Of a stretch of 55,744 bases of DNA, positions 1 to 55,744 are shown in pieces. A program made the position numbers and the translations under genes. Numbering within the stretch: the stretch's first letter is position 1; the number at the start of each line of letters is the position of its first letter. The notes under the pieces were generated by a model. That model worked only from the letters and a program-made list of their open reading frames with translations. It had not been told where the DNA came from and did not search any database. This DNA comes from Gammaproteobacteria bacterium (GTDB taxonomy: Bacteria; Pseudomonadota; Gammaproteobacteria; SZUA-229). The stretch covers positions 1-55,744 of the forward strand of contig JAOUMX010000003.1 in the NCBI GenBank assembly GCA_029881275.1, in the 5' to 3' direction.

Positions 1-510
1 CCAGTCCTTCGAGATCATGATTAAGGATATTTGCAAAAACATTTTTTGCAACATTAATTTCATGATCAATACGAGCGGCATGTTTATTAAGCTCAATATT
101 TTGTTTTTCAATTTTTTTATATAAAACACCAATACGTAACATTGATTCTATTTTTGATCTCAGAATCACATGATTGTATGGCTTTGTTAGAAAATCATCA
201 CCGCCTGCCTCAATACACTTGGCAAGTGATGCTTCATCTGCCAATGCGGTAAGAAAGATGAGAGGAATAAATGTCTTTGAATTTGATTTAATTTGCCTGG
301 CTGATTCATAACCATTCATCACAGGCATCATGACATCCATAAGAACAATGTCGATATGATTATTCAAACAGGCATCAACAGCTTGCTGCCCATTTTCTGC
401 TTCAATAGATGTGTAACCCGTTTCCTTAATCAATGTCCTCAATATAAGACGATTAGTAATATCATCATCAACTATGAGCACCGTTATCTGGTTATTCACC
501 AATATCACCC
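1..510 (-). CDS. Response regulator, N-terminal receiver domain. The output domain is truncated by the window edge and may be RsbU/PP2C-type.
   Basis: The minus-strand frame runs off the left edge. Translation from ~510 reads VLIVDDDITNRLILRTLIKETGY..DIVLMDVMMPVMNGYE..LTALADE..DDFLTKP, a CheY-like receiver. The following HEINVAKNVFANIL begins a second domain. The start codon is unresolved (GTG 510, TTG 504 or GTG 501). The phosphatase guess rests only on the adjacent STAS gene. Confidence 0.75.
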
Positions 511-516
511 AGAGTT

Positions 517-822
517 TTAATTTATTACAAACAGCTTATCAAAACTTGCTATCTTCAAAATCTCCAGCACCTCATCATTAACATTCGTTATTCTAACTTT
601 TGAACCTGTACCCTCAGCAAATTCCTTCAAAAGCAACATCATGCCCAGCGCCGAACTATCCAGATACTCAGTATTCGTAAGATCAACTATATACTCACCA
701 CCATTGAGACCAAGATCTTTATAGGCTTTTCTAAAATCATTATGAATACTGAAATCAAATCGCCCAGAGACCTTTAATATAGCCGTGTTGTTATCACCAG
801 AAACTGTCGTTGTTACAGGCAT
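517..822 (-). CDS. STAS-domain anti-sigma-factor antagonist (SpoIIAA/RsbV-like)
   Basis: The protein is 101 aa. LKVSGRFDFSIHNDFRKAY..VDLTNTEYLDSSALGMMLLL..KVRITNVNDEVLEILKIASFDKLF is the typical single-domain STAS pattern. Confidence 0.8.
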   Translation of the reverse strand: MPVTTTVSGDNNTAILKVSGRFDFSIHNDFRKAYKDLGLNGGEYIVDLTNTEYLDSSALGMMLLLKEFAEGTGSKVRITNVNDEVLEILKIASFDKLFVIN

Positions 823-843
823 AGCAATAATCCTATTATTAAT

Positions 844-2043
844 TTAAAACAATTCAATTTCACCTTCATCCATATCAATCTGTGAACTTGTTTTGGAATG
901 CATGGATTTGGCTTCAGTTGTAATATTTTTCAGTTCAGAATTAAAATCGGCAAGGCTTTTAACCAAAAAAGCAGTATCATAATCGGCCACTGAGCGAAGA
1001 TTACTACCGGTACGCTCAACCAGATCTTTTACCAGTAACATGTGACCATCAATATGCTCACACAATTGCCTTGCTATATCTTCAAACTGAAGTGACTGAA
1101 CACCTTTAGCCACGCTCATCTCAACTTCTTTTGTTATAGTACCAATTTGCGAGAGTTTGATATCCATAAACTCATTTTGCTCATCAAGCAAAGTCAACAT
1201 ATCATCAACTCTTTTTTTATGCTGCATGGCAACACTCATATCCCTAGAAGCAATTTCGCCGACTAATTCCTTGGCTTTACTAATATTAATTTTCGATTGA
1301 TCTACAACACTACGTATTTTGTCGTTTAGCTTATTGGAACTTTGGGATAACTGACGCACTTCACTGGCTACTACAGCAAAACCACGACCTGCATCACCCG
1401 CTCGCGCAGCCTCGATTGCCGCATTCAATGCCAGTAAATTAGTCTGATTGGCAATATTACTAATATCTGTCAACAAACCATTCACGTTATCCATTTGTGT
1501 CTCAATGTCATCTACTGTATAGACCATCGTCATGCCGCCACGGCTGACTTCAGTAACAATATTAATAAAATAATCAAGAATACTTCTGGTCTCATCTATA
1601 AAGCCAGACTTCGACGTAACACTCTGTTCAACTTCATCACTTTGAGGCTTTGCATTTAGTTTACGTATAAGCTCCTGAACATGCCGTTCCTGCTCAGAGG
1701 ATAAATGAGCCATGGAAGTAAAACTGCCTGACAACAACTGCACCGCATCCAGAATAATCTCTTTAAGTCTTTCAATATTCCGAATGACATCTTCAATTTC
1801 CATGGCCAGACCGCCATAGTGGTTTTCTGATTCCTTATAAATCATCTGTAAATCAGCCGTTTTTAATTCCTCTACACTATCGAGGTTATCTTTGCTAGAT
1901 TTACGTCCTACAATGAAATAATTGATTGGCCATATAAAAGATATGATCAGAATTTCTCCCAGACCAAATTCACCTGCACCTGACATCAAACCATAGATAA
2001 TAACAGCAAAATTAATACTGATTGCCAGAATGAATTTTTTCAT
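844..2043 (-). CDS. Small methyl-accepting chemotaxis protein with a two-TM hairpin and no real periplasmic domain
   Basis: The hairpin-tip motif [34 protein letters not shown] is highly conserved. The N-terminus has two hydrophobic helices. The C-terminus ends in GEIELF. Confidence 0.9.
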
Positions 2044-2068
2044 TATCTAAAACACCATTCCCATTTTT

Positions 2069-3163
2069 TCATTCTGAAGACCGCTGACAATACTTAATAA
2101 TTTCATCAGCCACTTTATTTAATGGCACAACTTTTTCAACCGCATCTAGTTTCACTGCTGCTCCCGGCATACCCCAGACAACACTTGTTTTTTCATCCTG
2201 CGCAACATTAAATGAACCTTTACGTCTCATTTCCAGCATCCCTTTTGCACCATCAGCACCCATACCGGTCAGCATTATACCCATAGCATTAGGACCCGCA
2301 CATTCTGCCACCGAATTAAACAGTACTTCTACACTGGGCTTATGACGATTCACTTCCGGTCCATCTTCCAGCTTGCAATAATACTTGGCCCCGCTTTTTT
2401 TAATAATCAGGTGCTTGTCGCCGGGTGCAATATAAACTCTACCGGGCATAATTAAATCACCTGTTTTCGCCTGTGTCACGGTTAACTGGGTACAGTCATT
2501 TAAACGCTGCGCAAAAGGCCCACTAAAAGTAATGGGGATATGTTGTGCAACTACTATACCCGCTACATTGGGTGGCAACGCCTGCAGAACCTGTTTTACT
2601 GCCTCAGTACCTCCTGTTGAAGAACCAATGGCAATAATTTTATCCGTTGTATTCAGGAACTTATTATCTGATTGTAGTTCAGAAATTGCATGTGCGGTGG
2701 CCTGCTGGTCGGACTTGGCTCGCTCTGATGCCATTTCATATTTTCTGGCCAGAAAATCTCTGGTTACCAGAGATGCCATTTTTACTTTTTCAATAATTTC
2801 TTCACTGTATTCTTTAATAGCAACATTGACGTCCATTTTCGGTTTGGATACAAAATCAACCGCACCGAGCTCAAGCGCCTGCAAAGTTACGCCTGCACCT
2901 GCATCAGTCAATGTTGAAATCATCACCACCGGCATAGGTCTTAAGCGCATGAGATTTTTAAGAAAAGTAATGCCATCCATTTTTGGCATTTCAACATCAA
3001 GGGTAACTACATCAGGCGATAAAAGTTTAATTTTATCCCTGGCGATTAAAGGATCATTTGCCGTACCCACCACTTCAATATCAGGATCCGATGATAATAT
3101 CTCCTTTAAAACCTTTCGGATTAGCGCCGAGTCATCAACAATTAGTACTCGAATTTTACTCAT
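2069..3163 (-). CDS. cheB: Chemotaxis response regulator protein-glutamate methylesterase CheB
   Basis: An N-terminal receiver (RVLIVDDSALIRKVL..DVVTLDVEMPKMDGI) is followed by a methylesterase domain (IIAIGSSTGGTEA..MTGMGADGA..VVWGMPG). Confidence 0.95.
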   Translation of the reverse strand: MSKIRVLIVDDSALIRKVLKEILSSDPDIEVVGTANDPLIARDKIKLLSPDVVTLDVEMPKMDGITFLKNLMRLRPMPVVMISTLTDAGAGVTLQALELGAVDFVSKPKMDVNVAIKEYSEEIIEKVKMASLVTRDFLARKYEMASERAKSDQQATAHAISELQSDNKFLNTTDKIIAIGSSTGGTEAVKQVLQALPPNVAGIVVAQHIPITFSGPFAQRLNDCTQLTVTQAKTGDLIMPGRVYIAPGDKHLIIKKSGAKYYCKLEDGPEVNRHKPSVEVLFNSVAECAGPNAMGIMLTGMGADGAKGMLEMRRKGSFNVAQDEKTSVVWGMPGAAVKLDAVEKVVPLNKVADEIIKYCQRSSE

Positions 3164-3199
3164 AAAATCTGACTCGAATCATTAAATCTATTTCTGTTA

Positions 3200-3832
3200 T
3201 TAAAACAATTCTATTTCGCCTGCTACTGGTTCAACTTTCAGCTGATCCAGATACTGCACTTCACGTTTAACAATTGTATCATTGTGAAGACGTTTCAGCT
3301 TCTTCATTTTGACCTTACCCGTTTTTGGAAAATAGTTAACTTTTCGAGGGTAAATATCACCAAGATCCTGAGCTGCAATATAAAAACCTTCTGTTGACAT
3401 ATACTCAAGCACAAAATCAATATTCTTCTGACCCACATCCATACCAATAGCCATTACCTTACCGCCACCAAATAACTTGAATTCCATATTTTTTCTTTGC
3501 CCGCCATTATGCATGATGTCATTAATTAAGTGTTCCATAGCAAAGTTGCCATAACGGGCCGCATCACTGATAGACGTTACATCAATACTTCCACGATTGA
3601 CGGGTAACATAAAATGATTCATGCCACCAATACCCAGTTTCGTATCTCTGATACAGGCGGAAACACAGGAGCCAAGTACCGTGGTAACACATTCATCATT
3701 CATGGTTACATAATATTCACCGGGCAAAATCTTTGCAGCATAACAATCCTGGGTTTTATCCCAGTATCGTTTTATATGCTCATACCCTTTTAGGACAGGC
3801 GGCATTGGGGGGGGGGTATAATTGCTATACAT
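3200..3832 (-). CDS. cheD: Chemoreceptor glutamine deamidase CheD
   Basis: AAKILPGEYYVT..TVLGSCVSACIRD..GGMNHFMLP..KLFGGG is the CheD family signature. The start could instead be Met10, downstream of the C10 tract. The C-terminus ends in GEIELF. Confidence 0.9.
   Translation of the reverse strand: MYSNYTPPPMPPVLKGYEHIKRYWDKTQDCYAAKILPGEYYVTMNDECVTTVLGSCVSACIRDTKLGIGGMNHFMLPVNRGSIDVTSISDAARYGNFAMEHLINDIMHNGGQRKNMEFKLFGGGKVMAIGMDVGQKNIDFVLEYMSTEGFYIAAQDLGDIYPRKVNYFPKTGKVKMKKLKRLHNDTIVKREVQYLDQLKVEPVAGEIELF
3807..3816 (-). repeat. Homopolymeric tract: G10 on the plus strand, C10 on the cheD coding strand
   Basis: Counted directly: ..ggcattGGGGGGGGGGtata.. It encodes T-P-P-P at cheD codons 6-9. 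This is the longest G/C run I saw in the window. Confidence 0.95.
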
Positions 3833-3834
3833 AA

Positions 3835-4686
3835 TTACTTTATCTTTTTATAAACAGTTTTACCGATAGTTACAAAACGATCACTCATACCCTGTATGGA
3901 CTCAGAATGGCCTAATATCATATAGCCACCCTCCACGAGCTGATCCGCGTACCTGTTTAACAATTTAATTTTGGTTGGCTTATCGAAATAAATCACCACG
4001 TTTCGACAAAAAATAAGATGGAATTTGGTTTTAATCGGCCATTCATGCATTAAATTCACCTGCTTGAATTCAATGATATTCTGCAATTCAGGAGACACCC
4101 TGACATTACCATGATTACTGCCTTTGCCTCTAAAAAACCAGCGCCGTTTGACACTGGTTTCCAGACCCTCTACTCGTGATATCTCATAAATACCCCGTGA
4201 CGCCTTGGATAACACCGTAGTATCAATGTCAGTCGCCAGTATCGATGCCCTGGGTGCATTTTTCACACCATCAAGTCCTTCTAGCAAGGTTATAGCCATA
4301 GTGTACGGCTCTTCACCTGTCGAACAACCGGCTGACCATACCTTGATACCCTGCATAACATCATTGCGTGTACAAAGATCTGGAATAATCGTCGACTTCA
4401 TCATATCGAAATGATGTGGCTCTCTAAAAAATGACGTCAAATTCGTGGTAATAGAATCTATAAAAGGCGTAAATTCTGTTGCCATATTGGCATCCAGATA
4501 CTTTACATATTCTGCAAAACTGGCAAGACGTAACGACCGTATTCGCTTAACCAGACGTGCGTAATACATATCGTATTTATCATCCGTTACAATAATCCCG
4601 GTATGATCATTCGCTATTTTTCTTAGCTTGTTAAAATCCCGCTCTGTGAATTCATATTCCCGGGTAGTGTTTATTTTGACGGCCAT
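3835..4686 (-). CDS. cheR: Chemotaxis protein methyltransferase CheR (copy in the Che2-like operon)
   Basis: FTERDFNKLRKIANDHTGI..TNLTSFFREPHHF..VWSAGCSTGEEPYT..IFCRNVVIYFD are CheR SAM-methyltransferase motifs. Confidence 0.95.
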   Translation of the reverse strand: MAVKINTTREYEFTERDFNKLRKIANDHTGIIVTDDKYDMYYARLVKRIRSLRLASFAEYVKYLDANMATEFTPFIDSITTNLTSFFREPHHFDMMKSTIIPDLCTRNDVMQGIKVWSAGCSTGEEPYTMAITLLEGLDGVKNAPRASILATDIDTTVLSKASRGIYEISRVEGLETSVKRRWFFRGKGSNHGNVRVSPELQNIIEFKQVNLMHEWPIKTKFHLIFCRNVVIYFDKPTKIKLLNRYADQLVEGGYMILGHSESIQGMSDRFVTIGKTVYKKIK

Positions 4687-4695
4687 GTAATTCGC

Positions 4696-5280
4696 CTAAA
4701 GAGCAAGAAATTCTGTTACATTAAGCAATTTAGCTGAATCATTAATTTTAGATGATTTAGCATGCCAGCTAATTGCCTTTCCCTGTGCTCTGGCTTCTTT
4801 AATTAGAGACATCAATAACTGCAATGCAGAAGCATCAACAGTCTCGACAAGTGACGCGTCAATTTTTATGTCATCTTCTGATACAAGCATTTTACTTATT
4901 TCATCATAAACAACTTCAGCCTGAGCAATGCCAAATACATCGGGTAAATGCAACATGGACTTATCCTTTTCATCATTAAAATCAGCAATTTCTTCATCAC
5001 GGACTATTTCGACTTCGGCCTGCACATCAGACTCGTGTTGAGGTTCCTCACTCACAGATTCAACAACATCATGAACGATCACTTCTACTACAGGTTGAGT
5101 CACAACTTCTGGCTCAACAACAATATTTGAATTACTGACCACATCATCATTACCTGAAATCCAGGCCAAAGGATCATGACCTAATTTAGATTCCAGATGC
5201 AAATTATCAAAACTTTTCCTGTTTGCAGTTTTTTTAGTAGCTGTTTTTTTCTTTGCTGCCTTCTTTTTTACAACTGCCAT
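4696..5280 (-). CDS. STAS-domain protein with a lysine-rich N-terminal tail and an acidic linker
   Basis: The N-terminus is MAVVKKKAAKKKTATKKTANRK, followed by a DPLAWI motif and an acidic E/D/V-rich linker. The C-terminal STAS-like domain reads IKIDASLVETVDASALQLLMSLIKEARAQGKAISW. The start ATG overlaps the parA stop (TAATG). Confidence 0.7.
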   Translation of the reverse strand: MAVVKKKAAKKKTATKKTANRKSFDNLHLESKLGHDPLAWISGNDDVVSNSNIVVEPEVVTQPVVEVIVHDVVESVSEEPQHESDVQAEVEIVRDEEIADFNDEKDKSMLHLPDVFGIAQAEVVYDEISKMLVSEDDIKIDASLVETVDASALQLLMSLIKEARAQGKAISWHAKSSKINDSAKLLNVTEFLAL

Positions 5281-6044
5281 TAATATGTTCTCCCAATAAT
5301 CAAATCATCAACCAGTGATTCAAACTCTTTGGCCGAACGACTAGATGGCTTGTACTCAAAAATCGTCTTGCCAAAACTGGGGCTTTCAGCAAGTAAAACA
5401 GATTCTGATATTTCAGTCAGCAACATACTGTTAGCAAAATACTGCTTTAACTTTTCTTTTACCTCCTGAGCAAGCCTTCTGCGTGCCTGATAACGCCCGA
5501 GCACAATCCACTGTTTATAAGTATTACCCAATGCTTTTTCAAAATTCTTCAAGGTTGCCATCAAGTGAGACAAACCCTGCAAGGCAAGATAGTCACCGGT
5601 CATGGGTATAACGACTTCATTGACCGCAAATAACGCATTTACAACCAGCAGACCTGATGAGGGTGGACAATCAATTAAAATAAAATCGTATTTTCCTTTA
5701 ATTGTTTCCAGTGTATTTTTAAGCAACTTACCTCTAGCCACACCACCTTCTGTCTTTTCTTCAACTTCGGTCAGACCATATCCTGCGGGTACCAGTTTTA
5801 GATTTTCTCTTACCGGATAGGTTACGCTTACCAATGGCGTACCATTTAACATTGCTTTTTCAAGGCCCTCTATGTCACGTTTTATCAGACCCAGACTAGA
5901 GGTTAGCTGTCCCTGAGGATCAAGATCAATCGCCAGTACATCGTAACCTTTTCTGGCAAGGCCATGAACCAGATTTAAAGTTGTCGTCGTTTTACCAACA
6001 CCACCCTTCTGATTTAGAACTGCAATTACTCTGGTCTGTTTCAT
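5280..6044 (-). CDS. ParA/MinD-family P-loop ATPase associated with the chemosensory cluster
   Basis: It has the deviant Walker A motif VLNQKGGVGKTTTTLNL, plus DLDPQG and ILIDCPPS. At 254 aa it matches the size of the ParA/Soj family. Confidence 0.9.
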   Translation of the reverse strand: MKQTRVIAVLNQKGGVGKTTTTLNLVHGLARKGYDVLAIDLDPQGQLTSSLGLIKRDIEGLEKAMLNGTPLVSVTYPVRENLKLVPAGYGLTEVEEKTEGGVARGKLLKNTLETIKGKYDFILIDCPPSSGLLVVNALFAVNEVVIPMTGDYLALQGLSHLMATLKNFEKALGNTYKQWIVLGRYQARRRLAQEVKEKLKQYFANSMLLTEISESVLLAESPSFGKTIFEYKPSSRSAKEFESLVDDLIIGRTY

Positions 6045-6071
6045 TTAAATCGTTCAATTATTGGTCATCAG

Positions 6072-6572
6072 TTATGATGAAATGCTTTCTAAGGCTGCAA
6101 GCTCATCCTGATCAAGAAGCTTATCTGTTTCCAGCAATACCACCATACGATTATCAACCATAACCATACCATTCATGTATCTGGTATTTATCTTGCCGCC
6201 AAAATTAGGTGCTGCCTTGATGTTTTTCCGTTCAATATTCAAAACATCCGATACTGCGTCTACTACCACGCCCATGACGTGACTACTACCGTCTTTTTCT
6301 ACGGATAGAACAATAATAACGGTTGTTGGCGTGTACTCGACTTTCTTAAGATTAAATCTGATTCTCAAATCGACGATGGGGACAACGGTATTTCTTAAAT
6401 TAAGGACACCTTTTATATAATCAGGCGTATTGGGAATATCACGCACCTCTTCCCAGCCCCTGATTTCCTGAACGCGAAGAATATTGACACCATAGTCTTC
6501 ATCACCCAGTGTGAAACTGAGAAATTGTGGCTGATCTTCGTCACGATTGATTGAATCGTCTTTTGCATTCAT
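6072..6572 (-). CDS. cheW: Chemotaxis coupling protein CheW
   Basis: FLSFTLGDEDYGVNILRVQEIRGWE..IKGVLNLRNTVVPIVDLR is a single CheW-like domain. Confidence 0.9.
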   Translation of the reverse strand: MNAKDDSINRDEDQPQFLSFTLGDEDYGVNILRVQEIRGWEEVRDIPNTPDYIKGVLNLRNTVVPIVDLRIRFNLKKVEYTPTTVIIVLSVEKDGSSHVMGVVVDAVSDVLNIERKNIKAAPNFGGKINTRYMNGMVMVDNRMVVLLETDKLLDQDELAALESISS

Positions 6573-6671
6573 GATCTTTATAAATGCCCTTTAAAAATTT
6601 TCTGGTTGTTTATTCAAGGATAACGGGCTTTACTGGTGTAAAGCCCGTTATTCATAGCTGCTTAACTTACT

Positions 6672-9600
6672 CTAAAACTCTTCCCACTCGTCATCATCAA
6701 CTGGTGCCTGTGGTGCGGCTTTACGTGTGGTTTTCTGAGTGGGTTTTGAAGCTGCTTTCTGTACAGGAGCAGATCGTTGCGCAGGCGCACGCTGAACCTC
6801 AGGTGAATAAGAGACAGCCGCAGTCGATGCATCTACTCTAAAGAAGGATACCAGATTATTCATCTCGGTAGCTTTATGCAGAGATGATTCACTGGAGGCA
6901 GATGCTTCTTCCGCCAAGGCTGCATTTTGCTGAGTAATCTCATCCATCTGAGTTACTGCTTTATTCACCTGCTCAATACCGGCGGACTGTTCCTGTGAAG
7001 CTGCAGCAATTTCTGAAATAATATCGCCAACTTTCTTAACACTATCAACAATTTCATTCAGCGTTACACCGGACTCATTCACCAGCTTACCACCAGCTTC
7101 TACTTTTTCACCACTATCAGAAATGAGATCTTTGATTTCTTTTGCAGCTGTAGCACTTCGTTGAGCCAGATTACGAACTTCTGTTGCCACCACTGCAAAA
7201 CCACGCCCCTGTTCACCGGCACGCGCAGCTTCAACCGATGCATTCAGGGCCAGCAGATTTGTCTGGAAAGCAATCTCATCTATCACACCGATAATTTCTG
7301 CAATCTTGTTACTTGAAGCGGTAATTTCATTCATTGCTTCAACCGCCTGTTTAACCACATTACCACCTTTTTCTGCCAGGTCTCTGGCACCAGATGCCAA
7401 CTGGTTAGCCTGTACTGCATTATCGGCATTATTTTTTACCGTACTGGTCAGCTCTTCCATACTGGATGCAGTTTCTTCGAGTGTAGATGCCTGTTCTTCA
7501 GCCCGTTGTGACAAATTATTATTACCGGCTGAAATTTCCTCACTGGAGTTACGAATAAATTCACTGGACTCACGAATCTTACCAACCACTTCCTGCAATT
7601 TAGCAATGGTCGCATTGATACTGTCTTTCACTACACCATAGGTACCCGTGTAATCTTTGGTAATGCTATTCGTTAAATCACCTTTTGACATTGATTCCAT
7701 AACAAAGGCGACGTCTTCAAAACTTTCAGCAACAGTTTCAATTAATTTATTGATACCTTCTGCCAGCTGTTTGAAGAAACCTTCTTTTCCTTCCATTGAA
7801 ATACGTTGATCCAGATCACCATCACGGGCTGCCTGCACAATGCTTTCCACTTCTTTTTCAACCGCCACTTCAGCAGTACGATCAACCCATTCAACAGCAG
7901 TACCCAGACGCTCGCCCTTTTCATTAACCACAGGATTAGCAGCAAGATCAAATGTTCTACCACCAATAACCAGACGTGTTTCATAAGATGTTTTCAGAGA
8001 AGCAATTAATTGCCTCTGATGTTCAGGTTTCTTATGGAAGGAATCAAAATTAGCACCTACCAGTTTATCGGCATCAAAGTTGGGTAAGTCAGTACGAATT
8101 TCAGCCTCAGCATTTTTCATCATGCCCAGAACTGCTTTATTCATATAAATAATATCACCACGATTATCTGCCATCATGACACAGCTATTCACATTATCCA
8201 GTGCCACCTTGATACGCGCCATGTCATTACCGCGTTGACGGGTATCATTGACATCAAAGCCCATCTTGATCTGCATGACTTTAAGGGCACGCATCAGATC
8301 GCCAATTTCATCTATGCGTTTAATATTAATATTACGTGCGAAGTTACCATTAGACAGATACTCAAACTCGGTCATGGTAATACCCAGTGCACGCAATAAA
8401 TCTCGGGTCACATACCAGCTTATAAATACAGCGATCAGAAGACCCAGCAAGGCAACAACTGCTGCCTGAATCTCGGCTGCGCGTAGTACACCAATTCGTT
8501 CATGCAGTAATTCTTCCAGCAAAGGCGACACTTCATCATATAAGGCAAATGATGCTTCAATACTTTTTGTACCCTTATTAAAAAAGTCAGTTCCATCCAG
8601 TTCTGCAAACTCCTTTCTGAACAACTTTTGCATGTCTTCATCAAATACCCCAAGCGCAGTTTCTACTTTCTCGGCAACACCGGCAAGACGCCTTTCAATT
8701 GTTTTATTAGCGGCTATCGCCCCGGCCATTGATTTATTAACGCCTTCCTCGTTGATATGCGAAAAGACTTCCAGTTTATTTAACCGGTTTTCCTGGCCGT
8801 CTGCAAAACCAGCATTGTTAATAATACTTGCACCGAGACCACGTAATTGACCTGTTTTTTCAGTCAACACCGGTATGCGGTTAACCAGTATATCCATAAG
8901 ATAAAAGGTATCCAGTTCAGGATCAAGAATCAAATTTGACTGATCGGCCACATACGCAATAAAGGCAATCAGTTTTTCAAGCAGATCTGTATGACGCTTG
9001 AAACTTTCTTGCACAGTCAAATCAAAGGTTTCCGATTTAAGCGAATCCCAGTCGTTAATAATTGTTTTTAATTTATCTTCTGTATGAAATTCTTCAGCAA
9101 ACTCCTGATTATATTCCCTTAGATCATTCAAATGTTCATCAACGATTGCACGCTGGGCAATTACTTTAGATTTAAACTCTTTCTGTCCTGATAAATAAGC
9201 ATTAGCCATACCACGGTGTTTTGGCATATGTTCCATGACATCGCGTACATGATGCAGGTACTGAACACCCTGAATCTCTTTCTTCGCAAAACGAATGCCT
9301 TCCTCTTCCATGCTTATGACCGTACCCACCAGGGCAGCAGCCACGAGGAAAAACACCAGACCCGCCATTGACAATTTCTGCCAGACTTTCATTTTCTTAA
9401 ATACATTTAAGCGTTGTACAAAAGACGGCTTCAAACTGGCTTTACCTGCATTCATCTGACCATAGAGCATTTCTGCCTGAGACACCTGCTCACGGGTCGG
9501 CGGTGTACGCACTGACATATACTCTTCAACCTTGCCATTTTTCATCATCGGCGTAACATTCGCCTGAACCCAGTAGTAATCACCACTCTTGGTACGATTT

Positions 9601-9851
9601 TTTACCAGACCGACCCAGGGCTTGCCGTCTTTTATGGTATTCCATAAATCTTCAAAGGCTTCTGGCGGCATATCAGGATGACGAACCATATTATGATTCT
9701 TGCCAATCAGCTCCGCTTCGGAGAAACCACTAATCTCGATGAAATCGGGATTCACAAACGTCATAATCCCTTTCAGGTTAGTACGCGTTACAAGTAGCGT
9801 ACCTTCCTTCATTCTTACTTCATTATTGGTTACTGGTTCATTGATTCTCAT
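6672..9851 (-). CDS. Multi-sensor methyl-accepting chemotaxis protein. Domain order: Aer-type PAS, TM, NIT-like periplasmic domain, TM, HAMP, Aer2-type heme-PAS, HAMP, MA domain, C-terminal EWEEF.
   Basis: - aa 1-120: [43 protein letters not shown], which I recall as Aer FAD-PAS-like.
- Predicted TM helices lie at about aa 160-181 and 463-482.
- [12 protein letters not shown] is NIT-like.
- aa ~545-660: [33 protein letters not shown], which I recall as P. aeruginosa Aer2 heme-PAS-like.
- MA tip: [35 protein letters not shown].
- The C-terminus ends DDDEWEEF, an xWxxF pentapeptide. Confidence 0.9.
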
Positions 9852-9918
9852 CTTTATCTTCCTTACCCGGGGTTAGGTCAAATAAAACACTAACGTTAGC
9901 AAAAGTTATTCGTTAAAT

Positions 9919-10455
9919 TTATTCAATGTCATCATGTTCAAATTGCAGAACATCATCTTCAATATTTAAAAGCTTATCTACATCAACCAGCATCAGCATT
10001 TTGTCACTTGCTGTGGCCAGACCCTGTATGTATTCAATTTCAATCGAGGCATCAAAATTTGGTGTTGCCTGGATATCACTCATTTTTGCATTCACAACAT
10101 CTGAAATCGCATCTACAACAACACCCACAATGCGTTTTTTTTCACCGCTTCTAGACATGACCGCCAGCACAACCACCACTGTTGTCGGTGTGTAATCAGT
10201 GGTTGGCAAATCAAAACGTATACGCAAATCCATAATGGGCACAATAGCACCACGCAAATTCAATACACCTTTAACATAATTCGGAGCATTAGGAATTCGA
10301 GTTACATTTTCCCAGCCACGAATTTCCTGAACACGTAGAATATCAACGCCATATTCTTCATTCGCCAGACGAAATGTCAGGTATTCCTCACCATCCTCTT
10401 TCAGATGATAGGCCTGCTCATTTTCTATACCCTCAATGGCCGCTTCTGCTTTCAT
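9919..10455 (-). CDS. cheW: Chemotaxis coupling protein CheW (second copy)
   Basis: YLTFRLANEEYGVDILRVQEIRGWE..VKGVLNLRGAIVPIMDLR is paralogous to the CheW at 6072-6572. Confidence 0.9.
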   Translation of the reverse strand: MKAEAAIEGIENEQAYHLKEDGEEYLTFRLANEEYGVDILRVQEIRGWENVTRIPNAPNYVKGVLNLRGAIVPIMDLRIRFDLPTTDYTPTTVVVVLAVMSRSGEKKRIVGVVVDAISDVVNAKMSDIQATPNFDASIEIEYIQGLATASDKMLMLVDVDKLLNIEDDVLQFEHDDIE

Positions 10456-10467
10456 GTTTTTATTCTC

Positions 10468-12465
10468 TTAATGTCTGACCGACATACGTAATAAGCCGGG
10501 AATATCAAGGATTAACGCCACTGATCCATCACCCAGTATGGTTGCACCGGAAACACCATCAACGCGCCGATAATTTTGTTCCAGTGATTTAATAACTACC
10601 TGTTGCTGCCCCAGCAAATCATCAACAAATAAGCCACAGGGTTTTCTATCCGCCTCAACCACCACCAGCAAGCCATCTTCCAGTGTTTTTGCTTTTGCAT
10701 TTTCAATACCAAATACACGGCTCAAACGCACAATTGGAATATATTCATCACGCAATTTGAATGTTTCACCTTTACCGGCCACCTTGTTAATCATTGACGT
10801 TTTAATCTGGATAGATTCAACAATCGATACCAGTGGAATAATATAAATTTCATTACCAACAATAACTGACTGTCCATCGAGTATGGCCAGTGTTAGTGGC
10901 AAACGAATAGTGAAGGTACTGCCTTTGCCATGTTCCGACTGAATCTCAACTGCACCACCCAGGCTGGTAATATTCTTGCGTACCACATCCATACCCACAC
11001 CACGACCGGATACATCGGTGATTTTTTTCGCAGTTGAAAAACCGGGCTGAAAAATCAGGTCATTAATCTGCTGAGCAGTCAGCTTGGCACCTGCAGGCAC
11101 CAGGCCTTTTTCAATAGCCTTGTTCAAGACCGCATCCTGATCAATACCTTTACCATCATCGGTAATTTCAATGACAATATTGCCACCCTTATGATAGGCA
11201 TTTAAATTAATGGTACCGGTTTCTTTTTTACCGGCAGCAATACGATCAGCCGGCATTTCAATACCATGATCAAGACTGTTACGTACCAGATGAACCAGTG
11301 GATCACCAATTTTTTCTATTAATGTTTTATCAATCTCGGTATTTTCACCGCTCATGATGAGATCAATTTTCTTTCCCATCTGTGAACTCATATCGCGTAC
11401 CAGTCGAGGAAAACGACTAAACGAAAAACTGATAGGCAGCATGCGAATCATCATCACGCTTTCCTGCAGTTCACGGGTATGGCGTTCCAGCTGACCTAAA
11501 CCATCCTGCAACTTTTCCAGATTCTGCATGGAGAAATCTTCACCCAGCAAACTCAGCATGGATTGAGTAATAACCAGCTCACCCACCATATTGATCAGAT
11601 CATCAATCTTGTCGATGCCAACACGTATCGAACTGGTGGCCGATGATGACTGTGTTGATTTTTTACTGTCTGATGCTGTTGCGGCTACTGGTGCAACCGA
11701 TTCAGTAACTGCGGGTGCGGCACTGGTTGCTTCTGCCGCAGGCTGCACTGATGTATCAACTATCGGTGTCAGCGTTAATTTACATTCATCTTCAACCCAG
11801 AGAAAAACATCTTTAATTGCATCCTCAGTAATATTGCCACGTAGCGTAATATCCCATGACAAATAACAGTTCTCAGGTGAAAGCTCGCTAAAAGCCGGTA
11901 ATTTCTGCTGATTAGTTTTGACTTCGATATCACCCATCTCAGCCAGTTCACGAATAATGCGTAACGGGTCATTACCGGTCAGCATCATATTGGCATCCGG
12001 TTCAAAAATGATATGCCAGCCGGTTGTCTCGCTACTGGAACCGGCAGATGCTGCCTGGATAGCAGCAGCACCGCCTGATTCACCCAGAATAAACTCCAGT
12101 TCTGACATTTGTTGCTGGATTTTGTCTGTATCCGGGTTGCTTTTATCCTGCTCACAATTAAGCATCATGCGCAGGATATCAACGGATTTTAATAATGAAT
12201 CAACAGCTTCACGGGTAACCTGTCGGCGACCATCACGCATTTCATCGAGCAATGTTTCCATAACATGAGTGAAATTCGCAATGCCCTGAAAGCCAAAGGT
12301 ACCGCTCCCCCCTTTAATAGAGTGAGCCGCCCTGAAGATGGTATTGATGTCTTCACTGTTCGCAGCGCCCAGGTCAAGCTCCATAAGTCCAGTCTCCATA
12401 ATATCGAGACCTTCGAAACTTTCTTCAAAAAAAACCTGATGGAACTGTTCAAGATCCACACTCAT
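10468..12465 (-). CDS. cheA: Chemotaxis histidine kinase CheA
   Basis: It has an Hpt domain (FRAAHSIKGGSGTFGF), a dimerisation region, an HATPase domain (HLVRNSLDHGIE..DDGKGID..GRGVGMDVV) and a C-terminal CheW-like domain. Confidence 0.95.
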   Translation of the reverse strand: MSVDLEQFHQVFFEESFEGLDIMETGLMELDLGAANSEDINTIFRAAHSIKGGSGTFGFQGIANFTHVMETLLDEMRDGRRQVTREAVDSLLKSVDILRMMLNCEQDKSNPDTDKIQQQMSELEFILGESGGAAAIQAASAGSSSETTGWHIIFEPDANMMLTGNDPLRIIRELAEMGDIEVKTNQQKLPAFSELSPENCYLSWDITLRGNITEDAIKDVFLWVEDECKLTLTPIVDTSVQPAAEATSAAPAVTESVAPVAATASDSKKSTQSSSATSSIRVGIDKIDDLINMVGELVITQSMLSLLGEDFSMQNLEKLQDGLGQLERHTRELQESVMMIRMLPISFSFSRFPRLVRDMSSQMGKKIDLIMSGENTEIDKTLIEKIGDPLVHLVRNSLDHGIEMPADRIAAGKKETGTINLNAYHKGGNIVIEITDDGKGIDQDAVLNKAIEKGLVPAGAKLTAQQINDLIFQPGFSTAKKITDVSGRGVGMDVVRKNITSLGGAVEIQSEHGKGSTFTIRLPLTLAILDGQSVIVGNEIYIIPLVSIVESIQIKTSMINKVAGKGETFKLRDEYIPIVRLSRVFGIENAKAKTLEDGLLVVVEADRKPCGLFVDDLLGQQQVVIKSLEQNYRRVDGVSGATILGDGSVALILDIPGLLRMSVRH

Positions 12466-12493
12466 TCATCATCTCCGACAGTTTTAAAGTTGC

Positions 12494-12856
12494 TTAACCT
12501 AAAACTTTCTTAATTGTGTTTATCAATTGATCAGGGTTAAACGGCTTAACAATCCAGCCTGTGGCTCCTGCTGCTTTTCCCTCTGATTTTTTATCAGCCG
12601 CTGATTCTGTCGTTAGCATCAACATCGGTGTAAATTTGTAATTAGCCTCAGCACGTAAATTTCTGATAAATGTAATACCATCCATTACAGGCATATTGAC
12701 ATCGGTAACTATCAGGTCAAATTGCTGACTTTTGGCTTTAGTTAGTGCATCTTGTCCATCAACAGCCTCGACGACATCATATCCGGCACCTTTTAATGTA
12801 AATGAAACCATCTGGCGCATAGATGACGAATCATCGACTGCAAGTATCTTTGGCAT
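12494..12856 (-). CDS. cheY: Chemotaxis response regulator CheY
   Basis: The 120-aa single receiver domain reads KILAVDDSSSMRQMV..DLIVTDVNMPVMDGI..MLTTE..GATGWIVKPF. Confidence 0.95.
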   Translation of the reverse strand: MPKILAVDDSSSMRQMVSFTLKGAGYDVVEAVDGQDALTKAKSQQFDLIVTDVNMPVMDGITFIRNLRAEANYKFTPMLMLTTESAADKKSEGKAAGATGWIVKPFNPDQLINTIKKVLG

Positions 12857-12954
12857 TCTTTCCCCCTCAAATTAAAACGAACGCAATTGTGCACTAGATG
12901 ATATAGACCAAATTTCATTGATATACCATTAATTAAAGTCATCAACTAATGATG

Positions 12955-12981
12955 CTATCGGCCTTTAAATTAATTTATTTA
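12955..12981 (-). promoter_or_regulatory. Candidate sigma-28 (FliA) promoter for the cheY-led chemosensory operon
   Basis: The minus strand reads TAAATAAA-N11-GCCGATAG against the consensus TAAAGTTT-N11-GCCGATAA. The -10 box matches 7/8 and the -35 box 4/8, with correct spacing. It lies ~100 nt upstream of the cheY ATG in a 222-bp AT-rich spacer. Confidence 0.45.
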
Positions 12982-13078
12982 ATTTTTTTTAAAATAATTC
13001 ATCAGTTAGATAACAATCTTCATTTACATTGTTTTCTGTAAGGTAAATTAAACACATTCAATTTCCGAAGACACTGTT

Positions 13079-14377
13079 TCAGGCATACAAATTAACACCT
13101 GAACCCGAATCCACCGACATAACCCCACTCTGAACCGTGTCAGATGACTGTTCAGTTGCTTCGTCATTCATTAGCTGGGCAACACCAGACGAAAATTTTT
13201 CTGACTGATCCTGTTGCGATTCCGAATATTGCGAAACATCCACATTACCTAGCTGCAATCCCTGCTGCTCGAACATTTCACGCAAACGGGGAAGTGCCTG
13301 ATCAAGGGCTTCGCGTACCGGAGCATGGGCAGAAATAAAACTGATACTGGCTTTATCATCATGAATCGACATTTTGATTTCTAGAGGGCCCAGATGTGCC
13401 GGGTTTAATTTAATTTCGGCATTCTGAAAATTACCCTGCACCATCCAGGCAACCCGCTCAGCCACACCCTGCGACCAGCCCGGGCTTTGTAAAGGCACTG
13501 GAATAGCACTTTTAAACAAAGGTGTATTTGCCATTAGTGCGGGGTCATTCAGACTTGCCGCTGAATTTAAATGCATTGCCGATACCGAGGTCAGACCCGG
13601 CACCTGCTGCATATGACTGGCGGTCGTGATAATTGAAGACACCGATGCGGGTTTTGCATCCAGATGAATAGCACTCTTTACGTCCTCTGATACACCTGTA
13701 ATTTTGCTTTTTAGCGTCATCAATTCCGGCGTTACGGGTGCCTCATCTGCCAGATTCAGAACCGGCGGTTGTTTTTGAGATTGTTGAAAGTCGACACTCT
13801 GTTTGTGACCCGGGATTATCTGTATTGGCCGATGGTTGTCATCAACGGCTGTATCAACCTGCTGCATGTCAACGTTTTTGACCGGCACCTCGATGACGGC
13901 ACTGACAGTAACGGGACTAATATTCGCATCACCCTCTTCCATGACAGGCGGCAAATCACTGCCATCAAACGGCAGTATTTGTTGATGATCAACAGCCACC
14001 TCCAGAGTCTGCTGGTGACGGACTTCCGTATCGACCGGCTGTAGAGTCGCTAACAACACCGCATCATCAACCTCTACAGGGGAGGACTGAACCAGCTCTT
14101 CGGAGGTAATGCCTTTGGCCACAACCGCTTCTTCCGGACAGGATTCAGTACTATCATCTACCGGTGATTCAGAACCAGAAACCTCATCAGATCGCTGATT
14201 TTTATCACTTTTTTCCGATCCCGAGACCTGCTGCGCAACATTGTCCTGATCAATTTGTTCATTCAGATGCTGATCAAAGGATTTGCTGTCCTCTGTTTTA
14301 CTGGCAACATCAGCATGCCGTGGACTGGTTGACGGGGCGGTATCAATTGGCGGGCGATTAAGCGAGCTTATATCCAT
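13079..14377 (-). CDS. fliK: Flagellar hook-length control protein FliK
   Basis: It lies directly after fliJ. The N-terminal two-thirds is disordered and rich in Q, P and acidic residues. The C-terminal domain (NAEIKLNPAHLGPLEIKMSI..ASISFISAHAPVREALDQALPRLREMF) matches the FliK C-terminal pattern. Confidence 0.8.
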   Translation of the reverse strand: MDISSLNRPPIDTAPSTSPRHADVASKTEDSKSFDQHLNEQIDQDNVAQQVSGSEKSDKNQRSDEVSGSESPVDDSTESCPEEAVVAKGITSEELVQSSPVEVDDAVLLATLQPVDTEVRHQQTLEVAVDHQQILPFDGSDLPPVMEEGDANISPVTVSAVIEVPVKNVDMQQVDTAVDDNHRPIQIIPGHKQSVDFQQSQKQPPVLNLADEAPVTPELMTLKSKITGVSEDVKSAIHLDAKPASVSSIITTASHMQQVPGLTSVSAMHLNSAASLNDPALMANTPLFKSAIPVPLQSPGWSQGVAERVAWMVQGNFQNAEIKLNPAHLGPLEIKMSIHDDKASISFISAHAPVREALDQALPRLREMFEQQGLQLGNVDVSQYSESQQDQSEKFSSGVAQLMNDEATEQSSDTVQSGVMSVDSGSGVNLYA

Positions 14378-14415
14378 TGTTCTTGCACCTGAGTTATCTG
14401 TTCAGATACAAATTT

Positions 14416-14430
14416 GCAATATGCGGGCCA
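14416..14430 (-). promoter_or_regulatory. Candidate sigma-54 promoter upstream of fliK
   Basis: The minus strand reads TGGCCC-GCATA-TTGC, with GG and GC at the canonical -24/-12 spacing. It lies between the fliJ stop (14434) and the fliK ATG (14377). Confidence 0.45.
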
Positions 14431-14433
14431 AAC

Positions 14434-14883
14434 TTATGTATCAGGCTTTAAAGAGACTCGCTGTGCATGTTCATCCTGTTCTTTCTGTTCCAGGTATTCT
14501 TTATGGCGATGCTCCTCATGCCGGTATTTCTCGACCACAGAATTGAGTGCATGACTGCGGGAGCGACAGGCCAGCCATAACTGTTTTTTTTCATCACAGA
14601 TTTTCTTTTTAATATCCACTTCCCGGTAGGCGCTATCAATGGTGACCGTCAGATTATCAATAAACATCTGATAATCGCGTACCCGTCTCATTGATATAGA
14701 CTGACTTTGTTGCGTGGCCAGTTGCTGTTTGTATTCTTCACGATAGGACAACAATTGCTGTAGCTGCTGTTCTGAAGCTTCGAGATTTTTTTGTGCTTCA
14801 ACAAAAATACGAACCGCATCCTGCTCATTCCGTTCCGCATGATGGGCAACCGGCTGCATTCGTTTTGAACGAGATTGTTTCAT
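14434..14883 (-). CDS. fliJ: Flagellar export chaperone FliJ
   Basis: It is a 149-aa coiled-coil protein rich in Q, E and R, located between fliI and fliK. LQQLLSYREEYKQQL resembles FliJ. Confidence 0.8.
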   Translation of the reverse strand: MKQSRSKRMQPVAHHAERNEQDAVRIFVEAQKNLEASEQQLQQLLSYREEYKQQLATQQSQSISMRRVRDYQMFIDNLTVTIDSAYREVDIKKKICDEKKQLWLACRSRSHALNSVVEKYRHEEHRHKEYLEQKEQDEHAQRVSLKPDT

Positions 14884-14912
14884 CTATACCACCAACAGCC
14901 TGAAATACCTTA

Positions 14913-16283
14913 TCAGGCCGATTCATTAACGCTCATCTGAGACAGCTTCAACGACGCCAGCTGTGTTAGCTGCTGTTGGCTGGCACTCAGATTCACCGCT
15001 TCATTCATACCCTGCTGCATAAAACCGGCAATCTTTGACTGCATGGCAATGGCTTCATCAATCAGGGAATTAGTGCCTTTCTGGTAAGCACCCACATTGA
15101 TCAGATCACGATTCTGTTCATAAACCGAGTATAGCTGCTTGATACGATGACTGGACTGCAACTGATCCGGTTTTACAATCATTGGCATGACGCGGCTCAC
15201 CGAGGCTTCTATATCAATAGCCGGATAATGCCCCTGTTCGGCCAGTTGTCTCGACAGCACTATATGGCCATCCAGAATCCCCCGTGCCGCATCGGCAATG
15301 GGGTCATTGGTATCATCGCCTTCGGTGAGCACGGTATAGAATGCCGTAATGGCTCCCTGACCGGCACTGCCATTACCGGCCCGTTCCACCAGCTGGGGAA
15401 TACGGGCAAATACCGAGGGTGGATAACCTTTGGTGGCCGGTGGTTCCGATATGGACAGGCCAATTTCTCGCTGCGCCTGGGCAAAACGGCTTAAGGAATC
15501 CATGAGCAACAACACCTGTTTGCCCTGATCACGAAAATATTCAGCCACCGCAGTGGCCAGCATGGCACCGTGCATACGGATTAAGGGTGGCGCATCAGCA
15601 GGGGCGGCCACCACCACAGCTTTTTTCATACCCTGCGGTCCCAGAATATCCTGTACAAATTCTTTTACCTCACGGCCACGTTCACCAATCAGGCCGACCA
15701 CGGTCACATCCGCATTAGTAAACTTGGTCATCATGCCAAGCAGAATACTTTTACCCACCCCGGTACCGGCAAACAACCCCATGCGCTGGCCGCGGCCGAC
15801 CGTGAGCATGGCATTAATAGCTCTCACCCCGACATCCAGGGGCTGTTTGATAGGCTGGCGTAACAAGGGATTAATCATCTGACCACCCAACGGCATGGTG
15901 GTCTCAGCCACCAACGGACCCTTACCATCTAAAGGTCGGCCACGACCATCGATAACACGCCCCAGAAAAGCCTCGGAAATTTTAACTTCACTGGCATGGG
16001 CACCGGGAATAACACGGGCATGAGGTACCAGACCACGGCTGTCGCCCATGGCCATGAGATAGGTTTTATCACCTGAGAAGCCAACCACTTCCGCTTCGAT
16101 ATGATGATTACCGGGGGCAACAATATCACAACTGGTACCGACCGCCGCCTGGCAACCGACCGCTTCCAGCGTTAAGCCCACCATGCGTGTCAGACGACCC
16201 TCCACCACTGGCTCAGGCACATGCAACTGATGTTGCTTCTGGCTTAAATGTTCTAACCAGCGCTGACTACGATTCGTCATCAT
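14913..16283 (-). CDS. fliI: Flagellum-specific ATP synthase FliI
   Basis: It has Walker A GLFAGTGVGKSILLGMM and Walker B VLLLMDSLSRFA. The F1-ATPase beta-like fold and size fit FliI. Confidence 0.97.
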   Translation of the reverse strand: MMTNRSQRWLEHLSQKQHQLHVPEPVVEGRLTRMVGLTLEAVGCQAAVGTSCDIVAPGNHHIEAEVVGFSGDKTYLMAMGDSRGLVPHARVIPGAHASEVKISEAFLGRVIDGRGRPLDGKGPLVAETTMPLGGQMINPLLRQPIKQPLDVGVRAINAMLTVGRGQRMGLFAGTGVGKSILLGMMTKFTNADVTVVGLIGERGREVKEFVQDILGPQGMKKAVVVAAPADAPPLIRMHGAMLATAVAEYFRDQGKQVLLLMDSLSRFAQAQREIGLSISEPPATKGYPPSVFARIPQLVERAGNGSAGQGAITAFYTVLTEGDDTNDPIADAARGILDGHIVLSRQLAEQGHYPAIDIEASVSRVMPMIVKPDQLQSSHRIKQLYSVYEQNRDLINVGAYQKGTNSLIDEAIAMQSKIAGFMQQGMNEAVNLSASQQQLTQLASLKLSQMSVNESA

Positions 16284-16875
16284 AATGGGGCCGATGCTCG
16301 GTTAGCTGATCAACCACCTGCTGGACACGGGTTTCCAGTGTGGCATCAATATGAGACTGATCTGATTCCACCAGGCAGCCACCCTGAGTAACTGATGCAT
16401 CTGCAACATAACTGCTCTGCTCCTGTTCAAGTGCAAGGCCGCTGTGTTTCAACAGTTCGAGATCAGCCGGGTTGAGTCGAATTTTTATGTCTCTGGATTT
16501 AACCGGTAAAAATTCCAGGGCTTCATGAATGATACCCTGAATATGGCTGGCATCGGTGGCACATTCTTTTTTTAACAACAGACGCATAACGGTTAATGTC
16601 ATTTCTGTTAGCTGGGCAACCACAGCTTCATCGAGTTCTTCCAATGGACGCTCCATAAATCGAAACATGCCAAGCAATTGCTCACCCTTCTTGCGGATCT
16701 GCTCCATGCCGGCTTCATAACCATCCTTACGGCCTTCTTCCCAGGCCTGTTTTTGCAAAGCTTCAAGATCTTCAACCGTTTGCGGACCTTTAAGGGTAGT
16801 TTCAGCTCCCAGAATATGCCCTGTTAACTCAGGAACAATCCAGTGCTTGATCTGCGGATCGTCAGAGCTGGCCAT
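16267..16875 (-). CDS. fliH: Flagellar assembly protein FliH
   Basis: It lies between fliG and fliI and overlaps the fliI start by 17 nt. EEGRKDGYEAGMEQ resembles FliH. Confidence 0.85.
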   Translation of the reverse strand: MASSDDPQIKHWIVPELTGHILGAETTLKGPQTVEDLEALQKQAWEEGRKDGYEAGMEQIRKKGEQLLGMFRFMERPLEELDEAVVAQLTEMTLTVMRLLLKKECATDASHIQGIIHEALEFLPVKSRDIKIRLNPADLELLKHSGLALEQEQSSYVADASVTQGGCLVESDQSHIDATLETRVQQVVDQLTEHRPHYDDES

Positions 16876-16913
16876 AATCTTCTCGGCGCGTTTTGATGTG
16901 AAGATAATCTGAA

Positions 16914-17936
16914 TTAAACATACTCTTCTCCACTTCCACCCAGGGAAATATCGCCATCGTCCGCCAGACGTCGTGCAGTGGCCAGAATTTCTTTCTGAGC
17001 CGCTTCAGCATCCGCCAGTCGAACAGGGCCTCGGACTTCGAGATCTTCCTGTAACATCTGCGAGGCACGCTTGGACATGTTTTTAAAGATTTTTTCTTTA
17101 ATGGCAACATCCGCCGCTTTTAATGCCAGGGTCAGGGTTTCAGTTGAAATTTCACGTAAGATAACCTGGATTCCACGATCATCAATTTCCGCCAGATTAT
17201 CAAATACAAACATCATATCCCTGATGCCTTCCGACATTTCAGAATCATATTCTGAAATATTATCCAGAATGGCCGACTCATCGGATGAATCCATGAAGTT
17301 AAGAATATTTGCTGCCGCCCTTAAACCACCCATAGAGGATTGCGCCACATTGGATGATGAACCGGAAAACTGTTTTTCCATAATACTGTCCAGTTCACGC
17401 AAGGCCGATGGCGGAATACCATCAAGTGCAGCAACCCGCATCATAATATCGGGACGCGCACGTTCAGGTAAGAATTTAACCACATCGGCCGACTGGTCCG
17501 GATCCAGATAGGACAGCACAATGGCAATAATTTGCGGATGTTCCAGGCGAATAAGTTCAGCCACCGCTCTCGGATCCATCCACTTTAACGCTTCCAGACC
17601 TTTGTTACCCGTACCCATAAGAATACGGTCAATCATGCTTTTAGCTTTATCTTCACCCAGCGCATTAACCATCATGTCACGGATATAGTCATCGGCACCT
17701 ATGCCCATGCTGGTCTGGTTGTGGACACCGCCAACAAAATCTTCCATGACTATGTCCATCTGTTTTTTGGTAATGTGCTGCATAGCAGCCATGGCAACAC
17801 CAATCACCTGCACTTCCTTGGGACTGAGATGTTTAAGAATAGCCGCTGCTTTATCCGATCCAATAGATAACAACAGAACCGCCGCACGCTCCACACCTGT
17901 GAGAAGTTCAGATGGTTTATTTTTATCCACGGACAA
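16914..17936 (-). CDS. fliG: Flagellar motor switch protein FliG
   Basis: GVERAAVLLLSIG..EHPQIIAIVLSYL..MFVFDNL and the C-terminal torque-helix region are typical of FliG. The protein is 340 aa. Confidence 0.95.
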   Translation of the reverse strand: MSVDKNKPSELLTGVERAAVLLLSIGSDKAAAILKHLSPKEVQVIGVAMAAMQHITKKQMDIVMEDFVGGVHNQTSMGIGADDYIRDMMVNALGEDKAKSMIDRILMGTGNKGLEALKWMDPRAVAELIRLEHPQIIAIVLSYLDPDQSADVVKFLPERARPDIMMRVAALDGIPPSALRELDSIMEKQFSGSSSNVAQSSMGGLRAAANILNFMDSSDESAILDNISEYDSEMSEGIRDMMFVFDNLAEIDDRGIQVILREISTETLTLALKAADVAIKEKIFKNMSKRASQMLQEDLEVRGPVRLADAEAAQKEILATARRLADDGDISLGGSGEEYV

Positions 17937-17953
17937 TCCTGCTTCTACTTTGA

Positions 17954-19555
17954 TTAAGTTTCATTGGCAACCCATTCTTTTACAACATTGGCAACTCGAC
18001 CGGGATCATGATCAACCATGGCTTTGGCAAAATCGACATTATCATCCTGACCCGACGGCATCTTAACCCGTTCCTGATGCTCCAGTTGACCCACCGCAGC
18101 ACCACCTTCACCCTCTCCAGCCGGTAGCATCGGTGTTGGCGGCTGATAAGTTGCTAAATTCTTTACCGTCGGTTTAAACACGGCAAAGATAAGTACCAGT
18201 ATTATAATACCGACCAACAGCTGTTTCCCAAGATTCTGTATCCAGGGCTGTTCCAGCAATGTTTGCTCAGGCAGTTCTTCAACTACCTCGGCTTCAGCAA
18301 ACGAGACATTAATAATATTTACCTGATCACCACGTTCCTGATTAAAACCAATGGTCTGCTGAACCAGTGTGGTAATGCGTTTCAGTTCTTCATCGGTTAA
18401 AGGTATCCGTTCAACGGCACCGGTCTTGGATGTTTTTGTATGATCATCAACCAGCACACCCACGGTTAAACGCTGGATGCTGCCAACCCCCTGACGGGTA
18501 TGACGAATGGTACGATCCAGTTCATAATTTCGTACCGCATTCTTGCTGCTGTTCAAGGCTTTCTGACCACTGCCCGCCATTTCATCAACACCACCGGCAC
18601 CGGGTACCAGTACACCACTTTCAGGTGGCTGATTGCTTAAAGCACCGGGAATACCACCAGCATCCTGAGCGCCAAAATTAGCGGTTTCGCTGGACTGTTC
18701 ACTGCGTATAGACTGACGCTGGGGATTAAAGGTTTCCTCAGTACTTTCCTGTTCAGTAAAATCGATATCCGCATTTACCGTTGAACGCACTTTACCCATA
18801 CCCACGATGGGTTCAAGCAAACGCTCGATACGTTTTGCATAATCGGATTCCAGTTGACGACGGTATTCATATTGCTTGGCAGTCATAGCCACATTTCCGT
18901 CATTATCACCAGACGATAACAAACGACCGGTTTGATCGACAACCGTCACCTTATCCACTGACAAATGCGAAATACTCGACGCCACCATATGAATAATGGC
19001 ATTAATCTGTTCCTGATCAATGGTACGTCCACCGTAAAGAGACAACGCCACTGACGCACTGGGTTCTTCCCGGCTACGCACAAATACGGAACGTTTGGGA
19101 ATCGCCAAATGCACACGTGCAGATTTCACATTTTGCATCGTACTAATGGTTCGTGCCAGTTCGGTTTCCATCGCATGATGATAACGAGCGCTTTCTACAA
19201 ACTGTGACGTTCCAAAACTTTGTTCTTCCTGCAAAATTTCTATGCCAATACCCGTTCCTTTTGGCAGACCCTGAGCCGCCAGTTTCAAACGGGCTTCATG
19301 AATCAGATTGGGTGGCACCATTACGGCACCCGTTGACGCATCCAGTTTATGGGGTATAGCCGCTGCCTGTAACGCCGCCACCACCTCAGTAACATCGCGT
19401 GCTTCAAGCCCGCTGTATAAAGACGTGTAATCAGGTTTTGCTGCCCACATAGCTAACCAGATAGCTAATGCAATACTGGCCGCCAGCCCTACCAGCAAGC
19501 CAACCTGCCTGGGGATAGGTAGAGATGAAAAACCGTAAGATGCTGATACTGACAT
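17954..19555 (-). CDS. fliF: Flagellar MS-ring protein FliF
   Basis: The protein is 533 aa, with an N-terminal TM helix, LYSGLEARDVTEVVAALQAAAIPHKL, and a C-terminal TM helix. Confidence 0.95.
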   Translation of the reverse strand: MSVSASYGFSSLPIPRQVGLLVGLAASIALAIWLAMWAAKPDYTSLYSGLEARDVTEVVAALQAAAIPHKLDASTGAVMVPPNLIHEARLKLAAQGLPKGTGIGIEILQEEQSFGTSQFVESARYHHAMETELARTISTMQNVKSARVHLAIPKRSVFVRSREEPSASVALSLYGGRTIDQEQINAIIHMVASSISHLSVDKVTVVDQTGRLLSSGDNDGNVAMTAKQYEYRRQLESDYAKRIERLLEPIVGMGKVRSTVNADIDFTEQESTEETFNPQRQSIRSEQSSETANFGAQDAGGIPGALSNQPPESGVLVPGAGGVDEMAGSGQKALNSSKNAVRNYELDRTIRHTRQGVGSIQRLTVGVLVDDHTKTSKTGAVERIPLTDEELKRITTLVQQTIGFNQERGDQVNIINVSFAEAEVVEELPEQTLLEQPWIQNLGKQLLVGIIILVLIFAVFKPTVKNLATYQPPTPMLPAGEGEGGAAVGQLEHQERVKMPSGQDDNVDFAKAMVDHDPGRVANVVKEWVANET

Positions 19556-19669
19556 TTTTATTAACCTTCACAATAATTCTAAAAACCGGTCAGAAGTTGT
19601 ATGCAATAAATCATAAGTCTCGGCTTTTTTTTGCTTTTAACTTACAACGTTTAACTTAAGGCTTATAAC

Positions 19670-19999
19670 CTAAACAGGCATATTCATGACGTCCTGATAG
19701 GCTGATAACAATCGATTACGTACCTGTGTCATTGCCTGAAAAGAGACACTGGCTTTTTCCATGGTAATCATTAACTGGGCAACACTGACATTGGGATCGC
19801 CTTTTTCAAATGCTTCCGCCATTTTAGTGGATGCCTGAGATGCTTCATTAACTGCATCAATAGAACTTTTTAACACATTTGAAAAATCAGCTTTCTGCAC
19901 GCCATTTTCAATAGTATTAATGGCCGTGGGCCTGGCGGCTGCCTGTGCTTCCATGACTCGCATTTGCGACAATAATTGCTGAACATTCATATTCGACAT
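19670..19999 (-). CDS. fliE: Flagellar hook-basal body protein FliE
   Basis: FSNVLKSSIDAVNEASQ..SVAQLMITMEKASVSFQAMTQVRNRLLSAYQDVMNMPV is FliE-like. I prefer the ATG at 19999, which has a GAGAGGTGAG Shine-Dalgarno sequence, over the TTG at 20023 used by the ORF track. Confidence 0.85.
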   Translation of the reverse strand: MSNMNVQQLLSQMRVMEAQAAARPTAINTIENGVQKADFSNVLKSSIDAVNEASQASTKMAEAFEKGDPNVSVAQLMITMEKASVSFQAMTQVRNRLLSAYQDVMNMPV

Positions 20000-20044
20000 T
20001 TCACTCACCTCTCTATTAAACAACCATAAAGCTTTTTCAATTAA

Positions 20045-21391
20045 TTAAACGGCAATACCTACATCGCGCATACGCGCCAGTTTGTAACGCAATGTTCGCG
20101 GACTGATACCCAGGTGTTCTGCCGCATATTTACGACTACCTTTTCCGGCACGCAATGCTTCAAGAATCAACTGTTGCTCACGATCTTTAAGGTCGCTCAC
20201 CAGCACAGAACTCTGTGAATCATCCTGAGTATTTTTTTGCATTTCATGTTCAAACATTTCTGTGTTTTCAAAACACACATGTTCAGATCGAATTTCATCG
20301 CCATCAATTAATATCATGGCCCGTTGAATAACGTTATCCAGTTCACGAACATTACCGGCCCATTGATGACCAATTAATTTCTGCTGCGCATCAAGCGAAA
20401 GACGCACTCTCTTATTTAAATGTGCACTGTATTTTTCCAGTAAACTGTCAGCAATCGGCATAATGTCAGTAATACGATCACGCAAAGCAGGAATAAAAAC
20501 AGGAAACACACTCAGGCGATAAAATAAATCTTCACGAAAACGTCCAGCGGCCACTTCTTCACGTAAATTTTTATTGGTTGTCGCGATAACACGAACATTC
20601 AATGCTATGGTTTTACGACCACCCAGTCGCTCAACTTCTTTTTCCTGTAATACGCGCAACAGTTTGGCCTGTAAGGCAACATCCATTTCGGAAATTTCAT
20701 CCAGCAATAAAGTGCCACCCTGTGCCTGTTCAAATTTACCCGGACTGGTTTGATGGGCGCCGGTGAAAGCACCTTTTTCATAACCAAACAAAATAGACTC
20801 CAGCATATTCTCGGGAATCGCAGCACAGTTAATCGCCACAAAAGCCTGATCAGCTCGATTCGACTGATTATGAATGTAACGGGCAAACACTTCTTTACCA
20901 ACACCACTTTCACCACATAACAGCACAGTGGCTTCTGTTTTTGCCACACGTGAAGCCATGGCTTTCAGTGACTGCATTTTTTCTTCATTCACCACCAGGT
21001 CATTTGTGACTGCCGGACTGGTTTTTATGTCAGGTATTAAACGCTGCACTACATCGAGTAATGCATCCGCTTCAAATGGTTTAACCAGATAATCGGAAGC
21101 ACCCAGACGCATAGCATCCACTGCTTTTTCTATGGTGCCATAGGCGGTCATGACCACCACTGGAATATGCTGGTTCTGTTTGCGCACTGACTGTAATAAT
21201 GCCATCCCATCAATGGGCTGCATCTGCACATCAGTAACAATCATACGAAATGTTTGTTCAGAGAAACGCGCCAGTGCTGCCTGACCATTTTCTGCAGCGA
21301 CCACAGAATAACCGGAAAAAATTAATGTATCGGTTAAGGCTTCACGTAAATTAGCGTCGTCTTCGACTATCAAAACATCAATATTAGTCAT
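20045..21391 (-). CDS. fleR: Sigma-54-dependent flagellar response regulator FleR/FlrC
   Basis: It has a receiver (VLIVEDDANLREAL..MIVTDVQMQPIDG), an AAA+ sigma-54 interaction domain (LLCGESGVGKEVFA, GAFTGA, ESILFGYEKGAFTG) and a C-terminal HTH. I chose the start at MTNIDV (ATG 21391) because the longer ORF start overlaps fleS. Confidence 0.9.
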   Translation of the reverse strand: MTNIDVLIVEDDANLREALTDTLIFSGYSVVAAENGQAALARFSEQTFRMIVTDVQMQPIDGMALLQSVRKQNQHIPVVVMTAYGTIEKAVDAMRLGASDYLVKPFEADALLDVVQRLIPDIKTSPAVTNDLVVNEEKMQSLKAMASRVAKTEATVLLCGESGVGKEVFARYIHNQSNRADQAFVAINCAAIPENMLESILFGYEKGAFTGAHQTSPGKFEQAQGGTLLLDEISEMDVALQAKLLRVLQEKEVERLGGRKTIALNVRVIATTNKNLREEVAAGRFREDLFYRLSVFPVFIPALRDRITDIMPIADSLLEKYSAHLNKRVRLSLDAQQKLIGHQWAGNVRELDNVIQRAMILIDGDEIRSEHVCFENTEMFEHEMQKNTQDDSQSSVLVSDLKDREQQLILEALRAGKGSRKYAAEHLGISPRTLRYKLARMRDVGIAV

Positions 21392-21408
21392 TAAACTTCT
21401 CCACACTC

Positions 21409-22626
21409 TCAATCTTCTACGGGGGCATTTACATTTCTTCCACTGGGCAGGAACTGTTCGCCCTGATCCAGAGGCAAACACAATGAAAACGTACAACCCT
21501 GACCAACAACTGATTTAACAAATAAGTCACCTTTATGTGCCTGTGCGATGGTACGAGCTACCGCCAGACCAAGACCGGTACCATTGGTTTTTTCTGTATA
21601 AAAAGGTTCAAAAACATTTTGCTGTTGTTCAACAGTCAATCCCGGACCATTGTCTCTCATAGCAATGACCAGATACTGATTCTGCTGATAGATGTCTAAA
21701 TTAATAATGCAGTTTCTTTGGCAGGCATCCAGCGCATTATCTGCAACATTGGTTAACACACTGACCAGTGATCCCATACTGCCCTTGAGTGAAATGGATT
21801 TAATTTGATTATCAATTTTAATAATGGACTGGGTCTGTTTTAAACGTGTTTCCATACGCGAATAAAATGACAGTAATAACTGATTCAGTGAAAACGGTTC
21901 ATCGGTAAACTCGCCACCTTTTGCATACATCAACATATCGTTAATTAATTTTTCAAGGTAACGTAAACTGGTTCGAATCTTCCCGACCGCACGTACCTGA
22001 TGCTCAGGTTTGATATCTGTCTTTGTTAACTGGGATGCATACAATACTGCCGATGTTAAAGGCGTTCGCAACTGATGTGCCAGACCTGCGGCCATCTGCC
22101 CCATGGCAGCTAAACGTTTCTGACGATTGGCCAGATCCTCCAGCATGCGTGTATCAGTGACATCATTAATTAGAATAATTTCGCCCGCGTCATCCAGCTG
22201 CTGCCGGGTAATGCTGAGGATATTGCCATTCTTTAAGTGAATATCCTTACCATCCTGATACTGCGTACTGGCCTCAATAATCTGCTGCCAGTTTTTACCA
22301 CGTAATACCTGTTTAAAAAATTTGTCCGCTGCAGGATTGGATTCCTGAATAACATTCAGCCGATTCGTCAGTACAACACCGGCAGGCAAGGCAGCCAATA
22401 ATTTACTCAGGCGTTCAGTTAATTTCTCTTCTTCCGAGGTTTGCTGCAGACGATCCTGCCGAGCGGCAATCAGCTCCTGGGTCAGCAGCGCTGCACGCTG
22501 ATCCATATCCATATAGGTTTTCTGTAACTGCTCTGAAATCTGTTCGAAATGCTCAAATGCAGAAATCAGGGTATCTGCACCCTGAGTGGTCACGCCTGAT
22601 TGTGAATGGCCTGCTGGTAAATTCAT
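21409..22626 (-). CDS. fleS: Flagellar sensor histidine kinase FleS/FlrB
   Basis: It has the H-box MGQMAAGLAHQLRTPL and HATPase motifs (DNGPGL..GTGLGLAV). There is no TM segment. It lies between fleQ and fleR. Confidence 0.85.
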   Translation of the reverse strand: MNLPAGHSQSGVTTQGADTLISAFEHFEQISEQLQKTYMDMDQRAALLTQELIAARQDRLQQTSEEEKLTERLSKLLAALPAGVVLTNRLNVIQESNPAADKFFKQVLRGKNWQQIIEASTQYQDGKDIHLKNGNILSITRQQLDDAGEIILINDVTDTRMLEDLANRQKRLAAMGQMAAGLAHQLRTPLTSAVLYASQLTKTDIKPEHQVRAVGKIRTSLRYLEKLINDMLMYAKGGEFTDEPFSLNQLLLSFYSRMETRLKQTQSIIKIDNQIKSISLKGSMGSLVSVLTNVADNALDACQRNCIINLDIYQQNQYLVIAMRDNGPGLTVEQQQNVFEPFYTEKTNGTGLGLAVARTIAQAHKGDLFVKSVVGQGCTFSLCLPLDQGEQFLPSGRNVNAPVED

Positions 22627-22666
22627 GACGTCTTTGTGTCACCTGATTAATGTTACAAAGACATCA

Positions 22667-22681
22667 GCATTATCTGTGCCA
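22667..22681 (-). promoter_or_regulatory. Sigma-54 promoter upstream of fleS
   Basis: The minus strand reads TGGCAC-AGATA-ATGC, with GG/GC at exact -24/-12 spacing. It lies ~40 nt upstream of the fleS ATG (22626). Confidence 0.6.
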
Positions 22682-22764
22682 AGGTTGTCACGGTTTAAAA
22701 ATCAATAACTTACGAAAAAACAAGATGGGTAAAGTCAAAATTATGGCTTTAAATTAGAGTCATA

Positions 22765-22871
<107 letters not shown>

Positions 22872-22876
22872 GTAGT

Positions 22877-24379
22877 TTACGATTTGATGTCGTACTTCTT
22901 CAGTTTCTCAACCAGTGTGGTACGGCGCATTTTTAGCAGTGTTGCCGCGTGGGCGACCACGCCATCGGTGGCATCCAGCGCCTGCTTAATCAGGTTGACT
23001 TCCATCTGCGCCAGGTGTTCCTTCAGATCCAGACCTTTTTCAGTAATCACCGGGGCATCCACCACGCTGGCTCCCTGTGTGGCATCATCAAATTCAGTAT
23101 CGGTTTGCATCAACGCCAGATCATCACTATCGGTATCATCTTCCGAAGCACCAAAAAATAACAGCGGATTGAACGCGTCATGCCGGGGCTTGATCGAAGT
23201 AGGTAAGTATCTGGCCGGCAAATCTTTCACATCCACCACCCCCTGAGGGAACAGGATAGATAAACGCTCCACCAGATTGGCCAGTTCACGTACATTGCCC
23301 GGCCATTTATACTCGCACAGGGCTTCAACAGCTGAAGCCGTCAGGCGCACTGAACCCCGATTATCCTGCTCCAGTTTTTCGATCTGGTCCTGTAACAGAA
23401 ACGGCACATCATCCAGTCGTTCACGCAGCGAGGGCAATTCAATGGGAAATACATTTAAACGATAAAACAAATCTTCTCGAAATTTACCCTCACGGATATT
23501 CTGTTCCAGATTACGGTGGGTTGCCGCCAGAATGCGCACATCAGCACTCATGCTCTTGTTACTACCAACACGCTCAAAGGTACGCTCCTGCAACACACGT
23601 AATAATTTCACCTGCATAGGCAGGCTCATATCACCAATTTCATCGAGGAACAGCGTGCCTTTTTCGGCCAGCTCAAAGCGCCCCTGACGGGTAGTAATGG
23701 CTCCGGTAAAAGCCCCTTTTTCATGGCCGAACAGCTCACTTTCCAGCAGGTCACCTGGAATGGCGCCACAGTTCACCGGTACAAAATTATATTTACAGCG
23801 ATTCGACAACGCATGAATATTACGCGCTACCACTTCTTTACCAGTACCCGACTCACCCAGAATCAATACACTGGCATCGGTTTTGGCAACCTGTTCAATC
23901 ATGGTTCGCACATACTTTATGGCCGGACTACTGCCACCCAGCTTGGGCACATTGGAAATCAGTTCCTTGCAGGAAGCACTGCCTTCTTTTAGATCCCTTT
24001 GATGGAATTCGTTGGCCCGATTCAGGGCATCCACCACCGGCTGATATTTTAATGGCATATCCAGATGGGCCAGCACATGGGGATAAATTTGCTGATATTT
24101 TCCCAGATTATCTTTCGGCTGATTCAACAGAATTACCTGCATATCCAGCCCGGCTTCACTAACCAGCTCCAGTACCTCCCGCTGGGAAACATTGCCATGA
24201 AACTCACCCAGCAACATGGCCGTATAATCACCCTGTTGCAGAGCACCTTTCAAACTGCTGATATCCGGCGTATACACGGCGTCATAACCAATAAATCCCA
24301 TTAAGGATTTAATTTCACTAAAAATCTGATTATTGTCTTCGACTAGCAGAACGGGGGGTTGGGTACTATTTTCAGACAT
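22877..24379 (-). CDS. fleQ: Sigma-54-dependent flagellar master regulator FleQ/FlrA
   Basis: It has an N-terminal receiver-like domain, an AAA+ domain (ILGESGTGKEVVARNIH, ELFGHEKGAFTGA) and a C-terminal HTH. It lies upstream of fleSR, as in Pseudomonas and Vibrio. Confidence 0.9.
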   Translation of the reverse strand: MSENSTQPPVLLVEDNNQIFSEIKSLMGFIGYDAVYTPDISSLKGALQQGDYTAMLLGEFHGNVSQREVLELVSEAGLDMQVILLNQPKDNLGKYQQIYPHVLAHLDMPLKYQPVVDALNRANEFHQRDLKEGSASCKELISNVPKLGGSSPAIKYVRTMIEQVAKTDASVLILGESGTGKEVVARNIHALSNRCKYNFVPVNCGAIPGDLLESELFGHEKGAFTGAITTRQGRFELAEKGTLFLDEIGDMSLPMQVKLLRVLQERTFERVGSNKSMSADVRILAATHRNLEQNIREGKFREDLFYRLNVFPIELPSLRERLDDVPFLLQDQIEKLEQDNRGSVRLTASAVEALCEYKWPGNVRELANLVERLSILFPQGVVDVKDLPARYLPTSIKPRHDAFNPLLFFGASEDDTDSDDLALMQTDTEFDDATQGASVVDAPVITEKGLDLKEHLAQMEVNLIKQALDATDGVVAHAATLLKMRRTTLVEKLKKYDIKS

Positions 24380-24532
24380 TTGAAACTCATTTCAATCACA
24401 AAGATTAAATCTGAGTAAAGCAGTTATTAGCCTTAATGTCAAAAAATCGACTTATAACTTTCCAGACAAATTCAATAAGTTAGCGGGTATTGCGAAGAAT
24501 GTAAAAGAAGTTTCAGAGAGAGCTACTGGCCA

Positions 24533-24847
24533 CTAGGGACAGTTATCGTATGCTTTCACCGCTTTTTTGACATTGGAGATGCCGGTCAGTTTTTCCACAG
24601 CCTCCAATTTGAGTTTTACAGCCATCTCGGCCAGTGAATTGTCGCTGCGCATAATCTCCCGAATATCCTCGGCAATTTCACCGGCTTCTTCTTCAGTCAC
24701 CTGAGTTGCAAAAAACGACAAAATCATTTTTTGTCGTTCTGCTTCTGTTTCCGCCAGCTCCGGCCATTTTTCCTCGTCGGCCATGACCCGCATTTGCTGG
24801 GTTTTATCCAGTATGGCCTGCCATTGCTGTTGACGGGAATGGTCCAA
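24533..24847 (-). CDS. fliT: Small helical protein in the FliT/FleP position (putative flagellar chaperone)
   Basis: It is a 104-aa acidic, helical protein between fliS and fleQ, the same position I recall for Pseudomonas PA1096. It has a TTG start 5 nt after the fliS stop. The call rests on position and composition only. Confidence 0.5.
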   Translation of the reverse strand: MDHSRQQQWQAILDKTQQMRVMADEEKWPELAETEAERQKMILSFFATQVTEEEAGEIAEDIREIMRSDNSLAEMAVKLKLEAVEKLTGISNVKKAVKAYDNCP

Positions 24848-24852
24848 AATAC

Positions 24853-25263
24853 CTAGGCTTGCGGTTTATGTGACTGACGAACGTCCTGTGGAATTTGAGC
24901 CCAGCCAGAACGAATTTCATTTAATAACGACAATACTTCGTCCAGATTAGCTGTTTTATTTTCCAGATTAGCCATCAACAACTGACGTTGCATATAGTCA
25001 TACAGCGCTTCAAGGTTAGCCGCAATTTCACCACCTTTTTCCATATCGAGTGATACTTTTAAACCATCCAGAATAGAAATCGCTTTACTGATCTGTTCAC
25101 CTTTTTGTTTTACATCATTACTTTGAATATGGTATTTAGCTGCATTAATACGTTCAATAGCACCATTCAGTAACATCTGAATTAGTTGATGCGGATCAGC
25201 AGTATCAACAGCAACATTGGTACCCATTTTTTTATACTGATTCACTGCTGCTGAAGTATGCAT
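24853..25263 (-). CDS. fliS: Flagellin-specific chaperone FliS
   Basis: AVNQYKKMG..DPHQLIQMLLNGAIERINAAK..ISKAISILDGLKVSLD..EIAANLEALYDYM is FliS-like. I prefer the start at MHTSAAV (ATG 25263, AGAGGA Shine-Dalgarno sequence). The ORF track extends to 25302. Confidence 0.85.
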   Translation of the reverse strand: MHTSAAVNQYKKMGTNVAVDTADPHQLIQMLLNGAIERINAAKYHIQSNDVKQKGEQISKAISILDGLKVSLDMEKGGEIAANLEALYDYMQRQLLMANLENKTANLDEVLSLLNEIRSGWAQIPQDVRQSHKPQA

Positions 25264-25378
25264 AGCTTTTTTCCTCTGGTCGTTGTCTTTGTCATCAGCC
25301 ATAAGTTAGTTATAGCAAACTATTATTAACTCTTGGCAACTAATATTGTTATCGTCTGACTGATTAAATACTTTAATT

Positions 25379-27403
25379 TTATTTTCTTGATCTAATTTGA
25401 ATATCAGGTAAGGCATCCAGTTGTTGCTGTAAAAAACTACTGGTGGTATTCAATTGCCCAATCAATGCATCCAGTGCGGTGAACTGTGCACGATAACGAT
25501 CTTCAATAGCAGCCACACGTTTATTAAGGCTTTCACGTTGTTCTGCAATACTTTTAATCTGATCATTGATTGTGTCTGTTTTAGATGTCAGTTGACCACT
25601 GCCGGATAAAAACCGGGCCAAAATTGCATCCAGTTTTCCAGCCAGCCCCTGACTATAAACTACACGGCCTCGATTACCTGTGTCATTACCGGAAATTTCC
25701 AGCGTTAAACCCAGTGCCGTTAATAACTGACCGTCACCGATGGCTGTTTTGCCACCAATAGTACCACTAACATTAACACCCTCTGTTTCAATGGCGTTAC
25801 TGGTGAAACCCAGTGCACTATTTGCATTAACAATACTGACTGTTGAATCACTGCCATAGGATGTAGAACTAATTTCAAAATGACCGCTTATATAACTAAC
25901 GGTGACACCCAAACCCTTATCAGATAAAGCAGTTGACGCATTAATCTTATCTTCGATTTCCTGCGCAAGAATATCCATATCATTATAAACAGCCTGGGTT
26001 AATGTGATGGTACCGGACGATGTACCATCAACAGAAAGACTGAATGTATTATTGGTACCATCAATAGTGACTGGCCCGGTAACCGCTTCCCCGGTTAATA
26101 AACCGTGGCTCGCTAATCTCGCTACACTTATTGCATAACTACCTTCGCTTGCAATAGATGCTGCACTGATATAGTTAACATCCGGGTCAGATGGCACACC
26201 ATTGGCATAAAATAATTCGGCAACCGATTCAAAATCATTTTCAATCGCCTTACTGAGTTTGGAACTATCCAGTGCCAGCGTACCATCCCGTTGCGTGGTA
26301 ATACCAATGGAACTTAATGACGTATAGATATTACCATTATTAACACTGCCACCAATTTCACGACGAATCTGGTTAATAATATTACGCGGCGTATTATCAC
26401 CTAACAACACACCACCCTGACCAGTGTCGGGATTATATTCGGTCAAACCACTATACAATGTCATCAATTCGTTATAAGCATCTACGAACTTACCAATATT
26501 TTTTTCTGCATTTTCCGTGCTTTTTGAAATGCTTAACTGAGTCGGATTACCAATATCTGCACTTTTTAAATTTAGCGTGACACCGTGTATGGCACCGGTA
26601 ATGGTATTACTTTCACGTGATATGGATAAACCATTCACCGTAATCAGGGCATCGGCTGCTGCCTGAGTTTGTTCTACATTGGTTGCACCACTGTTAAAGG
26701 CCAGTTGTGACAACCCTGTGGTATCCAGATTCTCACCAGCAGTACCACCTTCTTCTACAGAAATTTCAAGACTGTTGGCCAGACCCTGATCATCTGAAGT
26801 AATGAGCAAACGATAACCGGAACCATCATCCACAATACTGGCCGTAACACCGATACCAGCGGCGTTAATAGCATCACGCACACCTTCAACCGTATTATTT
26901 GAATTATCAATAACCACGGATTTGCTGGAACGATCAGGGTTACTGGTGAAACTGGTATAAGTATCATCCGCGGTTACAAAATCAGTACCCGGGTCATACA
27001 CCGTGGTTCCAAAATCAAACGTTAAAGTACCATTGCCAATAACAGACGTTAATTCAGAAAAGGCAACGGAGGCCAGTGAATGAGATTGAGCCAGTGACTT
27101 TACTTCAACAGAATAACTGCCTTCAACTGCCACACTGCTGGCCGTTGCGGATAACAGATCTTTATTAGCAATATTGACCGTATTGCTGGCAAATGAAATA
27201 GAGGATTTAAGTTTTGAAGCCGCTAGTTGAAAGGTACTGACTGCACCTTTCAAACTACCATAAGCAGATAGCTCAGCCTGTAAGCGAGCTTCCTTCAGCG
27301 TTAACTGAGCGTCCTTTGGGCCTCGTTCAGCATCAACTATCTGTTGTAACAGACTATTAACGTCGATTCCTGAACCTATTCCTGCTGCACTGAGTGAAGC
27401 CAT
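25379..27403 (-). CDS. fliD: Flagellar filament cap protein FliD (enlarged, 674 aa)
   Basis: The N-terminus SAAGIGSGIDVNSLLQQIVDAERGP and the C-terminus RYRAQFTALDALIGQLNTTSSFLQQQL are FliD hallmarks. Internal stretches resemble the IN motif (VEGVRDAINAAGIGVTASIVDDGSGYRLLITS; FSLSVDGTSSGTITL..INAS). Confidence 0.9.
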   Translation of the reverse strand: MASLSAAGIGSGIDVNSLLQQIVDAERGPKDAQLTLKEARLQAELSAYGSLKGAVSTFQLAASKLKSSISFASNTVNIANKDLLSATASSVAVEGSYSVEVKSLAQSHSLASVAFSELTSVIGNGTLTFDFGTTVYDPGTDFVTADDTYTSFTSNPDRSSKSVVIDNSNNTVEGVRDAINAAGIGVTASIVDDGSGYRLLITSDDQGLANSLEISVEEGGTAGENLDTTGLSQLAFNSGATNVEQTQAAADALITVNGLSISRESNTITGAIHGVTLNLKSADIGNPTQLSISKSTENAEKNIGKFVDAYNELMTLYSGLTEYNPDTGQGGVLLGDNTPRNIINQIRREIGGSVNNGNIYTSLSSIGITTQRDGTLALDSSKLSKAIENDFESVAELFYANGVPSDPDVNYISAASIASEGSYAISVARLASHGLLTGEAVTGPVTIDGTNNTFSLSVDGTSSGTITLTQAVYNDMDILAQEIEDKINASTALSDKGLGVTVSYISGHFEISSTSYGSDSTVSIVNANSALGFTSNAIETEGVNVSGTIGGKTAIGDGQLLTALGLTLEISGNDTGNRGRVVYSQGLAGKLDAILARFLSGSGQLTSKTDTINDQIKSIAEQRESLNKRVAAIEDRYRAQFTALDALIGQLNTTSSFLQQQLDALPDIQIRSRK

Positions 27404-27461
27404 TACCTACCTCTACACCAATAAACATTAAACAAAATGCTTACTGCAAATAAAAGGCCAA

Positions 27462-27836
27462 CTATGCAGATGTTTGAACAATCAGCCCTGTAATACCATC
27501 AACCTGTTCCTTCAGGCTACGTGAAATCTGTAACACTTCTTCGGAAGGAATTTGCCTGACCAGTTCAGCGGTCTCTGAATTCACTACCCGTATCACCGTT
27601 TTACCACTGGCATCATCAACACTGAATTGTAAATCGCGTTGTACCATCTGAACATGATCATTCAGTTGCTCAACGACTTTTTGTAATTCTTCTGCACTAA
27701 CAGCCTGAGCCTGTGGTTGTTCCGGTAAGGATTTGCCAGAATGAACCGTTGTTGCTGCCGGAGTTTGCCGGTTTGTAACGGATGCCGATGAACTCAGAAT
27801 ATTCGTTGCCTGGTTAGTTGCTATATCATTAGACAT
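27462..27836 (-). CDS. flaG: FlaG-family flagellar protein
   Basis: LQFSVDDASGKTVIRVVNSETAELVRQIPSEEVLQ is the FlaG signature. It lies between the flagellin gene and fliD. I prefer the ATG at 27836 (AAGGTG Shine-Dalgarno sequence) over the GTG at 27851. Confidence 0.8.
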   Translation of the reverse strand: MSNDIATNQATNILSSSASVTNRQTPAATTVHSGKSLPEQPQAQAVSAEELQKVVEQLNDHVQMVQRDLQFSVDDASGKTVIRVVNSETAELVRQIPSEEVLQISRSLKEQVDGITGLIVQTSA

Positions 27837-27873
27837 ACTCGCACCTTTCACAGTTCTTTAATAGTCACTTGAA

Positions 27874-27915
27874 CTCTGTGTAAACAGCACAGAGTGCCCG
27901 GAGTTCTCACTCCGG
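27874..27915 (-). terminator. Two adjacent 7-bp stem-loops downstream of the flagellin gene (possible terminator or attenuator)
   Basis: The stems are ctctgtg/cacagag (27874-27880 with 27888-27894) and ccggagt/actccgg (27898-27904 with 27909-27915). They lie 50-90 nt after the flagellin stop. No strong U-tract follows. Confidence 0.35.
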
Positions 27916-27966
27916 CCACCCTGTTTTAACAATAATGTTAATGCCGTTTCCATCAAGGCTCTAACC

Positions 27967-30528
27967 TTACTGAAGCAGACTCAATACCAGCTGTGGTAAT
28001 GAGTTAGCCTGTGCCAGCATGGCGACACCGGCCTGCTGCAGTATCTGCGTACGGGTCAGATTAGCTGTTTCAGCCGCAAAGTCTGTATCTTGAATTCGAC
28101 TACGTGCAGCGCTCAGGTTTTCTATGGTACGTGTCAGGTTTGAAACCGTGGTTTCAAATCGGTTCTGTACCGCACCCAGATCCGCACGAATTTCATCGAT
28201 TCGAGCCAAAGCACCGTCAGCAATATCGATAGCTGCATTAGCACCGGTTACTGAACTGATATCAATCGAATCAACTGTCTGGTTTTCACTGGCCTGCAGT
28301 TCATTAGCCTCACCATCAAACAAACCACCTGCAGTTTGTGCAATTGATGAATCTACACTGAAGTAACCACCATTTGATTTAAACTCAATTGAACCACCCA
28401 CAACAGTTGAATCTCTGTTATCAGCATTACCACCACCTGCTTCCAGACGAGTGGCTGGGCCTGTTGCACCCGTAACATCAAGAGTCACAGGGGGATTACC
28501 CAGACCATCTATAGCATTTGAACTATCAAAATTTAATATAGATATATTCTCACCGGTGTCATGTGTCAGGGTAATTGAAGCACCATCAAGACTCAGCTCA
28601 GCATTAACGCCGGTTTGACCTGAACGATCATTAATCGCCTCAGCAAGTGAGGATAAATCACCCGTTGTCACATTAGCCGAAATATCAGTACCATTTAAGT
28701 TAAATGAAACTACACCATCCAGGCTTAAATTAGACAATGTTGCTGTAGTAGTAGCCGTTGCCAGTACACCGGTGGAATCAGCCACTGCATTAATCTGTGC
28801 CACGATGCTTTCAGCATCTGCATTAGCCGACACATCGACTGTTGCAGTTACTTCACCGTTGATAGTCAGCGTTTGTGTCGCAACATTATTACCATTATCA
28901 ATATTCGCTTCACCAAAACCAGTTACCGTTGCAGCGGTACCTGCGGTTGCGATATCAAAAACACCACCATTGTTATTATTCAAACTTGAAGAAATGGTAT
29001 AACCTGCATCTAAAATAACTTCAATGGCTGCTATAGCTGTACCACTATCACCACCTGCTGCACTTTCACCAATCGCTGTGCCACCAAAATTGATATTTGA
29101 ACTAGCAACAGCAGCTGTAAATACTGCAGTATCAGTACCATTATCACCTAACAGACTTGCATCACCCGTAGTCTGAGCTGTGCTGCTATCATAAGCAATA
29201 ACATTTACAGTTGCATTTGTATCAGTTGGGTCATTAAGGAAAACTGTAGTAGTAGCTGCAGGCGTATCTGTATATGCAATTACACCTGTACCATCCGCTG
29301 TCAGTGAGGCAGTCACGTTAGCATTACCATCCAATGCTGACTGGAAAGCTGCTGCAACAGCAGCCTGATCAGTTACATCTACTGCAGATAAATCCAAAGT
29401 TACAAGATTACCACCGAAGCTGATCTGTACACCGGCTTCTGCTTCAAAACCTGCAAAAGTGTCAATCTGAATTGCACTATTATCAGTCACCAAGAAGTCT
29501 TCAATACCAATGTTTGTACCATCCGCATTAGAAATAGTTACCACGCCTGCTGAAGATACAGTTGCTTCATGTGTTGTATTACTTGTGGCCCTGGCATTAA
29601 TTTCTGCAGCCAGCTGATCCTCAAAGTTGGCATAGGTAATTGAATCACGATTAAATGATATCGCATCAGCCGTACCTGTATTGGTTGTAAGATTGAATGT
29701 CACCAGATCGCCATGGTTAACGCCAGCTGTTGCTGACACATCAATATCCACACTATTGGATGTTGGTGCTGATGCAGAAACACCAGTTAAATTCAAACCA
29801 TCAATCGCTGCTGCCAATGTAGCGCCTGTAGCATCTGCAATTGCAGCAAGACTGGCTGATTGCGTATTACCTTCAGCATCTGTCGCAGTAATTGTTTGTA
29901 GCAATGTTGCACCGGAATATGCTGCTGATGCATTAATCACCTGAGCATAAGATACAAAATCACTATTAGTCGCATTTGAAATACCCAACACTTCATTATT
30001 GGTTGAAACTTTATTAATACCCAGAACATCAGCAGTTGCACCAGATACATTTACATTAATGGTCTGATTGGCTTCTGCACCCACCTGGAAGGTCTGTGAT
30101 GTAAATGAACCATCCAGCAGTTTCAGGCTGTTGAATGATGTGGTATTCGCAATACGATCTAACTCGGAAATCAGCTGGTTAACCTCAGACTGTAATGACA
30201 GACGGTCAGTTGCAGAGTTAGTCGAGTTAGCAGACTGGATGGCCAGCTCACGAACACGCTGCAGAATGTTGGTTGATTCCTGTAATGCACCTTCAGCGGT
30301 TTGCGCTAATGAAATCGCGTCATTCGCATTTCGTGCTGCCTGTGTCAGGCCTCGAATCTGAGACGTGAAACGGTTTGAAATCGCCAGGCCCGCAGCGTCA
30401 TCTTTAGAGCTGTTGATTCGCAGACCGGATGATAGACGTTGTAATGACGTCTGTAATTCACCCTGGCTACGGCCCAGGTTACGTTGAGCATTCAAAGATG
30501 CAAAGTTGGTATTAATGACTTGAGGCAT
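27967..30528 (-). CDS. fliC: Giant flagellin (853 aa from the preferred start)
   Basis: It has the conserved N-terminus [45 protein letters not shown] and C-terminus [55 protein letters not shown]. About 580 aa of central sequence is rich in T, A, N, S and G. The ATG at 30528 has an AGGAGA Shine-Dalgarno sequence. The ORF-track start at 30561 adds 11 aa. Confidence 0.95.
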
Positions 30529-30626
30529 AGCCTTTCTCCTGTTCTTCAGCCGCTTAACCAAGTCGACTGAAGTTACGACTTGTTTGTGGCGAAATTAACG
30601 TAAAGTTAGTTGTTCTTTCAGTGAAT

Positions 30627-30653
30627 GTATCGGCTTTACCCAGGTTTACTTTA
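30627..30653 (-). promoter_or_regulatory. Sigma-28 (FliA) promoter of the flagellin gene
   Basis: The minus strand reads TAAAGTAA-N11-GCCGATAC against the consensus TAAAGTTT-N11-GCCGATAA. It lies ~100 nt upstream of the ATG. An A8-GTC-T7-G-A8 tract (30665-30691) sits immediately upstream and resembles an UP element. Confidence 0.75.
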
Positions 30654-30845
30654 GAAAAATTTAGAAAAAAAAGTCTTTTTTTGAAAAAAAATATTAACTT
30701 GTTGATTTTGCTATCTATTTCATCAAAAGAAAAGGCTATTTAATAACTGATTTTAGCCCTGAAACGGGACTTTTGCCGGGTTTGCCGGAATAAATAAGAA
30801 GAGCTGGAACCATCTGAAAATGCCGTTGAGTGCTAACAGCAAAAG

Positions 30846-30918
30846 GGATTGCCACGCCAGGGCCGCCATGACCGAGGTGAATTGTCATGGCGAGACGTGT
30901 TTTACGTCACAGCAATCT
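30846..30918. repeat. GC-rich nested imperfect palindrome (REP-like element) between flgL and the flagellin promoter
   Basis: The inner 9-bp stem is cgccatgac/gtcatggcg (30863-30871 with 30883-30891). The outer arms are gattgc/gcaatc (30848-30853 with 30912-30917). Its GC content stands out from the AT-rich surroundings. Confidence 0.5.
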
Positions 30919-30990
30919 AGATAGCAGGCGCACATGACTTCGCTGGCGCCCACCACAACATGGAAAAAACTGGCTCTAACCTGTGACAGT

Positions 30991-33366
30991 TTAAATAAAA
31001 TTAAACAACGACAAGTTCTGTATCTTAACAAAGGTCTGCTGGGCTATCTGCAACACCGACGTCTGGAAGGTCATATTACTAATGGCTTCAGCCAGGTCCA
31101 GATCTTCAATATCGGATCGAATTTTCTGCATGTGTTCTTTTTTAGCCGCATTGGTTTCCAGCTGACTATCGATGGCGTTCAGTCGCCCACCAATACTGGT
31201 TTGTATTTTGGTCACGCTGTCGAAGGCCCGACTCAGATTATTTAATGCATTATCAATCTGCTGGGACAAATAGGAACGGTGTGGTGTGCCGGATAAAAAG
31301 CTCACCGCGCCATTACCCACGGTAATTTGCGGAATCACAGCACCAAATAAATTGGCTGCACCGACACCTGCCGCTTCAGCCACCGTAATCGTGGTACCCG
31401 GACCCGTTGCCGTGGTCGACAATGCCAGACCACCCACTGCGCTTTCAGTCGCAATCGCCACCGGGGAACCAAATGCGGAATTGATGGCAGTGTTGATGGC
31501 AGCCAGCAAAGCCGCCGATGTACCATCACCCACACCAACAGGGGCAGCGGTATAATCGACTGCGGGAATCACCACATTCTGAGTGACACCATTCACTTCA
31601 AGTGAAAAAGTACGATCGGCTGCCGCGACAGCGGAAAGATCCAGGCCCGCAGAAATATCGACACGCAAAGCAGCAATATTGGTTGCCGTCGCCGGGGTAC
31701 TGGCAGCTGATGAACTGGCAATGGTATTACCACTGGCCGTTAGACTTAAGACCGCATCATTGGCTACCGAGTCGCGTAAATTGCTAATACTAAATGTATT
31801 CTGATTATTTCTGGTGCCACCACTGCTAATAAACTCTATCTCTGTACCGGTCGCATTCAGTCGAAAAGTAATATCAGTACCGGGTGCTGAACCGGCAATG
31901 GTCACCGAACCATCGGGGTTAGTTACACCTGCAACGGCAGTGATTTCAGTAAAAATCTGTCCCGCAATGGCAGCATTACTGGCAGCACCAACAGTAAAGT
32001 TAATGGGTATAAACTGATCGTTGAACTGCATATTAAAATCAATCACGTCACCGACATCAAAACCGTTATTCACAAAGTCACCGCCAATGACACCACGAAC
32101 ATCAGCTGAGATGGGCGCTTCCAGACTGTTAATCAACTGATTTAAGGTATTAAACATATCCTGATGACGACTGGCTTCAACGGTAAACACATCACCATCG
32201 GCCGGTTCACCACTGATCTCAACCTGTATACCGTTAAAGGCAATGATGCCGCCATCACTATAAGCCTGATTAGCTAACACCGTGACACCGGTGGTGTTAT
32301 TAATCACACTGTATTCAAACTGGGGTGGATTGGCTGGTGCATCCGTTCCAGTAACTGAAAGACCACCACTGATGAAATCAGCAATCACAGCACCGCCAAG
32401 ATCAACATCACCATCGAAGTTACTGATAACCGGTGCCGTACTGGTTGCTCCGGTGGCGGTTCTGGCAATGGTAATGGTTCCAGCATTTTCGCTGACAGCA
32501 TAATTAGTTGTACCTAGCGCAGTGGCGATGGCTGCGGCCATTCCTGCCGGATCATTCACATTGGAGGCCAGGGTTACCGTAGTGGTATCCACATCAAAAC
32601 TGACCTGATCTGTCGTAAAATCAAACGATGCCAGTGCAGACACATCAATAGCATAACTGCCTGCAGTTGGCTGGTTTTCGCTGAACACAATGGAAAAATC
32701 GTGTGCCTGAACAAGCGAAGACGTGATCACCGAACCGGTTGATATTTTTGCAACGCCGCCATTGGTACTATTCGCATCCACTGCAAAGGTTCCATTGCCG
32801 GTACGAATCATCTGAAATACTTCGGCACCGGAATCATTGGCAATCACCTGTCGATTGGTACCAATCTGTATGGCCAGATTACCCTGGTCACCGTTATACA
32901 AATAGTTACCATTACCATCGCTGACAAAGGGCTCTATGGCAGACTGAAACCCGGCAAAAATAAATTCGCCACTGGCATCACGGGTATTGGCATAACCGAG
33001 TAATTCCTGAAGTTTTTCGCGTATTTCCGCGGCAATAATACGCTCTTCCTCACCACCATAAGTACCAATATTCGCAGCCTGTATGGACAGTTCTTTAACA
33101 CGAATTAATAAATTACTGACACTATCAAGTGTGCTTTCTTCAAGATTCAAACGCTGGGTCGCGTAATTGGCATTTTCTTCATGTTGTGTCATTTGCGAAA
33201 TCACTTCATCCAGACTCATGATGCGCGCAAAAGCACCGGGGTCATCAGAAGGTGACGTAAAATTCACACCTTTGGATATTTTATTCTGCTCGGCAACCAG
33301 TTTGGCCTGCTGATCCAGAATATTCTGAACACCCTGTGTATGAAGATATGTTGTCGAGACGCGCAT
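30991..33366 (-). CDS. flgL: Hook-filament junction protein FlgL (HAP3), greatly enlarged at 791 aa
   Basis: The N-terminus is flagellin-like (MRVSTTYLHTQGVQNILDQQAKL..SSPSDDP-type motif), and the C-terminus reads RLNAIDSQLE..DLDLAEAISNMTFQTSVLQIAQQTF. About 500 aa of central sequence is T/A/G/N-rich. Confidence 0.9.
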   Translation of the reverse strand: MRVSTTYLHTQGVQNILDQQAKLVAEQNKISKGVNFTSPSDDPGAFARIMSLDEVISQMTQHEENANYATQRLNLEESTLDSVSNLLIRVKELSIQAANIGTYGGEEERIIAAEIREKLQELLGYANTRDASGEFIFAGFQSAIEPFVSDGNGNYLYNGDQGNLAIQIGTNRQVIANDSGAEVFQMIRTGNGTFAVDANSTNGGVAKISTGSVITSSLVQAHDFSIVFSENQPTAGSYAIDVSALASFDFTTDQVSFDVDTTTVTLASNVNDPAGMAAAIATALGTTNYAVSENAGTITIARTATGATSTAPVISNFDGDVDLGGAVIADFISGGLSVTGTDAPANPPQFEYSVINNTTGVTVLANQAYSDGGIIAFNGIQVEISGEPADGDVFTVEASRHQDMFNTLNQLINSLEAPISADVRGVIGGDFVNNGFDVGDVIDFNMQFNDQFIPINFTVGAASNAAIAGQIFTEITAVAGVTNPDGSVTIAGSAPGTDITFRLNATGTEIEFISSGGTRNNQNTFSISNLRDSVANDAVLSLTASGNTIASSSAASTPATATNIAALRVDISAGLDLSAVAAADRTFSLEVNGVTQNVVIPAVDYTAAPVGVGDGTSAALLAAINTAINSAFGSPVAIATESAVGGLALSTTATGPGTTITVAEAAGVGAANLFGAVIPQITVGNGAVSFLSGTPHRSYLSQQIDNALNNLSRAFDSVTKIQTSIGGRLNAIDSQLETNAAKKEHMQKIRSDIEDLDLAEAISNMTFQTSVLQIAQQTFVKIQNLSLFNFI

Positions 33367-33368
33367 AG

Positions 33369-35729
33369 CTATACCACTTCAAGTAAGGTATTAAATAAAG
33401 TTTGTGCCGTTTGCACCACACGGGTCATAGCCTGATAAGCCTGCTGAAATTTAATTAAATTCGCCGCTTCTTCATCCAGGTTAACACCGGATAAAGATTC
33501 ACGTTCGGTAATGGCGTTATTTAATAATGTGGTTTCAACTTCAAGATTAATTTTAAACTGCTGCGTTAAAGTACCTATCTCAGATACCATGGCACGATAG
33601 GACTGTTCGTAACTGGCTGAGTAATTATCAATAAATGACTGGTTCTGTAAGCCCGCCAGTAACAGCATGTTTCGATTATCAGTTGCAGCACCGTCATTCA
33701 TTTCGACAGTTAAATTATCACCAGCTTCCGGACTGCCACTGATACGTACCTGCCAGCCATTCTGGCTGACCAGCATATTACTTGAATAGGCAACATTGTC
33801 CTGAAGTATGTTACCCGTGGCTCTATCAACCACATCAAAGGTACCCGTCGGATTGGTGGGATCAAAAAAAACATCAACAGTTCTTAGAAAATCGGCATGG
33901 GTTGCATCCGTAATCGTACCGGAAGAAATAGCCACATCCCCCAGATTTGAAACCGATGACAGTGTACGAATCGGAAAGGCAGCGGCAACGGCATTGGGAT
34001 CAGTAATGATGCGTTGAAATGCAATGGCGGCGGTACGCGTGGGACGAATAAAAAATGAATCCCCTGCATTAATAGCACCACCAACGGTTATATCCAGACC
34101 ATCGATATTAAAAGGACCAGTGGCACTGGTCGCGATAATGGATTTGTCACTTAATCGAAGCAGCGTGTAGTTGGCACCATCATAACTCACTTCATAATCA
34201 GACACGGTTAAGGCAGATACATCACTGATCGTATAAAGAACTTCACCTGTACCGGTATTATTTATATTCGAAATGGCCGAATTACTCGGACCGACAAACG
34301 TAACCGGAATGCCTACAGTGGCAATGCCCGGATTAAAACTGGTACTGTTAGACCCGATACCTGCCAGTGACAACCGGGCATCCACCGTACCCACAGCATT
34401 ATCATCCAGCATATTATTAATCACCAGGGTATTACCCAGAGAACTCGGACCACCGGCTGATTGAAATTCAATATTGCTGCCATTTAACTGAAATGTGAGT
34501 GAGACACCGGCCGTGGCACCACCTGCCAGAGTATAGGTGCCATCGAGGTTATCGGTTACATTTGCATTGGCATTGATGTCCGCAATAATGCCATTGGCAA
34601 TATCAAGATTAGTATCAAGTGCGCCAACAGTATAGGCAACATTAATGGTCTGTCCGTCAAACACCAGATCAAAACTAACCGTATCACCGACTTCAAAACC
34701 GGCGTTTAAATAATCACCACCAAAACTACCGCGCAAATTACCCACGCCCACGGTGCTGAAAAAATTTGTTCCCATGTTGCCATTCAGATCCAGACCCTGA
34801 ACATGCTGCGCATTAAATGTTTCTGACAAGGCAATGGCGGTGCGCCCGAGTCTGTTTTGTGCGACATCTAACAGATTATTTCTGAAATCCAGCAAGCCAC
34901 CCAGTTCACCACCAATCGCCGTATTGCTTAAATCCAGTGAACCACCGGTACTGCGTAATCGAATGGCTAAACGATCCGGCTGTGCGGGATCAGCCTGTGC
35001 ACCTAATTGTAAAGCAGTGGTTCCGGTGACCAGTAACTGACCTGAACCCATGAGCACATTTAAAGTACCATCACCCTGCTCAAGAACAGTGACGGTCATT
35101 TTTTCTGATAACCGTTTTAAGACCAGATCCCGTTTATCCAGCAGATCATTAGGTTGCTGATTGACTGCAGCCACTCTGATGATGGCATCATTCAGGCGGG
35201 CAATATCGGCCGTTAATGCATTTACTTCATTGATGGTAAAACTGATACGCTCATCAGCTTCCTGTTCCATATTCTGCATTTCTGTACCGATGGTAACAAA
35301 TGAATGCTCAAGCACCTCTGCTGCACCCAGCAAGGCAACTCGTGGCTCGTAACCGGCCGGGTCATTGGCAACATCATTGAGAGAATTAAAGAAGCCATCC
35401 ATTGCTGACATTAAACCACCCGACTCATTGGCTACCAGAGACTCCACCCGGGTAGCAAACTCCTCGAAAATACCCATGCGCGATGTGGTCGAAGTAAACT
35501 CACGAATATTCGCAGTAACATAATTATTAACAATACGGCGAACATCATCGGTCAGTACACCCTGGCCAATAAACTCATCACCCACTCGAAGGGGGGTGCG
35601 TGTTGCCAGCTCGACATCCTGACGGGAATAACCTTCAGTGCCGACATTAGCAATATTATGGGATGTGGTCGCAAGCGCAGCTTGATAGGCATTTAAGCCA
35701 GTTAAAGATGTAGTTAAAATATCAGGCAT
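33369..35729 (-). CDS. flgK: Hook-associated protein FlgK (HAP1), 786 aa
   Basis: The N-terminus GLNAYQAALATTSHNIANVGTEGYSRQ and the C-terminus SGVNLDEEAANLIKFQQAYQAMTRVVQTAQTLFNTLL are FlgK hallmarks. Confidence 0.95.
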   Translation of the reverse strand: MPDILTTSLTGLNAYQAALATTSHNIANVGTEGYSRQDVELATRTPLRVGDEFIGQGVLTDDVRRIVNNYVTANIREFTSTTSRMGIFEEFATRVESLVANESGGLMSAMDGFFNSLNDVANDPAGYEPRVALLGAAEVLEHSFVTIGTEMQNMEQEADERISFTINEVNALTADIARLNDAIIRVAAVNQQPNDLLDKRDLVLKRLSEKMTVTVLEQGDGTLNVLMGSGQLLVTGTTALQLGAQADPAQPDRLAIRLRSTGGSLDLSNTAIGGELGGLLDFRNNLLDVAQNRLGRTAIALSETFNAQHVQGLDLNGNMGTNFFSTVGVGNLRGSFGGDYLNAGFEVGDTVSFDLVFDGQTINVAYTVGALDTNLDIANGIIADINANANVTDNLDGTYTLAGGATAGVSLTFQLNGSNIEFQSAGGPSSLGNTLVINNMLDDNAVGTVDARLSLAGIGSNSTSFNPGIATVGIPVTFVGPSNSAISNINNTGTGEVLYTISDVSALTVSDYEVSYDGANYTLLRLSDKSIIATSATGPFNIDGLDITVGGAINAGDSFFIRPTRTAAIAFQRIITDPNAVAAAFPIRTLSSVSNLGDVAISSGTITDATHADFLRTVDVFFDPTNPTGTFDVVDRATGNILQDNVAYSSNMLVSQNGWQVRISGSPEAGDNLTVEMNDGAATDNRNMLLLAGLQNQSFIDNYSASYEQSYRAMVSEIGTLTQQFKINLEVETTLLNNAITERESLSGVNLDEEAANLIKFQQAYQAMTRVVQTAQTLFNTLLEVV

Positions 35730-35785
35730 CGTCTTCCCTCAAAAACCGAAGCACCGCAAACAATCAGGATTTTTCGGCTTCTTCA

Positions 35786-36724
35786 TTAAATTATCGGCAG
35801 CTCACGGGTATTCTTTAATTCTGAGACCTGCGTTTTTAACAGATCACTGTTTCTGATTCGTTCTATTTTGCGGGCATAATCCGGATCGGTGGCATAACCG
35901 GCCTGCTGTAATTCTCGTGCGTAATCTACCGGGTTAAAACCTTTTTCCAGCGCCTGCTGATAACGCGGGTTCGACTGGATGAAATCCACATAATCATTAA
36001 ATGCCTCACCAATCGAGTCGTAAGCTCTGAACTGTGCTTTTTCGCGTTGCATGGCACCGTCTTTAAATTCCAGCGTTGCCACCGTAATCGCTTTACCCTG
36101 CCAGCGCTGATCCGCCTTGATGCCAAACAAACTAAAACTGTTATCACCATTCTCAAACTGACGCACATGCTGACCCCAGCCAGTTTCCAGTGCGGATTGT
36201 GCCATCAGGACTTCAGGCTCGACACCCAGCTCATCGGCTGCTTTAACCGCATGTGGCCAGATATCATGAATAAAACTTTGCTGATCATCCCAGAGCAGGT
36301 TATTTTCATTTAACGAACGGCTTTGTTCTGTATAGGGATGATCAATAGCGGATACCTGTGCCACAATTTTCTGTGTCACCACAGGATGTGCCAGATAATC
36401 TGACATTGTTTTTTCGGTGAATGGTTCCGTTGACTGTCCACCCAGTTGACGTTCAATCACCGCCGCCAGACCAATGCCCTTACCCGATGCAATATTCAAA
36501 CTGATTTGTTTGTCGTACATATCCTGATACATGCGTTGTTGCTTGCTATTAAACAAACCGTCTTCCGGCATGGTGTCACGCATACTTTTCAACATCATTT
36601 GCACAAACAGAGACTCGAACTGTTTGGCCACTTTTTTAATAACTTCAGGTGATTGTCCTTTTGCTTCATTACGTAAAGCAGTGAAACCCTGAAAATCAGT
36701 GTATGTTGATGTATCTGAAATCAT
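35786..36724 (-). CDS. flgJ: Flagellar rod assembly protein and peptidoglycan hydrolase FlgJ
   Basis: An N-terminal rod-binding domain (VAKQFESLFVQMMLKSMR) is followed by a C-terminal glucosaminidase domain (LMAQSALETGWGQH..NSFSLFGIK..YATDPDYARKI). Confidence 0.9.
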   Translation of the reverse strand: MISDTSTYTDFQGFTALRNEAKGQSPEVIKKVAKQFESLFVQMMLKSMRDTMPEDGLFNSKQQRMYQDMYDKQISLNIASGKGIGLAAVIERQLGGQSTEPFTEKTMSDYLAHPVVTQKIVAQVSAIDHPYTEQSRSLNENNLLWDDQQSFIHDIWPHAVKAADELGVEPEVLMAQSALETGWGQHVRQFENGDNSFSLFGIKADQRWQGKAITVATLEFKDGAMQREKAQFRAYDSIGEAFNDYVDFIQSNPRYQQALEKGFNPVDYARELQQAGYATDPDYARKIERIRNSDLLKTQVSELKNTRELPII

Positions 36725-36726
36725 CG

Positions 36727-37833
36727 CTAGATAACAATTAATTCTGCCGTTAATGAACCCGCCTGTTTCAATGCTTCCAGTATGGCGACCAGATCACCCG
36801 GCGCTGCACCCACCTGATTGACAGCCTGCACAATTTCATTCAATGAAACACCCGGCGTAAACATGAACATACGACTTTCAGGTTGCTCGATATTAATTTG
36901 AGTATTCGGTACCACTGCGGTTTGACCACCCGCTAATGGATTTGGCTGGCTCACCTGTAAATCTTCAGTAATGGTCACCGTCAAACTGCCATGACTGACC
37001 GCCGCCGGTTTAACGCGAACCGTTGAACTGATGACAACCGTGCCGGTTCTGGAATTTATAATAATCCGCGCCGGTGCATCATCCGGTGCGACTTCCAGAT
37101 TTTCCAGGAAGGAAATAAATTCAACTTTCTGTGTTGTCGTTGGTGGTGTTAAAACCTGTACTGAAACAGCATCAATCGCCTCAGCACTGTCTGGACCCAG
37201 GGCACGGTTAATTACTTCGACCACACGCTTGGCAGTAGTGAAATCACTGCGATGCAAATTTAGAACAATTTTTTTCATCTGATCAAATGGATTGGGTACG
37301 GTACGTTCAACTGTCGCGCCATTGGGAATACGCCCCACACTGGGCACATTGACAGTTACCTTGGAACCATCACTACCGGATATGCCAAAGCCACCGACAA
37401 TTAAATTACCCTGCGCCACGGCATAAATATTGCCATCGGCACCTTTGAGTGGTGTCATTAACAAACTGCCACCTCTTAAACTCTTGGCATTACCCAGTGA
37501 CGAAACGGTAATATCAATTTGCTGACCCGGTTTACTAAATGGCGGCAGTTCGGCATGAATAGACACAGCGGCAACATTTTTCAGCTGCAAGGTCATGTTA
37601 GCCGGCAAGTTAATGCCGTATTGTAATAACATGTTCTTGAAACTTTGTACGGTAAACGGTGTTTGACTGGTTTGGTCACCGGTACCATCAAGTCCGACAA
37701 TCAGTCCGTAACCGACTAACTGATTGCTTCGCACACCAGCCACAGAAGCTATATCCTTGATACGCTGCGCCTGTACAGGCGCAACTAACAGGGCACTTAG
37801 TGTTATTACTGTAATGAGTATTCGCCACAACAT
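36727..37833 (-). CDS. flgI: Flagellar P-ring protein FlgI
   Basis: It has a signal peptide ending VQAQ, then [30 protein letters not shown] and the C-terminal [18 protein letters not shown]. Confidence 0.95.
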
Positions 37834-37864
37834 AATTAATCTCTCTGCTATTTCCTATATCAAT

Positions 37865-37879
37865 GCAAATCGGAGGCCA
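37865..37879 (-). promoter_or_regulatory. Candidate sigma-54 promoter immediately upstream of flgI
   Basis: The minus strand reads TGGCCT-CCGAT-TTGC(A), with exact GG/GC -24/-12 spacing. It lies ~32 nt upstream of the flgI ATG, the same geometry as the flgB promoter. Confidence 0.45.
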
Positions 37880-37893
37880 GTTTTTAACTTCCG

Positions 37894-37923
37894 GGGGTCG
37901 GAGTTAAATTTGACTCCGACCCC
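37894..37923. other. Perfect 11-bp stem-loop in the flgH-flgI spacer
   Basis: ggggtcggagt-ttaaatttg-actccgacccc was read directly. No flanking U-tract is present on either strand. Confidence 0.8.
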
Positions 37924-38065
37924 TAAACTCTCATGACTTTGCATAACTTGTCTGATGATCTTGCGCACGCCGCTCTCGGCTGCTCTGGTTTAGTACTTCT
38001 ATTACTCTTAAGCACGTCGCTCCTGCGCATCCATGCGCCCGCGACATACAGGTCATCCTGACCAT

Positions 38066-38090
38066 AAAAAAAGCCCGCACTGGGCGGGCT
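38066..38090 (-). terminator. Rho-independent terminator downstream of flgH
   Basis: The minus strand reads AGCCCGC-CCAGT-GCGGGCT followed by TTTTTT. It has a 7-bp GC-rich stem and a 5-nt loop, and lies ~75 nt after the flgH stop. Confidence 0.7.
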
Positions 38091-38165
38091 AACAAAACAA
38101 GTAGTGATTGTGTGAGAGAATCTGTAATCCTGCTTTCCCAATAAAACAGGAATTTCGTATACAGA

Positions 38166-38861
38166 TTAGAAAGGCCACCACTTGCTGTTGAGGAACTGAG
38201 TCAACCAGCCCTGATTATTACTGTCCGCAACAAATCCTTCGCCACTATAGGCGATCTGGGCATCGGCCAGTTTTGCTGAAGCAACTGAATTATCCGCCTT
38301 AACATCCTGCGGTCTGATAACACCTGCAATACGGATATATTCTTTACCCTGATTCAAAGTGAACCATTTTTCACCCTGAACAACCAGATTACCGTTAGGC
38401 AGAATATCCACCACCGTGACAGTAATTTCACCATTCAGGCTATTGCTCTGAGTACTATCACCTTCCCCCTGAAATTCACGAGTTGGATTCATTGAAAAAT
38501 CAACCGGGTTTCCATTATAAGTTGGCGAGCGACCTAACAGAGTCGGTGCACCCAGTGAAATATTGTCATCTTTTTTAGTACTGGTTGCTGCGGATTTACT
38601 GGCACTGGTACTTTCCGCCAGCATAATGGTGAGTATGTCACCTATACGAAACGGTTTTGGATCTTCAAATAATGAAATACTGCGCGCCTGATACAAAGAA
38701 CCGTTTTCATAGACCGGCGCCGGTGGCGCAACAGGTCGCACGATCGGTTCAAAATCTGCCAGGTCCTGTGGAATAGTTGAACAGGCTGTTAAAAAACCCA
38801 GCAGAATAAATGCTGCGGAAATATTTATTATTTTAAAATCACACATAAATACATCTCTCAT
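38166..38861 (-). CDS. flgH: Flagellar L-ring lipoprotein FlgH
   Basis: It has a lipobox (GFLTAC), then LFEDPKPFRIGDILTIML and ITVTVVDILPNGNLVVQGEKW. An alternative start at 38846 (MCDFKI) is possible. Confidence 0.95.
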   Translation of the reverse strand: MRDVFMCDFKIINISAAFILLGFLTACSTIPQDLADFEPIVRPVAPPAPVYENGSLYQARSISLFEDPKPFRIGDILTIMLAESTSASKSAATSTKKDDNISLGAPTLLGRSPTYNGNPVDFSMNPTREFQGEGDSTQSNSLNGEITVTVVDILPNGNLVVQGEKWFTLNQGKEYIRIAGVIRPQDVKADNSVASAKLADAQIAYSGEGFVADSNNQGWLTQFLNSKWWPF

Positions 38862-38874
38862 TGACGTTTAATCA

Positions 38875-39660
38875 TTACAGATTATTAGTCACGTATTGCA
38901 ACATGCTATCCGTTGTTGAAATTACTTTGGAATTCATTTCATAAGCACGCTGGGTTTCAATCATGTTAACCAGTTCTTCAACCACATTAACATTTGAACT
39001 TTCCAGTGCTCCGTTACTTAAAGAACCCAGACCGTTTAATCCCGGTGTACCTGCCTGTGGTGAACCACTGGCAGCTGTTTCATTAAATAAATTTTTACCT
39101 ATGGCCTGAAGACCGGTTGGATTAACAAAATCCACTGTCTGAATATTACCAACCTGTGTAGGTGTTGAGGCATTACCCACCAGTACAGTAACGACACCAT
39201 CTTCACCAATGGTTAAGCCCTGTGCTCCTGATGGCACAGTAATAGTTGGTTGCAGCTGATACCCGTTGGCGGTAACCACCTGCCCCTGAGAGTCCAGCTG
39301 GAAAGAACCATCACGGGAATAGGACAAAGAACCATCGGGTTTTAAAATCTGAAAAAAACCACGACCTTCAATGGCAAGATCCAGCGGGTTACTGGTTTGC
39401 ACAATGTTGCCCTGAGTATGTAATTTTTCTGTTGCCACCACACGCACACCCGTACCAATCGATTTACCTGATGGCAACTGAGTATCTTCTGAAGACTGAC
39501 TACCTACCTGTCGGTGTGTCTGATACATTAAATCTTCAAACACCGCCTGATCACGTTTAAAACCATTGGTATTAACATTGGCAAGATTATTTGAAATAAC
39601 TGACAGGCGAGTTTGTTGCGCATCAAGACCTGTTTTCGAAATCCACAGTGCCGGGTTCAT
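38875..39660 (-). CDS. flgG: Flagellar distal rod protein FlgG
   Basis: [34 protein letters not shown] and the C-terminal [36 protein letters not shown] are typical. The protein is 261 aa. Confidence 0.95.
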
Positions 39661-39673
39661 AAATTACTCCACA

Positions 39674-40420
39674 TTAACTGTTACGTAATAACCGCGCAGA
39701 AACCTCATCGGATTCCTGTGCTGTTTTCATAATTTTTACATTGGCTTCAAACTGTCTGGCGTTCTCGATCAGATTCACCAGTTCAGAAACCGCATTTACA
39801 TTACTTTGCTCCAGTACACCGGACGCCAGGCTGACGCTGGCATCTGGATTTGCCGTGTTTAAATTCCCATCGATATATCGCAATAAACCATCAGGCCCTT
39901 TTTGCATTAACGACTGATCAGGATTTACCAGCCTGATACGATCAAGAATAGCCATGGTGTCAGCGGTCTGACCGGTAGGAATAATACTGATAGAACCATC
40001 GGCACCAATTTCAACTTTGTCTGCAGGAGGAATAACAATGGGACCCGAGTTACCGATAACGGGATGACCAACACCATTGGTTAACATGCCATTAGCATTA
40101 ATTCTTAAATCGCCGGCACGGGTATACGCCTGCGAGCCATCAGGTGCCTGTATGGCAATCCAGCCTTCGCCATTAACGGCAATATCCAGATCACGTCCAG
40201 TTGAGGTAAAACTACCCGGCATTAAATTAATACCGGATGCTTCATGCCTGTTATAGGCACGGCTATTAAAACCGGGACCTTCAACATGCCAGGTACTGAA
40301 ACTGTCCAGGTTTTCCTTAAATCCAAGCGTACTCGCATTAGCCAGATTGTGACTGATGTTGGTTTGCGCCTGCATCGCCTGCTTGGCACCATTCATGGCT
40401 ATGAAAAGCATTTTATCCAT
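39674..40420 (-). CDS. flgF: Flagellar proximal rod protein FlgF
   Basis: ISHNLANASTLGFKE and the C-terminal LEQSNVNAVSELVNLIENARQFEANVKIM match FlgF. It lies upstream of flgG. Confidence 0.9.
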   Translation of the reverse strand: MDKMLFIAMNGAKQAMQAQTNISHNLANASTLGFKENLDSFSTWHVEGPGFNSRAYNRHEASGINLMPGSFTSTGRDLDIAVNGEGWIAIQAPDGSQAYTRAGDLRINANGMLTNGVGHPVIGNSGPIVIPPADKVEIGADGSISIIPTGQTADTMAILDRIRLVNPDQSLMQKGPDGLLRYIDGNLNTANPDASVSLASGVLEQSNVNAVSELVNLIENARQFEANVKIMKTAQESDEVSARLLRNS

Positions 40421-40448
40421 GGGTTATGTACCTGTTACCTGTTCAGCC

Positions 40449-42173
40449 CTAACGTATATTGATAATGGTTTGCGTAATTGTATTGGCCGTTTCAATGGCT
40501 TTTGAATTCGCCTGGAAATTACGTTGCGCAGTAATCAGTTTCACCAGCTGTGCGGTTAAATCCACATTCGATGTTTCCAGTGCACCTGCCTGAATTAAAC
40601 CAAAGTTACCGGTACCGGCTTCACCTGACACAGCCTGACCTGAACTTACCGTTTCTACCCAGGACGTATTACCAATCTGATTCAAACCCTGGGGATTATC
40701 AAAACGTGCCAACGCAATTTTACCCAGTGCTGTTGTCTGACCATTAGTGAAACTGGCCCGTACCAGACCTTCATCATCAATTTCCAGACCACTTAAACGA
40801 CCGGTAGCAAAACCATCCTGATTCAATGACTGTACTGAAAATGAACCCTGTGCTTCCTGGGTAATGGTATTACCCTGATTAGTGAAATCGATATTAAAAG
40901 TGGTATTGGGAGACCCAATTGGATTGGCACCATTCAATGGATTAAAAGGTGCATACTGAACGTTACCACCATTAGTCGAAGTTGCTGCCTGCAATACACC
41001 GGCACCATCAAAATCCAGTGCTGCATTCCAGGTTGGAGTGAAAAGTGGATTGGTGGCAGCTGCACCGGCTATGGTTGTTGTGCCTGTGACGATATCAACA
41101 GCTGTACCACTGGCGATAATATTACTAATCGCTATATCACTGGTAGCACCTGGAGTGTTACTGGTAATCACAAGATTACCACTGGTAGAATCAGCCGTCG
41201 CTGCAGCACCAAGAGCCGCGTTAATTGCAGCATCAAGTGCTGCAGCGTTGAGGTAAGGTGCATTTAAAACGACAGGTATAGCAGGTGCAACACCATCGAC
41301 TGTTACATCAAACGAAAGTGTGTTGGGGGCCGAGTAATCCACTGGAAAAGCAATCGCCGCAGTACCTGTATATACCTCAGCAATATCGGGTGTTGGCACA
41401 CCAGGGCCGATCGTGTTTGGCATCGGATAGCCATCCATGGTTGAACGCACCTGCCAGGTATTCTGAAGGTCATCATTCATGACAAAATACATGGTTAAGA
41501 TGTGTGAGTTACCCTGCGAATCGAACACCGTTGCCGAGGTTGACGTATGGTAATTATTAGGATTAGGTGCCACCTGTGCAAGGGCACGGCCATTCACATC
41601 ACCACCGCCATAGGCCAGGGAAAATTCAGCATCAATCGCCGCCGTAGATAATGCTACCGGTATATCTGACGGAAAACTTAAATTGATATCCACCTGCGTG
41701 GTTCCCTGTGGCGTTCCCACTGTATTGGGTACCTGTAAAGGCACAGTGCCGGATAAACTGGTGGTCGTTACATTACCGACAGCATCCACAGGAAACACCT
41801 GTAATACCTGAGCTGCACTATTGGCAATGATGCCATTTTGATTAACATTAAATGCGCCTGCACGGGTATAGATAAGATCATTAGTGCCCTGCTCACGCAT
41901 GACATAAAAACCTTCACCGGTAATGGCCAGATCAAGTGTATTCTCGGTAAATTCCAGATTACCCTGAGTAAACTGTTGAGAAACATTTGCCAGCACCACA
42001 CCATCACCAATAGCTTTGCTGGTTGAACCCAGTGATGAAGCAGCAAAGATATCGGCAAACTCGGCACGTGATCCTTTAAAACCGGTGGTACCGACATTGG
42101 CAATATTATTACTGGTTACTGACAGATCCGAAGATGCTGCATTAAGACCACTCAATGAAATACTAAACGACAT
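40449..42173 (-). CDS. flgE: Flagellar hook protein FlgE (enlarged, 574 aa from the preferred start)
   Basis: MSFSISLSGLNAASSDLSVTSNNIANVGTTGFK and the C-terminal LETSNVDLTAQLVKLITAQRNFQANSKAIETANTITQTIINIR are FlgE hallmarks. The ATG at 42173 has a GAGGAG Shine-Dalgarno sequence. The ORF-track start at 42251 overlaps flgD. Confidence 0.9.
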   Translation of the reverse strand: MSFSISLSGLNAASSDLSVTSNNIANVGTTGFKGSRAEFADIFAASSLGSTSKAIGDGVVLANVSQQFTQGNLEFTENTLDLAITGEGFYVMREQGTNDLIYTRAGAFNVNQNGIIANSAAQVLQVFPVDAVGNVTTTSLSGTVPLQVPNTVGTPQGTTQVDINLSFPSDIPVALSTAAIDAEFSLAYGGGDVNGRALAQVAPNPNNYHTSTSATVFDSQGNSHILTMYFVMNDDLQNTWQVRSTMDGYPMPNTIGPGVPTPDIAEVYTGTAAIAFPVDYSAPNTLSFDVTVDGVAPAIPVVLNAPYLNAAALDAAINAALGAAATADSTSGNLVITSNTPGATSDIAISNIIASGTAVDIVTGTTTIAGAAATNPLFTPTWNAALDFDGAGVLQAATSTNGGNVQYAPFNPLNGANPIGSPNTTFNIDFTNQGNTITQEAQGSFSVQSLNQDGFATGRLSGLEIDDEGLVRASFTNGQTTALGKIALARFDNPQGLNQIGNTSWVETVSSGQAVSGEAGTGNFGLIQAGALETSNVDLTAQLVKLITAQRNFQANSKAIETANTITQTIINIR

Positions 42174-42195
42174 AGTTGTCTCCTCGGACTTCGCT

Positions 42196-42870
42196 CTACA
42201 AAATTTTAACGACCTGACTGAAACCAATCTGACCCAGATGTTCCAGTTCAACTTTCATTTCTTTACCAACACCACCCAGTGTCAGACTAATAACATTTGC
42301 AGACACTAACGGGGTAACGGATTCGGCTTCACCATGTCGACTGGCTTCAACTTCAATTCGGTAAGTACCTGCCGGTGCACGCTGATCATTAAGTGTGGTG
42401 CCATCCCAGTTAAACTGAACAAGTCCTCTGGACTGTGCACCCAGATCAACACGATTGATCAATGAGTCATTTGCATCGTAAATATTGACGACAACATTTT
42501 CAGCACTTGAACTTAATTCAACTGCAGAATTAACACTGCCACCCGTTTCCAGATATGCTTCATCATGCTTGATCAGCACATTGCGACCGATTAAATTTGA
42601 GGCTTCCAGAGCCTGGCTGGATTGCAAACTGGCAGCCATACTTTTAAATGATGTGAGTAATTCATTCACACCATTAACGGTACCAAACTGCGCCATCTGG
42701 GCAAGAAAATCACCATTATCCATTGGCTCAAACGGGTCCTGATTGCTTAACTGTGTTGTCATCAGTTTTAAAAAAGCATCCTGACCCAGTGATGATTTAT
42801 CATTAATCGCATCATCGGCAGCATCACGATATGACCGCAAACCAAGCGCATTGATTGAATCGACTTCCAT
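42196..42870 (-). CDS. flgD: Hook capping and assembly protein FlgD
   Basis: LGQDAFLKLMTTQLSNQDPFEPMDNGDFLAQMAQF is the FlgD signature. A FlgD Ig-like C-terminal part follows. Confidence 0.9.
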   Translation of the reverse strand: MEVDSINALGLRSYRDAADDAINDKSSLGQDAFLKLMTTQLSNQDPFEPMDNGDFLAQMAQFGTVNGVNELLTSFKSMAASLQSSQALEASNLIGRNVLIKHDEAYLETGGSVNSAVELSSSAENVVVNIYDANDSLINRVDLGAQSRGLVQFNWDGTTLNDQRAPAGTYRIEVEASRHGEAESVTPLVSANVISLTLGGVGKEMKVELEHLGQIGFSQVVKIL

Positions 42871-42928
42871 CCGTTAACTCCTACTCAAACTTGTTACGTT
42901 ATGCAAAACAATTTTATCGTTTATCACC

Positions 42929-43339
42929 TCAGGTGCGTCCTAACGATAAAGTACGAATAATCAGTTCTTTTGCGGTTGATAACACTTCAACATTATTCTG
43001 ATAACTACGTGAAGCAGAAATCATGTCTGCCATTTCTTCAATGGCATTTACGCCGGAGCTGAATACATAGCCATCTTTATTTGCCATTGGATGCCCCGGC
43101 ATATAATGGGGAATCGCCGGTGTATCCGATTCAACAATCTGTTTTACATGAACAGTTGCATCACCACCGTTAATTTCACTAAGCACCGTTTCAAAGACAG
43201 GATGTCGTGCCTTGTACACATCTTCCGGTTTTGTAGCCATGGTTTCTGCATTGGCAAGATTGCTGGCAACAGTATTCAGGCGCAGCATCTGCGCACTCAT
43301 CGCTGAACCGGCAATATCAAAAATCTTAAGCGCTGACAT
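42929..43339 (-). CDS. flgC: Flagellar proximal rod protein FlgC
   Basis: IAGSAMSAQMLRLNTVASNLANAET and the C-terminal EEMADMISASRSYQNNVEVL match FlgC. Confidence 0.95.
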   Translation of the reverse strand: MSALKIFDIAGSAMSAQMLRLNTVASNLANAETMATKPEDVYKARHPVFETVLSEINGGDATVHVKQIVESDTPAIPHYMPGHPMANKDGYVFSSGVNAIEEMADMISASRSYQNNVEVLSTAKELIIRTLSLGRT

Positions 43340-43341
43340 AA

Positions 43342-43734
43342 TTACTCACCTTTAAAGGCATTTCTTAACCCGTCTATGCGTCGGGACAAAACATTCAATG
43401 TGGTCTGATAACGAATGGTGTTTTCTGCAAAGGCTGCTTTCTCTTTCTGTACATCGACAGTATTACCATCAGCAGAACTCTGCTCTGGAATTCTGAATTT
43501 GATAGAATGATCCAGTTCATTAGCAGATACGGGGATATGCTTTTCACTGGTGACCTGCAAACGTAACTGATCTGACTGAACATTCTGCAGGACATTGTTA
43601 AAATCAATATCACGTGCCTTGTAGCCAGGTGTGTCCGCATTAGCGATATTCGATGTCAGCAACTGGGTTCTACGCTCAAACAACAGTAAAGCGTTATCGT
43701 GTACACCAAAAGCTTTGTCAAAATTTATAGGCAT
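43342..43734 (-). CDS. flgB: Flagellar proximal rod protein FlgB
   Basis: RTQLLTSNIANADTPGYKARDIDF matches FlgB. It is the first gene of the flgB operon. Confidence 0.95.
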   Translation of the reverse strand: MPINFDKAFGVHDNALLLFERRTQLLTSNIANADTPGYKARDIDFNNVLQNVQSDQLRLQVTSEKHIPVSANELDHSIKFRIPEQSSADGNTVDVQKEKAAFAENTIRYQTTLNVLSRRIDGLRNAFKGE

Positions 43735-43762
43735 CTGTTTCTCCGTTTCTGTCAGTAACAGA

Positions 43763-43777
43763 GCAAACCGCGTGCCA
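43763..43777 (-). promoter_or_regulatory. Sigma-54 promoter of the flgB operon
   Basis: The minus strand reads TGGCAC-GCGGT-TTGC(T), a near-perfect match to TGGCAC-N5-TTGCW. It lies ~29 nt upstream of the flgB ATG. Confidence 0.8.
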
Positions 43778-43839
43778 GATTTATTATGTATTGTTTTTCA
43801 AAGACTTAGAAAACATGATGGGTGTTTTTGAAAACGATA

Positions 43840-43856
43840 GCGGCAAAGATTGCCGC
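43840..43856 (-). terminator. Possible weak terminator hairpin after cheR
   Basis: The minus strand reads GCGGCAA-TCT-TTGCCGC followed by TATCGTTTTC. It lies ~30 nt after the cheR stop. The U-tract is interrupted. Confidence 0.35.
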
Positions 43857-43886
43857 CTTAAACAGGAAACTTGCCGCTCAAACCTG

Positions 43887-44711
43887 TTAATGCTTGAGAC
43901 GATAGACCACACCGGTACTGGCACGGACCATTTCAAAAGCATCTGAATACTGGGCAATGGATTCAGATGCGCCGAGCATAAGATAACCTCTGGGGTTCAA
44001 TGCTTTGGCCATTCTACTGATAATATCTTTTTTCGATTCGGCAGAAAAATAAATTAAAACATTACGACAGAAAATAACATCAAACCGGCCTAATGCAGCA
44101 TAACTCTGCAGCAGGTTACCTTCTCTAAAGGTCACTCGCGCACGAATATTGGCATTGACCTGACTTTGATTGCCTATGGAAGAAAAGTAACGTCGTTTTC
44201 TTTCTTCTGATAATCCACGGGCCAGAGCCAGGGCATCATATTTTCCACTCTGCGCCTCGGCAAGAATAGCCTGAGATATATCCGTTGCGACTATTTCAAC
44301 CTTAGGTGCAAACGGATTCTGTTGTGAAAACTCATCCGTAATCATACTGATTGAATAGGGTTCCTGACCACTGGAACAGGCTGCTGACCAGATACGCACA
44401 TTGGATTTTTTTTCATTTTTAAACTCTGTCAATATAGTTTGACTGAGCACTTCAAATGGATAGGTGTCACGAAACCACAAAGTTTCATTTGTGGTCATAG
44501 CTTCTATGACCTGGATGCGTAATTTCTGAGAACCCGGACTTTCCAGTTTTTTAACCAGATCTTGCAAACTGGCAATATGCTGATCACGCATCAACCGTGT
44601 CAGTCGACTGGAGACAAGATAATGTTTATTTTCACCCAAGACAATGCCGCAAGCTTTTTCAAGAAAGACCTGAAAACTCTTATACTCGTCAGGATTAAAA
44701 CTGGCTGTCAT
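43887..44711 (-). CDS. cheR: Chemotaxis methyltransferase CheR (flagellar-locus copy)
   Basis: TNETLWFRDTYPF..IWSAACSSGQEPYS..IFCRNVLIYF are CheR motifs. It is paired with cheV, as I recall for Pseudomonas cheV-cheR1. Confidence 0.9.
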   Translation of the reverse strand: MTASFNPDEYKSFQVFLEKACGIVLGENKHYLVSSRLTRLMRDQHIASLQDLVKKLESPGSQKLRIQVIEAMTTNETLWFRDTYPFEVLSQTILTEFKNEKKSNVRIWSAACSSGQEPYSISMITDEFSQQNPFAPKVEIVATDISQAILAEAQSGKYDALALARGLSEERKRRYFSSIGNQSQVNANIRARVTFREGNLLQSYAALGRFDVIFCRNVLIYFSAESKKDIISRMAKALNPRGYLMLGASESIAQYSDAFEMVRASTGVVYRLKH

Positions 44712-44791
44712 TCATTCACTACTTAAAATTTGTTTTAATAATAGATCCAGCATGCAATCATACACCAGACACTTTGATATATTAATCTTGG

Positions 44792-45736
44792 TTAATGTTT
44801 TTTATCTATATATCCTTTATTGATAACTGACAATACAGCACTCACCAGATCATCGGGTTTAAATTTTGGAATGAAGTAATTAGCTCCTACTTTATCAACC
44901 ATACTATTATTGAAGACCCCACTTAAAGATGTATGCAATAAGACAAATATTTTTTGCAGATTTGGATCTTTGCGTATATTGGTAGTCAACGTATAACCAT
45001 CCATGCGCGGCATTTCTATATCAGATATCACCATTGCTATTTGTTCCTCAAGTGGAATGCCATCCTTTACAAGTCCCTTGAGCGCCTCATATCCATGCTG
45101 GCCATCATTAGCAACTATACATTCTATACCCGCTTTCTCCAGTACACGCTTCATCTGGTTACGGGCGACTGAAGAGTCATCCACTATCATGACGCGTCTG
45201 GGACGCTCAGAGTCAATAGCATTCGCCTCATCAATTAAATCCTGATTCACATCCTCAGGCAAGCCCATGACATCAGCAAAAATTTTTTCGACATCAATAA
45301 TTTCAACCAGTTCGCCTTCAACGTGGGTAACCGCGGTTAAATAACTACTGGCACCACTGCCCTGAGGGGGAGGCAAAATTTCTTTCCAGTTCATATTAGT
45401 AATGCGATCAACAGCCTTAACCAGAAACCCCTGGGTGTAACGATTATATTCAGTGACAATGACAAAACTTTCTTTAATGTTATCTATGGCTTTATTATTA
45501 ATAGATAAAGAAAGATCCATAACAGGTATGGTTTTATTACGCAGATGTGCAACACCGACAACCCGGTTATTTGACTTGGGCAGACGGGTTAATTGCGGAC
45601 AACGAATGACTTCCTGTACTTTAAAAACATTTATACCATAGAGCTGGCGTCCCCCCAGTCTGAACAATAGCAACTCAAGGCGATTTGTGCCTGCTAACTG
45701 TGTTCTACTATCAACACTATCAAGTACACCGGCCAT
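44792..45736 (-). CDS. cheV: CheV (CheW-like domain fused to a receiver domain)
   Basis: An N-terminal CheW-like domain (LELLLFRLGGRQLYGINVFKVQEV) is followed by a C-terminal receiver (VMIVDDSSVARNQM..MVISDIEMPRMDGY). Confidence 0.9.
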   Translation of the reverse strand: MAGVLDSVDSRTQLAGTNRLELLLFRLGGRQLYGINVFKVQEVIRCPQLTRLPKSNNRVVGVAHLRNKTIPVMDLSLSINNKAIDNIKESFVIVTEYNRYTQGFLVKAVDRITNMNWKEILPPPQGSGASSYLTAVTHVEGELVEIIDVEKIFADVMGLPEDVNQDLIDEANAIDSERPRRVMIVDDSSVARNQMKRVLEKAGIECIVANDGQHGYEALKGLVKDGIPLEEQIAMVISDIEMPRMDGYTLTTNIRKDPNLQKIFVLLHTSLSGVFNNSMVDKVGANYFIPKFKPDDLVSAVLSVINKGYIDKKH

Positions 45737-45934
45737 GGTTAATTTAACCTCATAATTTATAATCTTAATTGAGTATCAGAGCATCTGTTTCCGATATATC
45801 TATCTTCATCTATAATTGCATGATATTCGAATAATAAAAATATTTATGCCTTATATTACGACAGGATTCTGACCCTTACCTCAGAATTATAGATTAGAGT
45901 CTAGTACACAATTGACCTCACACCAGGAATAGCG

Positions 45935-47275
45935 ATGTTAAAGCACCTATTAGTTACTAAATATGCACTTCCCATTCTTGAGGCGGCATTGAAAGCCGAT
46001 TACAAAAACCTGTCAAAACTTACCGCTGAATGTTCCCAAACTTCATCCGCACTTATTAATACCACGAATACAATCGTGGATAATAATAAAAAACTGGTGT
46101 CAGTTGCTGAAAGTGGTATCTGGTCATTACAACAAACCTATGAGATACAAACTAAAATTCTCGAATTACAAAATCATGTTGCCGAAATAGGTGGTGTAAC
46201 GGCCAGCGTAGCCGCGGCAACTGAAGAAATGGCGGCATCAGCCACAGAAATATCAAATTCTTCACAAAACACATCATCTCGCGCACTGGAAAGTTATGAA
46301 AAAACGGAACAGGGCAATATTGCTATATCCTCCATGATGGGTGATATGGATATGCTTGAAACCGCTATTATGGCTATGTTTAACGGGGTCACCAAATTCA
46401 CTGGCTTTACCAGTGAAATCAACAGTCTTACCGCCAGTGTCAGGGATATTGCAAACCAGACGAATTTACTTGCACTGAATGCAGCAATTGAAGCTGCTCG
46501 CGCCGGCGAAGCAGGACGCGGCTTTGCCGTGGTTGCAGATGAAGTCAAACAGCTGGCGTCTAAAACAGAAAAAGCTACACTGGAAATAGAAAACGTCACC
46601 AACACCATGAACACTTTAATGGAAGAGATTGGCCAATCGGTCGGTTCCAGTAAAGAATGCTTAAAACAAAGCACAGACAGTCTGGAAACCGTTGCCATGG
46701 CCCTGGGTGAAGTAACATCCGTTGTTAATGATGTCAGTTATCAGGTCAGAACCATATCGGCATCCGCCACAGAGCAGCAGTCTGTTTCCATGGAAATGGC
46801 CGCAAAACTAAGTGAAATAACACTGGCTGTTGAAGAAGAAACCCAGCGAGTGATGGATATTACCCGTAAAACAAATGAACTAAACGACACCATTATCAGC
46901 CAGTTTAACATTCTGACCTCATTCGATCAGGATGAGATATTACTGCAGACTGTCAAAGCCGATCATGTTGCCTTAAAAACACGACTCTCCATGCTGGCCC
47001 TGGGGCAAACCATCGATAGTCAGCATGAATCGAGTCAATGTCGACTATCGCGCTGGTATGACTCTATTGGTAAACAACGTTATGGACATTTTCAGTCATT
47101 CGAGAAAATGGCCACTCCACATGACAAAATTCATAAACTTGGCAGAGAAATTGCAGAATTATCTGAAAACAGGCAATTTGAGCTGGCCCGTCAAAAAATT
47201 GATGACCTCACTCATTTTAATCGTGAACTGTTTTTATACATTGATGAATTACTGGAAGAAGTACATAAAACATGA
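45935..47275 (+). CDS. Soluble methyl-accepting chemotaxis protein with a C-terminal CZB (chemoreceptor zinc-binding) domain, TlpD-like
   Basis: I could not identify a TM segment. The MA tip reads [35 protein letters not shown]. The C-terminal [33 protein letters not shown] fits the 3His/1Cys CZB motif. Confidence 0.85.
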
Positions 47276-47991
47276 ATCTACGCTCCATAATAATGACACT
47301 AACACTATTAAACAGCTGTTTAATCGGTGGCATTACGATGGCGAGCACCAACAAGACATTTCAGAGCCATGAATCCATCCTTTCGGCAGTAAGAACATTT
47401 CTGGAATCACAGAACGAACTTCAGCAATATAAAAAAGTTAATATTCAACTGGGCAGAATTGACCCGCGACTCAAATTAACCCGCTGTGAACAGTCTCTTC
47501 AGCTAAGTCTGGCGCCCGGCAGCGACACAACCGGTAAAACAACAGTCAATATACGCTGTCCATCAGATAGCCCCTGGGGCCTCTATGTCACGGCAACGAT
47601 CAACAAATTCGCCACTGTCTACCAGACCGCTGCTCATCTGAACAAGGGACATATCATTACCGAAGGGGATGTTCAGGCAGTCGAATATAACCTGGCAAAA
47701 CTGAATCAGGGCTATTTCACGGATAAAAAATCACTGATTGGCAAGGAAACCAGACGCCAGCTGATCAAAGGTAAGGTCATACAACCCAATCAGGTTAAGG
47801 AAACGCTGCTGGTTAAACAGGGTGAACAGGTCGCTTTAGTGGCCAAAAGCAGTCGATTTGCTGTGAGAATGCCAGGTAAAGCCTTGATGAATGGTGCATT
47901 GGGCGATCATATTCGCGTCAAAAACATGTCTTCGAAGCGTATAATTGAAGGTAAAGTAACCCGTGCCGGTGAAGTTACTGTATTAAACTAA
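47272..47991 (+). CDS. flgA: Flagellar P-ring assembly chaperone FlgA
   Basis: It has an N-terminal signal-like segment, a SAF-type region ([19 protein letters not shown]) and the C-terminal [27 protein letters not shown]. The start overlaps the MCP stop (ATGA). Alternative internal starts are possible. Confidence 0.85.
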
Positions 47992-47995
47992 ATAT

Positions 47996-48022
47996 TAAAG
48001 TTTTATACGGGATTGCCGATAA
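47996..48022 (+). promoter_or_regulatory. Sigma-28 (FliA) promoter of flgMN
   Basis: TAAAGTTT-TATACGGGATT-GCCGATAA matches the consensus exactly, with 8/8 in both boxes and an 11-nt spacer. Confidence 0.85.
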
Positions 48023-48054
48023 AGACAAAGAGAGAGAATGATCAGGGAAAAACC

Positions 48055-48366
48055 ATGACTAACCCCATAAATAATATAAATCGTACAGCGACTGATGCGT
48101 TAAGCAACAGTAACGCCAAGACCAAGGCCACTGTTTCCGCTGAGACCGGTACTACAAAGACTCGTCCATCATCGGAAGACACGGTCAGTTTATCGGCGGA
48201 AAGCAGCCAGATAAAAAGCTTACAACAACAACTGGATGCAGTACCAGAAGTTGATATAGAAAAAGTAGACGCTATCAAGCGTGAAATTGCCAAGGGCAAC
48301 TACCCTCTCGATCCTGAACGAATCGCTGAAAATCTGATTAGCCTGGAAAAAGCCTTATCACAATAA
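48055..48366 (+). CDS. flgM: Anti-sigma-28 factor FlgM
   Basis: The C-terminus EVDIEKVDAIKREIAKGNYPLDPERIAENLI is FlgM-like. I chose the start at MTNPINN because the ORF-track start (48013) lies inside the sigma-28 promoter. Confidence 0.8.
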   Translation: MTNPINNINRTATDALSNSNAKTKATVSAETGTTKTRPSSEDTVSLSAESSQIKSLQQQLDAVPEVDIEKVDAIKREIAKGNYPLDPERIAENLISLEKALSQ

Positions 48367-48378
48367 ACTGGAAACAGC

Positions 48379-48828
48379 ATGCAAACAGATATTCTAAATA
48401 TTCACGAAGAGATTGCAGAACATACAGACCATTTACTGACATGCCTGTATAAAGAGCTTGATACTCTTAACGCTCATGATTATAAAGAGCTTGTCTCCAT
48501 TGCATGTGAAAAACAGACTCTGGTTAAAATACTGGATGACCTGGAGAAAAAACGACAGTCTCTGGTAGCAGACAGAAACTATACAGATTATCTAAACCAA
48601 ATTGATAAAAGCGAAACCCTGGCTAATCAATGGAATTCAATTGTTGAAAAAATAAAACAGTGCCATCATCAGAATGAAATAAATGGTCGATTAATTAACA
48701 GATTTAATCAAATTACTCGAGAAACTCTCGATATATTCACAGGCAATACAAACAATGCGGATATAACCTACAGCCCAGAAAGTTTAAAGAAAGGAATAAA
48801 TGCACGAATAACAAATACCCGTGCCTGA
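48379..48828 (+). CDS. flgN: Flagellar chaperone FlgN
   Basis: It is a 149-aa helical protein directly after flgM. CHHQNEINGRLI matches the FlgN-type C..N..NG motif. Confidence 0.7.
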   Translation: MQTDILNIHEEIAEHTDHLLTCLYKELDTLNAHDYKELVSIACEKQTLVKILDDLEKKRQSLVADRNYTDYLNQIDKSETLANQWNSIVEKIKQCHHQNEINGRLINRFNQITRETLDIFTGNTNNADITYSPESLKKGINARITNTRA

Positions 48829-48830
48829 AA

Positions 48831-49535
48831 TTATCTAAACAGTTCCCTGCTCTTCAGTGGTTTCCCACCCAAATAATGGCCCAGTACATAGCGTGTTAAA
48901 ATTTTGATCTGCTTTCTGACGTGAGCGCTACTCAGATCATCCTGTGAAAAGGCCAGCAAACTGGAACCATCAATAACCATCTGATTGCCAGACTGATTAT
49001 TAGATGATAACTCGACCGGACCATGCTCAAGAAAATAAATATATTGTTTCTCCACTGAAATAGATTCACCTGAATCAGCATCCTCAGTGAGATTAATTTC
49101 AAAACCCAGCAATTGCAGTAATTTTTTTTCAAAAAGACGCAGACAAATCTCTATCTGATTAGATCCGGATAAGCAATCCAGTACCTGCTGATATAATAAA
49201 AAAACATCATCATGAACATCATGTTTATGAAGTAATTTTACTAATAACTCATTAACATAAAAAGCACTTAAAAGAGCATCACCAGCCAGCACTGGCCCGC
49301 TTAGTGATGCCACCTCAGCAGCAGTAAGCAGCGGCATTTCACCTTTACCACTCCAGGACAAAAACAATAACTGAAATGGCCGTAAAATACTTTTTAATTT
49401 TGATTTTGGTGCAGCACCACCACGACTGACAACCGTCAGACGACCATAATCCTTTGTAAACAGATCAAGAATTAAACTGTTATCACGAAAAGGTCGTTGA
49501 TGAAGTATATATGCAGACTGGTCCTGTATCCTCAT
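48831..49535 (-). CDS. recO: DNA repair protein RecO
   Basis: AYILHQRPFRDNSLILDLFTKDYGRLTVVSRG matches RecO. It lies downstream of era. Confidence 0.9.
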   Translation of the reverse strand: MRIQDQSAYILHQRPFRDNSLILDLFTKDYGRLTVVSRGGAAPKSKLKSILRPFQLLFLSWSGKGEMPLLTAAEVASLSGPVLAGDALLSAFYVNELLVKLLHKHDVHDDVFLLYQQVLDCLSGSNQIEICLRLFEKKLLQLLGFEINLTEDADSGESISVEKQYIYFLEHGPVELSSNNQSGNQMVIDGSSLLAFSQDDLSSAHVRKQIKILTRYVLGHYLGGKPLKSRELFR

Positions 49536-49540
49536 AACTA

Positions 49541-50446
49541 TTAATCATCATTGATATAACCAAGGCTGCGCAAGGCGGCCTCATCATCTGACCAACCTGC
49601 TTTTACCTTAACCCATAACTGCAAAAACACTTTCTGCCCCAATAACTCTTCCATCTCTATTCGAGCTTTTGTACCGATACTTTTCAGACGACCACCTTTG
49701 CTGCCAATAATAATAGCTTTCTGACCTTTTGTTTCGACCAGTATGGCTGCATGTATACGAGTTATCTTTTCTTCTTCTTTATAGCTTTCAATTTCAACTG
49801 TTGACTGATACGGTAATTCATCACCCAGCTCCCTGACCAGTTTCTCCCTGATTAATTCTGCAACCAGAAATTTTGAGCTTCGATCAGTAAAATCATCTTC
49901 ATCATAATAAGGTGGATTCTCTGGCAACAACTCAGCAATCGCCTGTTCCAGCTGTTTAACATTATCACCTTTCATCGCCGACACCGGCATAATCAATTTA
50001 AAATCAAATTTATCATTCAACTTCTGCAAAAAAGGAAATAACGCTTCTTTTTCTTTTACAGTATCAACTTTATTGACCACTAGAATAACCGGCTTATCAA
50101 GATCCTTTAGTTTATCCAGCACCATTTGATCTTCATCTGTCCAGACCATTGCCTGCACAACAAAAAGCAGCACATCAACATCATAAATAACCGAACTGGC
50201 TGCTTTATTCATGTAACGATTAATGGCTTTTTTACCACCCGAATGCATGCCGGGTGTATCAACATAAATAAACTGACTACTGGCAGATGTCTTTATACCC
50301 AGTATCTGATGCCGTGTTGTTTGTGGCTTACGTGATGTAATACTGAGTTTAACGCCGAGAATATGATTCAATAATGTAGACTTTCCTACATTAGGGCGTC
50401 CTATTATAGCGACATAACCACATCTAAAATTATTTGCTGAATTCAT
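49541..50446 (-). CDS. era: GTPase Era
   Basis: It has G1 [14 protein letters not shown] and NKVD motifs, and a C-terminal KH domain ([13 protein letters not shown]). Confidence 0.97.
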
Positions 50447-50448
50447 AA

Positions 50449-51150
50449 TTATTTATTGCTCAAATTAATTTTCAGTTCAGCTGCCGCAATAGCTTCTATA
50501 GCCGCTTTTTGCTCAGCTTTTCTACGACTATTAGCTTTACCATGTGATTCGATATCAAGCTCATTAATGGAACAGGTCACAACAAATGTCTGACTATGAG
50601 CCTTACCGGAAATGTCAGTAACCTCATAAACAGGCAAAGACAGTTTCCGCGACTGTAGCAGTTCCTGCAGGCGTGTTTTAGGATCTTTTAATGTTGCTGG
50701 ATCAGGCACATCACCCAACAGTTCTTCATAAAGATGGAGCACCAGTTCCCTGCTTAGTTCAAAACCGCCATCAACATAAACAGCACCAATAAGAGCTTCT
50801 ACGGTATCAGCCAGAATTGAGTCACGTCGAAAGCCACCGCTTTTCAGCTCACCGCTACCAAGAATAAGATATTCACCAAGATTTAGAATTTTTGCAATTT
50901 TAGCCAGACTATCTTTATTAACCAGCGATGCGCGCAACCGACTTAAGTCACCTTCAGGGTATTGTGGATAGCGGGTAAATAACTGATCAGCGATAACAAA
51001 ATTAAGAATACTATCCCCCAGAAACTCAAGGCGTTCGTAATTTTTCGCTCCGACGCTACGATGTGTTAATGCTTCAACTAAAAGCTCAGAATTCCCAAAT
51101 TCATATCCCAGAATATTGATGAGACCACTAAGACTTGATGACAGTTTCAT
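50449..51150 (-). CDS. rnc: Ribonuclease III
   Basis: It has the signature [13 protein letters not shown] and the C-terminal dsRBD motif [13 protein letters not shown]. Confidence 0.97.
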
Positions 51151-51163
51151 CTAGATAAATAGG

Positions 51164-51544
51164 CTAATTCTGGCGCAATGGCAGAACAACCTCATGTTGA
51201 AATGTAGCGACAAATTCAAGATTCCCAAAAATAGGCCCGCGTTCTTCATAATTCATAACTAGAACCAAACCTTTCTTGGCCTTTTCAAATTTAAAGGCGT
51301 CTTTATTATTTCTAAGAATATAAAGATTATTAATATCCAGCCTTTTGCCTAGTATATCTTTAATTTCTTTTGGTGATTTACCTGCAACGTCTGGATCTCT
51401 GACCAAGTTATCCATTATTGATTTTGCAGAATTATAATTCATATATAAAGGAATTATCCGTAATGCCATCATGCCCTGCACGCCTAAGAATGCTATAACA
51501 ATAATCCATGAAATAGCCGTTAAGCCACGCTGTTTTTTTAACAT
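51164..51544 (-). CDS. Small membrane protein (DUF4845-like) between lepB and rnc
   Basis: MLKKQRGLTAISWIIVIAFLGVQGMMALRIIPLYMNY shows a single N-terminal TM helix. The position matches my recollection of the DUF4845 gene in Pseudomonas-type lepB-rnc loci. I chose the start at 51544 to avoid overlapping lepB. Confidence 0.6.
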   Translation of the reverse strand: MLKKQRGLTAISWIIVIAFLGVQGMMALRIIPLYMNYNSAKSIMDNLVRDPDVAGKSPKEIKDILGKRLDINNLYILRNNKDAFKFEKAKKGLVLVMNYEERGPIFGNLEFVATFQHEVVLPLRQN

Positions 51545-51557
51545 AATTGAACTCCGG

Positions 51558-52352
51558 TTATTTAATAAAAGTTCCAATTCGTTTCCACTCAATACCTGAA
51601 CTCCAGTTCATCCAGATCATGAATGCTTTACCTACCAGATATTTATCCGGGACTACACCCCAATAACGACTGTCATTACTATTATCACGATTATCACCCA
51701 TCATGAAATAATGGCCTTCAGGTACTATATATTCCGCATCGAGACTTGGACGCCCAGGAATCAGCAACATGGCATGACTTCTATCTTCCAGTTTTTCAAT
51801 ATATTCTTTTGCCGTGTTCTCTTCACCTGGCCCATCATAAGTAGAAACATATTCACGTTTCACAGGCTTACCATTTACATAAAGAACCTTGTTATAATAA
51901 GCAACATGATCGCCCGGCAAACCGATTACCCGTTTTATATAATCGACTGATGGGTCACGAGGGTAACGAAACACAACCACATCACCACGTGACGGATTAT
52001 CTATCTCAATAATTTTAGCATTCAGTACTGGTAAACGAATCCCATAAGAGAACTTATTGACCAGAATAAAATCGCCAATATACAAGGAAGGAATCATTGA
52101 ACCTGAAGGAATTCTAAAAGGCTCTATCAGAAAACCTCTTAGCAAAAACACAATTAACAACACTGGAAAAAATGATTTCGCGTATTCAACAACAACTGGC
52201 TCACCTTTACGGCCACCCGACATCGCGCCTTCAACACTGTATTCAAATGGATTGTCTTTTCTTTTTGGTGCCCATACCCAGGCATCTAGCGCCCAGATCA
52301 CACCGGTGATGAGTGTCCCCATAAAAAGAAAAAAAGCAAAATCATACGTCAT
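51558..52352 (-). CDS. lepB: Signal peptidase I LepB
   Basis: It has the catalytic motif IPSGSMIPSL, plus GDFILVNKF, YIKRVIGLPGD and MMGDNRDNSNDSRYWG. Confidence 0.95.
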   Translation of the reverse strand: MTYDFAFFLFMGTLITGVIWALDAWVWAPKRKDNPFEYSVEGAMSGGRKGEPVVVEYAKSFFPVLLIVFLLRGFLIEPFRIPSGSMIPSLYIGDFILVNKFSYGIRLPVLNAKIIEIDNPSRGDVVVFRYPRDPSVDYIKRVIGLPGDHVAYYNKVLYVNGKPVKREYVSTYDGPGEENTAKEYIEKLEDRSHAMLLIPGRPSLDAEYIVPEGHYFMMGDNRDNSNDSRYWGVVPDKYLVGKAFMIWMNWSSGIEWKRIGTFIK

Positions 52353-52383
52353 ATAGAAATTCTCTATTTATTCTTATATTTAA

Positions 52384-54177
52384 TCAGCTATTATCGACTT
52401 TAAGCACTGCAAGGAAGGCATCCTGTGGAATTTCTACTTTCCCAAATTGCTTCATACGCTTTTTACCTTTCTTTTGCTTATCCAGTAATTTTCGTTTACG
52501 ACTAACATCACCACCGTAACATTTAGCGGTTACATTTTTACGTAAAGCTTTTACTGTACTACGTGCGATAATATTACGGCCTATAGCCGCCTGAATCGCA
52601 ATATCAAACATCTGCCGTGGTATTAGCTCACGCATTTTTTCAGCTATCTCCCGACCACGACGCTGTGACTGATCCGCATGTATGATAACAGCTAAGGCAT
52701 CCACTTTTTCATTGTTGATTAAAATATCAACTTTTACCAGATTTGCCGCCTGAAAACGCTTTAATTCATAATCAAAGGAAGCATAACCCCTACTCACTGA
52801 TTTTAGACGATCAAAAAAATCTAGCACAACTTCACTCAAGGGCATTTCATAGGTTAACGCAACCTGAGTACCCATATATTGCATATTCAGCTGCACGCCA
52901 CGCTTTTCGATACACAGGCTAATCACATTACCGACATAATCCTGAGGCAGAAGAATATTTGCCTGAATAATGGGTTCACGGATTTCCTCGATCAGATTCA
53001 CTTCAGGCAAATCAGCAGGATTATGAATCTGCAGGACTTCACCCCGGGTGGTTTCCACTTCATAGACCACTGTCGGTGCTGTGGTAATCAGATCCAGATC
53101 ATATTCACGTTCCAGCCTTTCCTGCACAATTTCCATATGCAGCATACCGAGAAAACCTATACGGAAGCCAAAACCCAGTGCTGATGATGTTTCAGGTTCA
53201 AACTGCAAAGAGGCGTCATTCAGACGTAATTTCGACAATGCCTCCCGGAAATTATCGTAATCATCGGTTTCCACCGGGAACATACCGGCAAATACGCGGG
53301 GCTGAACTTCTTTAAAACCGGGTAAGGCCTTATCTGTTGGCCGATCCACCAGCGTTATGGTGTCACCAACACGGGCTGAATCAATTTCTTTCATGCCGGC
53401 AATAATATAACCCACCTGCCCGGCTGAAAGCTCGCTGGTTTCCGTGCGTTTTGGTGTAAAAACACCAACATTATCAACGTGATAACCCCGTCCCGTGGAC
53501 ATCACCAGCATTTTGTTACTCTTGCGAATTCGCCCCTGTTTGATACGGACCAGTATGATGACACCTACATAGGCATCGAACCAGGAATCAATAATTAATG
53601 CCTGTAATGGCGCATCTGCATCACCCTCAGGTGCCGGGATGCGTGTTACCAGCTGTTCCAGTAAATCCTCAACCCCAATACCGGATTTTGCACTTACCAG
53701 GCAGGCGTCCTTGGCCTCAATGCCGATAATATCTTCAATTTCTTTAATCACGCGAGCAGGTTCAGCGGCTGGCAGGTCGATTTTATTTAGTACAGGCACC
53801 ACTTCCAGCCCCAGATCAAGGGCGGTATAACAGTTGGCCACACTTTGTGCCTCAACACCTTGTGATGCGTCGACAATCAGCAATGCACCTTCACAGGCTT
53901 CCAGAGACCGGGAAACTTCATAGGAAAAATCCACATGTCCCGGTGTATCAATCATATTCAGCTGATAGACTCGCCCATCTCTGGCTTTGTATTGAAGAGA
54001 AACGCTTTGTGCCTTAATGGTAATACCGCGCTCACGCTCGATATCCATACTATCAAGCACCTGCGACTCCATCTCGCGCTCAGTTAAACCACCACAAATC
54101 TGGATAAATCGGTCAGCTAATGTGGATTTACCATGATCTATATGGGCAATAATGGAAAAATTTCGAATGTTCTGCAT
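52384..54177 (-). CDS. lepA: Elongation factor 4 (LepA)
   Basis: [28 protein letters not shown] and NKIDL are GTPase motifs, and the characteristic LepA C-terminal domain is present. Confidence 0.98.
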
Positions 54178-54422
54178 CAGTTGTTCGTGCTACTCAGAAT
54201 CTGCTCTATGGCAGCCATATCCAGAAAATAATGGCAAACCTTCCTGTCACCATACATTACAACAGGCACTTCTGTGCCATATTGCTCTACCAATTTGGTG
54301 TCGGAGTCTACATCTAACGGCACTATTTCAAAAGCATAACTTCCTCGTAATTGCCCTAATTGCCACAATAAATCCTCACATAAGTGGCAACCCTGTCGAA
54401 TATAGACCCTGAACGTAACCAT
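54177..54422 (-). CDS. Glutaredoxin-like small protein (DUF836-type, CxxC)
   Basis: It is 81 aa, has a CHLC motif near the N-terminus ([12 protein letters not shown]), and is thioredoxin-fold sized. It overlaps both neighbours by 1 nt (TAATG and TGATG). Confidence 0.6.
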
Positions 54423-55744
54423 TAACCCTCAGGCAGGCTGATGACGATAAACTGATCTGCATCATCGCGATGCACCAGAACCGGCACCTTCTTGCCTTCC
54501 GGCAGACCCAGCACTTTCTTTTTAAAGTCGGCCACATGCTGAACGCTGGACTGATTAATCTGCAGAATAATATCACCCTCTTTCAACCCGGCGGCCTGGG
54601 CAATACTGTTGGGTGCCACTCTTTCAATTTTCACACCGCGTCCCAGATCTGATTTTTCGGACTTGCTCAGTTCAACCACAGCAACACCTATACGATTCTC
54701 TCTGGTCGACTGCTGTTTGGCCACCACGGGCTTTTCCTCCTCAGGCAGGGCATCAATAACCACCTTCAAGGTTTTATATTTGCCTTCACGCAACAGTTTT
54801 AGCTCCGCCGTCGAGCCAACAGGCACACGCCCGACCATTGGCGGCAAATCTGAAGAATCAATAATGGCCTTATCGTTAAACGCGACAATCACATCACCGG
54901 CCTTGATGCCGTGTTTTTCCGCCGGACTATTTTCAATTACCTGAGACACCAGCGCACCCTGAGGCTTATCGAGACCAAAAGACTCGGCCAGCTCCTGGGT
55001 AATTTCCTGGATATAGACACCTAACCAGCCTCTGCTCACCGAGCCTTTAGTTTTGATTTGCTCAACCACATCCATAGCCACATCAATAGGAATAGCAAAT
55101 GACAAGCCCATAAAACCACCGGTACGGCTGTATATCTGCGAATTGATACCAATCACTTCGCCGTCCAGATTAAATAAAGGACCACCGGAATTACCCGGAT
55201 TAATCGCCACGTCGGTCTGAATAAATGGCACATAATTAGCACTTGGTAAACTGCGTCCCTTGGCACTGACAATGCCTGCTGTCACTGAATGATCAAAGCC
55301 AAAAGGCGAGCCTATCGCCAGCACCCAGGAACCGACTTTTATTTTCTCGGCACTACCGGTCTTAACAACGGGAAGATTCCTGGCTTCGACTTTTAACAAG
55401 GCAATATCAGTATATTTATCTGTACCAATAACCTTGGCTATTAATTCACGCTTATCACTCAAACGGACAAAAATCTCATCGGCATCGGCAACTACATGAT
55501 GATTGGTGATCACATAACCATCTTTGGAAAGAATAAAACCTGAACCCAGGGATTGAGAATCCTCAGGCATCTGCGGCATACCATCTTCACCAAAGAATTT
55601 TTTAAAAAAATCACCAAAAGGTGAATGTTCAGGAATATCCAGGTGCTCCCATTGATCAGGGGATTTTTTCTGTACCGTACTGATATTCACAACAGCAGGG
55701 CTATTTTGTTCCACCAGCTCGACAAAATCAGGCAATGACTGGGC
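54422..55744 (-). CDS. mucD: Periplasmic serine endoprotease of the DegP/MucD family. The N-terminal signal region lies beyond the window edge.
   Basis: PDFVELVEQNSPAVVNIST..GSGFILSKDGYVITNHHVV..TDVAINPGNSGGPLFN is a trypsin-like catalytic domain. Two PDZ domains follow. The frame is open to the window edge. Confidence 0.9.
   Translation of the reverse strand, partial: AQSLPDFVELVEQNSPAVVNISTVQKKSPDQWEHLDIPEHSPFGDFFKKFFGEDGMPQMPEDSQSLGSGFILSKDGYVITNHHVVADADEIFVRLSDKRELIAKVIGTDKYTDIALLKVEARNLPVVKTGSAEKIKVGSWVLAIGSPFGFDHSVTAGIVSAKGRSLPSANYVPFIQTDVAINPGNSGGPLFNLDGEVIGINSQIYSRTGGFMGLSFAIPIDVAMDVVEQIKTKGSVSRGWLGVYIQEITQELAESFGLDKPQGALVSQVIENSPAEKHGIKAGDVIVAFNDKAIIDSSDLPPMVGRVPVGSTAELKLLREGKYKTLKVVIDALPEEEKPVVAKQQSTRENRIGVAVVELSKSEKSDLGRGVKIERVAPNSIAQAAGLKEGDIILQINQSSVQHVADFKKKVLGLPEGKKVPVLVHRDDADQFIVISLPEG

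Follow-up and report, generated by a model that had tools for sequence, protein, structure and literature searches.

To our knowledge, ParA-based placement of chemoreceptor arrays has so far been described for ParC–ParP and PpfA–TlpT only. In R. sphaeroides the ParA-like ATPase PpfA is contacted by the N-terminus of a chemoreceptor, TlpT; ParP, the partner of ParC in Vibrio and Pseudomonas, is instead modular, with an N-terminal region that interacts with the ATPase, then a flexible linker, and at the C-terminus a domain that binds the array (PMC5706961). A survey of Vibrionales reports ParC only, in F6 clusters; a survey of Geobacter che genes mentions neither ParA nor STAS proteins; and the account of stage-1 F7 clusters by Ortega et al. 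(2020, PMC7184735) makes no mention of ParA. We found no paper describing the pair that we analyse here, a parA gene followed by a gene for a STAS protein with a conserved N-terminal peptide.

This pair lies in an F7 (Aer2-type) chemosensory operon in what we call the window, the whole analysed stretch of 55,744 nucleotides of a gammaproteobacterial contig (JAOUMX010000003.1, assembly GCA_029881275.1). Judging from sequence and genomic context, we consider it likely that the two genes form a ParA-type module dedicated to positioning the F7 array, in which the 194-aa STAS protein would be the cargo adaptor, and the pair is probably a third, previously undescribed way to position a chemoreceptor array.

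The locus resembles PpfA–TlpT in having a ParA-like ATPase gene inside a che operon, in the contact through an N-terminal peptide that we propose for the partner, and in a Soj-type DNA-binding Arg that alignment predicts; compared by arrangement, the likeness extends to two homologous loci (L083 and L093) in which the peptide, or tag, is on the receptor N-terminus. It differs in that the window tag is carried by a separate STAS protein and not by the receptor, in that the window receptor is predicted to be membrane-bound whereas TlpT-type cargo is cytoplasmic, and in its cluster class, F7 stage-1. With ParC–ParP it shares the succession of a ParA-like gene and a modular adaptor gene in a che cluster. 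The array-binding domain of ParP, however, is CheW-like (AIF), its linker is proline-rich and its clusters are F6, whereas the window adaptor has a STAS_2 domain and an acidic linker and belongs to an F7 cluster.

The window cluster runs cheY-cheA-cheW-aer2-cheW-parA-STAS-cheR-cheD-cheB-mcpA-STAS-RR (Table 1). Compared with the stage-1 F7 set described by Ortega et al. (cheY, cheA, two cheW, aer2-like, cheR, cheD, cheB, mcpA-like, STAS and a Ser-phosphatase RR; PMC7184735), it has the same gene set and order, and by its sequence it is a stage-1 F7 operon. Two features set it apart from that layout: fliK, and no STAS gene, lies 5' of cheY, and the second cheW is separated from cheR by the parA-STAS pair. 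Pfam CheR_N/CheR domains were found on genes homologous to the window cheR. The second STAS protein and the response regulator that the first-pass annotation had placed in the operon are both real by Pfam, and at the position of this regulator homologous loci encode a 575-aa REC-SpoIIE-HATPase_c_2 protein; together the two window genes are a stage-1 F7 output module of the CrsA/CrsR or HsbA/HsbR type.

Table 1 Features of the parA–STAS locus and its surroundings, in window coordinates
Feature	Position	Strand	Basis or remark
Aer2-like receptor	6672..9851	-	Pfam; PAS, TM, ~270-aa loop, TM, HAMP, putative heme-type PAS, HAMP, MCP signalling domain
CheW, second of two	6072..6572	-	Directly upstream of ParA; Pfam CheW 7e-37
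ParA/Soj-type deviant Walker A ATPase, 254 aa (MKQTRVIAVLNQKGGVGKTT...)	5280..6044	-	ORF; Pfam AAA_31 2e-47, CbiA, ParA
Deviant Walker A KGGVGKTT, aa 13-20; signature Lys13, P-loop Lys18	5985..6008	-	Sequence
Walker A' AIDLDPQG, aa 38-45	5910-5933	-	Sequence
Walker B FILIDCPP, aa 121-128	5661-5684	-	Sequence
Arg cluster QARRRLA, aa 186-192	5469..5489	-	First Arg aligns with 8RAY Arg (HMMER)
TAATG junction; ParA stop TAA and STAS start ATG share 1 nt	5278..5282	-	Minus strand reads ...TAT TAA TGG...
Tagged STAS adaptor, 194 aa (MAVVKKKAAKKKTATKKTANRK...KLGHDPLAWI...)	4696..5280	-	ORF; Pfam; homologues; AlphaFold2
Lys-rich N-terminal tail, aa 1-31	5188..5280	-	10 K/R, 2 D/E
Conserved motif KLGHDPLAWI, aa 32-41; proposed ParA-binding tag	5158..5187	-	Homologue alignment
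Acidic disordered linker, aa 42-106	4963..5157	-	20 D/E, 2 K/R; pLDDT <50 for aa 58-104
STAS_2 domain, aa 107-194	4699..4962	-	Pfam STAS_2 aa 110-187, 2.9e-12, above cut-off
CheR	3835..4686	-	Directly downstream of STAS adaptor; tblastn matches homologues
Second STAS, 101 aa (STAS101)	517..822	-	Canonical LDSSALG; adjoins RR(-PP2C)
Response-regulator receiver, RR(-PP2C)	1-~474	-	Runs off window start

The likely cargo of the ParA module is the Aer2-like receptor. A hydrophobicity scan revealed two strongly hydrophobic segments (aa 156-183 and 453-486) that we predict to be transmembrane, and its second PAS domain closely resembles the heme-PAS of P. aeruginosa Aer2 (FHKKPEHQR versus FHKNPAHQR and VEWVDRT versus VQWTDRT; PMC7184735 supplement), marking the receptor, at the level of sequence, as Aer2-type with a putative heme-type PAS. 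It ends in DDDEWEEF, which agrees with the x[HFYW]xx[HFYW] tether of stage-1 F7. The CheR/CheB tether tails in the window cluster are EWEEF and EIELF.

The ATPase itself belongs, by sequence, to the Soj-like branch of ParA/MinD ATPases, and the earlier description of a 254-aa ParA with a KGGVGKTT motif between cheW and cheR holds in ORF, Pfam and neighbour analyses. It scores 161.8 bits against AAA_31 (cut-off 27) and 77.9 bits against CbiA, and the closest solved structures, both matched over the full length at E ~1e-43, are 8RAY ('ParA family protein') and T. thermophilus Soj, 1WCV. Its Arg cluster is a predicted DNA-binding site: the 8RAY Arg with which it aligns is presumably the equivalent of B. 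subtilis Soj R189, a non-specific DNA-binding residue, and an R-R-[RK] cluster is retained in 29 of 29 diverse members of the ParA clade. The C-terminus (...LVDDLIIGRTY) had no hydrophobic segment in the scan and lacks a MinD-type C-terminal amphipathic membrane helix.

Both genes are conserved and not chance ORFs, as there are 38 close homologues of the STAS protein, 1301 clusters in an exhaustive search at E<=1e-10, and over 120 homologues of ParA at >=52% identity. Scanning loci with a 12-sequence alignment (a 51-sequence alignment being too diverse for that use), we found that a ParA homologue ends directly upstream of the motif-bearing ORF in all 76 loci whose upstream DNA exceeds 900 nt; conversely, look-ups that started from ParA found the motif gene directly downstream in five of five cases (P0136, P0108, P0130, P0149 and P0106). 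The pairing is not chance. The stop/start overlap seen in the window is part of the same coupling, for among 80 homologous non-redundant junctions the gap is zero or less in 76 and the overlap is 1 or 4 nt in 63. The partner diverges faster than the ATPase, with 23-60% identity to homologues against 45-92% for ParA.

In about 90 loci from diverse lineages the pair is found at one and the same place within the F7 cluster. The most frequent order is ParA, partner, CheR; type-2 clusters also have the tagged gene directly after ParA, followed by the receptor instead of CheR. Tag and ParA are each present exactly once in every cluster examined. Among the carriers of the pair is at least one organism in culture, Methylomonas sp. 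LL1, whose genome is complete. The gene numbering of M. methanica MC09, taken alone, is compatible with a parA-STAS pair, and the locus tags of Methylotuvimicrobium alcaliphilum 20Z (PMC7184735 supplement) leave only five genes between Aer2-like and McpA-like.

The partner has the three parts that the first-pass annotation had described, a basic N-terminus, a DPLAWI motif with an acidic linker, and a C-terminal STAS domain, as composition, Pfam and AlphaFold2 agree. The AlphaFold2 model has a confident STAS fold over aa 107-190 (pLDDT >90), while aa 1-104 are disordered apart from aa 39-42 at the motif, which form a short helix. Pfam gave STAS_2/STAS matches only, with no match to CheW (PF01584) at E<=0.01 and no HTH or ParB domain. 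A Foldseek search with the STAS domain returned TM1442 and MlaB (TM ~0.7), and also RsbV and SpoIIAA. MlaB, the best match in both sequence and structure, is likewise an STAS_2 protein that regulates an ATPase; it differs in that the window domain reaches 24 bits against a family cut-off of 90, in that its ATPase, MlaF, is an ABC ATPase and not a ParA, and in that no Mla genes are nearby. A precedent for an array-associated STAS protein, by likeness of fold, is CheS of S. meliloti, a single STAS domain from a che operon that binds the core signalling protein CheA (PMC12654446), although that alphaproteobacterial system has neither a ParA nor an N-terminal tag.

The most conserved part of the partner is not its STAS domain. 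Across 51 diverse homologues G34, D36, P37, L38 and W40 are invariant, better conserved than the STAS domain itself; the family consensus reads [IL]-G-[FHY]-D-P-L-A-W-[MLI], after which come acidic residues, and DP[LIMV]x[WFY] is present in 132 of the best 150 matches of the exhaustive search. The segment before the motif, in contrast, varies from 3 to 53 aa in length and from no K/R to more than 10. The Lys-rich N-terminus had been put forward as a feature of the partner; the tail is real in the window, with its 10 K/R, but 88 of 210 homologues have two K/R or fewer before the motif (none in 20, one or two in 68), and the Methylomonas sp. LL1 homologue, which begins MSENDDNSLIGYDPLAWM, is an example of a K/R-poor start. 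DPLAWI, which had been listed in passing, is present, and the near-invariant element is G-x-DPLAW and not the lysines. Because the pre-motif segment is neutral or acidic in 38% of homologues, stimulation by a Lys/Arg finger cannot be universal; as far as sequence comparison goes, the Lys-rich tail is a lineage-specific elaboration and the motif is the conserved element.

A motif-only search of 5.8 billion protein sequences gave 22 candidates, none scoring, since a 10-residue motif is too short for a database of that size, and 36 unconfirmed LGHDPLAW DNA matches from a genome scan were dropped as candidates for other architectures: about 70 chance matches are expected for a 34-bit pattern over ~1.2e12 positions. 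We also rejected the idea that the tag mimics a ParB N-terminus, which we take to read GLGRGLxALL. When the tag profile was compared with all PDB chain sequences the one match was a chance hit to a light-harvesting protein, and no similarity to solved partner peptides, ParB N-termini included, was detectable.

The tag occurs in three architectures: tag-linker-STAS; tag-globin-STAS, in which a globin domain replaces the linker in some STAS homologues; and tag-globin-PAS-HAMP-MCP, in which it sits at the N-terminus of a globin-coupled Aer2-like receptor. The last was found in at least two separate loci (L083 and L093/L094), and the receptor of L078 is probably tagged as well. L078, L083 and L093 have a motif-less STAS gene 5' of cheY that belongs to the subfamily of the window adaptor, matching its domain at 1e-9 to 1e-11 and not matching STAS101, while 18 of 18 clusters with a tag-STAS partner are without a 5' STAS. 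The 5' STAS of stage-1 F7 clusters (PMC7184735) is of the adaptor's STAS subfamily and complementary to tagged STAS in distribution; the window protein differs from it in its N-terminal tag and linker and in its place after ParA, not before cheY. Since the tag is on the receptor in some loci and the STAS protein there is motif-less, the peptide acts like a ParA tag that can move between proteins, and the STAS domain like a fixed part of the F7 system.

If the pair is a positioning module, the matrix on which it acts could be of either described kind. A tentative sub-variant of the main explanation, differing from it in this matrix, would have ParA sit at a pole landmark of the HubP/FimV type and the tagged STAS protein take the ParP role, tethering membrane-bound F7 arrays. 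The two predicted transmembrane segments of the receptor imply a membrane-bound cargo, which suits a ParC-like polar tether at least as well as nucleoid partitioning of the PpfA kind; F7 arrays are membrane-associated and often polar in cryo-ET (PMC7184735), and polar-flagellum genes adjoin the window cluster. However, the partner lacks a CheW-like AIF domain, ParA retains the Soj-type Arg cluster, and no landmark protein was identified in this analysis. A wholly different and, in our view, unlikely role is that the STAS protein chiefly serves partner switching, as an anti-sigma-factor antagonist that acts together with the CrsR/HsbR-like RR-PP2C-kinase at the end of the cluster, with ParA sequestering and releasing it as an FlhG-like ATP switch and no positioning involved. 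In antagonists of the SpoIIAA/RsbV type the Ser that is phosphorylated directly follows a conserved Asp (D57-S58 in SpoIIAA). Aligned with SpoIIAA and STAS101, the window STAS has Ala at that position (VD-A-SALQ), which does not favour such a role, and the family (n=89) varies among Thr (51), Ala (19) and Gly (16), so that its Thr-bearing majority speaks for the switch and its variation against it. Although the fold is STAS and stage-1 F7 clusters are tied to RpoS partner switches (PMC7184735; PMC9855816), a separate STAS protein with the canonical D-S-S, STAS101, adjoins the RR-PP2C, and because the tag is able to sit on a receptor instead of a STAS protein, the ParA contact appears tied to the array and not to the switch. 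These observations also weigh against the earlier suggestion that the window STAS domain links array positioning to partner-switching.

It is improbable, too, that G-x-DPLAW binds a target other than ParA, such as CheR, CheB or CheA, in the manner of C-terminal xWxxF pentapeptides, its adjacency to ParA being a matter of operon history. Short aromatic CheR/CheB tethers do exist in the window cluster, and the commonest arrangement puts the partner next to CheR as well as to ParA; but the type-2 tagged gene precedes the receptor and still directly follows ParA, the start-stop overlap with ParA is conserved, and tag and ParA come one to one. Finally, that chromosomal Soj/ParA proteins are the closest solved relatives would suit a standard ParA for DNA partition that has an unusual protein in place of ParB and lies in a che operon by happenstance, yet the partner has neither HTH nor ParB domain and the pair recurs at one position of F7 clusters in diverse lineages, making this account highly implausible. 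Co-occurrence, coupling and the movement of the tag onto the receptor all speak for the proposal of the first-pass annotation that the STAS protein is the cognate ParA partner, or adaptor, for the Aer2-type array.

From the observed domain content, strict genomic coupling, tag conservation and tag portability between STAS protein and receptor, we infer how the positioning module might work. ParA would form a Soj-like ATP-dependent dimer, probably on the nucleoid or possibly at a polar landmark, and the C-terminal STAS domain of the adaptor would associate with the F7 signalling complex. Carried at the tip of a flexible acidic linker of ~65 aa, the G-x-DPLAW tag would bind physically to ParA; once docked, it would probably stimulate the ATPase, and arrays would thereby be placed and inherited. 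The Lys-rich tail, added before the tag in this lineage, may strengthen ATPase stimulation or DNA contact. More speculatively, G-x-DPLAW could be an address tag for a dedicated ParA clade that has been moved among adaptors and receptor, and the STAS domain, until now the unexplained '5' anti-sigma antagonist' of ancestral F7 systems, a structural subunit of the F7 array. It might, for example, bind the GHKL domain of CheA, much as GHKL anti-sigma kinases are bound by STAS proteins; the placing of arrays, oxygen/heme sensing and RpoS partner-switch output would then be physically coupled.

What ancestral F7 (Aer2) systems and their STAS genes do has yet to be settled (PMC7184735). Methylomonas sp. 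LL1 is cultured and belongs to a methanotroph order that includes a species with F7 arrays already visualised by cryo-ET, making experiments on the system practical. If the proposal is correct, the pair would add a third adaptor type for array placement, give the orphan STAS protein of F7 systems a role, and define a short, very well conserved peptide that is directly testable as a ParA tag.

Wherever it could be followed upstream, the gene for the tagged STAS protein (STAS194, the tag being its G-x-DPLAW peptide) lies directly 3′ of parA. A STAS-first survey gave six loci in species-representative genomes and 235 confirmed loci in metagenomes, 80 of which were kept, and loci were annotated by tblastn with twelve window proteins. 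A ParA homologue ends directly upstream of 76 of 76 motif-bearing ORFs with >900 nt of upstream sequence, in loci that are mostly metagenomic and whose phylogenetic independence was handled only by dropping near-identical sequences; the two sole exceptions have no upstream DNA. Starting instead from ParA homologues 52–57% identical, we found the motif gene directly downstream in five of five loci, one of them in Methylomonas sp. LL1, whose genome is complete, so that the co-occurrence that the first-pass annotation had suggested checking was seen from both sides. In the window, the parA stop and STAS start share one base on the minus strand, the last A of the TAA being the first base of the STAS194 ATG; a 1- or 4-nt overlap recurs at 63 of 80 non-redundant junctions, and at 76 the two genes are not separated by any spacer.

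Both products match their initial description. The 254-aa ParA carries the deviant Walker A KGGVGKTT (aa 13–20) along with Walker A′ and Walker B, matches Pfam AAA_31 at 2e-47, and has the chromosomal-type ParA/Soj structures 8RAY and 1WCV as nearest solved relatives (E ~1e-43); its Arg cluster QARRRLA aligns with an Arg of 8RAY, which we take to be equivalent to the Soj non-specific DNA-binding residue. All three proposed parts of STAS194, a basic N terminus, DPLAWI with an acidic linker, and a C-terminal STAS domain, were found. AlphaFold2 with a 26-sequence alignment predicted the STAS fold confidently (pLDDT >90) and disorder N-terminal to it except for a one-turn helix at the motif; TM1442 and MlaB were the nearest structural neighbours of the domain (Foldseek).

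Conservation centres on the tag. When 1.84 billion representatives were searched exhaustively with an HMM, 1301 clusters fell in the partner family at E<=1e-10, and the partner diverges much faster than ParA (23–60% versus 45–92% identity); despite this, G34, D36, P37, L38 and W40 are invariant in 51 diverse members, and DP[LIMV]x[WFY] occurs near the N terminus in 132 of the best 150 matches. As a consensus, the motif reads [IL]-G-[FHY]-D-P-L-A-W-[MLI], with acidic residues after it. Conservation does not extend to the Lys-rich N terminus of the initial description: of 210 distinct proteins bearing the motif, 20 have no K/R before it, 68 have one or two and 122 three or more, and in 79 the pre-motif segment has zero or negative net charge. 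Part of this set was gathered with the motif as search pattern, which makes motif frequencies there circular but does not touch the tail counts or the set collected by HMM. The Methylomonas LL1 partner begins MSENDDNSLIGYDPLAWM.

Genes from 12856 to the window start run in one direction, tightly packed, and make up a cluster of the "stage-1" F7 type (Ortega et al. 2020, PMC7184735) with two differences: the window has fliK in place of a STAS gene 5′ of cheY, and a parA-STAS pair stands between the second cheW and cheR. ParA is unmentioned in that F7 description. The fliK–cheY adjacency recurs in a homologous locus (L010, 518-2193). We know of no flagellar control ascribed to stage-1 F7 systems.

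Features of the window, the F7 cluster in gene order
Feature	Coordinates	Strand	Details
fliK to cluster start	12856-14377		cluster starts ~220 nt 3′ of fliK, in the same direction as fliE-fliK flagellar genes
cheY			first cluster gene
cheA			
cheW			
Aer2-like receptor	6672-9851		1059 aa; PAS, two hydrophobic segments, HAMP, heme-type PAS, HAMP, MCP; C terminus DDDEWEEF
cheW, second copy			
parA	5280-6044	minus	ParA/Soj-type ATPase, 254 aa; ORF, stop TAA
Tagged STAS	4696-5280	minus	194 aa; ORF
Lys-rich tail	aa 1-31		10 K/R
Motif	aa 32-41		KLGHDPLAWI
Acidic linker	aa 42-106		20 D/E
STAS_2 domain	aa 107-194		Pfam
cheR			
cheD	3200-3832		C terminus ...VAGEIELF
cheB			
mcpA-like receptor	844-2043		C terminus ...DEGEIELF
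Second STAS	517-822		canonical LDSSALG
Response regulator			last; continues past window start
Very large flagellin	27967-30561		864 aa; Flagellin_IN motif
Probably FlgL-like	30991-33366		791 aa; weaker flagellin N- and C-terminal matches
CZB-domain MCP	45935-47275	plus	446 aa, soluble-looking; C-terminal zinc-binding CZB; beyond flagellar genes

CheD and the McpA-like receptor share the C-terminal hexapeptide GEIELF. Such a receptor-type tether motif is unusual on CheD, and might bring CheR or CheB to that protein. The sizes of the two adjoining flagellin-related proteins suggest a giant-flagellin type filament. In Methylomonas sp. LL1 (L007, 7402-9350) the annotation divides the Aer2-like receptor between two overlapping genes, for a 124-aa PAS and a 529-aa HAMP-MCP protein, which may be a genuine split or the result of a frameshift; a Chromatiales MAG (L012) has an extra 192-aa ORF lacking a Pfam match between tagged STAS and cheR (11290-11868), and an additional PAS histidine kinase and third STAS after RR-PP2C (17918-19844).

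The tag is portable among three architectures: tag-linker-STAS in most loci, the window included; tag-globin-STAS, where parA and partner lie 5′ of a globin-coupled Aer2-like receptor; and tag-globin-PAS-HAMP-MCP, on the receptor itself, in L083, L093/L094 and probably the cut-off L078. The L083 receptor (971 aa) begins MANSKKSAIGYDPLAWM and ends DDEWEEF, that of L093/L094 begins MATKKQKLGFDPLAWM, and the tagged receptor gene lies ~180–190 nt 3′ of parA. Because these receptor-tagged loci keep a motif-less STAS (92–120 aa) 5′ of cheY, matching the STAS194 domain at 1e-9 to 1e-11 and giving no match to the canonical second STAS, while this 5′ STAS is absent from 18 of 18 tag-STAS clusters with enough upstream DNA, we read the STAS domain as the probable constant component of ancestral F7 systems and the tag as a putative ParA-specific element, attachable to it or directly to a receptor. 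In a whole subgroup, namely L010 (5632-6546), L020 (6269-7354) and about 15 further loci, the partner has a globin domain instead of the acidic linker, and its gene is followed by one for a globin-PAS-HAMP-MCP receptor; the receptor-tagged form resembles what a deletion between these two globin domains would give. In L093 (1231-3726; L094 156-2651), besides the tagged globin-coupled receptor, the 831-aa F7 CheA has a globin between Hpt and dimerisation domains.

A link from STAS to partner-switching, also proposed at first, is less attractive. In an alignment with SpoIIAA, STAS194 has Ala at the position of the phosphorylated Ser, and the canonical D-S-S lies in the other STAS, which adjoins the response regulator; for these reasons a directly phospho-regulated antagonist role for STAS194 is not favoured from sequence. 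Its family has T in 51, A in 19 and G in 16 members there, and the role is possible for Thr-bearing relatives. The response regulator's counterpart in homologous loci is a REC-PP2C-kinase protein.

We propose that ParA-ATP dimers would occupy a matrix, suggested by the Soj-like Arg cluster to be the nucleoid, with a polar landmark as alternative; the F7 array would display many tag copies on flexible acidic linkers, and tag binding to ParA, probably stimulating ATP hydrolysis, would place and partition the array. The scheme accords with how partners of ParA/MinD ATPases generally act (PMC10241942), and TlpT with PpfA (summarised in PMC5706961) follows the same logic as the receptor-tagged loci. 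As the Aer2-like receptor is predicted to be membrane-bound, by its two hydrophobic segments, the analysis does not discriminate between polar tethering of the ParC kind and partitioning of the PpfA kind. CheS, an S. meliloti STAS protein that binds CheA (PMC12654446), is a precedent for a STAS domain contacting a core signalling protein.

Full-text searches on STAS, ParA, chemosensory systems, Aer2 and cheD turned up no account of the pair, and it is absent from the F7 evolution paper (PMC7184735) with its supplements, from ParA/MinD reviews and from a 2026 Vibrionales survey. We rate ParA-based array positioning as known; the adaptor domain, the conserved tag and the cluster class would be what these loci add to it.

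Follow-up and report, generated by a model that had tools for sequence, protein, structure and literature searches.

Five enlarged axial flagellar proteins in a marine-type gammaproteobacterium: partly related inserts, gained at different times and only partly in step

In the polar flagellar gene cluster of an uncultured marine-type gammaproteobacterium, the hook protein, both hook-filament junction proteins, the flagellin and the filament cap are all enlarged. This locus raises the question of whether these proteins are true orthologues of their shorter counterparts, where the additional mass comes from and whether it was acquired in a matched fashion, as a first-pass annotation of the window (the whole stretch of 55,744 nucleotides analyzed here, from contig JAOUMX010000003.1) had proposed. 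The genes concerned are:

25379..27403, minus strand: fliD, filament cap, 674 aa (Pfam FliD_N and FliD_C)
27967..30528, minus strand: flagellin gene, 853 aa, start MPQVINT (Pfam Flagellin_N and Flagellin_C; NCBIfam flagellin, 4e-122)
30991..33366, minus strand: flgL, hook-filament junction protein 2, 791 aa (TIGR02550, 5e-75)
33369..35729, minus strand: flgK, hook-filament junction protein 1, 786 aa (Pfam FlgK_D1 and FlgK D2-like domain; TIGR02492, 1e-92)
40449..42173, minus strand: flgE, hook protein, 574 aa, start MSFSISL (Pfam Flg_bb_rod, D1, FlgE_D2 and Flg_bbr_C; NCBIfam FlgE, 1e-121)

Family-specific N- and C-terminal helical and core domains were found in all five proteins by Pfam and NCBIfam, and the gene order (flgBCDEFGHIJKL - fliC - flaG - fliD - fliS) fits the assignment of each as an orthologue; the 853-aa flagellin gene is the sole one within the window. 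Foldseek searches with an AF2 model of the whole FlgL gave core matches only, among them FlgL of Legionella and Xanthomonas (1e-16), with a link also to C. jejuni FlgL (9gsx, 744-750 aa). The rod and ring proteins have their usual sizes, as in relatives (FlgB 130, FlgC 136, FlgF 248, FlgG 261, FlgH 231 and FlgI 368 aa). Both size observations of the first-pass annotation, five long axial proteins and ordinary rod and ring components, were thus borne out. Metagenome mis-assembly or wrong start codons could in principle inflate such lengths, as the window and every one of its closest relatives come from metagenome assemblies, and mechanical open reading frame calls start at upstream TTG codons, giving lengths of 600 and 864 aa. 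We regard an artefact of this kind as highly improbable, given that every open reading frame is continuous with both conserved ends present, that the chosen starts match the family profiles from position 1, and that the architectures recur in independent assemblies (L001, P0001-P0005, P0111 and L118).

The D0/D1 helices build the flagellar tube and carry export signals. Alignment against shorter orthologues from 30 related loci placed the extra mass centrally, between intact termini, as had been surmised from the sequence. It consists of discrete inserts in FlgE, FlgK, FliD and FlgL (two in the latter, residues 233-350 and 420-694) and of most of residues 171-765 in the flagellin:

41025..41387, minus strand: FlgE insert, residues 263-383, inside the D2 domain, where it splits the Pfam FlgE_D2 match; FliD-D3-like/IN-like
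34284..34745, minus strand: FlgK insert, residues 329-482, M2-type, with homology to FlgL 420-562
32317..32670, minus strand: FlgL module M1, residues 233-350, FliD-D3-like/IN-like, in the family seeded from the FlgE insert
31681..32109, minus strand: FlgL module M2, residues 420-562, homologous to the FlgK insert
31285..31680, minus strand: FlgL module M3, residues 563-694, divergent IN-like, placed by hhalign against the FlgE-insert (E_ins) family
28234..30018, minus strand: flagellin central region, residues 171-765, containing IN-type double units
29467-29901, minus strand: flagellin IN-type double unit, residues 210-354, matched by a profile seeded from residues 546-680
28489-28893, minus strand: flagellin IN-type double unit, residues 546-680, the profile seed segment
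26621..27052, minus strand: ordinary central domain of FliD, residues 118-261, with a Pfam IN motif at 168-205
25649..26197, minus strand: FliD insert, residues 403-585, which duplicates the N-terminal head region within the same protein

The predicted richness of the central regions in T, A, N, S and G was confirmed: these residues make up 52-58% of the inserts vs 40-49% of the remainder of each protein, while K, R and E account for 0.8-7.7% vs 6-13%.

Several lines of evidence connect the inserts of FlgE, FlgL and FliD. The FlgE insert aligned with FlgL M1 in hhalign (99.6%, E 1e-23) and directly matched FlgL of other organisms (P0090 at 2e-12; P0002 at 41% identity), and FlgL M3 aligned with the FlgE-insert family (97.2%, E 4.5e-11). 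A profile seeded from the FliD insert, built from 83 FliD and one FlgL sequence, matched FlgE residues 268-369 as well as FliD 77-296 and 401-588. Iterative profile searches united the FlgE insert, FlgL M1, FliD 118-261 and FliD 433-564 without drawing in a single shuffled or reversed decoy sequence, and FliD 118-261 was recruited whether the family was seeded from the FlgE or the FliD insert. At the level of sequence comparison, homology is demonstrated among the FlgE insert, FlgL M1 and M3 and the FliD insert, and it extends to the central IN-motif domain of FliD. The IN units of the flagellin aligned with the FlgE-insert-seeded family at 59% (hhalign, E 9e-5), which is only suggestive of a more distant membership.

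The first-pass annotation had recognized the IN motif throughout the central regions. The FlgE insert, FlgL M1 and M3 and the FliD insert indeed show this pattern, F-x-(L/V)-x-V-(D/N)-G followed by an A-I-N helix and strands, and the FlgK insert and FlgL M2 show a variant of it. However, Pfam PF07196 (Flagellin_IN; gathering threshold 22.7 bits) was passed only by the flagellin (41.3 bits, E 2e-10, two stretches within residues 553-660) and by the ordinary FliD central domain (residues 168-205, 24.7 bits, E 2.6e-5), and gave no match at E<=10 in the insert segments of FlgE, FlgK, FlgL or FliD. Among 14 module sequences it matched one, below threshold (E 0.013), while two canonical FliD members of the family scored 3.7e-8. 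The module profile also matched P. aeruginosa FliD (5fhy) and the insertion domain of the Vibrio phage XM1 tail sheath protein gp6 (7KH1) in the PDB, and the sheath family DUF3383 was matched by 6/24 family members. The FlgE, FlgL and FliD-insert copies are too divergent for the Pfam model. In the AF2 model of FlgL, M1 was predicted as strand-hairpin-helix-hairpin-strand, a hairpin-helix-hairpin-strand arrangement was predicted for M1 and M3 at pLDDT 40-84, and the predicted order of secondary-structure elements in M2 (pLDDT 75-88) was the same; AF2 yielded no usable structure for the FlgE insert (pLDDT 41.8).

The FlgK insert pairs with a different module. It matches FlgL 420-562 at 36% identity (BLAST 1e-20, Smith-Waterman z=23.5), is missing from relatives' FlgK of about 635-645 aa, and the FlgK copies form a single clade nested among the FlgL copies; M2 itself turned up in about 80 FlgL among the relatives. 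In hhalign, the M2 type reached a non-significant 10-12% against the IN family in deeper runs (44-56% with shallow profiles). One jackhmmer run on a small database did unite the two. Based on these comparisons, the FlgK insert and FlgL M2 would constitute a second module family, not demonstrably linked to the first, and the earlier claim that all inserts are related therefore stands for FlgE, FlgL M1/M3 and FliD but not for FlgK and M2.

The modules differ widely in distribution. The FliD insert recurs in 22/50 related FliD, whereas M1 was found solely in the window, L001 and P0001-P0005, and M3 solely in the closest relatives, so that M1 and M3 would be the latest gains. The FlgE insert is missing in 19 related FlgE of 404-444 aa, but the FlgE fragment P0111 carries it at 60% identity; it looks like a late gain as well, among closest relatives that are sampled without a full-length FlgE. 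Modules of this type occur elsewhere in FlgE (two copies in L111, four in L113) and in the flagellins P0110, P0112 and P0113.

Protein sizes were compared across 116 related loci, six of which were added for their long FlgL. In raw counts that ignore kinship, FlgL of >=500 aa went with FliC of >=580 aa in 13/13 cases (against 3/50), FlgE of >=500 aa with FlgL of >=500 aa in 9/9 (against 8/55), and FlgE of >=500 aa with FliC of >=580 aa in 6/6 (against 6/41). None of the compared relatives with an ordinary flagellin carries an equally long FlgE, FlgK or FlgL. FliD departs from this pattern: its length is uncorrelated with that of flagellin (rho 0.14-0.15), and a long FliD of 675 aa with the same insert is common where flagellin (267-505 aa), FlgE, FlgK and FlgL are all of ordinary size. 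FlgK size, in turn, is independent of FlgE size, and in relatives whose flagellins are equally large (870, 871 and 1014 aa), FlgE or FliD is ordinary. Of the proposed matched expansion, the FlgL-flagellin, FlgE-FlgL and FlgE-flagellin associations remain, as counts uncorrected for phylogeny. The five proteins grew at different times, and across related genomes only part of the enlargements go together. Mosaic combinations also occur:

L032: FlgE 431, FlgK 636, FlgL 554, flagellin 712, FliD 475 aa
L049: FlgK 759, FlgL 530, flagellin 1014, FliD 485 aa
L112: FlgE 639, FlgK 643, FlgL 636, flagellin 835, FliD 480 aa

Our preferred reading, to which we assign a probability of roughly 0.6, is that the five proteins are true orthologues enlarged stepwise by insertion of surface domains, namely FliD-D3-like copies and M2, under some joint constraint. 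Self-contained domains of about 110-150 residues would have entered loops of the outermost domains, leaving the D0/D1 helices untouched. The main family would derive from the IN-motif domain that every FliD carries as its contiguous middle part (beta-hairpin, helix, beta-hairpin, strand), with copies spreading among neighbouring flagellar genes via duplication and recombination; M2 would have originated in FlgL, one copy then passing into the adjacent flgK. An old and widespread duplication within FliD may have come first, followed by M2 in FlgL and the large flagellin, then by the FlgK copy, and lastly by M1 and M3. The modules would project outward and clothe hook, junction, filament and cap in an additional protein layer, and a joint constraint on the layers of neighbouring parts (flagellin, FlgL and FlgE) would explain why, in these loci, FlgL is never large without a large flagellin, nor FlgE without a large FlgL.

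Alternatively, the enlargements could be independent and functionally uncoupled, with surface loops that tolerate insertions, with diversifying pressure (phage, grazers or adhesion needs) or neutral drift enlarging each protein on its own, and with co-occurrence as a coincidence of lineage history. The long FliD, which predates the other gains and adjoins ordinary flagellins in 17 loci, the mosaics above, the FlgK sizes and the pairing of large flagellin with ordinary FlgL in L056, L063 and L105 would all agree with this. We nevertheless consider it doubtful, since in this sample large FlgE nests within large FlgL, and large FlgL within large flagellin, without exception, a pattern that recurs in five or more distinct lineages (the window clade, L043/L049, L046, L111, L112/L114, Cellvibrio and Marinobacter). 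Somewhat less probable still is a bolder reading, one continuous layer of FliD-D3-like copies coating hook, FlgL ring, filament and cap, in which the order flagellin, FlgL, FlgE would be fixed because adjacent outer domains must fit across the junction. The modules might also be display domains (for adhesion, carbohydrate or mineral binding, or as glycan carriers) rather than a mechanical outer layer, distributed along the whole flagellum because it serves as an attachment organelle. The inserts are Thr/Ser-rich and almost without charged residues, a phage tail sheath bears the same domain as a decoration, and TPR-sulfotransferase genes adjoin flagellin genes in relatives; but no glycosylation or sulfotransferase gene was found within the window, profile searches of the modules matched no ligand-binding family, and we know of no binding role of the parent FliD domain, which makes this explanation unlikely.

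The first-pass annotation was aware of no description of a joint enlargement of hook, junction and cap, and novelty on this point was overstated. Enlarged sets of FlgE (about 720-840 aa), FlgL (about 750-830 aa, with a bulky D2), FlgK and FliD (with D4 or D4-D5), alongside a multi-domain FlaA, are known from Campylobacter and Helicobacter, where it has been proposed that one part diverges to fit another (PMC12221982, PMC5691160, PMC8306008). There, as here, extra outer domains occur on hook, junction, filament and cap above a conserved D0/D1; however, the present case concerns Gammaproteobacteria with a polar flagellar gene cluster, and most added domains are FliD-D3-like copies and the FlgK/FlgL module, the likeness to the Campylobacter/Helicobacter set being one of description. 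The giant flagellins of Oceanospirillales (Bermanella marisrubri, Oleibacter marinus), which form thick filaments (PMC6248924), are likewise marine and gammaproteobacterial and, at the level of description, grew centrally by internal duplication and insertion, but at 853 aa the present flagellin falls below their definition (>1000 aa; PMC6248924, Thomson et al. 2018). Where that paper mentions FlgL, FlgE or the hook, it says nothing of their size, and FliD does not come up. In Geovibrio thiophilus, flagellin D4/D5 are related to FliD D2, and flagellins have been suggested to acquire outer domains from other flagellar genes (PMC11532411). Our reading similarly invokes stepwise addition of pre-existing flagellar-gene domains via recombination and duplication, but the donor looks like FliD D3 instead of D2, and FlgE, FlgL, FlgK and FliD itself are affected, not only flagellin. 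A further parallel comes from the cultured Cellvibrio zantedeschiae (GCA_014652535.1, locus L116), for whose flagellar cluster we found no descriptive paper. Its FlgE (at least 816 aa) and FlgK (931 aa) are even larger than those in the window; FlgL has 659 aa and the flagellins 776 and 862 aa (the latter vs 853 aa here). IN-type modules occur in its FlgE, FlgK and both flagellins (on a stretch without FliD), but they are of the flagellin (Pfam IN) type, unlike the FliD-D3-like E_ins type found here.

Flagellin outer domains are a current topic in structural microbiology; to our knowledge, those of hook, junction and cap have received little systematic attention. The present analysis suggests that one small domain of every cap protein, found in a phage tail sheath as well, has been put to further use in the hook, FlgL, the cap itself and probably flagellin, and that adjacent flagellar genes exchange modules (FlgL to FlgK). 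A continuous layer, if true, would be a proteinaceous counterpart of a membrane sheath and imply an assembly rule for thickening a multi-part machine. Enlargement appears nested, from flagellin to FlgL to FlgE, and if this nesting holds phylogenetically, it would provide a concrete case of the parts of a multi-protein machine constraining each other's evolution, an idea that cultured C. zantedeschiae puts within reach of cryo-EM.

The minus strand of the window here carries the late portion of a flagellar cluster of polar type, running flgB, C, D, E, F, G, H, I, J, K and L, then flagellin, flaG, fliD and fliS, with sigma-54 regulators and fliE onward following, and fliK, flgA and chemotaxis genes close by. 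The identity of the five axial proteins is unambiguous, and Pfam and NCBIfam place complete N- and C-terminal helical regions in all five.

Axial protein genes of the window (identified by Pfam and NCBIfam) and their enlarged parts (located by alignment with shorter orthologues)
40449-42173, minus strand: FlgE, 574 aa; insert at residues 263-383, splitting the Pfam FlgE_D2 match
33369-35729, minus strand: FlgK, 786 aa; insert at residues 329-482, between the D1 helical domain and a D2-like domain
30991-33366, minus strand: FlgL, 791 aa; modules M1 (233-350), M2 (420-562) and M3 (563-694)
27967-30528, minus strand: flagellin, 853 aa; enlarged over most of residues 171-765
25379-27403, minus strand: FliD, 674 aa; insert at residues 403-585, within the FliD_C match

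Mechanical open reading frames (ORFs) begin at upstream TTG codons in FlgE (600 aa) and flagellin (864 aa); the start codons of the first-pass annotation are consistent with the family profiles. The rod and ring proteins have normal sizes, within a few residues of their relatives' lengths. Mis-assembly was considered as the source of the enlarged proteins and rejected. An Rfam scan of the whole window returned no known RNA family, and a 332-base stretch between flgI and flgH (37834-38165) holds no ORF of at least 100 aa.

Related loci were gathered via FlgK (31), a FlgL profile (79 new) and exact protein look-up (8 more); the close relatives are all metagenome-assembled, unclassified Gammaproteobacteria. 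Upon alignment to shorter orthologues the insert boundaries are clean, and T, A, S, G and N make up 52-58% of the inserts, with K, R and E nearly absent. The observation that five axial proteins are enlarged, with termini intact and rod and ring proteins normal, is thus confirmed by the Pfam/NCBIfam assignments and the alignments.

In pairwise Smith-Waterman comparisons with shuffles, the FlgK insert and FlgL M2 were the sole clear pair (z=23.5; 36% identity, BLAST 1e-20), all other module pairs giving z<=4.2, and these two are plainly homologous. M2 occurs in about 80 FlgL proteins of relatives, the insert in just 8-9 FlgK proteins, and in a neighbour-joining module tree, built without bootstrap, the FlgK copies group as a single clade inside the FlgL copies. 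This topology fits one copy event from flgL to the adjacent flgK. In deeper profile comparisons M2 and the FlgK insert had no significant link to the remaining modules (10-12%); shallow profiles gave 44-56%. A small-database jackhmmer search joined M2 to the IN family (Pfam PF07196, Flagellin_IN), a result not reproduced with a larger database or with hhalign, and an M2 profile run against the PDB gave weak filamin and ulilysin matches alone, judged to be chance.

A second family unites modules of FlgE, FlgL and FliD. By itself, the FlgE insert had no match in a word index of 5.8 billion proteins; a full HMMER scan gave 13 matches. The insert also matches regions inside FlgL proteins of other organisms (P0090, 2e-12; P0002, 41% identity over 115 residues; P0109). 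In hhalign the family seeded from the FlgE insert matched the FlgL M1 family at 99.6% (E 1e-23), and M3 matched the FlgE-seeded family at 97.2% (E 4.5e-11). Iterative searches, run on a database of every ORF from the first 110 loci (L001-L110) to which decoys made by shuffling and reversal had been added, united the FlgE insert, FlgL M1, residues 433-564 of the FliD insert and FliD 118-261, the normal central domain with the Pfam IN motif at 168-205, while recruiting no decoy. Within FliD, the insert is a second copy of residues 77-296. We refer to this family as IN-like or FliD-D3-like.

The flagellin carries an IN double unit at residues 546-680, with a second copy at 210-354, and the double unit is weakly linked to the FliD-D3-like family (59%, E 9e-5); a single-sequence phmmer search with a flagellin IN unit as query found nothing significant. 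The Pfam IN model detects two flagellin units only (553-660), plus the FliD core, and when run on the inserts alone at E<=10 it gave no IN match beyond these. Thus the proposal that all five proteins share related, IN-type repeat modules holds by profile comparison for FlgE, FliD and two of the three FlgL modules and is plausible for flagellin, but is unproven for FlgK; the Pfam IN check supported it for flagellin and the FliD core, but not for the FlgE, FlgK, FlgL and FliD inserts.

Modules of these types also occur in other arrangements. P0110, a 598-aa flagellin from another metagenome, has an M1-type module at residues 211-324 (phmmer 6e-19 versus FlgL M1), and the FlgL/FlgE-type module therefore occurs in flagellins too. 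In Marinobacter (loci L077 and L107), FlgE of 624-651 aa bears a flagellin-type IN double unit at residues 185-315, near the start of the region matching D2 of the window FlgE; IN-module hook proteins therefore exist in cultured genera. An 854-aa FlgE (P0121; L113, 1326-3890) has four tandem FliD-D3-like copies, and two proteins of 1056 and 714 aa (P0120 and P0115) have 7 and 5 matched module stretches and no Pfam domain. In the module alignment A1 (columns about 140-150), an N-[YF]-[ND]-G-D-V-D motif is conserved after the module core in FlgL M1-type copies, from the window (32317-32670) and from relatives, and is absent from the FlgE copy; one possibility is that it could form a metal site.

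Against the PDB, the first mixed module profile (A1) gave antibody matches alone, judged to be chance. The A4 module profile, built on the window modules at 41025-41387, 32317-32670 and 25649-26197 together with those of relatives, matched the insertion domain of the Vibrio phage XM1 tail sheath (7kh1, E 5e-5) as well as another sheath protein (8kee), and 6 of 24 module sequences matched the Pfam family DUF3383, indicating that the domain decorating the flagellum also decorates phage tails. In an AF2 model of FlgL (mean pLDDT 74.5), M1, M2 and M3 are predicted to have an identical order of elements: strand, hairpin, helix, hairpin and further strands. Foldseek matches to the whole FlgL model fell mostly on the D0/D1 core and were uninformative on the modules; the AF2 model of the FlgE insert, from a 10-row alignment (pLDDT 41.8), was too low in confidence for a fold search.

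Sequence comparison with relatives indicates that the enlargement is stepwise within the window lineage. M2 took FlgL from about 400 aa to about 550, and M1 and M3 then took it to 791 aa, these last two modules being limited to the window, L001 and P0001-P0005. The FlgK insert was gained in the window clade, L032 excepted. The FlgE insert is seen in this clade in the window only, L001 and the other closest relatives having yielded no FlgE; P0111, a FlgE fragment of unplaced origin, has the same insert at 60% identity. The modules are discrete and were gained via duplication and transfer among flagellar genes.

Across the related loci, lengths were counted from ORFs with both ends aligning to the window proteins; the statistics that follow ignore phylogeny, come from a sample in which six loci were picked for long FlgL, and cover flagellin genes within the loci. 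FlgL of at least 500 aa occurred solely with flagellin of at least 580 aa (13/13 versus 3/50; Fisher p=5e-11, uncorrected for phylogeny), and FlgE of at least 500 aa solely with FlgL of at least 500 aa (9/9 versus 8/55) and, where flagellin length was known, solely with flagellin of at least 580 aa (6/6 versus 6/41). The converse fails: flagellins of 870, 871 and 1014 aa accompany FlgE of 443 or 429 aa, or FliD of 485 aa. The pattern is therefore nested, large FlgE occurring within large FlgL and large FlgL within large flagellin. It is found in at least five lineages, including Marinobacter halodurans (FlgE 651, FlgL 515 aa) and the cultured Cellvibrio zantedeschiae (L116; GCA_014652535.1, 1-18738), with FlgE of at least 816 aa, FlgK of 931, FlgL of 659 and flagellins of 776 and 862 aa, and Pfam-IN-type modules in FlgE, FlgK and both flagellins.

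FliD size is uncoupled from flagellin size. FliD measures 647-697 aa in 22 of 50 loci and carries the same insert at the corresponding position (phmmer 6e-9 to 2e-49). Most of these loci combine it with flagellin of 267-505 aa and with FlgE, FlgK and FlgL of about 421, 640 and 400 aa, respectively; in the sister group of the window clade, such a FliD accompanies otherwise normal axial proteins. The length check accordingly went against the expected FliD-flagellin correlation (rank correlation 0.14-0.15, not significant). FlgK is partly coupled: 6/6 loci with FlgK of at least 750 aa had flagellin of at least 580 aa, versus 8/53, and its size is independent of that of FlgE, FlgK having a normal 643-646 aa in several lineages whose FlgE, FlgL and flagellin are large. 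The "matched expansion" of the first-pass annotation is thus partly right, in this sample, for FlgL, FlgE and flagellin, but it fails for two of the five proteins.

Enlarged hook, junction and cap proteins are already known: FlgE, FlgK, FlgL and FliD are enlarged in Campylobacter and Helicobacter, and divergence of one part to fit another is a published idea (PMC5691160; PMC12221982; PMC8306008). Flagellin outer domains acquired step by step from flagellar genes have been described, including a domain like FliD D2 in the flagellin of Geovibrio (PMC11532411). The giant-flagellin paper, where it defines the term, requires >1000 aa, and the window flagellin falls below this threshold; its passages on FlgL, FlgE and the hook are silent on size, and FliD goes unmentioned. 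What we see is outer-domain expansion of flagellar axial proteins, a known phenomenon and not a new kind of structure. We found no published description of a FliD-D3-like module in FlgE and FlgL, of a module common to FlgK and FlgL, or of the nested size pattern of flagellin, FlgL and FlgE.

In solved hooks, junctions and caps, the domains that hold these modules are the outermost. The modules would stick out from the surface and thicken every external part, and the fit of adjacent parts to one another may limit which proteins can enlarge. Alternatively, the modules could serve in adhesion, as glycan carriers or in phage evasion. Several relatives whose axial proteins are enlarged have genes for large TPR-sulfotransferases, which may modify flagellin, beside the flagellin genes (L112, 11908-16205; L114, 11919-14474; L115, 14050-15879; L117, 7568-9385), but the window has no modification genes, these included. 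The nested co-expansion and the reuse of a single domain deserve comparative and structural study, for which C. zantedeschiae is a ready experimental model of enlarged axial proteins.

Follow-up and report, generated by a model that had tools for sequence, protein, structure and literature searches.

[quoted passage not shown] 2018, PMC6155364). Both FlgK and FlgL turn their D2 domains outward in the native junction of Salmonella (PMC12221982). In Campylobacter and Helicobacter, whose hook and filament are also elaborated, the junction is enlarged by bulky additional outer domains on FlgK and FlgL (FlgK 5XBJ and junction-cap 9GSX; PMC5691160, PMC12221982). In the flagellin of Geovibrio thiophilus, domain D4 is related to FliD D2, and D5 is a nested duplicate of D4 (Fields et al. 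2024, PMC11532411). Here we analyzed a 55,744-nt stretch of DNA, referred to as the window (contig JAOUMX010000003.1 of assembly GCA_029881275.1), from an uncultured marine gammaproteobacterium in which FlgK and FlgL have a module in common.

The shared module and its boundaries

The following features were assigned in the window, all on the minus strand.

33369..35729 (-), flgK, hook-associated protein 1, 786 aa (TIGR02492, Pfam, and AF2 fold)
34272..34754 (-), FlgK copy of the shared module, aa 326-486, between D1 and D2 (translation checked)
33702..33860 (-), FlgK D2 segment, aa 624-676, counterpart of the FlgL D2 segment
30991..33366 (-), flgL, hook-associated protein 3, 791 aa, directly after flgK (TIGR02550 and Pfam)
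32326..32679 (-), insert A, a 118-aa insert in FlgL D2, aa 230-347
32176..32337 (-), FlgL D2 β-sandwich segment, aa 344-397, similar to FlgK aa 624-676, with a weak PF21158 match
31702..32112 (-), FlgL copy of the shared module, main part, aa 419-555 (from alignment to the FlgK copy)
31324..31701 (-), insert B, a 126-aa domain nested in the FlgL module, aa 556-681
31276..31323 (-), FlgL copy of the shared module, last strand segment, aa 682-697, TVGNGAVSFLSGTPHR

The flgK product scored 311.3 bits against the equivalog model TIGR02492, above the curated cut-off of 170.75, and contained the full HAP1 domain set (PF00460; PF22638, E=7e-67; PF21158, E=3.5e-20; and PF06429), its Pfam domains being FlgK_D1 (aa 93-324), flgK_1st_1 (aa 486-563), Flg_bbr_C, and Flg_bb_rod. 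This protein is identical to one annotated as FlgK in an NCBI MAG (P0021), and the gene order flgJ-flgK-flgL inside a flagellar cluster is as expected for FlgK/HAP1. The flgL product scored 253.4 bits against TIGR02550 (cut-off, 127.2) and had flagellin-type ends (Flagellin_N PF00669, E=5e-16; Flagellin_C PF00700, E=2e-6). PF21158 segments were located at aa 486-563 of FlgK and, weakly, at aa 364-397 of FlgL. Other axial proteins of this organism are large, with 600 aa for the hook protein FlgE, 864 aa for the flagellin, and 674 aa for the cap protein FliD.

The initial annotation had described a ~125-aa similarity between FlgL aa 424-546 (nt 31729-32097) and FlgK aa 333-458 (nt 34356-34733), and the coordinates and translations were exact. 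The two segments were 47-50% identical in amino acids, and BLASTP with compositional matrix adjustment gave E=3e-21, so that the similarity stayed significant after the correction for compositional bias on which the annotation had made its claim depend. Similarly, the Smith-Waterman score was 222, compared with 38.8 ± 7.1 (maximum, 68) over 2000 shuffles (z=25.7), and 58 of the 117 aligned residues (50%) were identical. All of the conserved anchors listed earlier were found in the alignment, and tblastn detected exactly two copies of the module in the window. A DNA identity of roughly three-quarters, judged by eye in the annotation, did not hold: a codon-anchored alignment gave 55-56%, and 44% at third positions, with a longest identical run of 10 nt and a best 20-codon window of 0.67. 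A "76% mean column identity" is a majority-fraction statistic, not a pairwise identity. An upstream BLAST stretch (FlgL 333-418 versus FlgK 229-325) was rejected as a non-homologous run-on of the alignment. A second BLASTP alignment connected the D2 segments, FlgL aa 344-397 and FlgK aa 624-676 (E=2e-7, 43% identity).

Although the homology stood, the length of ~125 aa did not; the true size is ~155-160 aa, extending to a conserved terminal strand motif, ITVGGxxTFxxG. In FlgK, the full module occupies aa 326-486; compared with the FlgKs of sister genomes (631-655 aa), it forms a clean indel, with aa 326 aligning to residue 339 of 4UT1 and aa 485 to residue 344. In FlgL, it occupies aa 419-555 plus aa 682-697 and is split by the nested insert B; its main part is flanked by the helix RHQDMFNTLNQLINSLEAP and the C-terminal D1 helix, and the basic 397-412-aa FlgLs are without it. 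The last strand segment, TVGNGAVSFLSGTPHR, aligned with ITVGGNETFLPG of 550-aa FlgLs and with ATVGIPVTFVG of FlgK. Thus found in two axial proteins, missing from close homologues, and cleanly bounded, the module has the marks of outer-domain acquisition by recombination of axial genes. Insert B occurred only in the window lineage (P0002 and P0003/L113) and was missing from 548-563-aa FlgLs, and insert A was missing from 550-aa FlgLs and duplicated in P0003/L113. Insert A was also weakly similar to aa 266-344 of the window flagellin (E=0.002, 35% identity).

Predicted structure, family, and distribution of the module

Full-length FlgK was modeled by AF2 with 114 sequences, single-sequence AlphaFold having given a pLDDT of 39. 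The model reached a pLDDT of 88.9 overall and 84-95 for the module, which comprised 12 strands and one helix (H374-386). The rest of FlgK superposed on native-junction Salmonella FlgK 9U4R/9GO6 (Foldseek E=4e-38; target-normalized TM, 0.89-0.91), and the query-normalized TM was 0.64 because the module and other parts are extra. All chains that Foldseek retrieved with the complete model belonged to FlgK, FlgL, or flagellin. The FlgK module is confidently predicted to be a separate domain. Most likely, the module is an exposed accessory domain of the hook-filament junction; we infer its outward exposure from the exposed insertion site.

Relatives were collected by an exhaustive search of representative proteins and by a DNA-pattern scan of metagenomes. 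The search beyond the window that the initial annotation had suggested found the module, among 1.84 billion representative proteins, only in FlgL (P0002, P0003, P0006, and P0016) and FlgK (P0004 and P0005), P0016 being a distant 1423-aa FlgL with at least two module copies. Other than this FlgL, the matches P0007-P0019 were rejected as homologues; they were repeat proteins (DUF11, Big_6, PKD, and cold-shock-like) that matched only the TDNGDGTxT hairpin or the GFxVGDxVxF strand. Word-indexed protein searches with the FlgL module and a 12-sequence module alignment returned only a 105-aa fragment and a 273-aa FlgK fragment. The module profile and a Pfam scan of 12 members gave no Pfam family and no PDB sequence match, and Ig-like matches were sub-threshold only (filamin-C, E=0.0045 among PDB sequences; Pfam Filamin repeat, E=0.009 in 2 of the 12 members). 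The module alone did not match PF21158 at E≤1. The flagellin hook IN motif (PF07196), a small unit of strand, helix, and strand, is dispersed over flagellins, FliD, and hook-associated proteins; none of 12 module sequences matched it at E≤1. In hhalign comparisons, the module had a probability of 1.5% against L006-type IN inserts, and nothing significant was found against FlgL inserts A and B and IN-type inserts (0.3-9%). As far as the databases show, the module appears to be an accessory domain without a described family, confined to hook-filament junction proteins. In a different lineage (L006, L007, L033, and L035), there is a parallel case of an IN-type insert common to FlgK and FlgL, with 41-44% identity.

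In related genomes and metagenome contigs, the module was present in both genes at 31 loci in addition to the window, in FlgL only at 7 (L002, L005, L106, and L122-L125), and in FlgK only at none; the FlgK copy was never seen without the FlgL copy. L121, a member of the same clade, carried no copy in either gene, which requires one or more losses or else a later gain in FlgL. In the closest genome relative, L001 (FlgI 95% identical), the contig stops before flgK.

Phylogenies of the module and of the FlgK core were then built, as the annotation had proposed. In the FlgK-core tree, the module-bearing FlgKs, the FlgL-only genomes, and L121 formed one clade with 100% bootstrap, and the module-bearing FlgKs were monophyletic in 57% of replicates. 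Support was modest in the module trees, which were neighbor-joining trees of ~150 columns; 37 of 38 K modules fell into one clade (64-67% bootstrap) nested among the L modules, which were monophyletic in only 2% of bootstraps and paraphyletic to the K copies in ~96%. The L003 FlgK copy lay outside the main K clade in most bootstraps. The FlgL group to which the window copy belongs evolves fast, and an apparent nesting could arise if it attracted the root. Across 32 genomes, mean identities were 43% for within-genome K versus L, 42% for between-genome K versus L, 65% for K versus K, and 54% for L versus L, in agreement with the old event that the annotation had proposed. Among 79 module-bearing FlgKs, the module had a mean pairwise identity of 0.60, compared with 0.61 in D1 and 0.60-0.63 in D2; the FlgK module is conserved to the same degree as D1 and D2.

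Origin of the two copies

With a probability of roughly 0.75, we favor the explanation that the module is an independently folding accessory domain of ~155-160 aa that was present first in FlgL, was copied once into flgK, and then descended vertically. In FlgL, it would have been inserted between helix alpha3b and the C-terminal D1 helix. A coding segment of ~470 nt would then have been copied once, in frame, into the adjacent upstream flgK in the ancestor of one uncultured marine/sediment gammaproteobacterial lineage, its target being the non-homologous site where the chain exits D1 and enters D2. Afterwards, both copies would have been passed on vertically, with purifying selection acting on them while they diverged to ~45% identity. 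The clean indel in FlgK, the K clade nested in L, and the near equality of within- and between-genome identities (43% and 42%) argue for one such old copy to a non-homologous site followed by vertical descent, in line with the domain duplication or transfer between junction proteins first suspected; the distribution and the neighbor-joining trees indicate a single event, putatively in the direction from flgL to flgK. Each of the 11 FlgK and 11 FlgL subunits would show the module on the outside of the junction, beside D2. The added outer layer would match the likewise enlarged ones of the hook, filament, and cap and may have a mechanical or surface role. The two copies may also form a continuous collar, as the annotation suggested; of that picture, the analysis supports the exposed position of the insertion site. 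More speculatively, the K and L copies might be kept together through mutual contact at the FlgK-FlgL interface, forming an interlocked second junction shell. If this were true, the second shell would couple the unusually thick decorated hook mechanically to the unusually thick filament, as a dedicated outer layer of the junction that arose by duplication of one domain.

The two copies could also have been kept alike by ongoing gene conversion, or stem from a recent duplication in this genome. The genes flgK and flgL are adjacent and co-oriented, and conversion can occur, since in the related locus L091 the N-terminal halves of the two copies are 82-85% identical in nucleotides, with a 30-nt identical run. 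However, a nucleotide comparison of the window copies found no conversion tract at their 55% identity, no 20-codon window exceeded 0.67, and no identical run exceeded 10 nt; furthermore, K copies group with the K copies of other genomes, and in the 32 genomes K and L are no more alike within than between genomes. Conversion or recent duplication is contradicted for the window, and as an explanation it is very improbable. Thr, Ser, Asn, Gly, and Ala abound in both proteins and the contig is metagenome-assembled, which would suit a chance or compositional similarity or a chimeric assembly. This reading, whose probability is negligible, is refuted by the composition-adjusted E value and the z score over shuffles, and by the identical flgK-flgL pair in two independent assemblies and the same architecture at the 31 other loci, which also uphold the annotation's view that no assembly artefact is involved.

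That the module was ancestral in FlgK and then copied to FlgL, or that both genes acquired it independently from a third protein, is unlikely. The K copies are more conserved than the L copies (65% versus 54%), and at equal rates L could be a derived, relaxed copy; the tree support is modest as well. Standing against a FlgK origin are the seven FlgL-only genomes with no FlgK-only counterpart, the at least two copies in the distant FlgL P0016, and the paraphyly of L copies to K in ~96% of bootstraps, and no other family with the module that could represent a third source was found among the 1.84 billion representatives. Quite improbable, too, is the reading that there was no specific duplication and that the similarity goes back to the shared descent of FlgK and FlgL as axial proteins, being either the D2-D2 resemblance known before or an IN-motif domain of the generic flagellin type. 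[quoted passage not shown] Nevertheless, in neither protein does the module fall within the PF21158 D2 segment, and it occupies non-homologous positions and is missing from most FlgKs and FlgLs, 54 of 59 related pairs having at most weak D2 similarity (E, 1e-4 to 1e-9); the IN motif is opposed by the lack of a Flagellin_IN match at E≤1 and by the 1.5% hhalign probability against IN-type inserts.

Significance and comparison with known systems

Outer-layer diversification of flagella is usually inferred from fold resemblance alone. In the origin favored here, its steps would survive, datable, in living lineages: no module, a module in FlgL only, a copy inserted in FlgK, and further nested inserts in FlgL. 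The module would define an undescribed domain family specific to hook-associated proteins and provides a natural case for testing the published idea that the junction is reinforced by matched FlgK/FlgL outer domains; it leaves the understanding of how the junction works unchanged. Since the organism is uncultured, the case is of practical use only for studies of flagellar structure and evolution.

Like the D2 domains of Xanthomonas FlgL and Burkholderia FlgK, the module is an accessory domain on the helical D1 core of both junction proteins, and the window proteins also have D2. Unlike D2, it is separate and additional, without a PF21158 match, at non-homologous sites, in one lineage, and 45-50% identical; this confinement and identity make a datable copying event traceable, beyond fold resemblance. 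The Campylobacter and Helicobacter junctions have no detectable sequence relationship to the module, and FlgK-FlgL domain sharing is not reported there. As in Geovibrio, the axial outer layer would grow by recombining domains of flagellar genes, also by nesting one domain in another's loop, a pattern that FlgL insert B follows; unlike that flagellin, for which the relationship is at the fold level, the window case concerns FlgL and FlgK, is recognizable at the sequence level, and preserves the states of none, FlgL only, and both. The IN motif differs in that the module has no HMM match to it, gives profile-profile probabilities of 1.5-9%, and is about three times longer, only the order of elements being alike. 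Flagellar domain shuffling is already known as a process, and the putative FlgL-to-FlgK module is a fresh case of it, not a new system.

The flgK and flgL genes and their shared module

On the minus strand of the window, flgK and flgL lie within a large flagellar and chemotaxis cluster ordered flgB-C-D-E-F-G-H-I-J, flgK, flgL, flagellin, flaG, fliD and fliS, which is followed by fleQ/fleS/fleR-like regulators, fliF to fliK and che genes. The FlgK and FlgL products both scored above the NCBIfam equivalog cut-offs. The two genes are spaced by 2 nt, and the 430-nt noncoding gap between flgL and the flagellin gene (30562-30990) is presumably the flagellin promoter region.

Features of the window
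40449-42251, minus strand: hook protein FlgE, 600 aa, unusually long
33369-35729, minus strand: flgK, 786 aa, TIGR02492 at 311 bits
30991-33366, minus strand: flgL, 791 aa, TIGR02550 at 253 bits
32326-32679, minus strand: insert A, 118 aa, FlgL aa 230-347, within D2
31324-31701, minus strand: insert B, 126 aa, nested inside the FlgL module
27967-30561, minus strand: flagellin, 864 aa (853 aa from an ATG start), with IN motifs
25379-27403, minus strand: cap protein FliD, 674 aa, unusually long

The nucleotide ranges that the initial annotation had assigned to a ~125-aa module shared by FlgL (aa 424-546) and FlgK (aa 333-458) were translated on the minus strand and gave exactly the peptides it quoted. 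The similarity is genuine, as indicated by BLASTP with compositional adjustment (E=3e-21) and by a local alignment score of 222 against 38.8 ± 7.1 in 2000 shuffles (z=25.7). The two modules are 50% identical over 117 aligned residues, and no further copy was found in the window. DNA identity, put at roughly three-quarters by the initial annotation, was overestimated; a codon-anchored alignment gave 55-56%, with 44% identity at third codon positions and a longest identical run of 10 nt.

The shared block is larger than proposed, comprising FlgK aa 326-486 and FlgL aa 419-555 plus 682-697. Alignment of the window FlgK with FlgKs from related genomes showed its FlgK copy as a clean insertion flanked by "...NFFS" and "NNTGTG...". 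On Burkholderia FlgK 4UT1, window residue 326 maps to residue 339 and window residue 485 to residue 344, where the chain exits D1 and enters D2. In FlgL, the module lies between the post-D2 helix "RHQDMFNTLNQLINSLEAP" and the C-terminal D1 helix, and is absent from basic FlgLs of 397-412 aa. A conserved strand motif, "ITVGGxxTFxxG", closes the module; in the window FlgL this terminal motif (aa 682-697) is split from aa 419-555 by the nested insert B. The layouts are D1N-[module]-D2-D1C in FlgK and D1N-D2-alpha3b-[module]-D1C in FlgL, and the two insertion sites are non-homologous.

Inserts A and B are peculiar to the window's sub-lineage, and each shows strands and a helix in strand-helix-strand order. 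Insert A is doubled in the 905-920-aa FlgLs P0003/L113 and weakly matches flagellin aa 266-344 (E=0.002) and a FliD stretch (E=0.24).

Predicted structure and position of the module

An AlphaFold2 model of FlgK, built with 114 FlgK sequences, had a mean pLDDT of 88.9 and a pTM of 0.79, with pLDDT 84-95 in the module region. The modeled module is mostly beta, with three strands, a helix (aa 374-386) and then nine strands; outside it, the model superposes on Salmonella FlgK of the native junction with a target-normalized TM of 0.91. Among 79 module-bearing FlgKs, conservation was 0.60 in the module versus 0.61 in D1 and 0.60-0.63 in D2, and therefore the module is constrained to a similar degree. 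The native Salmonella junction has its D1 helices buried inside, with the FlgK and FlgL D2 domains pointing to the exterior (PMC12221982), so that a module inserted at the D1/D2 boundary should, from its insertion site, also be external on the junction. The axial proteins of the window are all enlarged (FlgE, FlgK, FlgL, flagellin and FliD), and these lengths fit a generally thickened outer layer, suggesting a thick, decorated flagellum. The FlgK and FlgL copies of the module might also touch, as in the collar raised by the initial annotation.

Distribution of the module and direction of copying

No Pfam family was found for the module, nor a PDB relative by sequence search. When 1.84 billion representative proteins were searched exhaustively by profile, 18 matches were returned, of which four FlgLs (P0002, P0003, P0006 and the 1423-aa P0016) and two FlgKs (P0004 and P0005) were genuine; the remaining matches were not homologues but repeat proteins in which a single hairpin was matched. 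P0016 is a bona fide FlgL, scoring E=1.3e-10 at the 1.84-billion-protein size with a profile that excluded it. This very distant giant carries near-complete module copies at aa 396-540 and 921-1057, and a third, incomplete copy of the N-terminal unit at aa 309-361 amid many other repeats. A 105-aa ENA fragment (P0001) was the sole word-index match to the FlgL module; its short contig is probably chimeric, because its end turns into "RSEERRVGKECRSRGWPYG", unrelated to FlgL.

Three of the 80 loci from species-representative genomes scanned with FlgI carried the module, and a metagenome scan by module pattern added 38 loci. A full-length FlgK search found ~80 clusters of module-bearing FlgKs (774-803 aa) and ~30 module-less sisters (631-655 aa). 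In the metagenome contig L095 (5023-7374), FlgK is broken into two ORFs of 632 and 141 aa, which may reflect a frameshift, a stop codon or a sequencing error.

The module occurred in both genes in 31 loci and the window, in FlgL only in seven loci (L002, L005, L106 and L122-L125), in neither gene in one (L121) and in FlgK only in none, and the three states observed all fall inside one clade. In the FlgK-core tree, L121 (Ga0216255_10000497; FlgK 640 aa, FlgL 402 aa) clusters with genomes of the FlgL-only state, which implies that its FlgL module was lost or that the module was gained later than assumed.

In neighbor-joining trees of ~150 columns, whose rooting could be biased by a fast-evolving FlgL group including the window copy, the whole clade had 100% bootstrap in the FlgK-core tree, and 57% of replicates recovered the module-bearing FlgKs as monophyletic. 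Of the 38 FlgK copies in the module tree, 37 formed one clade (bootstrap 64-67%), whereas FlgL copies were monophyletic in just 2% of replicates; the FlgK clade is therefore nested among FlgL copies. Because of the tree method and this possible rooting bias, the flgL-to-flgK direction is well supported by distribution but only moderately by phylogeny.

The old duplication proposed by the initial annotation was borne out, as mean FlgK-FlgL module identity was 43% within a genome and 42% between genomes, versus 65% among FlgK copies and 54% among FlgL copies. These comparisons indicate a single old copy from flgL to flgK, with no general concerted evolution. Nucleotide comparison found no conversion tract between the window's two copies. 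In L091 (Ga0209692_10000081), the N-terminal halves of the two copies share 82-85% nucleotide identity with a 30-nt identical run and the C-terminal halves 28-55%, a pattern suggestive of later gene conversion over part of the module.

A parallel case and known domain sharing

When 59 FlgK/FlgL pairs of related genomes were compared, only two groups showed strong shared regions. In L003 the region is the module itself; in L006 (12154-16031), L007, L033 and L035, a different gammaproteobacterial lineage with FlgKs of 767-776 aa and FlgLs of 521 aa, it is a different, Flagellin_IN-type insert of ~125 aa that is nested in D2 in FlgK and FlgL alike and belongs to a ~210-aa aligned region (41-44% identity, E=1e-29 to 1e-35). 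The latter is a second, independent instance of flgK and flgL sharing an outer domain. Outer-domain copying between these adjacent junction genes has therefore happened at least twice.

Literature searches turned up no account of the module, nor of any FlgL-to-FlgK domain copy that can be traced. The resemblance of FlgL D2 to FlgK D2 has already been published, and Hong et al. proposed quasi-homotypic FlgK-FlgL contacts for D2 (PMC6155364); in the window, that likeness is a separate weak alignment (FlgL 344-397 versus FlgK 624-676, E=2e-7). For flagellin, outer-layer growth by recombining domains of other flagellar genes, nested insertion included, has been published (PMC11532411). The module's domain family is undescribed, whereas domain shuffling among flagellar genes is already known.
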